DNA of 64,000 bases from Oculina patagonica. Lineage: Eukaryota. The DNA is taken from assembly GCF_052425735.1 (NCBI RefSeq), contig NC_135765.1:32240001-32304000 (forward strand), in the 5' to 3' direction. Below are positions 1-64,000 of this stretch, piece after piece. The notes under the pieces were generated by a model. The model made no database searches and was not told the DNA's origin. It saw nothing but the letters and a program-made list of their open reading frames with translations. The stretch's first letter is position 1. Every line of letters begins with the position of its first letter. A program made the translations under genes and the position numbers.

Positions 1-550
1 GGTGAACGAATAGCGTACGGGTCACCTTTGTTGCCACGCCTTTCTTCCAATACCCAAAAGGCCTCTGGGACATTGCATCCTATGATCAGCTCGATGTTAG
101 TCTCTTCGATGCTCAGCAGATTGATGTCTTGCAAATGAGGCCAACTGCTAATGTCTTGGTTGGTTGGAATGCTGTTGCTAGATGCATTTACTTTGTCAAC
201 TGTCCAAAGTCTCTGGATTTCTAACTTGTCTGACCCGTCCAAGGCTTCAACCGTTAGGCTTATCTCTTGACCCGACTTCGGACTGTCTTCCTTCTCTTGC
301 GTTGTTAAGTAAAACGTTTTCTGCTCACCTTGGACCCCCAGACGCGCTGCCAAGCCTTTAGTACACAGGGAGACATCCGACCCGTTGTCAAGAAGGGCGT
401 AGGTTAACAACTTCTCGTTCGAGTTCTGACATTGGACTTTCACTGGCACGATCCTGAGACACACTTTACCACTTCCCGCTTGGGTACTGTTCAACTGTCC
501 ACCTTGGGCACCTTGAGTAGGCGTAGGAACAGTAGCTTGTGTAGCTTGGA
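1..550 (-). mobile_element. BEL/Pao Pol start (aspartic protease), frameshifted relative to Gag and running off the window edge
   Basis: The alternative minus frame reads [12 protein letters not shown]...[24 protein letters not shown] (protease motif at ~378-395), then [20 protein letters not shown]-type BEL sequence. Confidence 0.85.
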
Positions 551-2539
551 TCCTTGGGAAGCCTGTGATATCTGGGTAGCTTGAGTAGTTTGGGGAGCCT
601 GTGGTCTCTGGGTAGCTTGAGTAGCTTGGGGAGCCTGCGGTATCTGGGTAGGTTGAATAGCGTTACCTCCACTGGCATGGTTACCGTTCGGAACTTGTTG
701 ACAGGGAGGATGGAGCAGAGTGTGATGCTTTCTTGTACAACCATCAATTTGACATGCACCTCTGGACAGGCAACCCCGTGCGATATGACCATATTGGAAG
801 CAATTGTGACAAAGATGAGCCCTTCTCATAATCTGAACACGTTCATCAAAGGTCTTTCTTCCAAAGTTCTGGCATTTCATCAAAATGTGATTGCCGCTGC
901 AAGCTGGACAAACACGGGTCTTCACCCTTGAATTAACAGTTCCTTGAGTGTTAAGCGTAGTGATACGGTTAGGCGATGGTTCACTCGTTTTTGAACTCGG
1001 AGGCCTTTGTTTTAAAGTTCCCCGTTTGCTGTCAGGGGTAACGTCCATAACGCCTCCAAATACTGGATTATTTGCTGCTCTTGCTTTGACTGCAACAAAC
1101 GATGAGATGTCCTTGATGTTTGGTCTCTTGCCAGATTGCTGGATACCGTCTGCGACTTCGACAAACTTTGTACGAAGATGAAATGGTAGTCTTTGTACTA
1201 TTCTTCGGAGGTTGTCAGCACTGTTGACCTCATCAATGTAGCCTATGGACTCGAGGGTGTGTTCACAGTTTTTTAGCTGGTCGGCAAACGCAAGTAATCC
1301 CGAACGATCAGATGCCTTAATTGGAGGACCCTCAGTAATCTCGCTCACAAACTTAGCCGCAATTGTGTACGGATGGCCAAAACGCTCCTTCAGCAATTTC
1401 CTCGCGGACTGATATCCCCTTGAAGGATCCATAACAACGCAACAATCAATCGTCTTCTTCGCTTCGCCCGTTGTGTATTGCAATAGGTACATGAGCTTCT
1501 CACTTTCACTCGTTGCGTTTCGTTCAATAGTGTTCTCAAACGACCGGATAAAACTCCAATATTCCATTGGGTTGCCATCAAAGGTGGAGAGGTCAGGTTT
1601 AGGCAAGGCAAATCCCTGTCTTATTGTCGAGCCCAGTTTATCAAGCACGTCTTCAACGATGGCAAATTCGGAATCCACGGAATCAGTTTGAGAAAGTTCA
1701 TTATCTGGAATCGGCGGGGCGTACGTAAACTCTCTCGCGTGCGGGTTCAGCCGAGAACATATAACATCATTGTCGTAAGGAACTCTTTTGAGGTCGTCTT
1801 TGGTTTTGGTCTCAACTCCGACATCTTTAACTTTGGATTCGCCATCGCGCTGTGAACCAAATTCTCCAAAAGATGAACCAGTTTGCTTCGACATTTTCGG
1901 TTTTGCTCCATCAATAACGGAATGATCTTCTTCGAGGATTTTTACTTGAAGAGCCGCCTGCTCTAGTTCATATTTCGCCTCCAGAATTTGACGCTCCATT
2001 TTCATTTCCTCTTGCTTTCTTAAAAGTTCTTGTTCCTCTAACAGTTGTTTCACTTTGAGGCGTGCCAACGCTTCCTTGGCCTTTAATTGCTTAATAGATA
2101 CACTAGAAGAGATGCGACTTCGACGAGAGCCAGCCGCGCTTACGGAATCTTCAGGACGGATGTCCGTTTCTTCACGAGTTTCAGAACGAATTTTGACATC
2201 ATCGATCCATCGCTTGATGTTTAGATCGAATTGGTCCTTTTTCTGACAATGTTCCTGGAAATAACGTCCTTCCTTTGCCCACTCTTCGAGATCTCCGGAT
2301 AGCGATGCGATGTATGAATAATGCGATTCCTCGAAGCGGCTAAATGCTTCATTAATTTCTAACAGTTTCTTCGAGACTTCTTCGACGTTTCTCGCATCCA
2401 CAAGGAGGGCCTCAGTTGCCCGATACAACGTTGTAATTCTCGACAAATGTCCCGATCTTAAATTCTTTAATCGAAGACTGTCGAGGGCTTCTGCGGAATG
2501 GATTCTCCTTCGACAAAACTCATCCATAACGCGTTCCAT
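491..2539 (-). CDS. BEL/Pao LTR retrotransposon Gag (DUF1759-like core plus three zinc knuckles)
   Basis: 682-aa ORF. It has a coiled-coil N-terminus, the BEL-type Gag core [24 protein letters not shown]...KLMYLLQY...AKKTI, and the Cys/His knuckles [27 protein letters not shown] and [15 protein letters not shown]. Confidence 0.9.
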
Positions 2540-2944
2540 AACGAAGTTTCATACGAAATCTTCAAATGAAATGTATAATCAAACCACACGCACAACTTCA
2601 AGATACGCACTTTAACCAGCGATTTGCTGAAATAACAAACAACACAGACAAACTAAACTTACAGCGAAAGAAGCAAACGGAAAACTAAAACAGAAAGCGA
2701 AAAAATAATGGAAAAAATACGAAACTTACAAGATTTGTGCGAACACTTCGGCGACTTGAACATACTGACAACGAAAACTTAAAAAACACCGCAGAAAACG
2801 CTAAGCGAAACAATAGATATAAAAATGCACACGAAGATATAACAAGTAATGAACCTAAAAATAACTGACAAAGCTAATTACAAGAAAAATATGCGCAACA
2901 AAAAACGGAAACAAAGGACTCGACAAATAAGAACGAATAATAAG

Positions 2945-3968
2945 NNNNNNNNNNNNNNNNNNNNNNNNNNNNNNNNNNNNNNNNNNNNNNNNNNNNNNNN
3001 NNNNNNNNNNNNNNNNNNNNNNNNNNNNNNNNNNNNNNNNNNNNNNNNNNNNNNNNNNNNNNNNNNNNNNNNNNNNNNNNNNNNNNNNNNNNNNNNNNNN
3101 NNNNNNNNNNNNNNNNNNNNNNNNNNNNNNNNNNNNNNNNNNNNNNNNNNNNNNNNNNNNNNNNNNNNNNNNNNNNNNNNNNNNNNNNNNNNNNNNNNNN
3201 NNNNNNNNNNNNNNNNNNNNNNNNNNNNNNNNNNNNNNNNNNNNNNNNNNNNNNNNNNNNNNNNNNNNNNNNNNNNNNNNNNNNNNNNNNNNNNNNNNGG
3301 GGAGGANNNNNNNNNNNNNNNNNNNNNNNNNNNNNNNNNNNNNNNNNNNNNNNNNNNNNNNNNNNNNNNNNNNNNNNNNNNNNNNNNNNNNNNNNNNNNN
3401 NNNNNNNNNNNNNNNNNNNNNNNNNNNNNNNNNNNNNNNNAGGAAGATGAATAGGAGGAAGAGGAGGAAGAGGAGGAAGAGGAAGAGGAGGAGGAGAAGG
3501 AGAAGGAAGAGGAGGATGAGGAGGAGGTGGCAGAGTAGAAGGAGGAANNNNNNNNNNNNNNNNNNNNNNNNNNNNNNNNNNNNNNNNNNNNNNNNNNNNN
3601 NNNNNNNNNNNNNNNNNNNNNNNNNNNNNNNNNNNNNNNNNNNNNNNNNNNNNNNNNNNNNNNNNNNNNNNNNNNNNNNNNNNNNNNNNNNNNNNNNNNN
3701 GAGAAGGATGATGAAGAGGAGGAGGAGGAGGAGGAAGAGGGGGAGAAGGGAGAGGAAGAGAAGGAGGAGGCGGAAGGAGGAGGAGGAGGAGGAGGAATAA
3801 GAAGAGGAGGAGGAAGAGGGGGGAAGAGGAGGAGGAGGAAGAGAAGGAGGGAGAGGAGGAGGAGGTGGAAGAGTAGGAGGAATAGGAAGAGGAGGAAGAG
3901 GAGAAGGAGAAGAGGAGGAGGAAGAGGAAGAGGAAGAGGAGGGGGAGGAGGAGGAAGAGGAGGAGAAA
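2945..3968. repeat. Assembly gaps (N runs) with GGA/GAA-rich polypurine low-complexity tract
   Basis: Seen directly: N blocks at 2945-3298, ~3307-3440 and ~3548-3700, interleaved with (GAG/GAA)n sequence. Confidence 0.95.
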
Positions 3969-4192
3969 GTTTAAGTCTGCGTTCAGGCCTATACTGTATA
4001 CTGGCCTATCAGACTGGAACATATCTCTCGTTTCCATAGGCATGAAGTTATTTGTCAGTACCCATATATACCACTTGTTCTGGGTCCTGGAAGTAACATT
4101 CACCATTTTAAGGATGATACCACCTCTTGTTACTGCACACATTTTCTGTGCATCACGCAACACACTGATTACACTGGACACACACTACTTAC

Positions 4193-6331
4193 CACACTTG
4201 GGGGCAAGTACATCTCCTTCAACTAATGTGGCAAATTTGAATGCTTTTTCAGATGCTAGAATGTCTAACTGTAAGATCAAACACATAAATACATAATATT
4301 AAAACAGTAAGTAGCAAATTATGGATTTGATGGGCTAACTGGAACACAGGGTCCGAACAATCTGCCAGCCAGTGAGCCTGATGCAAGCCATTTTGTTTAG
4401 CCTGTTGGTTAGACTAATCAAAGGCCTAAAATAGCTGTTTTGACTCCAGTTACACTACAGTTAGCTTAGGTACACATTGGTTTGCCTGACTAAATACTCC
4501 AGTTAGCCTAAATAGCACTGAGGTTAGCCTAATCCTTAAGGTAAAATGAACTTGTGTAACCGCAGCTACCTCCCCCCCCTGCCCTGGCGGTGTACTCCCA
4601 TTAATTTTGGATAGGGGTGTGCCGCGAGCCCGCGAGGGTTGTTAAACCCTGACCCTATTCAAGGACAAAGAAAGTGAAATTGATACCCTTTTTAAAGCCC
4701 AAAACCGAAAAATGACACCCAGTATTCAAGCGAAGGAGAAGCATTCCGTGATGACCCAAATAATGGCTAACCTTCGTAAAATCGCTTTACTAATACCTAA
4801 ACGGATAGTTCAGTTTTAAGATTCCCTTTTTTCGTTTAGCTGGGGTTTATTTTAGCTGATAGAATTTAGGTACCCTATCTAAGGATCACAAAAGGAACAC
4901 AATGGACACAAGGCCAAAAGGAGCAAAAAGGATACCCTATTTAAGGACCAAGAACCCCTCAAAAACCATACCCTATCCCCCGGCACAAACCTATAACGCA
5001 TATATGGGAGTACCCTCTCCCCCCCCCCCCCCCCCACCCATCTTCCATATTATTTGCTCTTTACAAAATGAGGAACTTTTTGAAAAAATAAACACCCTTA
5101 AAAAAAGATGCTTAACACAACTTTCATATCACTGATATACCTTGAAGTGGACTGTGCTATCAACTTTCGTCAGTTCAACCTTCAGGAATACCAAACCAAC
5201 AACTAGGTCAGGTGGATTGTAAACCAAATAACGCGTCATGGGCAGTCGAACTTTCTCACCATCTCCAAAGGTATACCACCAATTCCTACGAGTATAAACT
5301 GAATCCAAGGTAACCTTGGCTCTCACTGCTTGACAGCACCCGTACAGTTGTACAGTCAGGACCATATAGCCCAGTGGTCCAGTTCTGTTGAGACTTTGTG
5401 ATATGCATGTAGCTTTCCTGCAGTGGTCACTGAGGACGCATGTACTGTTGCTACCATAAGGTAACTGAATATCGGGGCAGTTATCTTGATGGTATCCTTG
5501 AAGGTTTTGAAGGTCATATTGTGTATGAGGCCATATTGGAGGTGTTGTAGGGTTGCTCGCTATAGTTGTGAGGAGAAAACAGCCCTATTATTTAAGTTTA
5601 TAATTTTTTTTTGGCTTAATAAGGTTGAGAAAACACTAAGCCGGCTAATTAACAAGCCCAGCTAGCTTTTCTGTCCTTGGCAGCTCTATAAAGTCCTTTA
5701 CACTTTCATGTGAAATTTAAGCTGGATTTTTAAAAGTTCTCTTTCAACCAGTGAAATTAGCCGGCAGCTGGCCCTTAGCTACAACCCTGAACCATTACCA
5801 TCGTGCTTGTGAGGTTAATTTCTGCTCAAATACCCTTCTCAAGTTCGATCGGATCTGTTAAGTTCCAGGCGACTTCTCTAATTTGCCCAAAGGAGTCTGG
5901 TATTGAAAAGTTTGTGCGAACATGCTTGGGTGCACGCTGTATTTACTTCCGGTTGACATAAATGGAAAATATTTGAATATTTGAAAATGTTTGTTGAAGT
6001 TTTATTACGACATTGCACTTAATTTGCGTCAGAAGTTTAGCTGTATCCTCGATTCCACGAATATTAAACCAACAAGCTTCGCAGTGAATATAATACTTTA
6101 AAAGTAAGCTACCATGCAAGGTGCCCGCGCGACGAGTTTTTATGCGTATTCAGCGAAGCGCGAAAAAATAAAATTTGTCTTCAATTACATGCAAGTCACG
6201 TAATTTGAATTCTACGGATCAAGTGACTAAAAATATCGCGAACACGTACCTCTTATGACTGTGGTGATGGCCAATATAAGACAAATTTTCGTTATTATAC
6301 TCTTGTTTTCAGCATACGCCATGGCCTCCAT
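4193..6331 (-). CDS. Array gene A (partial): signal peptide plus one six-Cys module; TM exon not seen
   Basis: Exons 6331-6250 (MEAMAYAENKSIITKICLILAITTVIR, phase 1), 5559-5141 (..HQDNCPDIQLPYGSNSTCVLSDHCRKATC...YGCCQAVRAKV...WWYTFGDGEKV...FLKVELTKVDSTVHFK, phase 0) and 4268-4193 (LDILASEKAFKFATLVEGDVLAPKC, phase 1). All introns are GT-AG, the frame is consistent, and the protein is homologous to genes B-D. Confidence 0.8.
4582..5035. mobile_element. MITE (GTACTCCC...GGGAGTAC terminal repeats)
   Basis: Imperfect terminal inverted repeats; related to the 7495-7921 element. Confidence 0.5.
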
Positions 6332-6369
6332 ACTGTTTGTTTGTTTGTTATTTTGACGGACCACTATAA

Positions 6370-6420
6370 TGACGTCAGTGCAATGGGTATAGTCACGTGA
6401 CGTTCATTAGTTATGAGTCA
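6370..6420. promoter_or_regulatory. Gene A proximal promoter motifs: CRE, CLEAR/E-box, AP-1
   Basis: TGACGTCA at 6370-6377, GTCACGTGAC at 6392-6401 and TGAGTCA at 6414-6420, all within 90 bp upstream of the ATG. Confidence 0.5.
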
Positions 6421-6429
6421 GACTTGTTT

Positions 6430-7010
6430 TGCACATTTTGGCACACTTTGAGAGTCGTCAAAACATTGTAAATGTCGTACTACGGAGCCCAGTTAAAGCC
6501 ACTCATTTCTCCTCGTCAAATTCCGTTTTCCCGAGTTAATTTTGTTAAACTCTACTTTTGGCACGACTTTACCTTTTTTGCACTGCTTCAACTTTTTTGC
6601 ACAACTCCTACTTTTTTGAACGACTTCGACTTTTTAGCACGACTTCAACTTTTTAGCACGCCTTCAACTTTTTGGTACGACTTCCACTTTTTAGCAAGTC
6701 TCCTTCGCAGCCGCTATTTAGGATGTCACGCAACGCTCCTACGCTCTCTGTGGGGAGCCTTGCGTGACATCCCAAATAGGGGCTGCGAAGCAGACTACTT
6801 TTTGGCACGACTTTAACTTTTTTGCACCACTTTTTTAAAACGTTTTTGGCGCAACTTTAACTTTCTGGCACGAATTGGCGCGACTTTCAGTTTTTGCACG
6901 ACTTGTATTATTTTCAAAATGAGCCGACGAATAATGAGTCGTGCAAAAAAGTTGAAGTCGTGCCGAAAACTAAAAGTGGTGCCAAAAACGCTACAACCTT
7001 AACCTTTTGT
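6430..7010. repeat. Array of ~20-bp units (ttttggcacgactttaac) with inverted copies; probable non-autonomous transposon
   Basis: Many degenerate direct units at 6555-6905 and inverted units at 6938-6990. Confidence 0.6.
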
Positions 7011-7494
7011 CAGAAAAGTTAAATACTGTTTGTTTTTATTCGATTAGGCGCCCTGGGTACTTATTAAATTTTTGGACCTTGTCTGTGGGCGCTTATTCGA
7101 GGCTGGGCGCTTATTAAATTTTCACCATTTTTAGCAAGTAGTTTGTTTATTTTGCAACTGAATAATAATAAAACGCGAAGATGTAGAAAAGCAAAACTTT
7201 AACTGTTCTTTGCGGAAGTCTCTTAGTAATATTTTAATACTAGTATACTAGTAAAGTAGTATAGTAGTATTTCAAATTGACTTAAAAGTTAATTTCAATC
7301 GCAATTTCAATAATACTCAATACTCCTCTTGTGCACTTCAGTTGTTTTTTTTTTGGTCAGGGGGGGGGCGCTTATTCGAGGTGGGCGCTTTATCGAATAA
7401 ATACGGTAATATAAAATTAGCCAGTCGCAAATTCTAACCGGTGACTTCGTTCACTAAATAAAGGTGGTGACTGTTAGGTTTCACAGGGCATAAG

Positions 7495-7921
7495 CCCAGG
7501 GGGGGTACTCCGGCCTGTAAATGACGGGGATGATCGAATGGAGGCAAAACTTAGGACCCCAAAAAATACCTTAGTCTTCCGACATTACCCAAAAAAATCC
7601 CTGGACCAAAAATAACCCCCCAAAAAATCCCTTGTCATATTACCCCTAAATTGCCAGGAGGGGCAATAATATAACACAAAGAAAATCATAAAAAATTGAA
7701 CGCTGCTGTGTGTTTATTCATCATACCATAAATATGCCAAGGCCCCGTCAAGGCACTTTAGTTCGTTTTTAATACCCAAAAAAATCCCTATTTTAATCAA
7801 GTCACACAAAAAAATACTTGCCAAATTCTCCAACCCAAAAAAATCCCCGAATCGAAAATTTTAAACCCAAAAAAATCCTTCGATCATCCCCGTCACTTAC
7901 AAGCCGGAGTACCCCCCTGGG
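7495..7921. mobile_element. MITE with ~40-bp TIRs
   Basis: CCCAGGGGGGGTACTCCGGC..TGACGGGGATGATCGAA / TTCGATCATCCCCGTCA..GCCGGAGTACCCCCCTGGG. Confidence 0.75.
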
Positions 7922-10064
7922 GGAATAAGCACAGACATAAGCACAGGAGCATAGGGGAGGGTTAGTTATTTTTAGGATGGGGAAGTGGTTATGTATCTAA
8001 TTTTTCGGCTCACCTCCTTATTAACACATTTCAGTTTATGGCCCACCATTTTTCTTTGGTAAGAAAAGTCCTTGACCCTACGTTCTCATGAAATGCCGGT
8101 CGTAAACTTTTAAGAACAGCCCGGGGAATTCGAGATGCTCGTCAAATATTTTGAAATGAACATCCAAAAAAGACCAATCTGGTCGTGTCATAAGCTTTTC
8201 TGGCCTCGAAAAGATACCAAAATACCAAAAATAGAATTTAAATTTGAATATTTCTTCGTGTGCAACCCTAAAAGAGACATCGACGGCTAAAAATTGGCGT
8301 TTTCGACGGAGCACCCTAAGACCAAAAATCCAAAATATGCCTGTAGTCGAGACAGCGAACATCCCCGCCCCTTCTATATGGGAGTCCCCCTGGAAAGAAC
8401 AGAAAGGAACTTGTTGTATAAAAAAGATTGATTTGAGCCAAATGAAAGTTTTGTATCAAAATGCCTGTCCTGGGACAGGCATTTTGATAAAAAAAATCTT
8501 CCTCATTTCTTTTTTTCGCGGCGGGAGGGACAGGCTCCAAGCCGCCAAACGGAATAGGGCTCCAGCCTGTACGGCGAAATTTTAAGGGTTCCACCTCACA
8601 CCCTTCCCCCCCACCCCCTACTCCCCCGAGCCCCGTTTGGACCCCGTATAAAGTTAAATGAGGACACAGGAACAGTACTGAAAGTTAGAATAGGGAATAC
8701 TCAGGACGATTTATCAGAGTTACTGTGTATTTTTCACCACCATAAGCTCCAAAAACCTCAAATCTAAGAGAGCTGTCCAGTTTTGGACTGTCATGTAAAA
8801 ATATCAATAAACAATATATCTATCTATCATCTATCTTTATCTGAAGAAAAAACAAAAACTTGTCAGAAAACGTCGAGGGCTTTAGTACCTATCTCGGTTG
8901 TATTAAGACAAAACGACAATTCTGTTACGTTCCCGATTCAAAATTTCCAGCTGGCTAAAGCTAGTTCAGCTAGTTTATTGCAAAGCAGGGTCGCTAAACT
9001 TCTAAAAAATCGTTAAAAACATCGACATTGTGACACAAAACAGTAATTTTTAATTGTGATTTAAATAATACCTTACGTAGCATACAATACTATTAACATC
9101 TATGTTATGGTTCACCCTTGGTATTATCTGGTTTTTTCCTTTGTTTTGTTATGTATATATTGTACTTCAAAGCGCGCTTTAGGTTCGTCACTCGCGATCA
9201 TCTCGCTACGACGCTCGCCTACAGAGAGGGCGACTTAGTGCAAGTTTACTAAACAGAGGAAAACACCAATTTGTACCAAGGATCAAATTGCACCACAACA
9301 AAAAAACTTTTTCTTTGTTAAATAATTCCCATCCTACATTTACTGTAACCGAACTTTTTTCAAGCTTTGCCAATAAATTATGCATACGTATAAAGACCTG
9401 AAAAATTGTCACAGATATTGTTATACCTGAAAAATTGATACTTTAAGAGACTAAATACCAAGAATTGTGAGACGATTTAAGAAATATCAGGTTATAAAAA
9501 TTATACAGAGCACTCTTACTAATAATGTACCAATAAATATATAACCTGAAACCCCCAATAAATGTATAGCCGTTACAAAACCCATTTCAAATTTTGCAGG
9601 AAACTTCACAATAAATAAGTCATAAGTACCCTTCCACAGACACCCACACCCCCTAGCATTATCTCGGCCAGTCGCCACAAATATAAGTACTATTTAGAGG
9701 TAACTGGTAAGTGCGCGTAAAGATACAGCAGGACGCTCTGATTGGTTGGTACTTGTCCGTGAAAATTCCGAGCAGAAACATAGACCAATCAGATGGTACT
9801 ACCACTGAGTTCTCTATAGAGTTATGTCTGTATCAAGATGGGAGGAAGGTGTTTGGGGAGGCTAAACTTACTACAAAAAAAAGACCGACAGCTGTTTATC
9901 CAAGCTAAGAAACCATTACCTATCATGTACTATGTGCTATACCTTAATCTAGTCAAACTAGGCAGTCTATTGTTCTAACAAATTGTTTACTAAACAGTTT
10001 CCATTTTAAAACACTTTCAGTTTGTTTGCCTTTACATTTGCTTGATTTCCAAAACGGCACAAGC

Positions 10065-13000
10065 TTACAGCTCATTGTCCAGCCGCTGCATCCCATGCTT
10101 GTCTCGGCCTGAGAAAATGTCGACCATAAAGCGTGTACCATCCTGGCGTCTTTTATAACAAAAGAAGGCAACAAGAGCCAGTGATATCACTATAATGATA
10201 ACTATTGGCACAACAATCACTGCAGCTTTGACGCCGCTTGACTGTCTACTGAACCAGGTACCTGGGCAAACAAGAAGAAAAAGAAAAAAACAGCAATATT
10301 TAATTCAATGTACCATGCTGTATTCTCTGGAACTGATCTCATGATGTGAGGAAAACTGTATGATCTTTAAACGTTTGTCCTGTAGCTTTAAAATTTAAAC
10401 AGGGCTACGACATGGTTGTTGGTAGAATACATGATAAGGGCTCTTTCCATTAGTCAGAACTAAAGAGAGAACAAATTTTTATTTTGTCAAACACTGACCG
10501 CCCTAATAACAACAGAATTCTGTTCTGTTCTAATCGAGAACAGAATTCAGTTGGTAGTCAGATTCTTCCTGTCAAATCAGTCAGTGCATAAATATTATAC
10601 ACTGTTGTGGTGGATTTGTGGGAAAATCTCGTGGGAAAGGCCCGTTTCACATTCAAAACCACTGGACCAGCCGGCCAGTTCTGACTAATGGAAAGCGCCC
10701 AAGGTTAAGGTAGTGAAATGTCCTTTCAAAAATGCCCATCTCACAAACTTTAGCCAAATTTTAGGGGTCTCATCATCTCGAATTTTTTAGGAGGCCTTCT
10801 CTGAGTCTTTATTGCTTTTTCAAGGCTAAGAAAAATTCTTAGCCTTGCATTCGACATCTTTAAGGTTCTTCCATTCGACATCCTTAAGGTTCTACCAGTC
10901 AGAGTTCAAACCCTTTATAAAAATGGGATTTGAAAGTTTAAGTGACATAATATTCGCTAAAAAAGGTAAAAACATTATTTACAAGGCTAAAAAGTTATAA
11001 AATTTTAAAAATCATCATCAGAGTGATCAGAGTGATCATCATCACACATCGACTGAAAACGTTGGGTTCTTTTTAAAATTTTAAAACTTTTTAGCCTTGT
11101 AAATAATATTTTTAAAGTTTAAGTAGTTTCCAAGACTTTCAAAGCATGATCCAGTACTTGAAAGACACTTATTTGCACTAAGAAAACAAATACAACTAAA
11201 CAAAAATAAAAGCATCTTAACATGTGGTCTCAGTCCTCTTGAATTTCTGTTGATTAGGTGAATGTTTGTCCACAATTTTTGCATGAGAATTTCCTTCCAT
11301 TAAGAACAATAAAGCACCAATTGAAATAGCTTTTCAGTGACTTTCAAGGCTTTGACTGGTGGTACTCAAAAGTGAGTGGGAATTTTGAGGTAATATGACT
11401 CCTAATCACTATTTAACTGCTCTTTTAAGCTGCTATAGTGGTAAGATTCAAAACCTAAAATATCAACCCAAAAGATGAACTTGGAGATTCAGAAGTCCTT
11501 CTTAGAGTTCTGGTTGGGTTATGTCACTGACTGGTCAATATCATACTTATTAACCGGCATGCTTACCGCAATCATCAGTTGAGATAGGAAGCTCTCCTTG
11601 TAATAACACAGCATTTACCGGCTCAGTCTTATCGGCGATTGTCACCGTGCCAACAATCATCACCTAAGGAGATAAATTTATCCAATGTCATTCCAGAAAA
11701 TATCCATACCCTTCCCACAGAAGGCTTTTTGGTTTGAATCCCCCCACCCCTCTGGAAATTCCAGTTAAGCCTCAGACTTAAATTGCTTTAAAAATTGTGG
11801 CTTTTAAACCTCCCCCCCCCCCCCCCCACAACCCCACGTATTTTTAATGACCTTATGTGGGGTGGGTATGGATTTTTTCTGGAACTGCACAATCTATCTG
11901 AAGGCACAAAAAATTCTGGATTTAAGCCTAGTGGCAAATCAGGCTGGAGCTTATCCCAGTTTCTATAGCATGAAGCGACTTGAAGTACTTCTACTTCTCC
12001 TTGGATGGGTGCTAGTCCTGATTCCAGGGTTTCTGCTCCCGGCATTAATTTGCTAGTACCAGTTTGTACACTTGACTGGAGAGAGGCATTGTGAGTGTAA
12101 AGTGTCTTGCCAAGAGCAAAACACAAATGACCTGGGCCAGAGCTTGAATGAGAAACCTGACCAGGTATGATATAATATCTGTAATATTCAAACAAATAAG
12201 AATTTGTTACCCTGCCTGGCTATCAAAATTATGTTTTTTGTTGTTGTACTATTTTGCTATTAATGGGGCTATTAATTCATTTAATCTCCTTACTGTAAAG
12301 TTAACATTGTTTCCTTGCGTCTCCCGAAGTTTTACTTTTACGAACAAGGAGGCATCAGAAACTGGGATGCCACCAGTAAAACTGCTTGGTGGGGCTTTCA
12401 ACTTGGCTTTTTCTCCATCTTTAAGGGTGTGTGACCAGTCCAAACCACCTGTTTGCTGTATTGTAACTTTCGCAGTCAGTGACTTTTTGCATTTGTTTGC
12501 TTCAAAACCAACTGTTAACTTGTGACCTTCTGCTGCCACAGAACATTTAACATTGCTGCAGTGATCGCTGTAAACACATTTGCTTGGAGTATTAGGATCA
12601 CTTGGAATCATATCAACTGCTGGGCATTGTTTGGAATGATCGCTTCCATGTTCATCAGCTGCAGAATAAAATGTTGATCAAAAAAGGTAAATGTAATTTA
12701 TTTAACCATGTAGCTGTGCCACAACTGCTACCCCCCCCCCCCTCCCACCCAAAAAAAATTCTTGCTGGTCATCTGGTTGAAAAGAACTACCATATGTGAC
12801 TATGCTGTACTGTCTGTGTAGCCAAAAAGTGGTTGGTTGTAAAAATATCACATATTAAAACCTCAAATGCCTGAAATGCCCATAATATGGTCAAAATTTT
12901 AACATTATCTGTCATCCGTACATAACAGATATCCTGCGATATACGTAGGTTGCGAAAAATTGCCCAAAGTCTTGTAAAGCGCTGCACTGCATTACAGTAA

Positions 13001-16000
13001 AAAACGCATTCGAGTGCATTGTTGAGTTATATAAGCACTTGGGAATTTTAAGAACACGAGAGAAGTGCATTGCGCCGAGTGCTTCTCGCACTTCTCGAGT
13101 GTTCTTAAAAGTTAACAGGTGCTTATATAAACTCAATAATTCACGAGGAGTTCTTTTATGAAATGCTGAAGAAATTGCGCGCGCTAAAACTCGCGACGTA
13201 AGCAGCCTCCATTATAACTTGATAAAGCATGCACATGACGTATGCAGCGTGCTTTATGGGACTATAATGAGTTCAAATTGACCAATCACAGCACATGGAA
13301 TTCGTTGACCATTTTATAATGAATAATAAAACAATAATTATTTATCCTGCTCAATCTTGGTGCGGATCTAGGGGAGGTGCTTTAAGGTCAGAGGTCACGA
13401 TGATTTGACCCCTAAGTCACTTATCTGAAGGTCTGGATCTTGAACGAAACAGAAAATTTCAATGAACTACTAAAATTCTGCTTTAGTAAATCTTCACGAA
13501 CACCTGGAGACGTTTGCTAAGCAGAGATCAAGTCCATGGGCAAGAGTTGTTACCAGCAAGAGAGGGATGCACAGAAGGAGCTAGTGCAGGGCTACTACTT
13601 CTATATACAATATCACTATCAATTTAATATCACCAGTATTAATGAAGCTTACCACATTTGGATGCATGTAAATCTCCTTCAAGGAAAGTGACATTGTAGT
13701 GTGTGACGTCCGACTCAAACAACATCACTAACTTTAAAAACAACATAATATAAACAGTAAGTTACAATGGTTTTGATGGACTGTCTGGAACTTAAAATAA
13801 ACGGGACCTGCTACTTTTTGTCACTTTTTGCAAAACATTTCTATCTGTAACAAAACAATCATAATAACCCAGGGGGGGGGGGGGGAGAGGATCCCGTATC
13901 GGTATGAAGTGTCCATATTGCAGTTAATTTTTGATCTCGGTTGATTTTTTTAAATTAGTTAGGACTTGTTTTCATATTTCTTTACAAACTTCAACAAGAA
14001 CTTGAGAGCTTAATAAACTGGTGTTCTGTCCTTGGTGGGTGTTACTACCCATAGTAGCATCCCATCCATTTTGTTTCCAAATTCCAATTCAACCTGAATA
14101 TAGGAGCACATGAAAACCAGCTAGTGTTGAAGTGGCATTCTTTTTTTTAAATACAGCCAAATATACAGTAGGGCTGTAACGATACCTTTTTCATAATACG
14201 ATACATACCTCGATATAAGCGCCACGATACGCTTCACATTATGATACAACATTGCATACAATTGACAAGTGCTATAATTTTACTTAAGTCTATTGGTAAC
14301 ACAGTTTTTTCCACTTTATCAGCAGCAAAATCTTATTGCAAAGTGAAGTTCTCATAAACCGCATGTTTTTGCTTGTGGGCAAACAAGGCTGTGTCAGTCG
14401 AAAACTACTTGTCCCATCTTTAAAGAATACCTGATCAGACACAGAATGGAACTTCCTAGTCCCTAAGTTTAATAAATAGCCATTGAGGGCTTTGACATGG
14501 GTAAAAAGTCACTAAAAACAGTAATTTCTGAATGTTTATGAAGAATATATTTTATTGTTTCACGATACTGTGATATTTCGTTCAAATACCGATATTCGTA
14601 TCGTGACAAATAATATCACGATTCACCGGTGCACCTATCGTTGCAGCCCTAATATACAGTACCCATTTTATGTACTTAGAAATAAAATGGACCTTTCATC
14701 ATACCTTGAGGTGGACAAAGCCTCCATTTTTCTTCAGTTCTACCTTAAGGAATACTTTAACATTGGCAGGGGCTCCAGGTAGCGTGGGCAGTGCAGCTTT
14801 CTCGCCGTCTTTAAATGTATGTGACCACTCCGTACCACTATTAGATGAATCACCTGCTATAGATGATTCTGTATGAACTGTGGCTTTCACTGGTTGGTGG
14901 CATCCATAAACTTGCACAGTTAAGACCTGATGGCCAAACGGCCCAATACTGTCTGGTGGTGCAGTGCATATGACTTTGCTACAGTGGTCACTGTGCTCAC
15001 AGGTACCCTCACTGCCGTCAGGTAACTGAATATCTGGACAATTGTCTTGATGTTCTCCATGATGGCTGTGATGTGTTGGGGGTTGTGTTGCAGGTTCTAT
15101 TGTAGAGGGGCTTGCTATAGTTTTGAGGAGAAAATGGACCCCTTATACTTCAGTCTTTCAACTCTTCAAATGTGGTTTTAACATCAGCAAAATTATTGCG
15201 GTTTTCAGTGAAATGCGAACTCTGATAATAAAAATCCAACTAACGATTGCGTTTTTCGCTGCCGTCAGTCATAATTATGGTGACAGCCAATGAACCATGA
15301 AAAACAGAAACAAACAAAATGGATCAAAATCTACCAATCACAACTGAAGGATGTGACCTTTTGACCGGGTTGAAGTGAGCTCCTGTTTCCTGAGAGGTCC
15401 GCTAAGATGATTGATGGCAGCAAAAAGTGTAAACCGGTGATTGAGGATTGAATTTCAGAGTTCGCATTTCACTGAAAACCGCATTAAATAAAACAAACAA
15501 AAACATTAAGAACATCTTGCCAAAGTCTTACAAATATGCGAGGCAGCAAGCCATGTGAGGCATACGAGGCAATGCAGCAAGGAAAGTGAGGCGAGGCAGT
15601 AAGGCATGCCAGGCAAAAATCCCTACTCCCAATAAAGAGGCTAGCTGCAAGCTACCTAAGCTAACTGTAGGGTAACCGGAGTGACCTATCAATTGTTTCT
15701 CAGCTTCTGGGTGAAGCGATCAAGTTCTTTCTGTGAAATGAAAACAGATTAATTCTTATGTTTGAAAAATAAAATTATCACTGGAAATGTGTACTTTGCC
15801 AGTACTCGCAAGGGAATTTTTAAGGAACAGGGCTCGACAAAAAGTTGAATTCCAGCTTGCCCATGGGGCAAGTAACCCTTAAACTTTGCTTGCCCAGACA
15901 CTTTTCCCCCTTGCCCAGGTTCTTAAACTTATTAATTATTCCATTGAAAACCATTGCAAAACATTTGGAATGCATTTTGAGACATTGGGAACACATTTCA

Positions 16001-19000
16001 TCGAATCCGAAAACAGTTTGGAACAGTTTTTGCTGCAATTTATAATGTACTGCTTTGTTTCAAAATCGTTGTTTTAGATTAAGTTAATTGATGGTTTGCC
16101 TGGGCCCTTGCCCGTCGGGCAAGTAAGCATGAAAAATCACTTGCCCAACGGGAAAATCTACTTGTCCCGGATGACCGACGACCGGCCAGATGGGGGTTTT
16201 GGTGAGCCCTGAGGAATCACATGGTTTAATAATATACAAGGTCTTCCTGCTGCTAAAAGAATATGGTTATCCTACCTTATTTTAATCAACAAGTAGGCAA
16301 AGTTTGGTTGAAAATCTATGTTAAGTTCTATTTCAGGCAAATGACCTTAATAATTAGTTTTATATGAAGCTTACCACATTTGTAAGCATGTAAGTCTCCT
16401 TCCAGAAAAGTCACATTAGAGTTTGCATAATCGGACTTAATCAACTGCAGTATCTAGAAGAACAAATATTAACAAACCAGTAATTAGCTTTGGCCTTTCT
16501 GGGAAAAGTTGGCATTCATTTCAATATACTCAAAATGCCAAAACTAAGGGGATGGCTATCACCATGGGGCAGGTGGGAGGGGGGAAGGGTATGAACAGAG
16601 AAACCCATATTACAGCCAAGCTAGACAAATTAATTTTGCTTCGTACCTTCACTGAGCTTTTTGTCTTCATTAGCAGTTAATTGCAGCAACAACAAAAACA
16701 AAGGCCAGAAGTCATAGCCCATTACATACATGAGAGGTAATATGTAACTGGGCAGAGTACCCCCCCCCCCCCCATCTCCGGGGGAAAACTCCCATATGAA
16801 AGGGATGGGAATTGTTTGTCTTGCATAATTAGAGCGGTTTTTCACTTGAGTGGCGAAAGTAAATTGCGTTTGCTTTGGTTTTGCATTACTACGCTTAGTG
16901 ATTGGTTTAAAAATCTCGCGCCACTTTCTCAGCCAATCAAAACTAAACCAAAACCAATCGTGACTTGCTTGCGCACGTTTTCCCGCACTTCGTGTCAGCT
17001 ACATGTATTTGCTTCGAGTTTTGATTGGTTCACTGGATTGTCTGTGTCCTTTGTGATTGGCCAGAGCAATTACTTTGGTTTTGGTTTTACGACACTCAAC
17101 TGAAAACTGCTCTATGGGCTGATACAGATTGCAGGTTTTGGCCCTTTTCAGTGGTTTAAACCAATCAGACATGTAAAATGGTCTCTTTTAGGGGTCAGAA
17201 AAGATGGGGCCATGCTCACATAGGTCTCCTTTTTCCAGGAGGGGGATTTAAGGTTCCAACAATGTATCACCATCCTTTTCACATTACTAGACTAAATCAA
17301 ACTTTCCACTAAAATGAGGAACTTGATGGATAAACTGACCAAAAGTAACCTAATTAATTTAATTTATTTCTTGCGCATTACATTAAAAAATCTCAATGCT
17401 CTTACAAGAAAATAACGAAAAATAACGAAACAATATTAAAGAAAGTAGATAAGATATTTAAATTACAATAAGATTAAATATTAAATTCATTAAAATACTA
17501 AAATTCATTATAAAATTCTAAAATTCGTAAAACATTACTAAAATTCATTATAAAATTCTAAAGTTATTAAAAGGTCATTATTGAATAAAAACGTTTTAAG
17601 CTTAATTTTAAAAGTGTCAACTGCTGGAGCACAAAAGACTTAACATCTCTGTAAGACAAAAATTGTTTTACACCATACTCTACCTTGAAGTGGACTAAAT
17701 TGTTGCCATTTTTCTTCAATTCAACCTTCATGGATACATTCATACTGTCAGGAATACCCGGCATAGGGAACGCAGCCTCCTCTCCATCTTCAAATGTATG
17801 GGACCATTTAGGGCCACCCTGAGATGGTTCTATATCAACTGTGGCTTTTAGTGGTTGACGGCAAGCATTTGCCTGTACAGTTATTTTGCTAAATGGTCCA
17901 CTGCCAGGTGGTGCAGTGCATGCGACTTTGCTGCACATGTCACTAAGGACGCATGTTCCATTGCCAGCATCGGGTAACTGAATACCTGGACAATTGTCTT
18001 GTGTTGGAGGCCCTGTGGTAGGCAGGCTGGCTACAATTTAAAGGGGAAAATCGAAGGGTCTAGTTATTTAAACAATCTTCTATAAAATGTTGATTGAGGT
18101 TTTCTGGCTTAACACACTGTCACTAAATATGAGAGGAGAACAATATAACTCAAAAAAACTGAATACTGTTAAAACTGGCTAAGGTAAATTTTTAATCACA
18201 GTTTAAAGCCCGAGAATTTTGAAATTTTCCCATCCGCTTGACAAATACTTTCCCATTTATACTCTGTAGGAGACGATATTGTCTTGCTAAGGAACACAAC
18301 AAACCTGGGTTGCAACCCGAACCTCTTGATTAAGACACCACTAGACAGAGGCCTTTCAAGGGGTAAAAGCAACAAGCGTCATGACCCTGAATACTGGCGA
18401 CACAGGAACATTTTAACAGCAACAAGCGACATCATAACGGCACGGAAATGTGACAGCGACACAATGCAACAGCAACATAAAAGGGTGTAAAATGACAGTG
18501 ACATTTACATTAGGCGACATCAGCTCTCAGAAACATGCGACATTGAGACAGGGCTACCCTTGGAAGGCCTCTATGCAAGTGATTGTTTGTTTGCTTGCCC
18601 CTAACAATTTTTTTTATTTAAATTCATATCAGCATGAAATTAATAATTTATTGTAATTTGAGCCGTAAGATTCTTTGTAAACTCAAGATCAGCTCCACCA
18701 ACACGTGTAAAAATCACACCACAGTTATATATGGGTTACCCCTCGGTCAAGTTTTTTTTTGCCTTCATATTGAAGTATTGTTAACTATATTAACAATATA
18801 TTATGATATTAAAATATTTTCATTCTCTCGCAAAAATTGCGTCGTTAGCAGTACTGTACACCATTAAATTTTTGGCAAGCAACAATATTTTCCCAGCTAT
18901 CTGAAGCTTAATTTTCATACAAACGCTTGCACCATAGTTTGTTATGATTGCAAGGCTAAAACTCTTCTTTTAGAAACCGTCACGAAAGTCTTCATTTGCG

Positions 19001-19311
19001 CTTTCTGACGTCAATTTCCACGAAAATTTAAGCAAAACGTTTTACAGCGACGTTAATGATGAAAAGAAAACTAAGCTTAAGTAAAAGCGCCTGCCGCAGA
19101 CATATGAAGTTTACGACCATGCGTGTTTCAGCGAAGCACAAACAATTTTTAAGGCAAATGAAATTAAGCGGCTTCAGTAAAATGAATTTCACGGGTCACT
19201 TGACTATGTCAGGGCTATTAACCTACCTCCGATGGCCGAAAAAATGGCCAAAATAAGGCAAATTTCAGTTCTAAAACCTGATGTTGCTCCCTGCTTGCCA
19301 GCCAGCGCCAT
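10065..19311 (-). CDS. Array gene B: ~552-aa type I membrane protein with three tandem six-Cys modules
   Basis: Eight GT-AG exons joining in frame: 19311-19227 (signal peptide), 18030-17684 + 16453-16375 (module 1), 15114-14705 + 13731-13653 (module 2), 12658-12294 + 11663-11567 (module 3), and 10261-10065 (WFSRQ, TM AAVIVVPIVIIIVISLALVAFFCY, KRR..., ending MQRLDNEL*). Total 1659 nt. Confidence 0.88.
10438..10700. mobile_element. PIF/Harbinger-like MITE
   Basis: GGGCTCTTTCCATTAGTCAGAACT / AGTTCTGACTAATGGAAAGCGCCC, with TAA on the left flank. Confidence 0.65.
14169..14651. mobile_element. hAT-type MITE with 8-bp TSD
   Basis: TIRs TAGGGCTGTAACGATA / TATCGTTGCAGCCCTA, with an exact TSD ATATACAG at 14161-14168 and 14652-14659. 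Confidence 0.85.
15197..15483. mobile_element. MITE (second copy inverted at ~63690-63966)
   Basis: 29-bp TIR TGCGGTTTTCAGTGAAATGCGAACTCTGA; the internal sequence is shared with the copy near the window end. Confidence 0.75.
16830..17114. mobile_element. MITE
   Basis: TAGAGCGGTTTTTCACTTGAGTG / CACTCAACTGAAAACTGCTCTA inverted termini. Confidence 0.65.
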
Positions 19312-20104
19312 GATTTTAGCAGTCTCTGCAATATTTCCCAAATCACATGCGTGAGTTGAGGCAAAAATCAATATTCATGACTGGTCAAAGGGAACGAAGA
19401 CCCTGGGTACGAGGATGGACTTTATATTCATTGCCATGCCGGAACAGATATGACGTCCGTACCAGGCATAATCACGTGACATTCAATCTGGAACCCGGAA
19501 AAAACATCGCCCTTGCTACCCGGGCCTTGCGACCTGAACTTGTGAAATGTCTAAGATCAGAAAATAAGCCAATTATTTCCCTAACTGACCTGCTCTAATT
19601 CAGTTAATTCATAACGCCTTTATTCAGCTTGATTTTGTTGGAAAATTGTGAAATGCCTTGCTTTAATACTGTTCTGAAACGGTACGTGTGCGAGCGGAGG
19701 CCGGATGTCCGCCAGAAAGTAAACTCCCGGATATAAAAAAAAGAACCGGGCGTCACATCCGGTCACGCCTCCGGTCTCAAAAAAAAATCCGGTTTCCATA
19801 CGTGACAACCGTTCCGGAACATTATTTCTTTTTTTTTCTTTTTTCGAGGGGGGGATCAAAAATTCCTTCCAAAAAATTTGTTTGCAAAAGCAAAAAAGCA
19901 AAAGTAAATTGTTTGCAGACATATATACATAAAAAAAAAACATTTGCGGGAAGATGCAGCCGGAAAAAATTGATTGTTTTGAAAAACTTTTGATTCCCCC
20001 CACCACCACCCCCCGCGCCCTTCAATAAAAGTATGGTCTTTACCTTACCGGAAGGGAAACCGAAATTCTGCTCTGGCCCAAACAAAGCGATTACGTTATC
20101 AAGG

Positions 20105-20656
20105 TACCTTATTACATGAAATTTTCGCGACACGTTTATTTAGCGATTTTGAGGTGCGCATATTTCGCGACACTTAATTTTCGCGATTTTGCGAAAATTT
20201 TGTATTTTGAATCACTTTAATTTCGCGTTTTTGAGTAAGACACAATTTACATTTCCTTGGCAATATTATTTTACATGCCTGTTGAACTAAAAAAACCCGA
20301 CTTCATCAAATTAAGGAACAGTAACGTCAAAATTAACAAAACCACAAGGGTGGGAATAAATCTCGGCAATAGCAACAACAGAGCAGTTCTCACAATGTCC
20401 ACAAGTAGGTCATGCCTGTACGCGAGTTATTGTTCTTGAGTCAATTGACGACAACATCCATTTACATTGAAAATTCCTTCGTTTAGTGGTAATAAACTTA
20501 TTCCTTCTTGATTATTGACATAATGTTTGTCACTTAATTTTCGCGTCATGTTATGTTCGCGACACTTATTGTTCGCGTCACTTTAATTTCGCGATTTTTT
20601 TGGAATCACGAAATTCGCAAAATTAACGTGTCGCGAAAATTTAATGTAATAGGGTA
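20105..20656. mobile_element. Tc1/mariner-type MITE (TA ends)
   Basis: TACCTTATTACATGAAATTTTCGCGACACG / CGTGTCGCGAAAATTTAATGTAATAGGGTA, with internal ttcgcg repeats. Confidence 0.7.
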
Positions 20657-21249
20657 GTTAAAAATAATCGTTACTGACTGCTTTTTGCATTGGACATGGT
20701 CGAGGTTGTTTGAAAACCGAAAGAAACGCGTTTGTGTTTGAGGGCGACTGGAAATGAAGAGACATAAAGCGAGTTGTTGCAAAGGTTAATACCTGTAATA
20801 CCTCTTTAGGCTCTGTACAGCCGTCCCGCTCCCACAGGCTAATACCTCCTTTTCTTCGACCATGAAAAGACAGCTACGTTCCAAGAGTAACGGCGTAAGC
20901 AGCGATGTAAAATTTAAGGTTGTTAGCAAACACCGAAAACACCAACCTCCAAGAGTAAATTACCGGAAAGGTGACTTGGCTTGTTATGAGAAAAAATCCG
21001 GGCGGCTGTACCAAAACTGCGTGTCAGAAAGGGACTTTTTTAACATAATTTTTTTGGAACCCTAAGAACATTAAATGTTGCCTTTTCGTGAGTATAATAT
21101 AGAGTCCTGTCTAATAAACGCGGAAACAGCAATTTAGAGAGCTTCATTCAAAAATTTCCCGGGAAGAGGGGGCATATCCATTCGCTATAATCTCGGGTCT
21201 TTGTTGCTCGCCACGACACTTCATTTTCATACTGCCTCTCTCCACTAGT

Positions 21250-21423
21250 ATTGGTACCAGGTGTATAAATGGGTACTGGCGAATTTAATGCTGGGGGTAA
21301 CCCTGCGATGGACTAGCATCCCATCCAGGGGGAGAAGAAATACTAATAGTCGCTTCATACTGCGGAAACCGGGATAAGCTCCAGTTTGGTGGGCCACTTG
21401 GCTCGAATGCAGACTTAACCTTT
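21250..21423. mobile_element. SINE-like interspersed repeat (related copies at 11928-12150 and ~60600-60700)
   Basis: Shared segment ...cccatttatacacctgg / ggagagaggcactgtgaga..gtgtcttg, seen in three places in opposite orientations. Confidence 0.55.
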
Positions 21424-21799
21424 TGTATCTTGGTACTCGCCACATTCTGCGTACCGACATTAAGAATAATTGCCTTCCAGTACTTTTCATGAGAAGGTTT
21501 TTGACAGTATTCCAAAGTAGCAGATCTAAACCGCTGCACGAGATTGGGGCAATTGTTTTTCTTCTCGGCGCGCCACACCTTTAGCTCGCCCCAATTCCTT
21601 CTCCCTCGGCTCGAGCTCTAAACATGCTTTCGTAGCCAGGGACCTCAACGAGATTAGATCGAGAGAAAATGATTGTCAGCTAGCAGTGTGGGGTTCCATG
21701 GATTCCGCTGAGATAAACAACCATCACAATACCAATTCTGACAGATTGATGTGAACAGATATTTACAATTTTATTGTGAACCATTTTACATAAGTGAAC

Positions 21800-21801
<2 letters not shown>

Positions 21802-21833
<32 letters not shown>

Positions 21834-22813
21834 CAAACTGTTTTTTTATTTTTACAATCACTTGCACAACTTTTTACAATTCCTTTACTCATTGATTACA
21901 TTCCTAATGACAAAACTACAATAAGCTAACAGTATATTTACATCGTTTACAATTTTAAGTGAATTCATACGTTTCCTACGTTCTAACTAGTTCAGTGTAC
22001 ATGTACATTGTGCATACATATCCTATTTTTTCCTCAGTTTGATTTTTTTTTTTATCTATTTATTTATCAATAAGTACCATTTCATTGCCTTGCATAACAA
22101 TTGTTGCGTTACATAACAATTTCTTTAAACATAATTCATTACACTTTTTAAAGAATCTTTTCCTCAAACATTTTCCATTTTTTCCTAAAAGACTTTATAT
22201 TATTTGATTTGACAGAAATATACCTTTCGGTTTGATATTTATTTAATAAAATTCTCTCAAAGTGGCTGAAAGATGGTTTCGTTTCTTTACATCGGCAAGT
22301 CCACAGATAACTTTTTCCTAAGATGAGTATATAGTTTTGCAGATCCATCTCCTCCTTTAAGAACCCTAAAATAATCTCCCTATAATTTAAAGAGAGGCCT
22401 ACGCAACTATTCAGTTTATTAAAAATTTTATCACAAACTTCATTCCAAAAAAAGGTCGAAAAAGAACAATCAAAGAAAAAAATGTGATGTCGTTTCTATA
22501 GTCTGATGACAGAATGAGCAGTTGGGGTTAGAAACATATCCTATCTTACAGAGTAATTCGTTTGTGTATAGAATTGAATTTAATACTTTATATTGAAAAG
22601 AACGTAAATATGGTTCATTTGCAGCTCTTAGTGGCATCACGAATGCCTCCGAAATTTGTTGATCCTCAAGATTAAATTCTTCTCTCAACTTAGCCCATTT
22701 ATTTGGTTTTTCATATTTTTGCTTTATAAGATGATGATAATAGTCACGACACTTGAAATTTTTGTAATCAAGGGTATTTTCTACGTCGGGCGCGTAGAAA
22801 CGTAATTTCAACA
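21802..22813 (-). mobile_element. 5'-truncated non-LTR retrotransposon (L1/Tx1-like ORF2 C-terminus)
   Basis: Poly(A) tail (T run at 21802-21830), zf-RVT-like FQYKVLNSIL..CSFCHQTIETTSHFF and NYILILGKSYLW, and an exact 19-bp TSD ATTTTACATAAGTGAACAC at 21783-21801 and 22814-22832. Confidence 0.9.
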
Positions 22814-23761
22814 ATTTTACATAAGTGAACACTTGCTTAATAGCTACTTAATGTTATATAAAAGACAACTGAATTAATCTTTACATGATTTCCTCTTTAA
22901 ATCTTTAATACTTTTACACGCCCGCATTTCATACGAGCCAAACTTTAACTTTTAATCAGCTTTTATAATAATACAATTTCTCTGGCGTCGCGCGCGCCTC
23001 AGTACGCGCTTCGTGCACTCTCCACGCGTTTCGCGCTCAAATTTCCTCTATCCCTCCCCGCCTAGTCGCTGTCACGCAGGCTACAAACACGACTGCACGC
23101 AGGTATTCTCTTGCGTTCAAATTCACGATTGTTCTGATTGGCCTAATGCGGCTACTATGGGTTGGTTTTAAGAAAGTCATTCATGAAAACCGTTTTACTC
23201 TTTAGACAAAAGCACCGAATGATGTCGAAACAGCACATAATTGCTTCGCGTCTCAAGTTATGGTTATTTTTTGCGGAACTTTCCTTTTTGTTACACTTTC
23301 AACAAAGGATTCGTTTGTTGTTCGTTATAAAGTACTAATGTTACTCAAAACAAATAATATATAATTCAGTATAATAATAATATATAATTGCGAACCGTTA
23401 TTTTACTCCACTGAGAAACACGCCTGAAATATATAAGTAGGTAAAGAGAGCGTTCAATTGTAATGCATTTAATTTAGTGCTCGTTTTGAAAATTTGATGA
23501 AATATTAAGTCAATATTATGTATATGTTTGCTCGACTTCATGTTTAGACAATTATTTAACTTGGATAGTACGTAGTTCAGTGCGCTTTATACGTATGTTT
23601 TGACGTAATGCATAGCAAAAAAAAAAACAGGACTCAGAAAAATAAAACTTTTTCTGCTAGAAATAATTAACCATGTTACGTTTAGTCGGTGGACTTTCGA
23701 TGAAGTTTTGATCCGTTCCCAAGCTTCTTTCGTTCTTTCTGAGTTAGCAGAGCACCCAGAC

Positions 23762-26700
23762 TCATTCCTCGTTGATCAGTCGTTGCATGGGCACCCTACT
23801 TCTGGTCGCGGAGATCTGGACACGATGACTAGGCAGCTGAACATGAAGGCGTGCGGGCGCGCGACGCCTGCACCTGGTACAGCAGCAAGCAATGAGCATG
23901 AGCAGTATGATGAAAACTAGGATAGGACCAGCGATCAACAACGCCTTCATGTAACGCGGCTGTTTGTTGAACCAAGCGCTGAACCCTGTGAAAGAAGTAA
24001 ATTTGTGTTACCATAGCATACTCAACCTCTCGTTCTGAACAATAAAACTTCTACCCCTTCGAATTCCTCCCCAAAAATACATCCGCTACTGTCTTCGCTT
24101 GGTCCTGCGAAATACATAGCTGATGTGACATGACATGTGACATGGAAAAAAAATTCAGAATCTTAGAACAACGCTGTAAATGTACATGGGAAGATGCATG
24201 TATATGCTTTACTTGTACGTTTCGCGTGTCTCGCTTTCGTGTTTCGCTCGTCGCGCGCGTTACAGAAAACCCGCCAAAAATGCCTCTTCTAAGACAGGAA
24301 ACATATCGAAAAATAACATCCCACCAAAATCTTTTCTCTCTTCGATGAGAGTAAGGAGATCTGGGTTCCCAAAGGCCGAAAGTGATTCCTTACCACAATT
24401 CTTAGTTGACAGTGAAATTTTCCCGTCAAGAAGGGTTGCATCAATTGGCCGGTCCAGTTTGTGGAAGACTGATACTTCAGTTTTGCCGAGCAGTTCCAGC
24501 TAAAAAAAGGAAATGTTTCTGGAGATTAATATTAGAAACTTCACTCGTTTCTTTCCTGTTAACTTAAATTAAAATGCCCACCGCATAAGGCAAAGAAGCA
24601 ACTATAGAAATTTACCTCCACAAATTCGAAGAGAACCGTTAACTAAGCTGTTTTTTAACACTAAACCTTTAATATATTCAACTGAAAAAAAATTAAGTTA
24701 TATTTGGTCCACATCTATGCGCTTATTTTAACCGATTTTAGCCTGCAAATACAGCCGCCTCTCCGCGCTCCGACCCACTTGCTGCATTCGCAGGCGAAAC
24801 CGATTTCACTTAAAAAGATTTCAGTACCATTCAATTTTGCACCCGTGTCGTCATTGGAAAGACGGAATCATGTATACAAGTGCCTTTTCAACGCAAGCTA
24901 TACCGAGGACAGACCAAGTGTTAAAATTGTCTTACCTTAAAATGCAGTTTCTTTCCTTCCTTCTTCAATCCAACCTTGAGCGAAACAGAAACTTGTGCCA
25001 TGCCGCCGAACCCCCCATCAGATTGACTATCGGTTGGAAGTTCGATGACCTCGCCATCTTTAAACGTATGTGACCAGTCTGCAGCATATCCATGCAGCCT
25101 GATGGTAACTGTGGCTGTTATGGGATCCTCGCATCTGTTGATTTTGAATATTATTATGGCACGTTTGTTCATGGCTTTCACCTGACATGTGATGTTACTG
25201 CAAAAATCGCTGACTTCGCATCGCCCGACAAGACCACTTGGGAGATTGATTTCGGGACATTTTTCTTCACCGTCTTCGTCTTCGTCATATTCGTACACAT
25301 CTCGGTAATCGCGACTTTCTCCTTCACCCTCAGCTACGGAAAAAGTCAGATAATTTAGTGCAGAGCTTAACAGTTCTCTTAAGCCTGATTCTCATATGAT
25401 CGCCCGATCATTTCTATCGCATCGATCGTTTGCAAGTACTGAGACGATCTAAATAGGCGATCGAAGCCATTGGAAGCGATCGGGGGCTTTCATATGATCG
25501 TCCCGATCGCCTGGTATGAACAAAAACCGACGAAAAACAATCATTTTAGTCCTAGATCCAATTCAACGGCAGCCTTAAATGAAAGAGCACAACTCGTGAC
25601 CTCCTATCTTCGTATGCCAATTATTGTTGTTTTCCAGCGTAAAAGGAAAAGCGAAGCTAGAAGGATAGAAAACAGGCGATCCAAGCGATCGTGATCGCCC
25701 CAATCGCCGCAAACGTTAGCGATCATCTGTGTAATGTTCTCATATAATCGCCCCAATCGCAAGAAAACGTTTTGAAGTGACAAAGGCGATAGAAACGATC
25801 GGGGCAATTATATGAGAACCAACCTTTACTCAATCGAACTAAGAATAGATCTTGGCTATTTTCTGAGCCAAAAAAAAAAAAGAAATGTCGTGTTTATTAC
25901 ATGCATTGTAACTCTATAAGCCAGGTTAGAGACTAATATAAGTAATGAATGCGTGTTGTGTCATCATCTATTGTAAATACACCTGTGCTGCTTTCAGTTT
26001 CGAGCCTATGTCTTTAAAAGTACTAAACATTGTTACTATGAATCTACTGCATGACGGATTTCTGATAAGTTACACTGCATACTTTCATCAGGTCAGATTA
26101 AAAAATAATTTGGATGAAAACTTCATGAATTACCATAATATTTTGAAATTTTAATTTTTGAGTCACACGCGATGGCTCGCGACTTGTGCGCAATACTTAG
26201 CTGCTATCGTAAATGAATTACAAATAAAACTCTTGTGTTCTCTAGGATTCATTTGTAGTTGACCAAAGAAACATTTAAGGAAAATTAGACCACACAGCAC
26301 ATTTTTAGCATTGATCTGGGCAAGTGAAATGCGCGTTGCGAGCGGAATTGTTGGCAAAACATCATTTAAAATTCTTGCTTCTCCACGGAAAATAACAAAA
26401 CACTCGAACACCGACATCTGGCGTTTGGGTTTTTGTAATTCTTTTATTCGCGTGTACGAAGCGGCTTTTTTAACTACTTATGGTGGAAACAAGAATATAA
26501 AGGAATCTTCTTTGATACTTGATAAGTCTTTTGTGAAAAAAAGGAACGATATTTCCGCCATCAGGTATCCTCTAAAATGATTTGAATTACAATTTGTTTT
26601 GTAGTAGGTGTTGTGAACCTCGCTCACACCCTCGCGGCGTGACATTGCAGAAATTTCAAAAGCAACAAATTTGGAAACTTTCAACTTACAAGACAGTTCC

Positions 26701-27005
26701 TTGAAAAGAAAACTTTGCAAATAGTTTCCTCAGAGCTGGTAAATTCTTCTCTCAATTTGTAAGTAGAATATCTTTTTGGCGAATGACAACATATTCATTT
26801 GCAAAACAGTTTTGAAGTCCCGCAGAATTGGCGAACGTACGTATATTAGAAAACAATATTGCCCTCTTTGCTAGCGCTAAACTCTCCAAGGCCTGCAAAG
26901 TTTTTTCATTTTAGCTTTTTGTTTCATAATACCGATGCACTTACCTGATACAGCCGATAGAAGGCAAGCGACGAGCAAAAAAATCCACCACGATTTGGTC
27001 GCCAT
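23762..27005 (-). CDS. Array gene C: ~262-aa type I membrane protein with one six-Cys module
   Basis: Exons 27005-26945 (MATKSWWIFLLVACLLSAVS), 25333-24936, 24499-24394 (LELLGKTEV...LLDGKISLSTKNC) and 23985-23762 (WFNKQ, TM, CCCTRCRRR..., ending MQRLINEE*). Total 789 nt, phases 1/0/1. Confidence 0.88.
25381..25826. mobile_element. Harbinger-like MITE with gatcg-rich interior
   Basis: AAGCCTGATTCTCATATGATCGCCC / GGGCAATTATATGAGAACCAACCTT. Confidence 0.6.
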
Positions 27006-29019
27006 CGTGCGAGGTACGGCTAAGACAAGAACTAATTTGACTAAAATATGCAGTTTCGTAAAATTTGAATATTCACGACATGGTTTCATTCCTGTCATAT
27101 CTATTTTAATCTGTCATGGTTACAGAGAAAATGAACTTGAATGGCGCGAAACGGAGAAGTGATCTAGCTTCGTCAACGCGGTGCGTACAAAATAGGGGCA
27201 CCCAACAGACTGTTTCGATTAATATCTGTTCGGAAGACCTATATTCGCCTCCAATTTTACGGATTTAAGTGTGATTAAAAAACTCAGGAGATTCCTACTG
27301 CTCAAACTTTCGTGACATGACGGAGAGTTATGCCTGTTGTTTTTGGCGAGAGAAAAATGTCGTTTTGGCACGAAAAATGGCCAGCTACGATTTTCGAGAT
27401 GGCAACAGCGGCTGGTTAATTCGGGTAATAATATTTCGTTCCCTAAAATTTTCAGAAAAAGTTCAGTTCACTAAGCGTTTAAAAATAGGGCTTTAAAACG
27501 CACAAAAAGGACACTTATAACGTAAAAACGGTGTTCCGACACCTATAGTAAAATTTTCTCGTTGGGTGCCCCTGACAAAAGTTTGTAGAAGCGACTATTT
27601 CACGCGCAGCATTTAGCGTTTTTGCCTTCGTAGGAGAAAAGCCGAGATAACAAAGAAAGAAAACGCCGTGTTAGGGTTAGAAATTTGATAGGCAGAAGCC
27701 AGGAAAAGGCTGATAGATGTGGCCAGATGTGCCTTGAAAAAGGGCGCGCGGAACTCTCTCTTCCGAGAGAGTTCAGGGACTGGACTAGCCTTGTTATTGC
27801 GCGCAATGTTGACGATGCTGAGCACACGTTGAAAATTGTTGTGCAATGTTGCAGAAGTGCAACGAGATTTGCGCTTAACATGGATTGTTTTCTCTTCACA
27901 ATACATGTGCAACAATTTTGGGGTGGACACCCGATGCATTTTAGCCATTGCGCCCCGGTGAATAACTTGGTTTCTCGGCTTTATTATAGTCTTCAATACT
28001 CAGCCAAAATAACAGTAATAGAATTGTAACGGAATAAATGACACTTTATGAAACTGACGGTCTGATTTGAGGCCTAGCAAGTAGAGTCCCAATTTTTTCC
28101 GGCAAAACCCCTCGAAATTTCGGCTGCCGTAACAAAACCACAAAATACCTAGAATGAACATTTCAACACTGGTTTGATACTTCGTCTTTAATAATAATTC
28201 CTTAAATATCAATACAAATATCATCAAAATTCCTATCATCCCGTTGTATTATTGCTACATCTCTTACAAGGAAAAAAAATCTTTAGAACAAGAGTTTACA
28301 TCAAGAGTTTACATTTTCTTTAAAAAGTAGATTTGATTTCGGTTATAACAGCCGTCAGTTGCAGAACGAGCCAATCAAAACTCAAGCAAAAATACGTGAC
28401 CTTGTAAAGGGTGGGAAAATTGGCACGAGTGTAGTTTATATTTGATTTAACATTTGGAAAACTGCTTAGGTGGCAGTAGTAGTTTTCCTTGCAAACTCGA
28501 GGATTTTTCGCTTTCTTCTTATTATTATTGAAAAGCATTCTTGTTCAGAGGACTAGCATATGTATTTTTATAAAGTCTTTGCAAATCGATTTTTACAATT
28601 TATTAACAAGCAATAAAATGTTATATTTAGATTTTGATGGACAGTCAAGATGCAGAACAGAATGTGACGCGGATTGAAGGTCACGTGGAGTCCTTACCAG
28701 AACCTACAAGAAAAAGACAAACACTGATCTTCACGTCTACTGTCATTATTTAAAAGCAACCTTGTGAAATCTCCGTATAACTGGCTGATCCAGAGGGGTT
28801 CAAAAGGAGGAGGCACCGAAATCAAAATTGGCGATTGATATGTTCACAAAAAGAGGGACCAGAGGCTTTCTAGCTCCAACAGGGGAAGGACGAAATGGGG
28901 AGGGGGAGGGGACGGGGGTTCCAGACCCCCCGACCACTTTCCCTAGAACGGCCACTACATTTGGCGTTTATTAATGGGAGGGGGGATAGACTATAGCACA
29001 ACCTTACCATCCGCGCTGA

Positions 29020-29341
29020 TCAAACAACAAGCCCGAACCTTTTCTTGCGGCAAGGACTACAACAACAGCAGCCACAACAGCAACAGCCAGAAATGATTGA
29101 CAGGGCCAGTAACAGAAACACCAGGATCATTACTATGCGTTCAGCGGTGTTACGGGATTCCCACCAGCGAACAAAATCTGTAAAAGGAGGTAACATCACC
29201 ATTAGCGCGTGATCAAACGAGCTGGGGATAGGCAAGGGTCAGACAAGTCCTTAGGCGTTCTCGACTTAAGGGAGTCTGGGCTTTATCATGACCGGTTACG
29301 TCACCGTAGAGCACTCGCTCTTGCCCGCTCCCCGACCTCGG

Positions 29342-29390
<49 letters not shown>

Positions 29391-32300
29391 TCTTTATTGA
29401 AACACAATCAGGTTTTAAGCACAATTCTTGTGCGGTCGTGTGCTAAACTAGCTTAAACTAATATAATACGAATATTACTGCTATATATACAAATATATTA
29501 CATTGGATCGTATTTACTATTAAAATAAGCACTTATATAACAATTAGTGACATTTAATGCCGTAGTAATGTCTGGGGTGCGTCTGAACTGACTGGGAATT
29601 AAACGACTACACTGACTGGTCGAACATAGAAATATGTAAAAAAGGACTAATTTCCCCAGTTCAAAGTTCGATACTTAACAAGTATTCTGATAGTTTACTA
29701 ATTTTTTTCGAGCTTTACTGAAAAAATTCTACGTGTTTTAAAACAGATAAATACGGACTTGTCGACGCCATTTGTCAAAGTATTCGGTTTGGTTGTGGAG
29801 CGTTAAGAAAAGAAAAATACACGCTTATTCGAGGGAATGTTAATATATTTACAATCAGCAACAATTTATCTATCCTTACTTACACAGTCGAAGCTCTCTT
29901 AACGGACACTCTCGTAAGCGGACAGCTCTACTTACGGCCACCTTGTTAGAAACCCCGTTTTTACTCCCATACAAACTCTGTATTTTAACATTCTCGTAAG
30001 CGGACATTCCCGTAAACGGCCGCGGACACTTTCAGAGATTACGACTTAGACTTTTTCTTTGTTTTTAAGCTCCCGTAAGCGGACACCGCAAAGAAAATCA
30101 TATAAAAAACCTCTGTATCTTGTATTAATCAATCAACTTCACATCGCCGTTCGTCACAATGATTTTACTGTAATTACAGTACCATATTTCAGTGTTTGTT
30201 TTGTCGTCATCCACGTTCGGTTACATTTCGAAACACCACCAACATGCATATTACCATAATGTTAGCTGGGCAAGCTCCCGTAAGCGGCCATCTATCCCCT
30301 ACACCTCTAGTGGCCGCTTACAAGAACCATTCTCGTAAGCGGCCAGGTCCAGTTGCGGACACTTTTTTCGCGTCCCGAGGGTGTCCGCTTACGAGAGCTT
30401 CGACTGTCCTTCTCTTTGTAAATATATTAAGCGAAATACCCAGAAATAGAAAGAAAAACTGTCTTAGACGTTTGACCGCGGTGAAACCCGCTCCCGTCCT
30501 GGACTTTGCGTGGAGACCGAAATAAGAGAGAACGCCTAGGGACGTCTAGCCTTTGCAAGGGAATGTGCCTGTCAAACCAGCTTGTAAGTTCTACTTGACT
30601 CCCATGAATATTTTAGCAGGTTCACATTCAATGAGAATGGGGCTATAGGGTTGATGTGAGCCCATGAGAGTGAGTGTCAAACGAGAGCAAGGGTCTTGAA
30701 TAGGCCTGATTTCCGAGTTACCCTTTGCCTCTGTTTCAAAACGAATCTACGTGCAAAACCATTCAAATGAAAATGAGTTTGATTTGCATGAAAATAGACC
30801 TGTAGGTAAAACTCATTTTCATATGAATGGTTTCACACTTAGACTCGTTTTGAAACAGAGGCAAAGGATAACTCGGAAATGGCCTATCAGACCATGATGG
30901 TGTCATATAAGCCGTAATAAAGTGTATTCACTTTCTCCTTACCGCAGTAATCCGTAGAAATTGGTAGCTCCTGTTTAACAAGTTCTAACTTCAAAGGAAA
31001 GAAAGAAACTGATCCAACTTTAGTTCCTCCTTCCAGAGTTACCTGAATATGAAAAAAAAAAAAATTCTTTAAACTTGAAATATTAGTGTCTTGATAAAGT
31101 GTTTCACACTGGCACAGGCGCGTAAAAATCTCGTCTGTCGGTAACAACTGAGCACGCGGTGTGTCAGTGAGGTTACTAAGTTACGAAGTCTTATGGAGTA
31201 ACGCTCACGTGACAACTTTCGGGATATTCACGAGCACTCGCGCTAACTTTTGATTGGATAAAAAGAATCGGAACTTTCCGAGTGTTTTGAGCGATTTTAC
31301 GAAGATTTGTCTAAAAAGGCGTCGGTACCTTGGTTGCCTATATTGATTGTATTGTCGCCCGAAACACGTGATGTGGCAACGTGCGCGTGTGAGTTCAACG
31401 TAGCTTGATACAGTGTATGGGTTATTTTGCAGTTTATTTGCGTCGGCTTTCGAGCTTACGTCATTAAGACTTGCTACACCGTGCTGAAGAGCTCCAATAA
31501 GAGCGAAACAGCTGTCTACGGTTGCAATCCTGCTCTATCGGTTCTAGTCGTGTTGGTATGTCACAAAGTCTGCTTTTCACATAGTATGGTCAACCTTGCA
31601 GTTTTGTTTGTTATTTCATTTTTTCGACGTTTTTGCTTGTTTACAAGCTAAAAACGTAGAATAGGGGTTAGTGGACAAAATTTGGAACCACATATTTGTA
31701 AACTCTCAAGGGACTTTTTTAATTTATCAAGGGACTGTTTTTATTTCTCAAGGGATTACTTTCCGCTGTGGGTGATCACTTGCGATCTCGTGGAAAAAAC
31801 GTGACTTGTCACATTTACAAACGTTATATAACAATTTTAAAAGTGACATGTCAGCTTTCTTATCTCAACGCACGTGTGTCTGAAAGGCGATCTATAAAAA
31901 GCGTCGCACAAACAATGGATTGCGTAACTAAAACACGAATAAATAATCACTAGCACTTACATCGCGTTGAGAGCAATGTTGCATGAATCGGCTTTACAAC
32001 ATGCGATCGTATCTACGCAGTTCGAGTGGAATTTCAGTCAAAGACAGCAAAATTCTTTCGTATTTCATCTTCAAATATAATTCGAAAGCATTCACTGTAT
32101 ATATGGCTTTTGTTTAATCCTGGGTCTTGATATCCGACCCTCGCAGAGCCTAGACAAAACGCAGCTTGAGTGTAACGATTTGTTTACGCCCCAATTATAT
32201 GCGCAATGTTTTCTCCGACAGTAGTCGGAAATATCCGTATTTTTTTTCGTGCTTTTTTTCGACGTTTTTGCTTGTTTACAAGCTAAAATGGTAGAATAGG

Positions 32301-35300
32301 GGTTAGTAGACAAAATTTGGAACCACATATTTGTAAACTCTCAAGGGACTTTTTTAATTTCTCAAGGGATTACTTTCCGCTGTGGGTGATCACTTGCGAT
32401 TTCGTGGAAAAAACGTGACTTGTCACATTTACAAACGTTATATAACAATTTTAAAAGTGACATGTCAGCTTTCTTATCTCAACGCACGTGTGTCTGAAAG
32501 GCGATCTATAAAAAGCGTCGCACAAACAATGGATTGCGTAACTAAAACACGAATAAATAATCACTAGCACTTACATCGCGTTGAGAGCAATGTTGCATGA
32601 ATCGGCTTTACAACATGCGATCGTATCTACGCAGTTCGAGTGGAATTTCAGTCAAAGACAGCAAAATTCTTTCGTATTTCATCTTCAAATATAATTCGAA
32701 AGCATTCACTGTATATGTGGCTTTTGTTTAATCCTGGGTCTTGATATCCGACCCTCGCCGAGCCTAGACAAAATGCAGCTTGAGTGTAACGATTTGTTTA
32801 CGCAATGTTTTCTCCGACAGTACAGTAGTCGGAAATATCCGTATTTTTTTTCGTGCTTTTTCATGGAGCAATCGTAACGATACGGCCTTGTAGTCCGGCG
32901 GATAAGTGAAAGTATTGTGCACTTTATGATAAAAGCATGAAACTTGGCACACTAATACTTTAAATCATGGTGAACATTTCAAAGATTATAGGCATCCTGG
33001 ATGTGACCCTTTTCAGGGGGGGAGGGGACTTTTTCAAAATGGCCGCCAACCAGATTTTTTGTTAAGACAACATGGAACAAAGCGACGTGGTACAACGTCA
33101 AATTGTTATTTTATGATATATATTTATTGATCTAACACCAAAGATAAGAAATATGGTATCAAAATTTCTTTCAAGTGTCTTACAGAATTTGAGCGGTCAT
33201 TTCTTGGCTAAAATTACATATGCAAATTAATGATTTCATTTCACTCATATCAAATAAACCCCGATATTTACTTTATGACTGTTCTGAAGTAAGCTCATAA
33301 GCAATACAATGATTTCCACCCACAAGGGTCCCTGACATTCGTGGCGCTGACAGGGCAGATTTTCTTTTACACATCTACACCGTCTTCTGCAGCGTTTAGC
33401 ACATTCACTCACTGAGGAGGAGGCGACGACTGGTTTTCATGTTGAAAAAACACTTCAAGGTCAGCATTGCGCACTTGACTGGTGATACGTAATGTTGAAA
33501 ACAAATGCCAGTACAGTCTCATGGTCTGTAGCTACTGTTGTGGGCGGGTTTCTGCTTTATCGAGATACCACTAGAAAATTAAACTCAAATTATTTTATCC
33601 TATCACTGAGTCGAGTTGTGCGTTCTACTTTTTTGCCTTTAAAGAGCTCGTTGCACTGGTGTTCGCTAAGATCTTTCAAATTACGGACAGAATCGATGAC
33701 TGCTACATTCCTTACCTTCTGAATACCAAGAACTAAGAGATCACTGCTGGTTTGAGAATGGATCGTCCATATTGTCCATTGTTTATTGGTCAAAACTCCT
33801 GGCCATCTCTGTTCCAGACACCATCCATCTCAGTAGTGCCGATGCAGTAAGCCCCACTTCTCCTCTATTTCTTTTTATGAAGGCATTGTTCTGTTCATGG
33901 CCTTCATCTAAAGCTATCCTAGTGAAAGGTCACTATTAACGGTGCACTTCGCCTTCCAAAATGCTGCTAGTATTCTGTGGTGCTTGTGTTTATCGCGAAG
34001 CATATAACCATGCCTCACGCAGGTGAATGGCACTGACACATGTGTAGTTGTAGTGGTCAAGAGAATTTTACAGCCACTGAATCCTTGTTAAGGCCTCTAC
34101 ATACAAAAGAAAGTTGCTGGTACGACCAACTCGACGCTCAGCACATTAAGCTGCCAGAAATGGAACTGTGGACTTTGGAGGGCTCTTTTTTGCAACATTC
34201 TTCAAACGATGTACCGCTACATTCTGGCCACTCAACGTACGATGCCTGTCGAAGCCTATACAGAGCACAAGCTATAATCTGGTGTGCACGGGCGGTTATC
34301 TTAACATGCACCGCTTTCAGGAAAAAATTCGAAGTTCCCTAACCGCTATTTCACCTTGTATTAGCGCTGACATCCAGCTACTGCCATAAGAAAAATTTCC
34401 ATGTGATTTTCTATTAGCCATGCTATATTGTTGTGTTAGCCAGGCAGCATTTCTATAAATGAATCTTTCCCATATGTTTCTGGCCACATCTACTGGATTT
34501 GCTTTGCAATCGTGATTAGTATATAGTTTGATCAAATGTGATCATTCATGTAGGGTTTTTTCCAAGGATTAAGAACAGCCAGAACACGATTTTCAGTGTC
34601 GGGGTACTGAAACAGTGTTATGCCTGTCCCATGGAAGGATCCATGTGCACTAGTTGCTGTCGCATCATGGTCAATATTATCGACTGCTGATGTCGTGAAC
34701 ATACCAATGGTTAGTATGAACACACCAATGGTTAGTATAGACGGGCAAACTGTTGCAGCTGTCTTGAAGTGGCTAATAGCAACTTTCAGATTTGACTTCG
34801 AGTACGAGATCGAGTACGAGTATGACTTTGGAATTTCGACACGATTGTATTCCTCAAACTATAACTCTTCCGTGTTGCTGACTAACACATAAATAAACGT
34901 TAAGGATAAAATTGGTGTGATAAGTGACTATAGGAGGCAAACGAATTTGGTTTGAAAACTCCTAATCGTACTCAATCTCGCACTCGTAGTCCAATCTGAA
35001 GGTCGCTAATGACAGAGTTTCCAAGGTCTGCAGACAACACGTTCATATGAAACAGACAATCGCCCAGCCTGTAAAGTGTATCCACTGGATCTTTTGATCT
35101 TGTCAGACTTGAGTGTACTAATGCACCTAGAAATAATGGCAGTGGCGTCTCCCGTTGTTCGAAATGCCTGGTGTTCGTAGGGTGTTGTTGACGCCGGAGC
35201 TCACAACTGTTTTACAGTATAAAAAATTGTAAATGAAGAGACATAGCAAGTCGTGACCTGTAGCTTTGTGGTTGATGTTACTCCCACACATGATAATTGT

Positions 35301-38300
35301 AAAAAGCATAAGCAACGATTGAAGCACCGAATTTTCCTGACAACCTCTGAGAATGAACCAGTGATTCGCATGAGACACGATCTTCGAGATTTTCCGACGT
35401 TTTCATTAGCCACAAACGGCAAATTTCTACCTTCATACTACACGCGTGTACATAGAATGATCTACTGAGGAGTCCCATCCAAGCTGACGGACTCAATCAG
35501 CATAAGCGCCTTCTTTATATGAAACAAGAAGCTTGAGAAGCTTGAGAAGCTTAAAATCGGGCGCTTAATAATTAGCTATCTGTTTTGACTTGAAAAGCAG
35601 GGTACAGTACATGGCAACGTCATTTTGACAGGCTTGTTTTCCCAAATTTGAATTTTTCGTGTTTCTATTTAATAATGAAAATCTGGAATGTTTTCAAGAT
35701 TGCATTATTACTTAGGGCCTGTTTACAAGCAGGTAGGGTAACCCTAGGTGCTAGGGTTACCCTAGCAAGAGGGTTAGAAGATAGCGCGGGTTTACAAGCA
35801 AAATTCGCAGGTAGGGTAACCCTACTTACCCGGGTCAACTTACACCGGTTACGCTTCAGTTAACCTTGTAAAATTTTGTCGTTAGAAGCTGTTATTCGAA
35901 AATAATTCCGTTCCAGTGCAAAAATACGACAGATTGTGAATGAACACGATGTTTCTTGGTCACAATTCGCTGTTTTTGTCGGTATTTTTAAACATATTTA
36001 GCTTCTTGGAGCCAAAATAAAGTTGTCCCGGGTAGGCGAGTTATCCCTAGCAGAGCGTTTACAAGGCGCTAGGGTTACCCTAGCACTCAGCTAGGGTTAC
36101 CCTAGGTGCTAGGGTAACCCTAGCGCCTTGTAAACACGTCGATGAAAATAAGAAGAAATGTGGGAGCGCTAGGGTAACCCTCCTGCTAGGGTAACCCTAG
36201 CACCTAGGGTATTAATGACATAATGGTCTCAATATATAAAAATATATTTCGCACAATACAAATAAACGATTGAACTAGACGTCTAGAAGATATAAATTTG
36301 TAACACTTAGCAAAGTGCAGCCTTTTCGCAATACTTAATAAAGGCGGGGTTTTACCTGAAGACCAATTTTTCCAACGCTTTAGGTGGCTGACGCATTTCT
36401 CCTAATCAGGTAACTACTATTGTCAAGAAAATGATCACAACTTTTTGACCAATGATTAGGTATTTGTTTCATACCATTACTGTAATAGCAACTGGTGAAG
36501 AATAGTAGTACTGACCCAACGTATAAGGGCTGGAAAACACTGAAAACCATTTCAGCCGCGTTTCAAGGATTCCAAAAAAGCTTTACTTATCCCATATATA
36601 TTTGTTTTCTAGTATTTTGTTAATTTTTGGACGATTTTGGGGGGATGTCTGGGAGGCGATAGTTTTTCTCAAAGGATTAGTAAAATTTAGACAAATAAGA
36701 AATATTGGAGATTTAATGTGATTTTAAAATTTGAATTTGAAGTTAAAAATTGGGGGACGGACACCAAACAGTCTCCTGACAACCCGGAGTGCTCTTGCGA
36801 GGGGGTCAACTGTTTGGAGGTGTTTCCATTCTTTTCTTCAATCCCTTCTTTAAATCTCTTAAAGTTCCATTCAAATTCAGGTAGAACCCCACCTTAAGTT
36901 TTGTTCTTGTGAGAAAACAACAGAAGTCAAAGGTTGCGTGATATAACCAACCATGGATTTTAATTCTCCCTCCCTTTCCATCTCCTTAGCCTTTCACCCC
37001 CACCTGTCCCTCCCTTTCTACTCTCATTCAATTTAATGTTTGTTTACATTTCCTAACCAATTCAGTATCGTACTAATCTGTGCCAAGCAACCAGATAATA
37101 ACAGAAATTTGCCTTAATTTTGATCTCCCATAACAAGACCTTAGAGTATAAACCGTTAATAAAACAAAACACACTTGATAATAATTTTCTGAGGTTATAC
37201 ACCTTGCAGTATTAACGTACTAACGAACTTGATAACAAACCCCATGTCGTACTAAGGATTTTTACTGATCAACATAGAAAATAAGTTCACAATGGTTTGT
37301 TCCCAAAACGTTTTTTACTGTACAGAGGGTCTGTATATTGACCTGTAACTTGTATACCGTATTGAAAAATTTAGAACGAACCGACTTCTGCCCGCTACCA
37401 TGATATCATGTTGAAAAATTAGCTCGTTCGAAACCGTAGTAAAATCGTTAGAGACAGACAAGATACAGCCGTTTACTGGCAGTCTTTGAAAATCCTGAAT
37501 TTCGTCAAAATGAGCCATAATAAAGTTTTAAAATTTCCTTTATCAATATGGTTCTTATCTTTTTATTCAATTCTATGAACTGCTTTTATGCAGTACTGTC
37601 CACAAAGATTTCAATTTCCTCAAAGTTTCGGGACAAATGGATACAAAATATTTCGTGCAGAATGTAATTTGATTAAGCGAATGTTTTCGCGTCTATAAAT
37701 ACTCCAAGCAGTGAATGGAAAACCGTTTTGTTTTAATCGATGAGTACCACTTTCAAATAGTTATAATCCATAAAAAATAACAATCAGATCAGAATACAAT
37801 AATTATTAATGTAAGGTCTCGCTATTATGTCTCGGCAGAGATACTTCTTTTTGCAAGTTCAAATGTATGCAAATTTCGTGTGAAATGTAATTCGATTCCA
37901 TTGTCTTGTTTACAAAGTCTTTCTTAAGAAAGTTGTATTTTCGTGAATAAAACCCATTAACCTGTTTTGTTTTCCTGATCATGTTTGTCTGTGATTTTTA
38001 CAAAACATGTTGTCTTTTTCTTCGGAACTTTAAAGCTGATTTCCAGTCCGTACTGCGCAGACTCGGGGTTTGTTTTCGTTTTTGTTTTGAATTCGTTGAA
38101 ACGTTACACTTCGGTGACAGCATACATGAAGTTTATTTAGTCCGCCATTACAGTTCGTTTGGTTCAAGAATTTCCGATGAGCTGAAACGTCGGTTTGAAA
38201 TAGCGTCAAGGTTCCTCTACTCGTTATTATTTGTTTTGCAATGATATCTGGCGTTAATAATGAAGAAAAAGGTAAGTTTGTCGCGGAATTTTTAGTTTTG

Positions 38301-41300
38301 CTTGTAAACATTCCTTCGTGTTGGGCTCGCATAAACATTGCAGCCGAGATTGCGCAGTACGGACTGGAATTCATCTTTAAGTTGTACAAAAATTCCTATT
38401 TTGAACACAGATGTCACTTCCGGAATTTCTCATCTAAAATTCAATTGGTATTTAATTATAATTATTCGAAGTTTTCATTTTCGAGTCATCTTTTCATTCG
38501 ATAGCATTACTGATCTCGTAAAAAATTCCATTCAAGTTCACACCAATACTGTACATTGCCAATGTTTTGCTGACGTCTTGAGAAGTGTCTTACTAACGTC
38601 ACTAGTCAAATCTAAAATATATCCAAACCAAGTTGTGCAAACATTCTACTCTTTGTGACAGGCGACTTTGACGCCCAACTGTGCGGAAATGAAAATCGAC
38701 ATACTTCTTGTTAAATATATAAAAAATAGTTTTAAAGTGGAGTCCGCCTCAAAAAAATGTACCGCCAGATCACACTGCTATTTGTAGAAACCAGCAAAGC
38801 GTCTAGTTTCAAAGTTTCCCACAAAAACATTGCGTGACATGAATGACGTTACCCCTTTTATTTACAAAAATAGCTTCAACTTGTCAAAGCAACTACAGTT
38901 TCACAATGGTGATTATTAGTACTTTACCCGTTAAGCTTTTTTCTCTGTCCTCCCGCCGAAGCAAAGAAGAGAACCAGATTGCAGATTAGCCCAAAAGTCG
39001 ACCCAGTGTTCCTACAACGATTTACTGTCAAAACTGAAATGAAACCGATTGGCCCAGGCTATCCCCGTCATTTTTAGCCGACAGAGGACTATCGTCTAGG
39101 ACGACCAAAGGGTAAACTATAAATCGGCCACGCCCGATTAATAAGTTCAGCAAAAACAGTAAAGAAAAACAAAAATATGGGAACAAGATACTATTACAAA
39201 AAGGCCTACTCTGGGACCCAAAGTCGCCGTAACTTTGGGCGACTTAAGGCGACTTTAGGCGATTTTAGCTTATTTTGTCCAAAATAACGGGCAATTTAAG
39301 GCGATTTTGGGCGACTTTAGGCGACTTTGGGCGATTTTGAGCGACTTTAGGCAATTTTAGATGACCATTTAGGCAATTTTAGTTGACCGACCTAAGTACA
39401 GTTGTGGTATACATGTACATGGGAATCATCATGGTTCACCATAAAGCATTGTTACAGAAAATATCTATACTTAGAGCGACTTTGGGCGACTTTAGGCGAT
39501 TTTGGGTCCCAGAGTAGGCCTACAAAATCAGTGTGAATGAATTCTTTTAAAAATCTAATTTGCATAAAGCCCAAAATGACAATAATTTTCCCAAAACATT
39601 TCAAAATTTCCATTTTTGTACCATTTTCTAAATTTTGTTCCTTCTTTAATAAATAACCAACCTTAAAAATATTAATTAAACCTTTCAGTAAGTAATTTGG
39701 CAATATGCTCTCATAATAAAGATTCTGGCTGGCGGCCATTTTGAAAAATACCCCTTCCCCCCCGGAAACGATCATATCTAGATTGCCTATAATCTTTAAA
39801 ATATTCCTCATGACTTATAATATAAGTGTGCCAAGTTTTATGCTTTTATCACAAAGTGCACGATTAGTCCCTAAAATGACACTTATCCACTGGACTATTG
39901 AACACATTGAACGGCGGTCTACCTATAACAATTCAAATATAGCGTCGCAAAAACAAAGCGTCGAACGCATATTTTGCTGTTTCATTTGCTAATTTCGCTG
40001 CCGTAATCGACTGCCTCGAAAGGTCCTTGCAGTTTTAAAGTATAGAATTGTCAGATCTCGCTGAAATTTGCACTGTTTATTTGTGTAATGTTAAGGAATA
40101 TGTGTATAAATACCCGGCGCGAACGACCCATTTTTGACAAAATTAAATGGCTGCATTTCCTCCGCGAAGATAGGAAATTGTTAAATTAAACTACAAAGAA
40201 ACTGTAATGATAAGTTCGAAGAACAATGCACAGGATAAACCTTCGACTCATACTTCATGCAAAAACGTCGATATCTCGAAGAGACTTTGATTCGTGGAGC
40301 AATCGTAACGATACGGCCTTCAACACATTGAACAGCGGTCTACCCGGCTATAACAATTCAAATATGGCGTCGCAAAAACAAAGCGTCGAACGCATATTTT
40401 GCTGCTGTTTCATTTGCTAATTTCGCTGCCGTAATCGACTGCCTCGAAAGGTCCTTGCAATTTTAAAGTATAGAATTGTCAGATCTCGGTGAAATTTGCA
40501 CTGTTTATTTGTGTAATGTTAAGGAATATGTGTATAAATACCCGGCGCGGACGAGCCATTTTTGACAAAATTATATGGCTGCATTTCCTCCGCGAAGATA
40601 GGAAATTGTTAAACTAAACTACAAAGAAACTGTAATGATAAGTTCGAAGAACAATGCACAGGATAAACCTTCGACTCATACTTCATGCAAAAACGTCGAT
40701 ATCTCGAAGAGACTTTGATTTTGCTGATCAGATCTCTCAGCAGATCCTACGAATAGCAGCATTATCGTTTGCGGTCTCTTGCTGTTTTAGTCTTACTTTT
40801 ATATTAATACGCGTATTTGATTCAAACCTTCAGAGTAAGCATGCCATCTTCTTCCGGTTCAACCGTGACTCTGATAAACATTCCTGCCTTGGCGATGTTT
40901 TTGACGTCAATACCCAATCCTGGAACAGCCAGTTCGTCACCGGAAGTGAAAACGTGTGTCCAGTCGATGTCTTCTCCTTTAATTTTCACGTTGATTGTCA
41001 CGGTTACCGGTTCGTCGCACCTGGAAAAGAACATTTATTTCTGTAGTAAATAATAAAGATGGTAGATTTTAAGCTCGGTGATAAATAGTGAAGAATATTA
41101 TTCTACATGACACGAGCGTGGGACAAAGAAAAAATCTGAGTCCCCGACGGGAAACGAACCCATGGCCTCCCAAATACCGGTTGGGCGCTTTAACCAAGTC
41201 AGCTACGTGAGACTCGTTGTGAGCTGGGCCATTTACTAGGTTGATAAGTGACACGCGTCCTGCATACTGCTAGGATCAGCAATGTCGAAATCATCAAATT

Positions 41301-44300
41301 TGTAGTAAATAATAAAGATGGTAGATTTTAAGCTCGGTGATAAATAGTGAAGAATATTATTCTACATGACACGAGCGTGGGACAAAGAAAAAAATCTGAG
41401 TCCCCGACGGGAATCGAACCCATGGCCTCCCAGATACCGGTTGAGCGTTCTGTGTGACTTATAACATATAAAGCAAAGGGTGTTGGCATAATTACGTGGT
41501 ACTGGGATATCGTTTTAATCCTGGACGGAGTCAGGGTTACAGCGAAACCATTGCTGCGGCTCCCCGGACCCAACTTTGTATCTTCTTGGGGCCCGAAGAA
41601 ACGCACCAAAATTTCGACCCTATTTTCCTTGATATGCTTATTCTGGCACGGCTCCCCAAGCCTGTAGTTACTGTTTTCCGATAATCAATCAATCAATAAA
41701 ATTTGTTTACCCTCGGAGCTGACAGGGGCTGACTACTGGTCAAACAAAAGAGAGCTATGGGAACTACAAAATGACAAAATGTAAGTGACAAGCGGTAGTT
41801 CAGTAACAAAAATGGAACGCGGAGGTAAATTTGGAGTAATTTGTGGGAATCGGCCGCAGACATATAAAACTTTTTTCTTGTAAAAGGTAGCTCAGCAAAA
41901 GCAGTGTGGGAATGTGGCGGGGGGGGGGGGGGGGAGCAAGGGCACATAGGTGGAGACATGGGGGGTTGAAATTAATAGGGAGTTTTTATTAGCAGCCAGC
42001 TGGCCACATAAGCTTAATATTTTACTGGGGGATGGGTAGGGGTGCTGTCGAGAGAGAGATGATCAGTCATTGAATTTCCGAGTTTCGATGTTGTTGTTCT
42101 TTACAGCCACAACAACCTGTCATACCGGTTAATAGTTCCTGTCAAAGTGGTGGTTTTCCCGCCAAAGTCAGCGCTGCACGTGATTTTCAGGCAGTCAGCT
42201 GTTATGCTACAGTCTCCGGGAAGATCCATCGATTTGCATTCGTCATTTCCCGCCAAACCGTTCGCGATCTTCTCGAAGAGTTCGTCCAACTTCTTGGTGG
42301 CAGAATCTGTTAGAAAACGTGTATTGATTAAATTAAATGGGAAGAGTTAGTCATCATGATCAATTTGTTTACCCTCGAATTTTGCAGAGTAACTAGCCTC
42401 TTCTGCGAGGATGGGGCGAAAAGAAAGCGAGAAGAGAAACGGCCGGGGGGGGGGGGGGAGAAGGGGAGATTCCTCACCCAGGCTCTACTCGGATTAGGAG
42501 CGGTAGCTTATACAGCTAGTATCTCCGAGCATTTAATTCGCAATACACGGCACAGTGGGCAAAGACCAAACCACAACACCGGGTACTCCATGCCCTACTC
42601 TTAACGATACAGTCAACTCTCTCTTAACGGATACCTCTATACTGAAGACGGACACCTGGTGATGGTCCCTGCCGTTTTTTAGTCATTTTACTGTAACCGA
42701 ACTCCCCAGAAGACGGACACCTCTCTTAGACGGACAACGGACACTTTGAAATCATTAACGGACACTTGAGAAGTGTTATTTATCATGTTTTATCAGTGAA
42801 AATACTTCCAAACTTCGTATCGACCTAAGGCAAAGTTAGTCAGCGACCTAACGTGTATACCAAGCTTACTAACCACAAACAATGACGCTTTACGGATTAC
42901 TTCTCTGCTTACGTGTAGGGACACTCAAAAGGTCGTTTCTACTTACAGTATTACAGTTTGTAGAAGCTCTCAATTTTTGCTTTAACAAGCAAATACGGTC
43001 CCTATATTCCCGGCATAACAAATCGAACCCAATCGAACTAAATTTCAATCGAACTCAATCGAACTCAATCGAACTCAATTCATGGATTGAGTTCGATTGA
43101 GTTCGGCAATCGAACGAAATCGAACTCACCTAAAAGAAAAAAAATAAATCGAACCCAATCGAACGTTCGATTTTCGAACTCGTGATTTGTGGAAAACAGG
43201 CGTTGAAAATCCATAACCAGATCTTGGAAGCTCGAGTTACTTCAGCCCAGAGTGTAGCGCACGTGTTTTTCGTAAACGAAGAAATACTGCAGAAATGGCT
43301 TCAGATGCGATGTGGATTGTAAGCTTCAAATGTGTAGTAAAAGGCTACCAGGAATGCCACTTTGACGTAAAGGATGGCGAAGTTTTCAAGGTTTGAAAGA
43401 AAATAGGCGAGAAAGGCCGTGCATTCCGAATTGTAAACGAGCGCATCTTGACACTCAAGAATTAAATTTAACTTTTAATTTTGACCTGTGGAGAAAAATT
43501 ATTTTCGCTGTTGCATTTACTATTTGTCCTTTCTATCATGGCAGTAATTATAAGATGCTTCCATACATCCAATATACTGACGCTCGTTCACCTCTTACTC
43601 TCTTGGTCACTGTTAATTGTCCAAGATGAATTTGAGAGAATCATGTATATCGTTAGTAAGATATTTATCATAATCATCCATCTACTGTACGCCGTTGCCT
43701 GTGTCGCGGTTAGTAATTTGCTTGTATTTTTGACTAAAAGTAACCCATCGAGTTGTCTTTCCGCAATTGCAAGTTAGCTAAAAAGGAAAGAGTACAACGA
43801 TTTCGGAATACGCCCGTGGGTATAATGATAGCTTTGTTCTGTTCTGTTTTTTTCTCTTAACTGCCGTGGACAGTTTATAAATGGGGTTTCTATTATTGAA
43901 TAAATTGTAAAAAATTTAAAGCACGAGAAAAACCTGCTTTGATGGGCTTGCTTTGTACATCCAAATTGGTCGTTACTATTCCAGACGACCTGCAACTTAC
44001 AGACCCAGAACGATCCGTTCTCAGCAAAGGACTTTCTTTGCTTTGTATTGGTTTACCAGAGCCAATCGAACGCAATCCATTTAATTGTGTTCGATTGAGT
44101 TCGGAAACCGAACTCAATCGAACACAATCAGATGGATTGAGTTCGATTGAGTTCGATTTGTTCGATTGAATTCGATTTGTTCGGAAATCGAACTCACTGA
44201 AAGTCTGGTGTTCGATTTCGTTCGATTGCCGAACTCAATCGAACTCAATCCACGGATTGAGTTCGATTGAGTTCGATTGTGTTCGATTTTCGAACGTTCG

Positions 44301-46948
44301 ATTAACTATGCCGGGCTTTATTATTTTAGTCTAGCAGAGGCTTGTTGCATTGTGCAAAGGTATAGCTTTATTACCCCGACTCTCTACAGAGCGGACACCT
44401 CTCTAAGATGGACAGCTACAGCCGGTCCCGAAGGTGTCCGTCTTGGTGTTACTGTTTAATTTTTTTTAAAAAAAATGTTACTTAACCGTGTAATGTTTTG
44501 CATCGTGTGCGCGAAACTGTCACCATCATCCAGCACTTTTGCAACCGTTTGTTTTTGTTCTGCAATAGGTGTTGCTAGAGTCGACGTAAACATTTTAATC
44601 AGCTTTCACTTGTGCGCACGCGCCCAAATTGTAGAGTCGAACAAATTGATGCCATTGCGGTATAAGCTGTGAACAAGTCTGTAGAAAAAAGCATTCGCGC
44701 TCTCTCCGTGCATATATGTACTGTCCCCTGATCGCCGAATTTTTGTTTGCCCTAACCCCACTATAGGGAGGCCATCCAGGCTATTGTTGTATTTTATTCA
44801 CTGATCTCTTCCTATATCCTCATAAGCTGGATGAGGGTGCTAATGGGGTTAACAGTTAACTGATATTTGGCCAAAAAAATAGTAGTTAACTGATAAATGA
44901 AACGTTTACAGTTAAGTGTCATTCCCTTAATTATACTGAATACGATTGTTGTTGTTAATAAAAGCAACAAGCTTTTTCCTAACAGCAAAGCTATTTCGTG
45001 GCATTTACCTGCCCGCTGCGTGACCAGGTGACATATTAACTGTAAATATGCGAAAGGTACAAAGGTCGTATCAGGCACATGTTGATCTCTGTATTGGCGT
45101 CAAATGGGGCGTAGTCAAAGTTATTCTAAGTTTTTATCGACATGATGACAAAGGATCGGCATTTAAACGACACATGTCGCGTACTCTTTGACATGGCAAA
45201 GCACAATTCAATGGACATAGCTTGTAAACATTTGTCGACAAGTGAAAAAGTTTGGACTTGGTGTATTGGACCTTAAGTTGTTACCTACAAACAATGGCTG
45301 TCACATCATAATAATTAGTGCTTGACATACGCACCCATTACAAGCCCACTGAAACATTTCAGTACAGTTATCACTCCTCGTGTCACCCACCAGGAGTTAA
45401 GGAAGTTTTATCAATGGGGAGGCCTTAAGACTGCTTAGAACAAATTCCTCTAAAAGAAAATTTGGAGGAATCCGTCCAAGGGAAAGGCCCTGGGAACGAG
45501 GTTGGAAAAAGCAAGCACTTCCGGTCACATCTTATCGAGAGAGGTTACCCAGAATGCCTAGTCTAAAGAACTCTGGCGGAAGTTAATTTTGAAACAGGAA
45601 GTAGGCCCTCCAACCAAAACTGAAAACAAACGAAAACATTTTGCCTTTTGTAACGCAATACCAACCAGCAGTACCAAACACAGTCCAAACTTGAAGAAAA
45701 TACATGTACTTATGAAAAATTGGCATTCGATAGAACAACAACCGTTGCACAAGAAAATATTCAAAGAACCTACGCTAATATAATACAAAAGGGGTAGGTC
45801 TCTCAAAGATATACTAGTAAGATCGAAACAATGAAAATGGCTAATACACGTGCGTGAGAGTCGTGCATGCCTATCAATTTATTGTTTTTTTCCACTGACG
45901 TACTGAAGTAAAGAAAATTCAGGTTATAAAATAATAAAAATAATAACTATGTGTTTATAGTGGTCATGCACTTAGCTTCATATCTCAACGAGATAGCTAG
46001 TTTATAGGCATGCCACTGAAACAGGGGAAACAAATAATTTATAAATGAACATAACAAGGTTAAAAATCCCAACTGGCAGGAGGCGGACCAGTTGGCTATA
46101 TACAAAGCGTGGTCGAGGATTTGAGCTCGGGACAACCGAGAAACAAATCCAGCTAGTGGCAAGGGCAGGCCTCGAACCGGTGACCTACGGATTACAACAC
46201 CAGCGCCCTAAACCACTCGGCCACGCTTGCCTCCTTATGACGCAATAATTTTCGCTGTAAGAAAATCGGTAACTAAAATTAGTAGTTAACTGACAACTGA
46301 CCAAAAAAATAGTAGTTTACTGACATTTGGCCTAAAAATTAGTAGTTAACTGACAATTGGGTACCCCCATTAGCACCCTCCTGGATACTTGCCTTTGTTT
46401 CGATCATTTGATGAGAAATCGGATTTTCATCACTTTTAGAATTGAAAGTGTTCTACACGATCCTCGTGTATTAAAGATACAGTTGGAATTTTATCAGATG
46501 GATGTTTATATTTACGAACCATACTTGACCAGTCACAACTTGTCGCCGATCGGCACAGTCAGAGCGTGTGGCGGGCAATTTTCGTTATATTCGTGATATT
46601 TTAAAAAAAGTAACATTGATTTTTCCTCTTCTGTTCTGTTCCGATCTGTGACATCTAATGCATTTTGAAAACAAGTTTGACCCTTCTTAGGTACTAACGA
46701 AATTGTGCCCACTTTACGAGTTAGTTTTATATTTGTATGCTTAACACCACGCGCGAATTTTTGACCCGAGGTTAAATTTTGTAATTGCCTGCGTTCCGCA
46801 AAGCCTGACACATCAGTTCTGAAATATCAGTAAAGCTTAAAAAATACATTAGAAAGAAGATAAACTTACTTTCATCGTGGGACGCACTGCCTTCCCAGAC
46901 AAGACATACAATGAGAAAAACTACCAACACAAACAATTTCTCGGCCAT
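29020..46948 (-). CDS. Array gene D: ~236-aa type I membrane protein with one six-Cys module and a Cys-string tail
   Basis: Exons 46948-46870 (MAEKLFVLVVFLIVCLVWEGSASHDE), 42306-42126, 41020-40828, 31042-30943 (VTLEGG...KQELPISTDYC) and 29177-29020 (WWESR, TM, CCCCGCCCCSPCRKKRFGLVV*). Total 711 nt, phases 1/2/0/1 consistent. Intron 3 (9.8 kb) is TE-filled. Confidence 0.82.
29343..29390. repeat. (CAT)n microsatellite
   Basis: About 16 perfect CAT/ATC units. Confidence 0.95.
29885..30406. mobile_element. Tc1/mariner-type MITE
   Basis: CAGTCGAAGCTCTCTTAACGGACAC / GTGTCCGCTTACGAGAGCTTCGACTG. Confidence 0.7.
30700..30887. mobile_element. Palindromic MITE (second copy at 57506-57692)
   Basis: ATAGGCC..TTTCCGAGTTACCCTTTGCCTCTGTTTCAAAACG / CGTTTTGAAACAGAGGCAAAGGATAACTCGGAAATGGCCTAT. 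Confidence 0.75.
31147..31615 (+). mobile_element. Probable Penelope-like element pseudo-LTR fragment
   Basis: Non-coding GC-richer block carrying the minimal hammerhead typical of PLE pLTRs. Boundaries are approximate. Confidence 0.5.
31471..31527 (+). ncRNA. Type I minimal hammerhead ribozyme (Penelope-associated type)
   Basis: Stem I accgtg/tacggt (extended by ttgc/gcaa), core CTGAAGA, stem II gctc-caataa-gagc, GAAA, palindromic stem III acagctgt, and a GTC cleavage triplet ending at 31516. Confidence 0.8.
31620..32860. repeat. Near-identical tandem duplication, period ~614 bp
   Basis: Identical 61-aa spurious ORFs (one substitution) at 31768 and 32382. Confidence 0.9.
35714..36210. mobile_element. 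MITE-like element built of CTAGGGTTACCCTAG palindromes, nested in Academ
   Basis: Clusters of tagggt(t/a)accctag at both ends; starts TTA-GGGCCTGTTTACA. Confidence 0.55.
39203..39520. mobile_element. TIR element with ggcgacttt subterminal repeats, nested in Academ
   Basis: TIR GGCCTACTCTGGGACCCAAA; flanks TACAAAAA / TACAAAAT (7 of 8 match, likely TSD). Confidence 0.75.
39900..40720. repeat. Tandem duplication, period ~428 bp
   Basis: Matching sequence at 40226 and 40654. The second unit preserves the pre-insertion site of the Academ element. Confidence 0.9.
41043..41447 (-). mobile_element. Two tandem copies of a tRNA-derived SINE-like repeat
   Basis: Unit starts at 41043 and 41302 are near-identical. 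The minus strand shows A-box-like TAGCTGACTTGGT and B-box GGTTCGATTCC. The same family occurs at 54303-54511. Confidence 0.65.
42610..44454. mobile_element. Mariner-type MITE containing a nested 1.3-kb TIR element (43009-44315)
   Basis: Outer ends CAGTCAACTCTCTCTTAACGGA / GTCCGTCTT..ACTG. Inner ends CCCGGCATA / TATGCCGGG, with (aatcgaactc)n subterminal arrays. Confidence 0.65.
45330..45870 (+). mobile_element. Degenerate Penelope-like RT C-terminal fragment
   Basis: Remnant reading HYKPTETFQY..HSSCHPPGVK..GEALRLLRTNSS..HLIERGYP..KNWHSIEQQP, with stops and frameshifts. Confidence 0.75.
45990..46232 (-). mobile_element. tRNA-derived SINE
   Basis: Minus-strand head GGCAAGCGTGGCCGAGTGGTTTAGGGCG...GGTTCGAGGCC with Pol III A and B boxes, followed by a non-tRNA body. 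Confidence 0.65.
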
Positions 46949-49071
46949 GTTTTGCCAAGGAGTTAAATAACTCGTGATAGGAATCAAATTTCTTTTTGTT
47001 TTTGACCTGTCAATTTTTAACTTTTTATAACTTTATTTCTTTTGGATTCCCGGCGATTTTGGCAATTTTATTTGTTTTGGCGACATTTTAATTCAGCGAA
47101 TTTAGCAATTTTTCAAAAAAATCTCCAAATTAAAATGTCGCTTAATACCGATTTTCATGCAATTTTGGAAAATTAACCAAAATTAATAATAAAAAAAAAA
47201 CGCTAAATTGAAATACGGATTTTTCAAAATTAATCGCTAAATTAACGTGTCGCCAAATTTCATGTAATAAGAAAGCTTATCAATGTTCATGCGTGGGGTA
47301 TCAGAATTGTAGGGTAATCGGAAATGTTTCAGGTGATCTTCAGCGATGTTGGCACTTTGGTAAACTTCGAAGTCTTCATAATAATTTTTCATCAGCAGTT
47401 TGCACTCACTGCTGAAGATCATTTGTCTCAGTCTAGGTTTCAGACGCCCTTCATAGCAATATATAAATAGTTGTCAAAATTTTGTAACGGTCATACTTTT
47501 GAAAATGTATGTTGCTTAGCATACGAAACGTCAAGTTAGTAAAATGCGATTTTTCATGCTTATAACCGCTGTTTGTTAAATGTTCTAGTCAAGTTACGAT
47601 GGCCTTCAGGATGGCCTTAAACCAAGGGTCTATATGATACAGTTTGCACTTAATTTTAAAATTTTGTAGGTTGATTTCACTGATTTCACAGTAATCCAGA
47701 TCCGACATGGGCCCTATTTCTCTCGGTCAGAACTGAGAAATAATACACAAATGAAACTACACTGTTGGCTGGCATTGAGTTTATTTCAGTTTCATTTTAG
47801 ATTGAAGTCATTTTTTTCTGAAAACATTTTGCGATATTTCTTGTCCAAAATATGTACATTTGATATCACGACCTTTTTTAGCTAACTTAAAGTTAGTTAC
47901 TTTCCAAGAAATACCTAATATATATTATAATGTTTATCAATATTTACTCTGTCTTTTGTCAAATAAATCGTATTTCTCTTTTTTAAATAGCTTACACTTC
48001 ACATGAATTCCTCTTGAATTCTATACCAGCGTTATATTATTATTTTAACTATTCTTACATATATAACAAATTTTACCAAATATTAGTTATATACGAACCC
48101 CATTAATTATGACAAATACTTAGAAAGTCACTATTTTGTACCGTTCTGTTCCACTGTCTAATTTTTACTTGTTTCACAACTTTTTAAAACGGCACATTAA
48201 AAATAATATAACCAAATGCACAAACATGTCCAAAGCACCAAAAAAACTATGTGCCGTAATGTAGATTAAATGAAAAAAAAAAATGAAAAAGAATAAAATG
48301 AACAACATGGACGTTCACACAATTACAGTATATCCCAAAATACCTTAGAAGTATTTAATCTTATTAAAAAGATAATTACGGTACTGTGCTTTTCTTTATA
48401 TACAGTTACATTAACTTTCCACAAAGAAACAAAGAGATTTCGTAATACTTTCCAAATGTTAGTTTTGAGGACTATAAACTTAGGCATTGTAAAGTTTCAT
48501 TCCCCGAGGAATGCATCTATTCAGTTTGCCAAGTTTAATGCAAACAAATCGATGAATAATATTGACATTATGTACTTAATTTATCTACAAACAAATGTCT
48601 GTTTTTAACATTAAAGGTTTCAATAAAGACAATACACTGCATACAAAAGGCCTCTTTGCCACAAATAAGTCACAAAAATGTCAACAAATGTTTATGCAAT
48701 TATTTGTTTTACATAATATTCTTTTTAAAATTTGTTTGAAGTAAAAGGGATTTCTTTATAATGTGTTGCCCTTGTCAAATTACCCCTTTCAGGGGCAGCT
48801 TAAACTGAATTCGATATTTTTTCCTATTTCTTTGAATAAACTCTCTGAAATTTTATTGTGCAGTTCCAGAAATATCCATACCCACCCCATGGAAGGTCAG
48901 TGGAAATTCTAAGGGGGTGGGGGATCCCAAATGCCAAAAGTTTTAAAGGAATGTATGGGGCATAACTCGAATATTTTCCAAAGGGGTGGGGATTCAAACC
49001 AAAAAACCTTCCATGGGAGGAGTGTGTATATTTTTTAGAACAACACATTATAATATTATTTACTATTATAT

Positions 49072-52000
49072 TTATATGAATGTTGTCTTTTCACTAACAA
49101 TGTCGTCATCGAAATCTGAATCATTGGCTTGGAATGCCTCATCATTATCAAATCCAGGTGTGAACTGTTCCATTTCCAACTGCTCATACGACATGCCTTC
49201 TACACCCTCAAAACCAGTCTCCTCTAAGCTCTCGGGAAGCGGTTTATTTAGAGTCTCTGGCAGAACAAGGCTCAACAACCCGGCAGCAAATGAACACATT
49301 CCAAATATCATCATTGGTAGTGGGCGGGTGTAGATCCCCTGAAAAAAAGTGATCAAAATATTGCAGCTGATGTTTGATCCTACAAAATCAATGTTCTAAA
49401 TTACATAACCTGCATGGCAAGCTCTCTACAAATCAAACATGATGTTGGTTTCTTTTGGATTCTTTTTACTGTAACCATCACAGATAAACATACACTGCCG
49501 TAAAGCAGAAAAGTAAGAAATTAAAGGCAGTTAAACACTAAAAGAATCAAGTTTCTTGATGCACCACTAACTTCTCATAACTAACATTAAAGGAGAAGTT
49601 CACTCCAGAATGGCCATTTATTTTCTTTACGCCATTAAAAAGTTTACCCAAAGATATGTTATTCACCAAAATTTCAGCCTCCAACGTGCGCTTAAACCCT
49701 ACGAAATCTTTCCCAAAACTCGACAACTGAACGCCGCCATCTTGGAGCTGGTAATGCATGCGTGACGTCAAAGAGCTCAGCCGGAAGTTTGGCGGGGACA
49801 TATAAATACTTGAAACTCCTTGTTTCTTCGTAGTGGCTTTTGCTTGTCAAAATGACTGTTTGTGCAGCTCCATTTTTTCTCAAACAGAGCTCCAAAATGT
49901 TCAAAAAACAAGGAGTTTTGACTATAAAAATTTTCCCGCCAAACTTCAAGCTGAGCTCTTTGACGTCACGCATACATTACCAGCTCCAAGATGGCGGCGT
50001 TCAGTTGTCGAGTTTTGGGAAAGATTTCGTAGGGTTATAGCGAACGTTGGACACTAAAATTTTGGTGAATTACATATCTTTGTGTAAACTTTTCATTGGC
50101 GTAAAGAAAATAAATGGCCATTCTGGAGTGAACTTCTCCTTTAAAGGTAAGGAGAATTCATATTCTGAGCTTGCGACTAAAATAAGTACATCAAAGACTG
50201 GTGATTATGCATGGAAGTTTCAAACAAGGTTTCACTTACCAAGAAGACCACAAATGGGGAGCATATGCCCCCTAGTCTTGATGCCATGGAGCACACACCC
50301 ATTCCAACATTTCTACAATTCAAAAGAAGGTTAATTGATTAACATACATGTAAGACCTTATTTAAACAAAAAAATTTTTCTATATAAAAACTTGAGATAA
50401 GATTCCCTGTAATTATTTTCAGATTTAAGCCAAATATAAGCTGCGTGGCTGACTGTTGTTCTGTATACCAGAAAATATTAATAAGCAGGGTCAGCGCTGT
50501 AACATTTTAATTTCAATACAAACTATCAAAAGAAATTTTTAGAATACACGTTTAGAGAACTGCATCTGAAAATTACCTTACTACTGTAGGGAGAAGTTCA
50601 GCCGAATATATATAGATGACAGCAAATGATGCAGAGATTCCAAACTTGCCAATCATAGCAAAGACAGTCGTCAACACTCTGTAGACTGGTTTAGTTCCTA
50701 AAAGACAATAAAAAAAAAAAGTTAAATATTTTACCGTAGTTTATTTTGATTTGTAAACAATGATAATGACAAGGATGACTACAACTATGGCAAATATGAT
50801 GATGATGATGATGAGGAGATTACGCACCTGTTTGAAAAAATAAACAAACCAAGCATGCCGCTCCACCTATCATCATGTAATAGCACAAGCTTCGACGGCG
50901 TCCCACCCTGAAACAAGAAAGTTTTTATTTTTATTTTTTTCTTGTTACAAACAAATTGGTCAAAAGGCAGGATTATGTGGTCTGGTGCAGGGTTAGGGTT
51001 TCTAGGCTAGGGTGCATTGACATATTCCTACTCCTAGAGGGGGAGGGGGAAGGGGGAAGGGGGATGCTTGCTGGAAAATTTGAATTAAAATCTGAAAGGG
51101 GACCAATACAAGCATGGCTCAAGCATTTTTTGACCCATAAAAGAGACCTTTTTTATTCCTGATTGGTCTAGACCATTAACACAAGAGACTTGACAGCTAA
51201 AAATATTGGCATTCTGTCCTAAATACCCTAAGTAAGACCAAATCCTTAATACCGTATACATCCCTTAGAGAGAAGACAATGAGCACCCCCATCACTATGT
51301 GCATCACCCCCCCCCCCCCGACAAGGATCCTACCCAGTTTTCCAGGGACCTACCCAGGGTTTCATTAGACAGAATATGGCAAGTTGTAAAAATGTTGCTT
51401 GTAAAGCTAAAAACATATTTCAAGATTACACTGTAAATCATTAAATGGTCCCTTACCAATTGATTAGACAAACACTTGTTAAGTATGCAGGAACCTCCAT
51501 AAGGCTTGACAAGAAAAAGTTCTTATAAATGTCTCCACCCAAATGCTTGGTGTTGAGTGATAAGCCATAGTAAACTAGTGTGTTAACAAACCTTAAATAA
51601 ATCATAACAGAGAAAAAGGTAATTAGACCTTTATACAGGATGTACCTTTCTCCACCTATAAATTGCTAGAGGCCCCTGAGTTCTTGAGAGATTATTGAAA
51701 GCCCTGTTGAAAACTTACAGTCGTGCCAAGCGAAGCACACCCCCCCCCTCCCACTCTTGAGTACATTAAAAAATTGATTATTTGAAATTTGAATCTGTTA
51801 GTCAACTTCAAGAATGCATAACTGCCAATTAATGTTTGAATCAAAATTAAGTTTCCGATTACAGTCGTCCAATTTGAAACAAAGGGAAGGCGAGAATTTT
51901 AATTTGTCTTACTATTTGTTGCATCTAATAAGCGTAAAAACGTACAGTCTGTGATCAGAAAGTAAATTCTATCCAAACATCAATTGGCGCTATGTGTTCT

Positions 52001-55000
52001 TGGAAATGAACGAGGGATTCAAATTTCAAATAACCAATTCATTAATGTACTCTTGGGGCATGCTTCACTTGGCAGGACTGTAACATTATATCAAAATAAA
52101 ATATTATTTCCTCACAAAATTATTATAAAAAATTATTATAAAACATCATAACACGATCTGGAAGAAATCTGCTGGATGTAATATTTTTGTTTAAAACCTA
52201 AACCTTCTAATACACCACAACTTCTCTGCTAAAAGAAACCACTTCAGAAGAGTTTGATTGGATTCAGGATACTCCAACAAATAACAGCACATCGTGTTTT
52301 GTTTTGATGACATTTAAAGTTAACCCAGCTTGCTTGATCTGTACGTTCCCTAGCAACTTTGTGACAAACTGAAGATTCACTCCCGGGGATTCACTGAATC
52401 ATCCTGTATTCTCTGGCAATTTTGCAGTTGTTCTGAACGGTCTCTACCTCAACAACAACTTTCACTTTGAAGGTTTTGTTGCTTGAAAATGAGTAGCTTC
52501 CAAAACTTGCTTGCAAACATTCGTTTAAACTGTGATTAACTAGAATATCAAAGCCACACATCGGTCCAAGTCTTATTTACACGTGTGTTGTGCAAAGAAT
52601 TGCGTGAACATTTTAGATGGGTTTTGAATTAAACATATGAAGTTTGAAGTTTGAAGTTTGTATAGGCCGCACCCCCATTTTGCAGAAAATTTTTTTGGAA
52701 AAAAAGTGCGGCCTATACACGTGCAAATTAATGGTAAATAACAAATTAATTAATTAACAAAAAAGACTTACCATAAGTAGAACAAAACTATTGTTATTTT
52801 AGCAATCTTCAAATTGGAGAGTAGATCTAAGCAGCCGTATCTGTTTCCAACAACAGACAGTGGGCGGCTAACTTGCAGCAGAATCTTGGGTACAGCTATG
52901 CCATTTTTTCTCGCTATATTAGATAGGATATCTTCTGCTTCGGCCAGACGACCACGTATTATAAGCCATCGAGCTGACTCAGGAACAATTCTGTGATAAA
53001 AAAATGCCTGGTTATAATATTATAATAAATGTAATTTTGGAAGGTTTTAAGCAGTGCCCCAGATAGGAAAGTCTCAATTAAAAAGAAAACAAACAAACAA
53101 ACAGTTAGGGTGCGTTTCTTTGGGAAAACCCAAAATTGGATCATTGATCTCAGATCACATGGATACTTTGCTCCCAAAGAAACAAAGAATCCGAAAACGG
53201 ATTTTTTGCCATGACAACCCCGTAAACACATTTCGCACAGAACATAAAATATCAGTACAAGTTTATTTTTCGTCGAATGTATCCTAGCTAAAATAATTTA
53301 AGCATACAAAATCTTTTACAAAAACCACACGTTGAAGTAGATCTTCTTTAGCGTTAAGCACAATGTGGCGAGAAAGCATCTGAGAGCGAAGAATGATTGC
53401 GAAATGATCAGTGCAAATTTCACTCGTGACAATTTCAGAAGGATACAACTTCGGTAGGCACACAGTGGCTGTTCTAGAAAACATGTATCCCATTTAAAAT
53501 GATACTACATACCTATCTGAAGCTACCGTTTCCTTTTATCGTGAAATATTTTTGTATTTTGATCGAAATAACCGCCTGAAACTTTCCGTATGGCAGTGTT
53601 TACAAAGAGCGAACCTGTATTTTCACAACAAAGACCGCTGGGCCAAGGTACTTTTTTCGAATCCTTTCCCAAAGAAACGCACGGAACATGAATCCTAAAA
53701 ATCCGGATTCAGATATGATCTGATGTATCCACTCGAAGTGTGGATTCTTCAGATCATTGATCCAAGATTAATCCATTTTCGGATATAGGTAAAGAAACGC
53801 AAAATCCGTTTTTGGATCAAGAATCCGGATTTGGATTTTTCCCAAAGAAACGCACCCTTAGTCTCCCATTGGCGCTGCCTGACCCAACACACCTGTCTTT
53901 AAAAATTACCTGTATCTGGAAATTATCTATCGTGGTTTCTGATAGTTATATCCTGACCATTCATTCATATTTTCACATTTGTCAAAAAAAAAAAAATTGG
54001 AAGACATGTTCATCCATACTGGAAAGAACCTGAAACTGACAAGTTGCCATTCCATTTACTAGCAAGCTGGGATCTTTAATAAGATGTTGAACTTTACCTA
54101 ACAATATTACCTAGTAGCTATTAATATACAGCCACCCAACTTATGTTTAAAGGTTAAGAAAATTTACATTCAAATCATTGGGGATTGAAGGGTGATATCG
54201 TAGAACAGATCAAAAACCCCATTCAGTAGACACACTACACCCTCCTCTGGGGAAGTATTAGGGACCTTCAGATCGGAGTACGAGTACAAGATTGAGTACA
54301 AGTGGTAGATTTTAAGCTCGGTGATAAATAGTGAAGAAATTATTCTACTTGACACGAGCGTGGGACAAAGAAAAAATCTAAGTCCCTGACGGGAATCGAA
54401 CCCATGGCATCTCAGATACCGGTATCTGGGATGCCATGGGTTCGATTCCCGTCGGGGACTCAGATTTTTTCTTTGTCCCACGCTCGTGTCATGTAGAAGA
54501 ATTTCTTCACTTATGCTTATGCTTTCGATTATCACATTTCACACCAATCTTGTACCGATAGTCTCCTTTTCAACTGGTCGGCAACAGGGAGGAGTGAGGA
54601 CTCTGGGAACGTAACTGGATTGAAATTCGAAAGTCGTACTCGTATTCTGATCTGATGGTCCCTATTGACAGCAGTAGTTTACACAGCCTGGCATAAAATA
54701 GTATCATTGTTACAGAAGAAGTGATAATTTCAACTCACCTAAAAAATAATATAAAAACACAAAATGGTAAAGATAGCAGAACAGATAACGTCCTCCAATC
54801 ACGAACAAGATATGCTACAATAGGAAGAATCAATAGTCCTGTTGTAAAAAAGCACTGTGCCATTGTACCAGCAAATCCTCTGTACGACGGACCAATGAGC
54901 TCTGTTGCCAACACGAAGGCCGATAATATTTCACCACCGATACAAAATCCAGTCAAAAATCGGAGTAAAGCGTATATTCTGTAGGTTGGCGCAAATGAAC

Positions 55001-56542
55001 TTGCAAAGCCAAATATAACAAGTCCCGTAAATGAAATGTACCAAATCTTTCTCCTTCCATATTTGTCTGCCAATGCTCCTAAAATAAGAGCTCCAAATAG
55101 AGTTCCTGCCATGAGGACTGACTGAACCAAGTCAGCTTTGTAAGCATTTTCACATACAAGATTCCACTGAAAAGGAAAACAAATATGTATATGTTATTAA
55201 TTCATATGTTGATTTGTTGTCTATGCATAATATTCTCCACAAGTGTTACCTCAAGGGGCTGTAAATCAAGAGTGGTGTTATCTCAACTGAGATGAAAGAT
55301 CCCTTAAATTTTAAGGAAGACCCAGAAACATGGTAGAGAAATTATGGTAGAAAAGGAAAGGAATGAGCAACAATATCCAGGAACAAGCCAGACTTTCACT
55401 TATGCACCTATCAATGGTTTGCCTCAGGATAAGGGGGGGGGGGTGCAGGCAACCCCAGGGAATTTGACATTTTCAGGTTTTCACATGTCAACTGCCCCAC
55501 CCTTGGGTCTCCATTGAGAGTCAAGTTCCCACCCTTAGGCAGGCCCTCTTTGCTTTCCAAGATGGGGGCTAAGTTACGTTTTTCTGCTGTGGATATCAAA
55601 ATGCCTACCCCGGTAGAGCTATGCTAAGTCAAATTCCCGCGGGTTGCCCCCCCCCCCCCCAATCCTGGGGCAAAACATTGATAGGTGCATCAAGAATCCT
55701 AGGGAATCTCGAAGGGTGTCTAACTCAGCTGTGCATTTTCTTGCCATATTAACAGTGTATAATGAACTGTTCTGGAGTATATATGAATAAATGACTATTA
55801 AAATTACCCTCATTTTAAACTAAGATTTTTTTACTTCTGCTAATTTATGAAAAAAAATACAGGAATTACATTTTTTCAAAATAATAATAAACTATGCAAT
55901 AAACATTGAAGCTGGCAGAATAGTTTAAATTGCACAGCAGTAATTTGAGGAGAAAATTGACTTTAGCATTGATTAACAAATACACGCTGCGTAGGTACAG
56001 CGGGTGAGAATTTTAGCAAGGCAAAAACATAACTTAGCAACAAGAAATTACATGATAATTTAATGTAAAGGGAAATACATTTAAAATGACCATGAATCCT
56101 AAAGCTGACGGGCAACGACAAGGCCCCCCAAAATACTTTAAATTTAAGACAATCATCAGTTTCTAAAATAGAGAAAAGAAGTCGATATATAAAAGTCAAC
56201 GAAACTAGCCACTTATCGCAACCATGCATAAATTTGGAATTGTAATTTTTTCAGCAAGGTTATTTAAATATTCCCGATAAAAAGAAACAAAATCAGACCT
56301 ACCTCTGAAACGATTGAAGTAAATTTAGAAGTGTACTGTATTTCCAAACAGTGTGATTTATTTTTCGGGCATGTTTCGTTCGAGGAAGAATTCAAACAAA
56401 CCCACTTTGGCTCCGCGCCAACGAACACTTGTAAGAGAAGCTGAAATGCAGCGGGAATGAGCGACAAATTTAGCAACGCATACACTCTCCTCTGATGAGG
56501 TCCAAATTCGCCAATTATCCGTAAAACGTGGTCAAATTCCAT
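49072..56542 (-). CDS. SLC22 family organic cation transporter (MFS), SLC22A15-like, ~520 aa
   Basis: Eight in-frame GT-AG exons: 56542-56303, 55166-54739, 52990-52772, 51591-51457, 50907-50828, 50697-50577, 50312-50240 and 49338-49072. SLC22 motifs present: [66 protein letters not shown]. Confidence 0.95.
49591..50140. mobile_element. Kolobok-like non-autonomous element, ~200-bp TIRs, TTAA TSD
   Basis: TTAA|AGGAGAAGTTCACTCCAGAATGGCCATTTATTTTCTTTACGCC...GGCCATTCTGGAGTGAACTTCTCCT|TTAA. Confidence 0.8.
53108..53857. mobile_element. PIF/Harbinger MITE, TTA TSD
   Basis: TTA|GGGTGCGTTTCTTTGGGAAAA...TTTTCCCAAAGAAACGCACCC|TTA. Confidence 0.85.
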
Positions 56543-59132
56543 CCCTCCTGCTTTAGAGAAATCCTCAGACTATCTGCCTGCCTCCTTTGTGTTCCTGTTG
56601 AAGTTATGATGGAGTGTATTTTCGACGTCCATTTCGAGGCATGTGATTCAAGCGAATTAATTTCCCGGTCGGTTGCGCTTGGCGCCAATTTCTCGCTAAT
56701 TATAGCCTTTCTCTCTCCTGTAGTACTAAGTACAGTTTAACAGCATTATCATGAGGATTCCTTTTCTCCCTTGAGATTCATGTCAATGTATAAAACCTTT
56801 TCATCATTTGCTCATTTGATCTTTTGTTTTACAGGAAGTAAATTTATACATGACGAGGGAGGCGCGAACAGGTGCAAGGCAAAGTAACCAGGCCGTTTTC
56901 TACCAGGCTTGGAAAGTAAGGCACAACAAGAGGGGATCTCCGGGGATCTCTTGCTCATTTTATCCCCCGGCTGGTGGGGTATGATATGAAACAAATCACT
57001 GTCTCTTAACAAAGTGAAATCCCGATTCTTGAACTTCCAAGGGAAAAAAATTGGTCCAAGAAAAGTCTTGTATCGTGTGATGGGAAACAACTATTTGTTT
57101 GAGATATAATGTGACAATGCTAGAAAAGGGGGGAGGTGGGGGGGGGAGGCACGACAGGGTCTAAACCTCCAGCTTTTTGTACCTTTTCCTCCCACTTCCT
57201 GCCCCTTTCCGTAGTTGTTCCCTCTTCCTTGTCCCATTTCTATTGCAAACTACGACAAAATGTTTAGAATTTCTCAATTTCTCCCTGTTCCCTCAAACTC
57301 GGAAATCCCGCTTTCCAATCTCTCTTCTCCTGCCTCCTGTCCCTTTTCTCCAAGCTTCCTGCCCTACTGCCCCACCCCACTAGGGAGACTTAAAGCTGGG
57401 GAGCGAAAGTCGCCAGGGTCCAGTCATAATTTCCAGTCGAGAACCGGCTTTCAAAATTCTAATCACATTTGCATGGGAATTGTCACAATGACTACATTGT
57501 ACTGAATAGGCCATTTCTGAGTTACCCTTTACCTTTGCTTCAAAACAAGTCTATGTGTGAAACCATTCGTATGAAAATAAGTTTGATTTGCATGAAAATA
57601 GACCTGTTGGTGAAACTTCATTTGCATATGAATGGTTTCGCACGTAGACTCGTTTTGAAACAGAGGCAAAAGGTAACTCGGAAATGGCATATACTATTAA
57701 TTCCTTATTAATTAATTCTTTATTCAAAACATTTTGCCATACCCCTTTGTTGATGCTCTTTTATAAGCTATATTTTTGTACTTGAATAAAAAATTTTAGA
57801 ACCACTGTTTGAAAAATGTTAGAAGAGCTAGAAAGGGCCAACATGGCAGCTAGAGAAAACCACAAAAAAATTTACAAGTACTAATTTGCTGAAGGAAAGC
57901 AGTGATTCAAATCCAGAACTTCTATGCCATAACTAGGACACCAGAAATAAGTGGAAATAATGGTTTTGTAACTTGTGGAAAATAACTATGTAATACACCA
58001 ACAAATTGACTGCACACAGTGTATAAACATGAATCAAAATATTTATTAATTTTGCTGATAACTGCTCAAAGAAAGGCTTGTGTAACACCAGCGTAATAAT
58101 CTTATTACTACAATGATTTTTATTAAAATTGATTATCTTTACGCAGAAAGAAAAAAATAACGACAACTATTCTTGTTTCTAGATAGATATATTAGACAGT
58201 ATCAAAAACTACCTAAAAACTACCAGTGAAGAAGTTACAAACACACCCAGTGATTTATCCAGAGCATGAAAAGGAGAGAGTAGTTGAGTGAAGGTCACCC
58301 CTTTCTTACTCGAAAATAGGAAGCACAGTATAGATGGGTCATTTTTTGCTCCAAAGGAGGGGGAGGGCAAAAAATAAACCCTTCAGACCTTATATTTTTC
58401 AGATATAATGGGGGTGAACAGGGGAGGGGTATCAGTTTGCCAAACATGACTTCTCAAACTCATTAATAATTCATCAAGTAAAAACAAAAAAAATCATAAA
58501 CGTGAAGGAGGTTTGGATACCCGGTCTTAATTAGCATAGATTTTTATGATTATATTTCTCCATTTACTCCGAGTTTTTGTTTCAATCGAGAAGATATATC
58601 AAACACTTGAGAAAGTGTTTCAATGGCTATCCAAACACCTCAGACATTGTCAAAAATACTCCATTACGCGTCATATTTTCAACTCTCTTCTTGGTGTTTG
58701 GACATCCCGATGAAACACTGTCTCTCCGGTTTGATATATTACATGACATTTGGTAGAAGCTTGGAAATATTAGATATGGACTTATGAGCTAGATTACAAA
58801 ACACACTTTCTGGAACTGTATTCTTCACGGTCAGGTGCTCAGTTCTGACATTTTAATTATTAAAAGAATTAATTGCTGATCACCATTTAGGTATAGAGTT
58901 ATGACACATCCAGGACATTAAATTATTGTTTTTTTTCCAAATGAAAACAAACTATTTAGACAGGGACTGACTTTTTGTAATCTAACCCAGACCAATAAAA
59001 AAATTGGCTTACTACTACAGGTACTTATTTCCATATCCTTAATTCTTTAAACTACGTTACTACCCAGTACTTGTTCCAACAAAAACAAGAACAATGCTGA
59101 CAAAGTCCAATGTACAATCCATATTTGTATTT

Positions 59133-61534
59133 CTACATGTGCCAGATCATACTGACAGCCTTGCAGATGCCAACATCAGAGTAATTGAAATAACAGAGGC
59201 CAATGAACTGTATGATTGACACTGCGAGCCACAGACCCTTGGCAACTTTTGGCATCGTCGAGCCATGAATGTAGTCAGTAAGTACCTGGCCAACACCCCT
59301 GCAAAATGAAAATATGATGATTGTTTTGTTTATGTCATGGTGTAGTGGTGTACATGTTTGATGCCAGGTTTGAGTACTGACTGAGATCACTGAGTTGCCC
59401 TCTTTAGAAAATCGCTCTATTCTAACACACTGGCAAACTGTTTGGGAAATCTGACAAAATGCTGAGAGGAGGGGGAGGGGGGGGGGGTTAGCATAGTCTC
59501 CTCCACAGCCAGTGTCTGGACACTTCATGCAATGCTCCCTCTCCCACCAATGGCTGCTTAAACCTGAACCACATTCCCTTCTGCAGCCAATCACAGCTTC
59601 CCTTACATAATCCTAAGGAAGTCGTGCCAAAACATGCCAACTTCTGATAATCACAAATCAAAAGCTCCGTCCTACCATGAACCCAATATCTGAAATGTCA
59701 AATGGACATCTGGCACTGCCTTTTGAATTTGATACTCACCAGACGTGGAAATAACACAAAGATTTATTTAAACGAGATGCATTCGAGCAGGGTTAAGCAT
59801 TGCAGGGATGTCGCTAAGGGCAAATTTCACATGAAAACAAAGACTTTGGTAAACTTTTAGAGCTACCAAGGCTAGAAAAGCCAGCTAGGCTCAGCTTAGT
59901 GTTTTCTTAGCTACATCCCTGGCATTTGGTGACGACCCAAATAACGACTGTGAAGGAGACCAAGGGGTAGCCCTGCAATGGACAAACATCCCATTCAGGA
60001 GGAGTAACAATAGAAACTTAATTTTTTGATGGAAATGACTAACCAGTGGTTGTGAAGAGGAATAACAAAAGCTAAAGCCCAGTCTACTGCAGCTGATGGG
60101 TAAATAATTCCTGCAGGAATCAGAGTCAGAAGGGCAACACTGACATAGCGCTCTCCTTTCCAGTGAGTGGACGGTTGAGATGGCGCAAGCTCTGAAAAGC
60201 AAAACACATTATCAACACAAATCACATCTCCAAAAAGTAAAATTACTAAATAAAAATCCACAAAAACAAAATGTTACTTTCTTTGGACTGAAATGTCATA
60301 CATTCCCTTTTTGAAATTTAATTAATTGATTAATTAGTTAAATTGTAGGGCTTGTGAAAAACATGATAGTTTCAGTTTGGTGTGTCCCAGTTTCAGCCTG
60401 CAAGGAGCATAATAAAATTCGCAAGCACCCTTGGTGGAGGGGTGACCCTATTCAGCCGAATGAGGGAATAGCACTAGTTTGCTTGCAGTTAGCTTCACCC
60501 CGGTTTGCTTGTGGTTAGCTTTACCCTGGTTTGCTTGCGATTGGCATTTTTGATGGTAAAGGCAATTCTATATGTTGCCCTAAAATTAGTGCCATTCTGT
60601 CAATCCACCAAATAAGGTCACCCTTGGTGGAGAGAGGCACTGTGAGAATACAGTGTCTTGCAAGGGAACACAACACAGAAACCCTGGCTGGGGCTCAAAC
60701 TCAGATCTCTCTGACTGCCAGTCTGCAGAGTATGGTGGAACTCAATGATTTCTTGTGCGTGCAGAGCCATTTTTAGCCATGTACACCACATGCATTACAT
60801 CCAGAAGTCAGGAACTCACGTGTGCATGGTTGATGAGCTGCGATCAGCTGTTGCATGCAATGCTGCAATTCTGGTGTGCGCAATGAACACTTAGAAAAAG
60901 GCTGACAGCCATATGCTGCAGACTGGTCTATCTGGGTCTAGCAAGCTTATGCCATACCCATACTTACCAACCCCCAGAGTACAAAAATCTGGAGATGTCT
61001 TGAAATCTTTGCATTGTAAGGATACATTTAAGACAATGTATGATTCATACTCTCTGAAAATCAGACCAGGAGATTTGATGAAAAACTTGGAGACTCCTAG
61101 GAAGACCCGGAGAGTTGACAGGTATGCACACCAGCCCCAGGGGTATACAACACCTCTGATTTCTCCCGGGGGCCCCCAATTCTCTCATACTTACCAAGCT
61201 CTGACTTTCGATTTGCTGAAGAATGGACTGCCTTTTTCAGAACCACTGAAAGGAGAAAAAAAAACATTGAAACTGGATTACACAAATTTTATCAAAGCAC
61301 TGGCTAGTTGTCCCCAAAACAAAACAAAAAAATGGCTTACCACTTTGAAATCTTGGAGTGCAAGAAATGGTTGACGACGCAAAAACGGGCCGTCCAAGGG
61401 AACTCACTGCAAAAAGGCACACAAAATAGTCAATTACGAACACAAGTACATTTTCTCTTCCAAAAGAAAGACAGGCTCTGACCTAAACGACCACTGTTTC
61501 TAATGCAAAGACGTGAGTAGAAAATAGCCGCCAT
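59133..61534 (-). CDS. SDHD: Succinate dehydrogenase cytochrome b small subunit (CybS), ~160 aa
   Basis: Exons 61534-61483, 61406-61341, 61245-61195, 60191-60044 and 59298-59133. Basic/Ser-rich mitochondrial presequence, then [26 protein letters not shown] (heme His and quinone-site DY) and [17 protein letters not shown]. Confidence 0.95.
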
Positions 61535-61823
61535 CTTGTTTTTTCTGTCCCAGCTATTCTTACGTGACGCGTGCTGCTTTGCACGCTTCACAGCACCAAA
61601 TGACTTATGGGTAATAGTCAAAAAATAGTCTAATTTTTTTTTACGTAAAAAAATGTAAATTTAATTGATTTACAAAAAGAAAAAAAAAATACAAAAGTAA
61701 TAGTTTAGCCTTTTCAGATTTTTTATTTAGGTTTTTGACATTTTTCTCCCAACGTCTTTTCGGTAAAGAAATATTATTTCTCGAGACTCTATCCCACAAT
61801 ACCTTGTGCGTTAGTATTGCAAG
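61535..61823. promoter_or_regulatory. Bidirectional promoter between SDHD and SDHC
   Basis: 289 bp separate the divergent ATGs. A ZNF143/Staf-like site ATCCCACAATACCTTGTG lies at 61791-61808, with bZIP-like TTACGTGAC and TTACGTAA nearby. Both ATGs lie within CAAGATGGCGGC. Confidence 0.7.
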
Positions 61824-63440
61824 ATGGCGGCCCTTCTTAGGTGTGTAAAAACTATGAGCGACATTAACATCGATTTTCTGTGAGTTATTGAGCTAACCCT
61901 TTCTTCAATCACACAGGAACTCTGCTAGGGTTTCATCATTGTTAGCTAAAGGATGTTTTCGACCATCATGTGTGCTGATGCGAAGGTAATTTTGATGTGT
62001 GTGACATTGCACGTCTTCTCTGTGCAAACTGCAGCTTCTCCTTGTTTCTGTCTTTCCAAGGACAATTTTTTTGCAAACTTATTTTTCTTTAACTCTGCAG
62101 TATTCCAATCACTACTACAGCATTGGCTCGTAAGGATGAAGATTTTTGGTCGAAAAATTCTCGTCTTAAAAGACCAATGTCTCCGCATTTAACAATCTAC
62201 AGGTAAGCCACTTTATAAAAGCAACTTGTTATGTAATGTCCATTCAAGAACGGGAAAGGGTTGGAAAAATAAAAGTAAGGGGCTGATTGCATGGCGAATT
62301 TTAGCCTGGGCTGAAATGTCAGCCGGGTGGGGGGGGCCCCAATATTTCTGAAAAATAAAGACTTACAAAGAGAAGAGTCTCTAAAGCTCCCCTCAAGTCA
62401 CAAGTCAGCCCCCCCCCAAATTGGAGAAATGCCCCACAGTCCCTGAAAGAAAAATACCCCCCCTGGAATTAACCCCCATGCCCCTCTGAAAAAAAACATT
62501 TTAAAATGAATTTGTGCAAATTTTCTACACATCAGGCCACTTTCTCTTGTTAAAATGACTGTTGTGTATAGTATTGATCAATCGGAACATATCTGAAAAT
62601 GATATGTACTGGGCTGAAAATTGAATGGGATTACTGTAATGATTCAATTTAGCGCCCTCCTTCAAATAAGCGCCCCCCTTCCGAATAAGCGCCCCCCTTG
62701 GAATATGTTAATTTTGTAAATAAGCACCCCTATTCTAATAAGCGCCCCCATTCTTATAAGTGCCCCTATTCTAATAAGTACCCCTATTGTGGATAACTGG
62801 CCCTACTAAAGTCATTGACGTCAACTAAATAAACTCCTGGCCGTTCACCGTACAGTTCATGTATATATTTACTGCTAAAATGAACACTTATTTTAAAAGT
62901 AACTAAGCTTTTAACAATTTCTAACTGTTACAGTTTCTGTTATTGTTAGATACATTTGGTTGTTTCTCAAAAAATTAAATAAGCGCCCTGTCCCGAATAA
63001 GCGCCCTGTGTCGAATAAGCACCCTCTCTCGAGGTGCCAAAAGTAAATAAGCGCCCCGGGCGCTAAATTGAATCATTACTGTACATGAGGTTTTTCAGCC
63101 CACTTCCCAGGTTCACAAAGATCAAATCCGGCTGAAAAATTTCAGCCATGGCTAAACTTTCTTCAGGTAATCGCAAACATCATTTTAAGAAGATTTGTTC
63201 TGGAACCCAAGCTGAATTCTCAGCCCGGTTAACCAGCTGAAATTACAGCCCAGGCTGAAATTTGGCATGTAATTGGCCCCTAAGAATAGTTTATATTGTG
63301 TTGGGATAGTTATCTATAGCTATATTTGCTTATTGTTACTGTGACGATAAAAAAATAAAAGCAATCTTGTTTTTTCAGACCACAGTTGACTGCCATGCTT
63401 TCCATAACTCATCGTGGAACAGGAGTGGCCATGACAGCAG
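61824..63440 (+). CDS. SDHC: Succinate dehydrogenase cytochrome b560 subunit, first four coding exons (continues beyond the window)
   Basis: Exons 61824-61840 (MAALLR), 61929-61985, 62101-62202 (FWSKNSRLKRPMSPHLTIY) and 63379-63440 (PQLTAMLSITHRGTGVAM). RPxSPHLTIY and SITHRGTG are the SDHC signature motifs. Confidence 0.95.
62279..63280. mobile_element. Harbinger MITE (TAA TSD) with a nested mariner-type MITE (62634-63081, TA TSD) in SDHC intron 3
   Basis: Outer: TAA|GGGGCTGATTGCATG...CATGTAATTGGCCCC|TAA. Inner: TA|CTGTAATGATTCAATTTAGCGCCC...GGGCGCTAAATTGAATCATTACTG|TA. Confidence 0.8.
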
Positions 63441-64000
63441 GTATTTGCAGATTTTTAAAAAATGTGAACAAAAAAAGTAATGGTTCTGGTCAGGGCTCAA
63501 GGGGCAGTTGCATGCTAACCTTACAATAGTTTATTACCGGTATTTTAATTTACAATTTAGTAGGCAGATGACTTGCCTGGGCCCTTGCCCGTCAGGGCAG
63601 TGATGATGAAAAGTTACAAACAAAATTTTACGGCAAAATTTTTCCCTAGAAAAATTCAACGAAAGTAACAAAAGGAATATAAAGATCAGTTTACAATACC
63701 AGCTATTGCGAACTATTCTCAGCCAACGGTTTACGCTTTTTGCTGCCGTCAATCATCTTAACGAACCTCTCTGGAAACAGAAGTTCACTTCATTCGGGTC
63801 AAAAGGTCAAGTCTGTCAGTTGTGATTGATAGATTTAGATCCATTTTGTTTGTTTCTGTTTTTCATGGTTCGTTGGCTATCGCCATAATTATGATTGACG
63901 ACAGGGAAAAACGCAATCGTTGGTTGAATTTTGAATTCCAGAGTTTGCATGTCACTGAAAACTGCAATAATAATATAATACCAGTTTACAATATCAGTTC

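Follow-up and report, generated by a model that had tools for sequence, protein, structure and literature searches.

A tandem array of four predicted membrane-protein genes in the coral Oculina patagonica, built from an unnamed six-cysteine module with relatives as far as amphioxus

Several described systems come close to the locus considered here, each in a different respect. DUF4773 (PF15998) comprises secreted proteins, mostly of arthropods, without known function, and the literature on it consists of incidental mentions only. It shares with the coral family an all-beta domain of similar size, conserved cysteines and a place in secreted or extracellular proteins, but the members of the coral family recovered in this analysis are mostly membrane-anchored and come from cnidarians and non-vertebrate deuterostomes. 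LAMP proteins are type I glycoproteins with a single membrane pass; their luminal part consists of one or two all-beta domains with disulfide bonds and a Pro/Thr-rich hinge, and their short tail in the cytosol closes in a sorting motif. Here the resemblance is one of architecture only: LAMP has four cysteines where the coral module has six, its tail carries GYxxI where the coral family has VPMQPLVNE (with or without PPSY), the LAMP domains PF01299/PF21222 gave no Pfam match, and no LAMP chain is among the PDB fold matches listed. Nor do the tails encoded in the window carry the GYxx-hydrophobic lysosomal signal; they end in ..QRLINEE, ..QRLDNEL and ..RFGLVV.

The Alr proteins of Hydractinia are likewise tandem single-pass membrane proteins of a colonial cnidarian, with a variable number of modules. 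However, Alr proteins have Ig-like domains, whereas the coral cluster has no Ig match and a predicted meander rather than an Ig sandwich; its subtypes have orthologs in more than one coral suborder, the family also occurs in solitary animals, and neither paralog dN/dS nor comparisons within Acropora give a sign of hypervariability. Shuffled modules of the EGF, CUB and LDLa kind share phase 1-1 boundaries, tandem duplication within genes and, in one paralog (P0013), pairing with EGF_CA, but a phase-0 intron interrupts the coral module, and its sequence matches none of them.

The window, a stretch of 64,000 nt from O. patagonica, holds four intact genes arranged head-to-tail in the order D, C, B, A, all on the minus strand (Table 1). 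A six-frame scan of the whole window with the family HMM found six module copies, all on the minus strand (E 1e-10 to 1e-42), with three in B and one each in A, C and D inside the window; a seventh copy is absent, the next-best segment scoring E 0.27. The same six copies in four genes, as proposed in a first-pass annotation of this DNA, were recovered by motif and open-frame scans and by alignments. In the hand-built models the open reading frames are uninterrupted with GT-AG at every one of the 16 junctions, and the predicted products of B, C and D are 552, 262 and 236 aa long. The first exon of all four genes is of a hydrophobic signal type and closes in phase 1, and the last exon of B, C and D combines a W(F/W)xx(Q/R) motif, a TM helix and a basic stretch, signal peptides and TM helices being called by eye and hydropathy only. 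Gene models and alignments together support the description given in the first pass, namely a tandem array of intact, paralogous, single-pass receptor-like genes, each opening with a signal-peptide exon and, in B, C and D, closing with the exon just described.

Table 1. Exons and module parts of the four genes, in array order (positions in the window).
Gene	Part	Content	Position	Strand	Basis
D	exon 1	ATG + signal peptide (MAEKLFVLVVFLIVCLVWEGSA...)	46870..46948	-	GT donor, phase 1 end
D	exon 2	module first part, C1-C4, CKSMDLPGDCSITADCLKITC	42126..42306	-	phase 2 end; HMM E 1.5e-10
D	exon 3	module middle, C5, DWTHVF..GDE, ..LTLK	40828..41020	-	phase 0 end; HMM E 2.6e-19
D	exon 4	module last strand(s), ..LPISTDYC (C6)	30943..31042	-	phase 1 end; colinear with P0076
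D	exon 5	FVRWWESR, TM helix, CCCCGCCCCSPC cysteine cluster, RKKRFGLVV, stop	29020..29177	-	gene model, tail listing
C	exon 1	ATG + signal peptide (MATKSWWIFLLVACLLSAVS)	26945..27005	-	gene model
C	exon 2	acidic N-terminal stretch + module part 1 (C1-C5, WSHTFKDGE, LKVGLKK, HFK)	24936..25333	-	HMM E 1.2e-42
C	exon 3	module part 2 (..LLDGKISLSTKNC, C6)	24394..24499	-	gene model
C	exon 4	FSAWFNKQ, TM, CCC..C, basic patch, tail end RVPMQRLINEE, stop	23762..23985	-	gene model
B	exon 1	ATG + signal peptide	19227..19311	-	gene model
B	module 1, part 1		17684..18030	-	HMM E 3.1e-34
B	module 1, part 2	..FLEGDLHAYKC	16375..16453	-	gene model
B	module 2, part 1	with Thr/Pro/His-rich linker	14705..15114	-	HMM E 1.9e-34
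B	module 2, part 2	..FLEGDLHASKC	13653..13731	-	gene model
B	module 3, part 1		12294..12658	-	HMM E 2e-36
B	module 3, part 2	..LLQGELPISTDDC	11567..11663	-	gene model
B	last exon	TWFSRQ, TM, C-Y-KRR, tail end GMQRLDNEL, stop	10065..10261	-	gene model
A	exon 1	ATG + signal peptide	6250..6331	-	identical to KAL9965761.1 / XP_078381659.1
A	module 1, part 1		5141..5559	-	HMM E 1.2e-29
A	module 1, part 2		4193..4268	-	phase-1 GT donor at end

The product of C is 61% identical over its full length to a transcript-derived protein (P0010), and a transcript-derived ortholog of D is also available (P0076). The models of C and D are supported, because they match proteins from contigs of 963-1516 nt, necessarily cDNA-derived, without a gap at any predicted junction; D alone has an extra phase-2 intron that splits the first part of its module. 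Gene A equals a RefSeq model, XP_078381659.1 (P0135). The bounds of the array as first drawn are exact, position 46948 being the ATG of D and 4193 the final base of exon 3 of A, and yet A does not end there: the RefSeq model runs past the start of the window into a second module and a WFSRQ-TM-basic tail of the same type as in B, C and D. Thus, of the first-pass statement that tail type and module number vary, the variation in module number stands, and the "different tail" of A is an artefact, because the window edge cuts the gene before its TM tail.

Coding sequence makes up 3,736 of the approximately 42,750 nt across the array. The non-coding remainder includes a zf-RVT fragment, 300-nt repeats that are 98% identical and a tRNA-like element, the latter being the sole match of an Rfam scan at the gathering threshold. 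A heavy load of transposable elements, as claimed in the first pass, is plausible from the repeats and fragments seen. A DUF1759 gag-like open reading frame lies at 491-2539, just beyond the 4193 end of the array.

The unit shared by these genes is a module of approximately 140 residues with six cysteines, probably forming three disulfides, encoded as a two-exon cassette with intron phases 1-0-1. Across the five first exons that are in one piece, 19 alignment columns never vary (C, P, P, C, S, D, C, C, C, A, V, W, T, D, G, E, K, V, L), identity between modules ranges from 16 to 62%, and module A1 has seven cysteines rather than six. A symmetric 1-0-1 cassette can be duplicated or relocated without breaking the frame, which explains the three copies in B, the two in A, and the paralog elsewhere in the genome (P0013) that joins a B1-like module to Ca-binding EGF repeats. 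The Pfam EGF_CA match of that paralog is confined to a separate C-terminal part outside the module, and it places the module in extracellular company.

Apart from this EGF_CA match, Pfam gave zero matches at E<=10 for seven exon translations from the window, ten full-length proteins and 115 family modules, and none of the Ig, EGF, CUB, TSP1, MAM, LDLa, SRCR, C-type lectin and ZP profiles matched within the module; the earlier failure to place it among the first seven of these or the lectins therefore holds. A profile search of PDB sequences reached E 0.1 at best, over 28 residues. In addition, literature searches by DUF name, species and UniProt, LOC and XP identifiers yielded no work that bears on any family member. 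Long bacterial proteins with Cna-B type repeats (P0011 and similar) match only positions ~55-107 of the profile, repeatedly and by way of a W-S-Y-T-W-K-D-like motif; these matches were treated as spurious and excluded from the family.

Structure prediction gave a coral module model with pLDDT 80.7 and pTM 0.75 and a hemichordate module model with pLDDT 90.5 and pTM 0.84 (AlphaFold), and the two agree on an all-beta meander of 9 strands as the predicted fold. Both superpose on one cnidarian ESM-Atlas cluster model (TM 0.73-0.74), and the coral model matches the AlphaFold DB entry A0A2B4SBQ3 at TM 0.72, a protein counted as a member by that match alone. Against solved structures, Foldseek found nothing above TM 0.32 in the PDB for either model (E>0.05), and against Swiss-Prot models nothing above TM 0.42; among 48,161 chains compared by VIA-align, the highest Z was 7.1-7.3, for overlaps of 61-64 residues, which is within background. 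A confident match to a characterized family, which by the first-pass annotation would have removed the novelty, did not emerge from Pfam, the PDB or Foldseek. The domain is truly without a name, and without a solved relative by sequence or by fold.

A key outcome of the homolog searches is the breadth of the family. A profile of five modules from the window matched 133 cluster representatives at E<=1e-3, 52 of them at E<=1e-10 and 13 at E<=1e-30, and a word-indexed search with alignment A3, in which 807 candidates were scored, added two proteins. Named members come from Acropora, Montipora, Pocillopora, Orbicella, Nematostella, Actinia and Actinostola among cnidarians and from Ptychodera, Amphiura, Patiria, Holothuria and Branchiostoma among deuterostomes, thereby covering Scleractinia, Actiniaria, Hemichordata, Echinodermata and Cephalochordata; all are labeled "uncharacterized", and none of the matches carrying names is from a vertebrate. 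The first-pass view of the array as lineage-restricted, for which a profile search with the modules had been proposed, is thereby refuted, since relatives extend from corals and anemones to a hemichordate, echinoderms and amphioxus. Judged by sequence, the module defines an old animal domain family of anthozoans, ambulacrarians and amphioxus.

Within this family, the tree places the D type with Acropora genes (99/98), C with the transcript of a second coral (100/98), B3 and A2 together with one Acropora module (100/99), and B1 as sister to the EGF-fusion paralog (100/98). The Acropora orthologs of D have locus numbers inside a run of family-gene numbers, and one A. digitifera locus carries two family genes in tandem; it is by these adjacent numbers and this tandem pair that cluster membership in Acropora was judged. 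Paralog dN/dS is 0.25-0.53 at a dS of ~1, and Acropora orthologs differ by 3-10% between species, so the diversification that had been ascribed to the array is not seen at the gene level.

The best overall explanation, to which we assign a probability of roughly 60%, is that these genes encode type I single-pass surface or endosomal glycoproteins with the modules as ectodomain, and that the coral cluster represents ancient subtypes maintained by purifying selection, together with a small number of local duplications. The predicted topology would place the proteins in plasma or endosomal membranes with the modules, presumably glycosylated, facing outward or into the lumen, and one to three modules would form the binding surface for a putative ligand. 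Among the members listed, a juxtamembrane W-W/F motif is conserved and cysteine clusters occur, and the run of cysteines where the TM helix meets the cytosol would be S-acylated. A conserved C-terminal motif, S/T-K-V-P-M-Q-P-L-V-N-E, appears as RVPMQRLINEE in C, in partial form as GMQRLDNEL in B and not at all in D; PPSY occurs in the tails of sister subtypes outside the window. Cytosolic sorting or adaptor proteins would read the short tail through this conserved end motif, and through PPSY in the sister subtypes. Deuterostome tails are unrelated, and any such mechanism may be limited to some cnidarian subtypes.

Compatible with this explanation, and only a little short of an even chance in our estimate, is the proposal that the module is a divergent DUF4773 domain and the family a cnidarian and deuterostome branch of PF15998. 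By language-model features, DUF4773 was the top named family for the coral module (12 of 100 hits, score 0.77), for the full-length coral protein, and for the hemichordate module (0.79, with 173 features in common and all ten best named matches in agreement), yet every one of these scores is below 0.9 and is by the tool's own calibration a lead only. Foldseek against AlphaFold DB clusters likewise returned two DUF4773 representatives with probability 1.0, and proteins from oyster and copepod that carry EB or EGF domains match at TM ~0.55; the DUF4773 matches, however, have TM 0.47-0.49 and E ~0.02, DUF4773 clusters are missing from both ESM Atlas shape searches, and PF15998 itself gave no match at E<=10 among 115 members and ten full-length proteins. 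It is tempting to go further and suppose that an ancient, so far undescribed metazoan superfamily of extracellular domains, without a solved structure, starts with this module or takes in DUF4773 through it, and that its anthozoan members are a conserved cluster of acylated type I receptors whose tails (PPSY and VPMQPLVNE) drive endosomal sorting via ubiquitin ligases or adaptors for uptake or sensing of microbes, symbionts or another partner from outside; this combined reading we hold as doubtful.

An outside chance goes to the module being a barrel-like domain that carries or senses a small hydrophobic molecule (a lipid, sterol or pigment) at the membrane, rather than a protein or glycan receptor. 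Its only whole-domain structural neighbors are indeed antiparallel meander barrels (TM 0.3-0.55 or Z 5-6.4), including FABP/CRBP, YceI-like, SAHS, nitrobindin, OlmO and DUF1934/DUF1579/DUF3108 clusters. However, the calycin-like barrels reach Z 5.0-6.4 over 93-123 residues, inside the stated background of VIA-align, and all barrel matches lie within the noise range of the tools (Z 7.1-7.3 for partial overlaps; Foldseek E>0.05); three disulfides and EGF domains as partners would be more usual for a module of extracellular interactions.

A polymorphic self/non-self locus, serving allorecognition or the recognition of symbionts or microbes with the modules as variable units, is less probable still. 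Type I membrane proteins in tandem, a variable module number and the strong divergence between conserved anchors that the 16-62% module identity reflects would all fit, and by inspection, uncounted, species seem to differ more often in their ectodomains than in their tails. Against this, the subtypes are ancient, with orthologs shared by Oculina and Acropora, solitary Nematostella, sea stars and amphioxus have the family too, the paralog dN/dS and the few percent separating Acropora orthologs are far from Alr-like hypervariability, Ig domains are absent, and the tails hold no ITAM/ITIM-like motifs. An Alr-like allorecognition role, read from layout alone, thus seems unlikely. Marginally weaker again is a role in extracellular matrix or biomineralization, proposed from the Asp/Glu/Tyr-rich N-terminus of the C type, which resembles that of coral acid-rich proteins: C and its orthologs do begin with a stretch of acidic residues (EGEGESRDYRDVYEYDEDEDGEE in C, reaching DDDDDDGD in P0010), but this stretch is short and limited to a single subtype, the proteins are anchored in the membrane, non-calcifying anemones and deuterostomes have the family as well, and the Swiss-Prot fold search returned no reviewed coral skeletal protein. 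That the array consists of decayed or TE-derived ORFs aligning by chance, as its TE-rich surroundings might suggest, is refuted by intact ORFs with canonical splice sites, dN/dS <1, conservation across phyla and transcript-derived orthologs.

The array exposes a domain that is well conserved from corals to amphioxus and has a confident predicted fold, yet is without a Pfam model, a solved relative or a literature. Defining this domain would provide annotation for more than 100 clusters of "uncharacterized" proteins from reef corals, anemones, echinoderms and cephalochordates, and would give coral biology a conserved membrane-protein cluster as a candidate for roles in uptake, adhesion and host-microbe contact.

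The six-cysteine module described in the first-pass annotation was recovered at the same places on the minus strand by motif and open-frame scans of the window, which comes from the stony coral Oculina patagonica. When all six frames were scanned with the family HMM, exactly six copies came up in the window, all on the minus strand (E 1e-10 to 1e-42), with the next best segment at E 0.27, a signal far beyond chance. Aligned with B1, the first module of gene B, the five one-piece first exons show 34-62% identity, and 19 columns are invariant over these five, including five cysteines, S-D, W..T..DGE and KV.L.

Exon junctions were read by eye and the exons then assembled into gene models, and all four genes have intact ORFs with GT-AG at every intron. 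Each opens with a signal-type exon ending in phase 1. The module cassette is symmetric (1-1) because its long exon runs from phase 1 to 0 and its short exon from phase 0 to 1; gene D carries an additional phase-2 intron within the first part of its module. In B, C and D a single final exon encodes W(F/W)xx(Q/R) and the TM helix together with cysteines and a basic patch. The predicted splicing draws support from models C and D, which align end to end, gap-free at all predicted junctions, with relatives P0010 (61% identity) and P0076 (55%), encoded by contigs of 1516 and 963 nt. We infer that these short contigs are cDNA-derived, since they are far shorter than the gene spans of 3-18 kb in Oculina and 4.5 kb for the Acropora digitifera orthologue.

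The earlier observation was confirmed as a whole, with one correction, as gene A had been given a different type of tail. Exon 3 of this gene ends at a phase-1 donor at 4193. The protein read from the window is identical to GenBank KAL9965761.1, which reads through that donor to a stop two residues on, and to residues 1-192 of RefSeq XP_078381659.1 (404 residues), which splices onward to a second module, A2, and a WFSRQ-TM-basic tail, both outside the window. In addition, the A and B proteins share 45% identity over 386 residues, with A1-A2-tail pairing with B2-B3-tail. Given this splicing and pairing, the tail difference is an artefact of the window edge.

Genes of the array and other features of the window
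Feature	Position	Strand	Description
Gene D	46948-29020	minus	5 exons, 236 aa, 1 module
Gene C	27005-23762	minus	4 exons, 262 aa, 1 module
Gene B	19311-10065	minus	8 exons, 552 aa, 3 modules
Gene A	6331-4193	minus	3 exons and 1 module inside window, protein partial
DUF1759 ORF	491-2539	minus	682 aa, gag-like, E 5e-12
N runs	2945-3700		three runs, 641 N in total, in Ser/Pro/Leu-coding low-complexity stretch
zf-RVT fragment	22473-22847	minus	reverse-transcriptase zinc-binding, between C and B; E 1e-05, 26.5 bits, slightly below Pfam 27.5-bit cut-off
Direct repeats	39975-40702, 31716-32629		two pairs of 300-nt repeats, each 98% identical, gene D third intron
tRNA-like element	41145-41207	minus	Rfam RF00005, 36.9 bits, gene D second intron
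Open segments	41072-41269, 41331-41684		near tRNA-like element
Sugar_tr exon	54735-55130	minus	MFS sugar-transporter-like gene, upstream of D, E 2e-15
SDHD/CybS ORF	59133-59594	minus	upstream of D, E 7e-07

The DUF1759 ORF, probably from a retroelement, must lie in the gene A intron that separates the exon ending at 4193 from the part of the gene outside the window. A repeated peptide common to the two open segments suggests a tRNA-derived SINE. At Rfam gathering scores, a scan of the whole window showed no hammerhead ribozyme at 31471-31527.

At E<=10, Pfam gave no match for the module, whether in translations of seven exons, in ten relatives taken at full length or in the 115 modules of the alignment, bearing out the view that it is unnamed and fits no Ig, EGF or CUB-type consensus; among solved structures, sequence comparison found no relative (best E 0.1). 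With the family alignment, AlphaFold2 predicted an all-beta nine-strand meander for the gene A module (pLDDT 80.7, pTM 0.75), and likewise for the third module of a Ptychodera protein, with an added N-terminal helix (pLDDT 90.5, pTM 0.84). Foldseek, run on these two models, found no match in the PDB (TM <=0.32) or among Swiss-Prot models (TM <=0.42), and VIA-align against 48,161 chains peaked at Z 7.1-7.3 over 61-64 residues, background by the tool's own description.

The module may be a remote homologue of DUF4773 (PF15998), a reading to which we give slightly less than an even chance. By language-model features, three comparisons put DUF4773 first among named neighbours, and two representatives of its AlphaFold DB clusters match with probability 1.0, yet at TM 0.47-0.49; moreover, the PF15998 HMM matches none of the module sequences scanned, and DUF4773 is not among the matches of either ESM Atlas shape search. 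Proteins from oyster and copepod that carry EB or EGF domains match at TM ~0.55. Since DUF4773 is mentioned in just three papers, once in each, such homology would give no function. Whole-domain neighbours are generic meander barrels only (YceI-like, nitrobindin, OlmO, FABP; Z 5-6.4, within the tool's background). A barrel for a hydrophobic ligand seems unlikely.

Five of the window modules were made into a profile; against 1.84 billion representatives it gave 133 matches at E<=1e-3, of which 52 reach E<=1e-10 and 13 reach E<=1e-30. Named members occur in stony corals (five Acropora species, Montipora, Pocillopora, Orbicella), sea anemones (Nematostella, Actinia, Actinostola), a hemichordate (Ptychodera), echinoderms (Amphiura, Patiria, Holothuria) and amphioxus (Branchiostoma); those from deuterostomes combine two or three modules with a TM helix. 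All named members are labelled uncharacterized or hypothetical, and we found no literature on them. The coral and Ptychodera models superpose on one shared cnidarian ESM-Atlas cluster model (TM 0.73-0.74), and the coral model matches AlphaFold DB A0A2B4SBQ3 (TM 0.72), counted as a member from that match alone; these predicted structures support homology across phyla. With this range, recovered by a search suggested earlier, the family is not lineage-restricted, contrary to what had been supposed. Long surface proteins of bacteria, rich in Cna-B-like repeats (P0011, P0033 and similar; up to E 6e-33) were left out as spurious, their scores stemming solely from a repeated W-S-Y-T-W-K-D-L-P motif similar to WSHTFKDGE, which could mislead automated building of the family.

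In a maximum-likelihood tree of 48 modules, those of cnidarians part from those of deuterostomes (100/99). The D module of Oculina forms a group with D types derived from transcripts and with Acropora LOC141892171 and LOC114977117 (99/98), and C groups with P0010 (100/98). One clade holds B3, A2 and the first module of A. palmata LOC141892163 (100/99); another holds A1, B2, B1 and an O. patagonica paralogue, XP_078374222.1 (99/97), sister to B1 (100/98). Family locus numbers lie close together in A. palmata (141892163/165/166/171) and A. millepora (114977108/117/118), and an A. digitifera locus has two family genes in tandem. Judging from these groupings and neighbourhoods, the cluster of subtypes is older than the Oculina-Acropora split.

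The paralogue (LOC144657747), on a different chromosome-scale contig, joins a module 78% identical to B1 to Ca-binding EGF repeats (EGF_CA) and has a hydrophobic, GPI-signal-like C-terminus, clearly an instance in which the phase 1-1 cassette was shuffled. LOC141892163 has two modules, B3-like then B2/A1-like, the reverse of genes A and B, so that, by tree placement, cassettes were rearranged, not merely duplicated. A 4,001-nt JGI contig (L001:3-2680) holds two distinct family ORFs of 256 and 276 aa, both intronless and separated by 1.1 kb on one strand; the same pair of genes lies in tandem at the A. digitifera locus. The contig is either an assembly chimera or a transcript reading through adjoining genes of the cluster.

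For the closest pairs of paralogous modules, dN/dS by the Nei-Gojobori method is 0.25 (B1-B2), 0.44 (A1-B2) and 0.53 (A1-B1), with dS ~1, and Acropora orthologues differ between species at 3-10% of residues. These values indicate old duplicates under purifying selection, evolving fairly fast, and at gene level they do not show the cluster to be "diversifying". Neither measure carries any sign of Alr-like hypervariability, and an allorecognition locus is very unlikely.

The proteins begin with a signal peptide and carry N-glycosylation sequons, Thr/Pro/His-rich linkers and six-cysteine modules ahead of a TM helix, a layout that indicates a probable type I topology with outward-facing modules. 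Features that recur among cnidarian members are the juxtamembrane motif C-G-x-x-x-W-W/F, a run of two to ten cysteines where the helix ends on the cytosolic side (candidate S-acylation sites) and a basic patch. Most cnidarian subtypes end in (S/T)K-V-P-M-Q-P-L-V-N-E-x, and ahead of this there is often PPSY, a putative PPxY-type WW-domain ligand; C keeps RVPMQRLINEE and B GMQRLDNEL, and the D tail has only a cysteine cluster and RKKRFGLVV. A matrix or biomineralisation role is likewise very unlikely, and that the array consists of non-genes is barely conceivable. The first interpretation stands in part: the tandem array is real and receptor-like, and its domain is unnamed. The array is a conserved cluster belonging to an ancient family, not the diversifying, lineage-restricted recognition locus first proposed, and its topology and recurrent tail features suggest surface or endosomal binding proteins with tails that may be handled by sorting or adaptor machinery.
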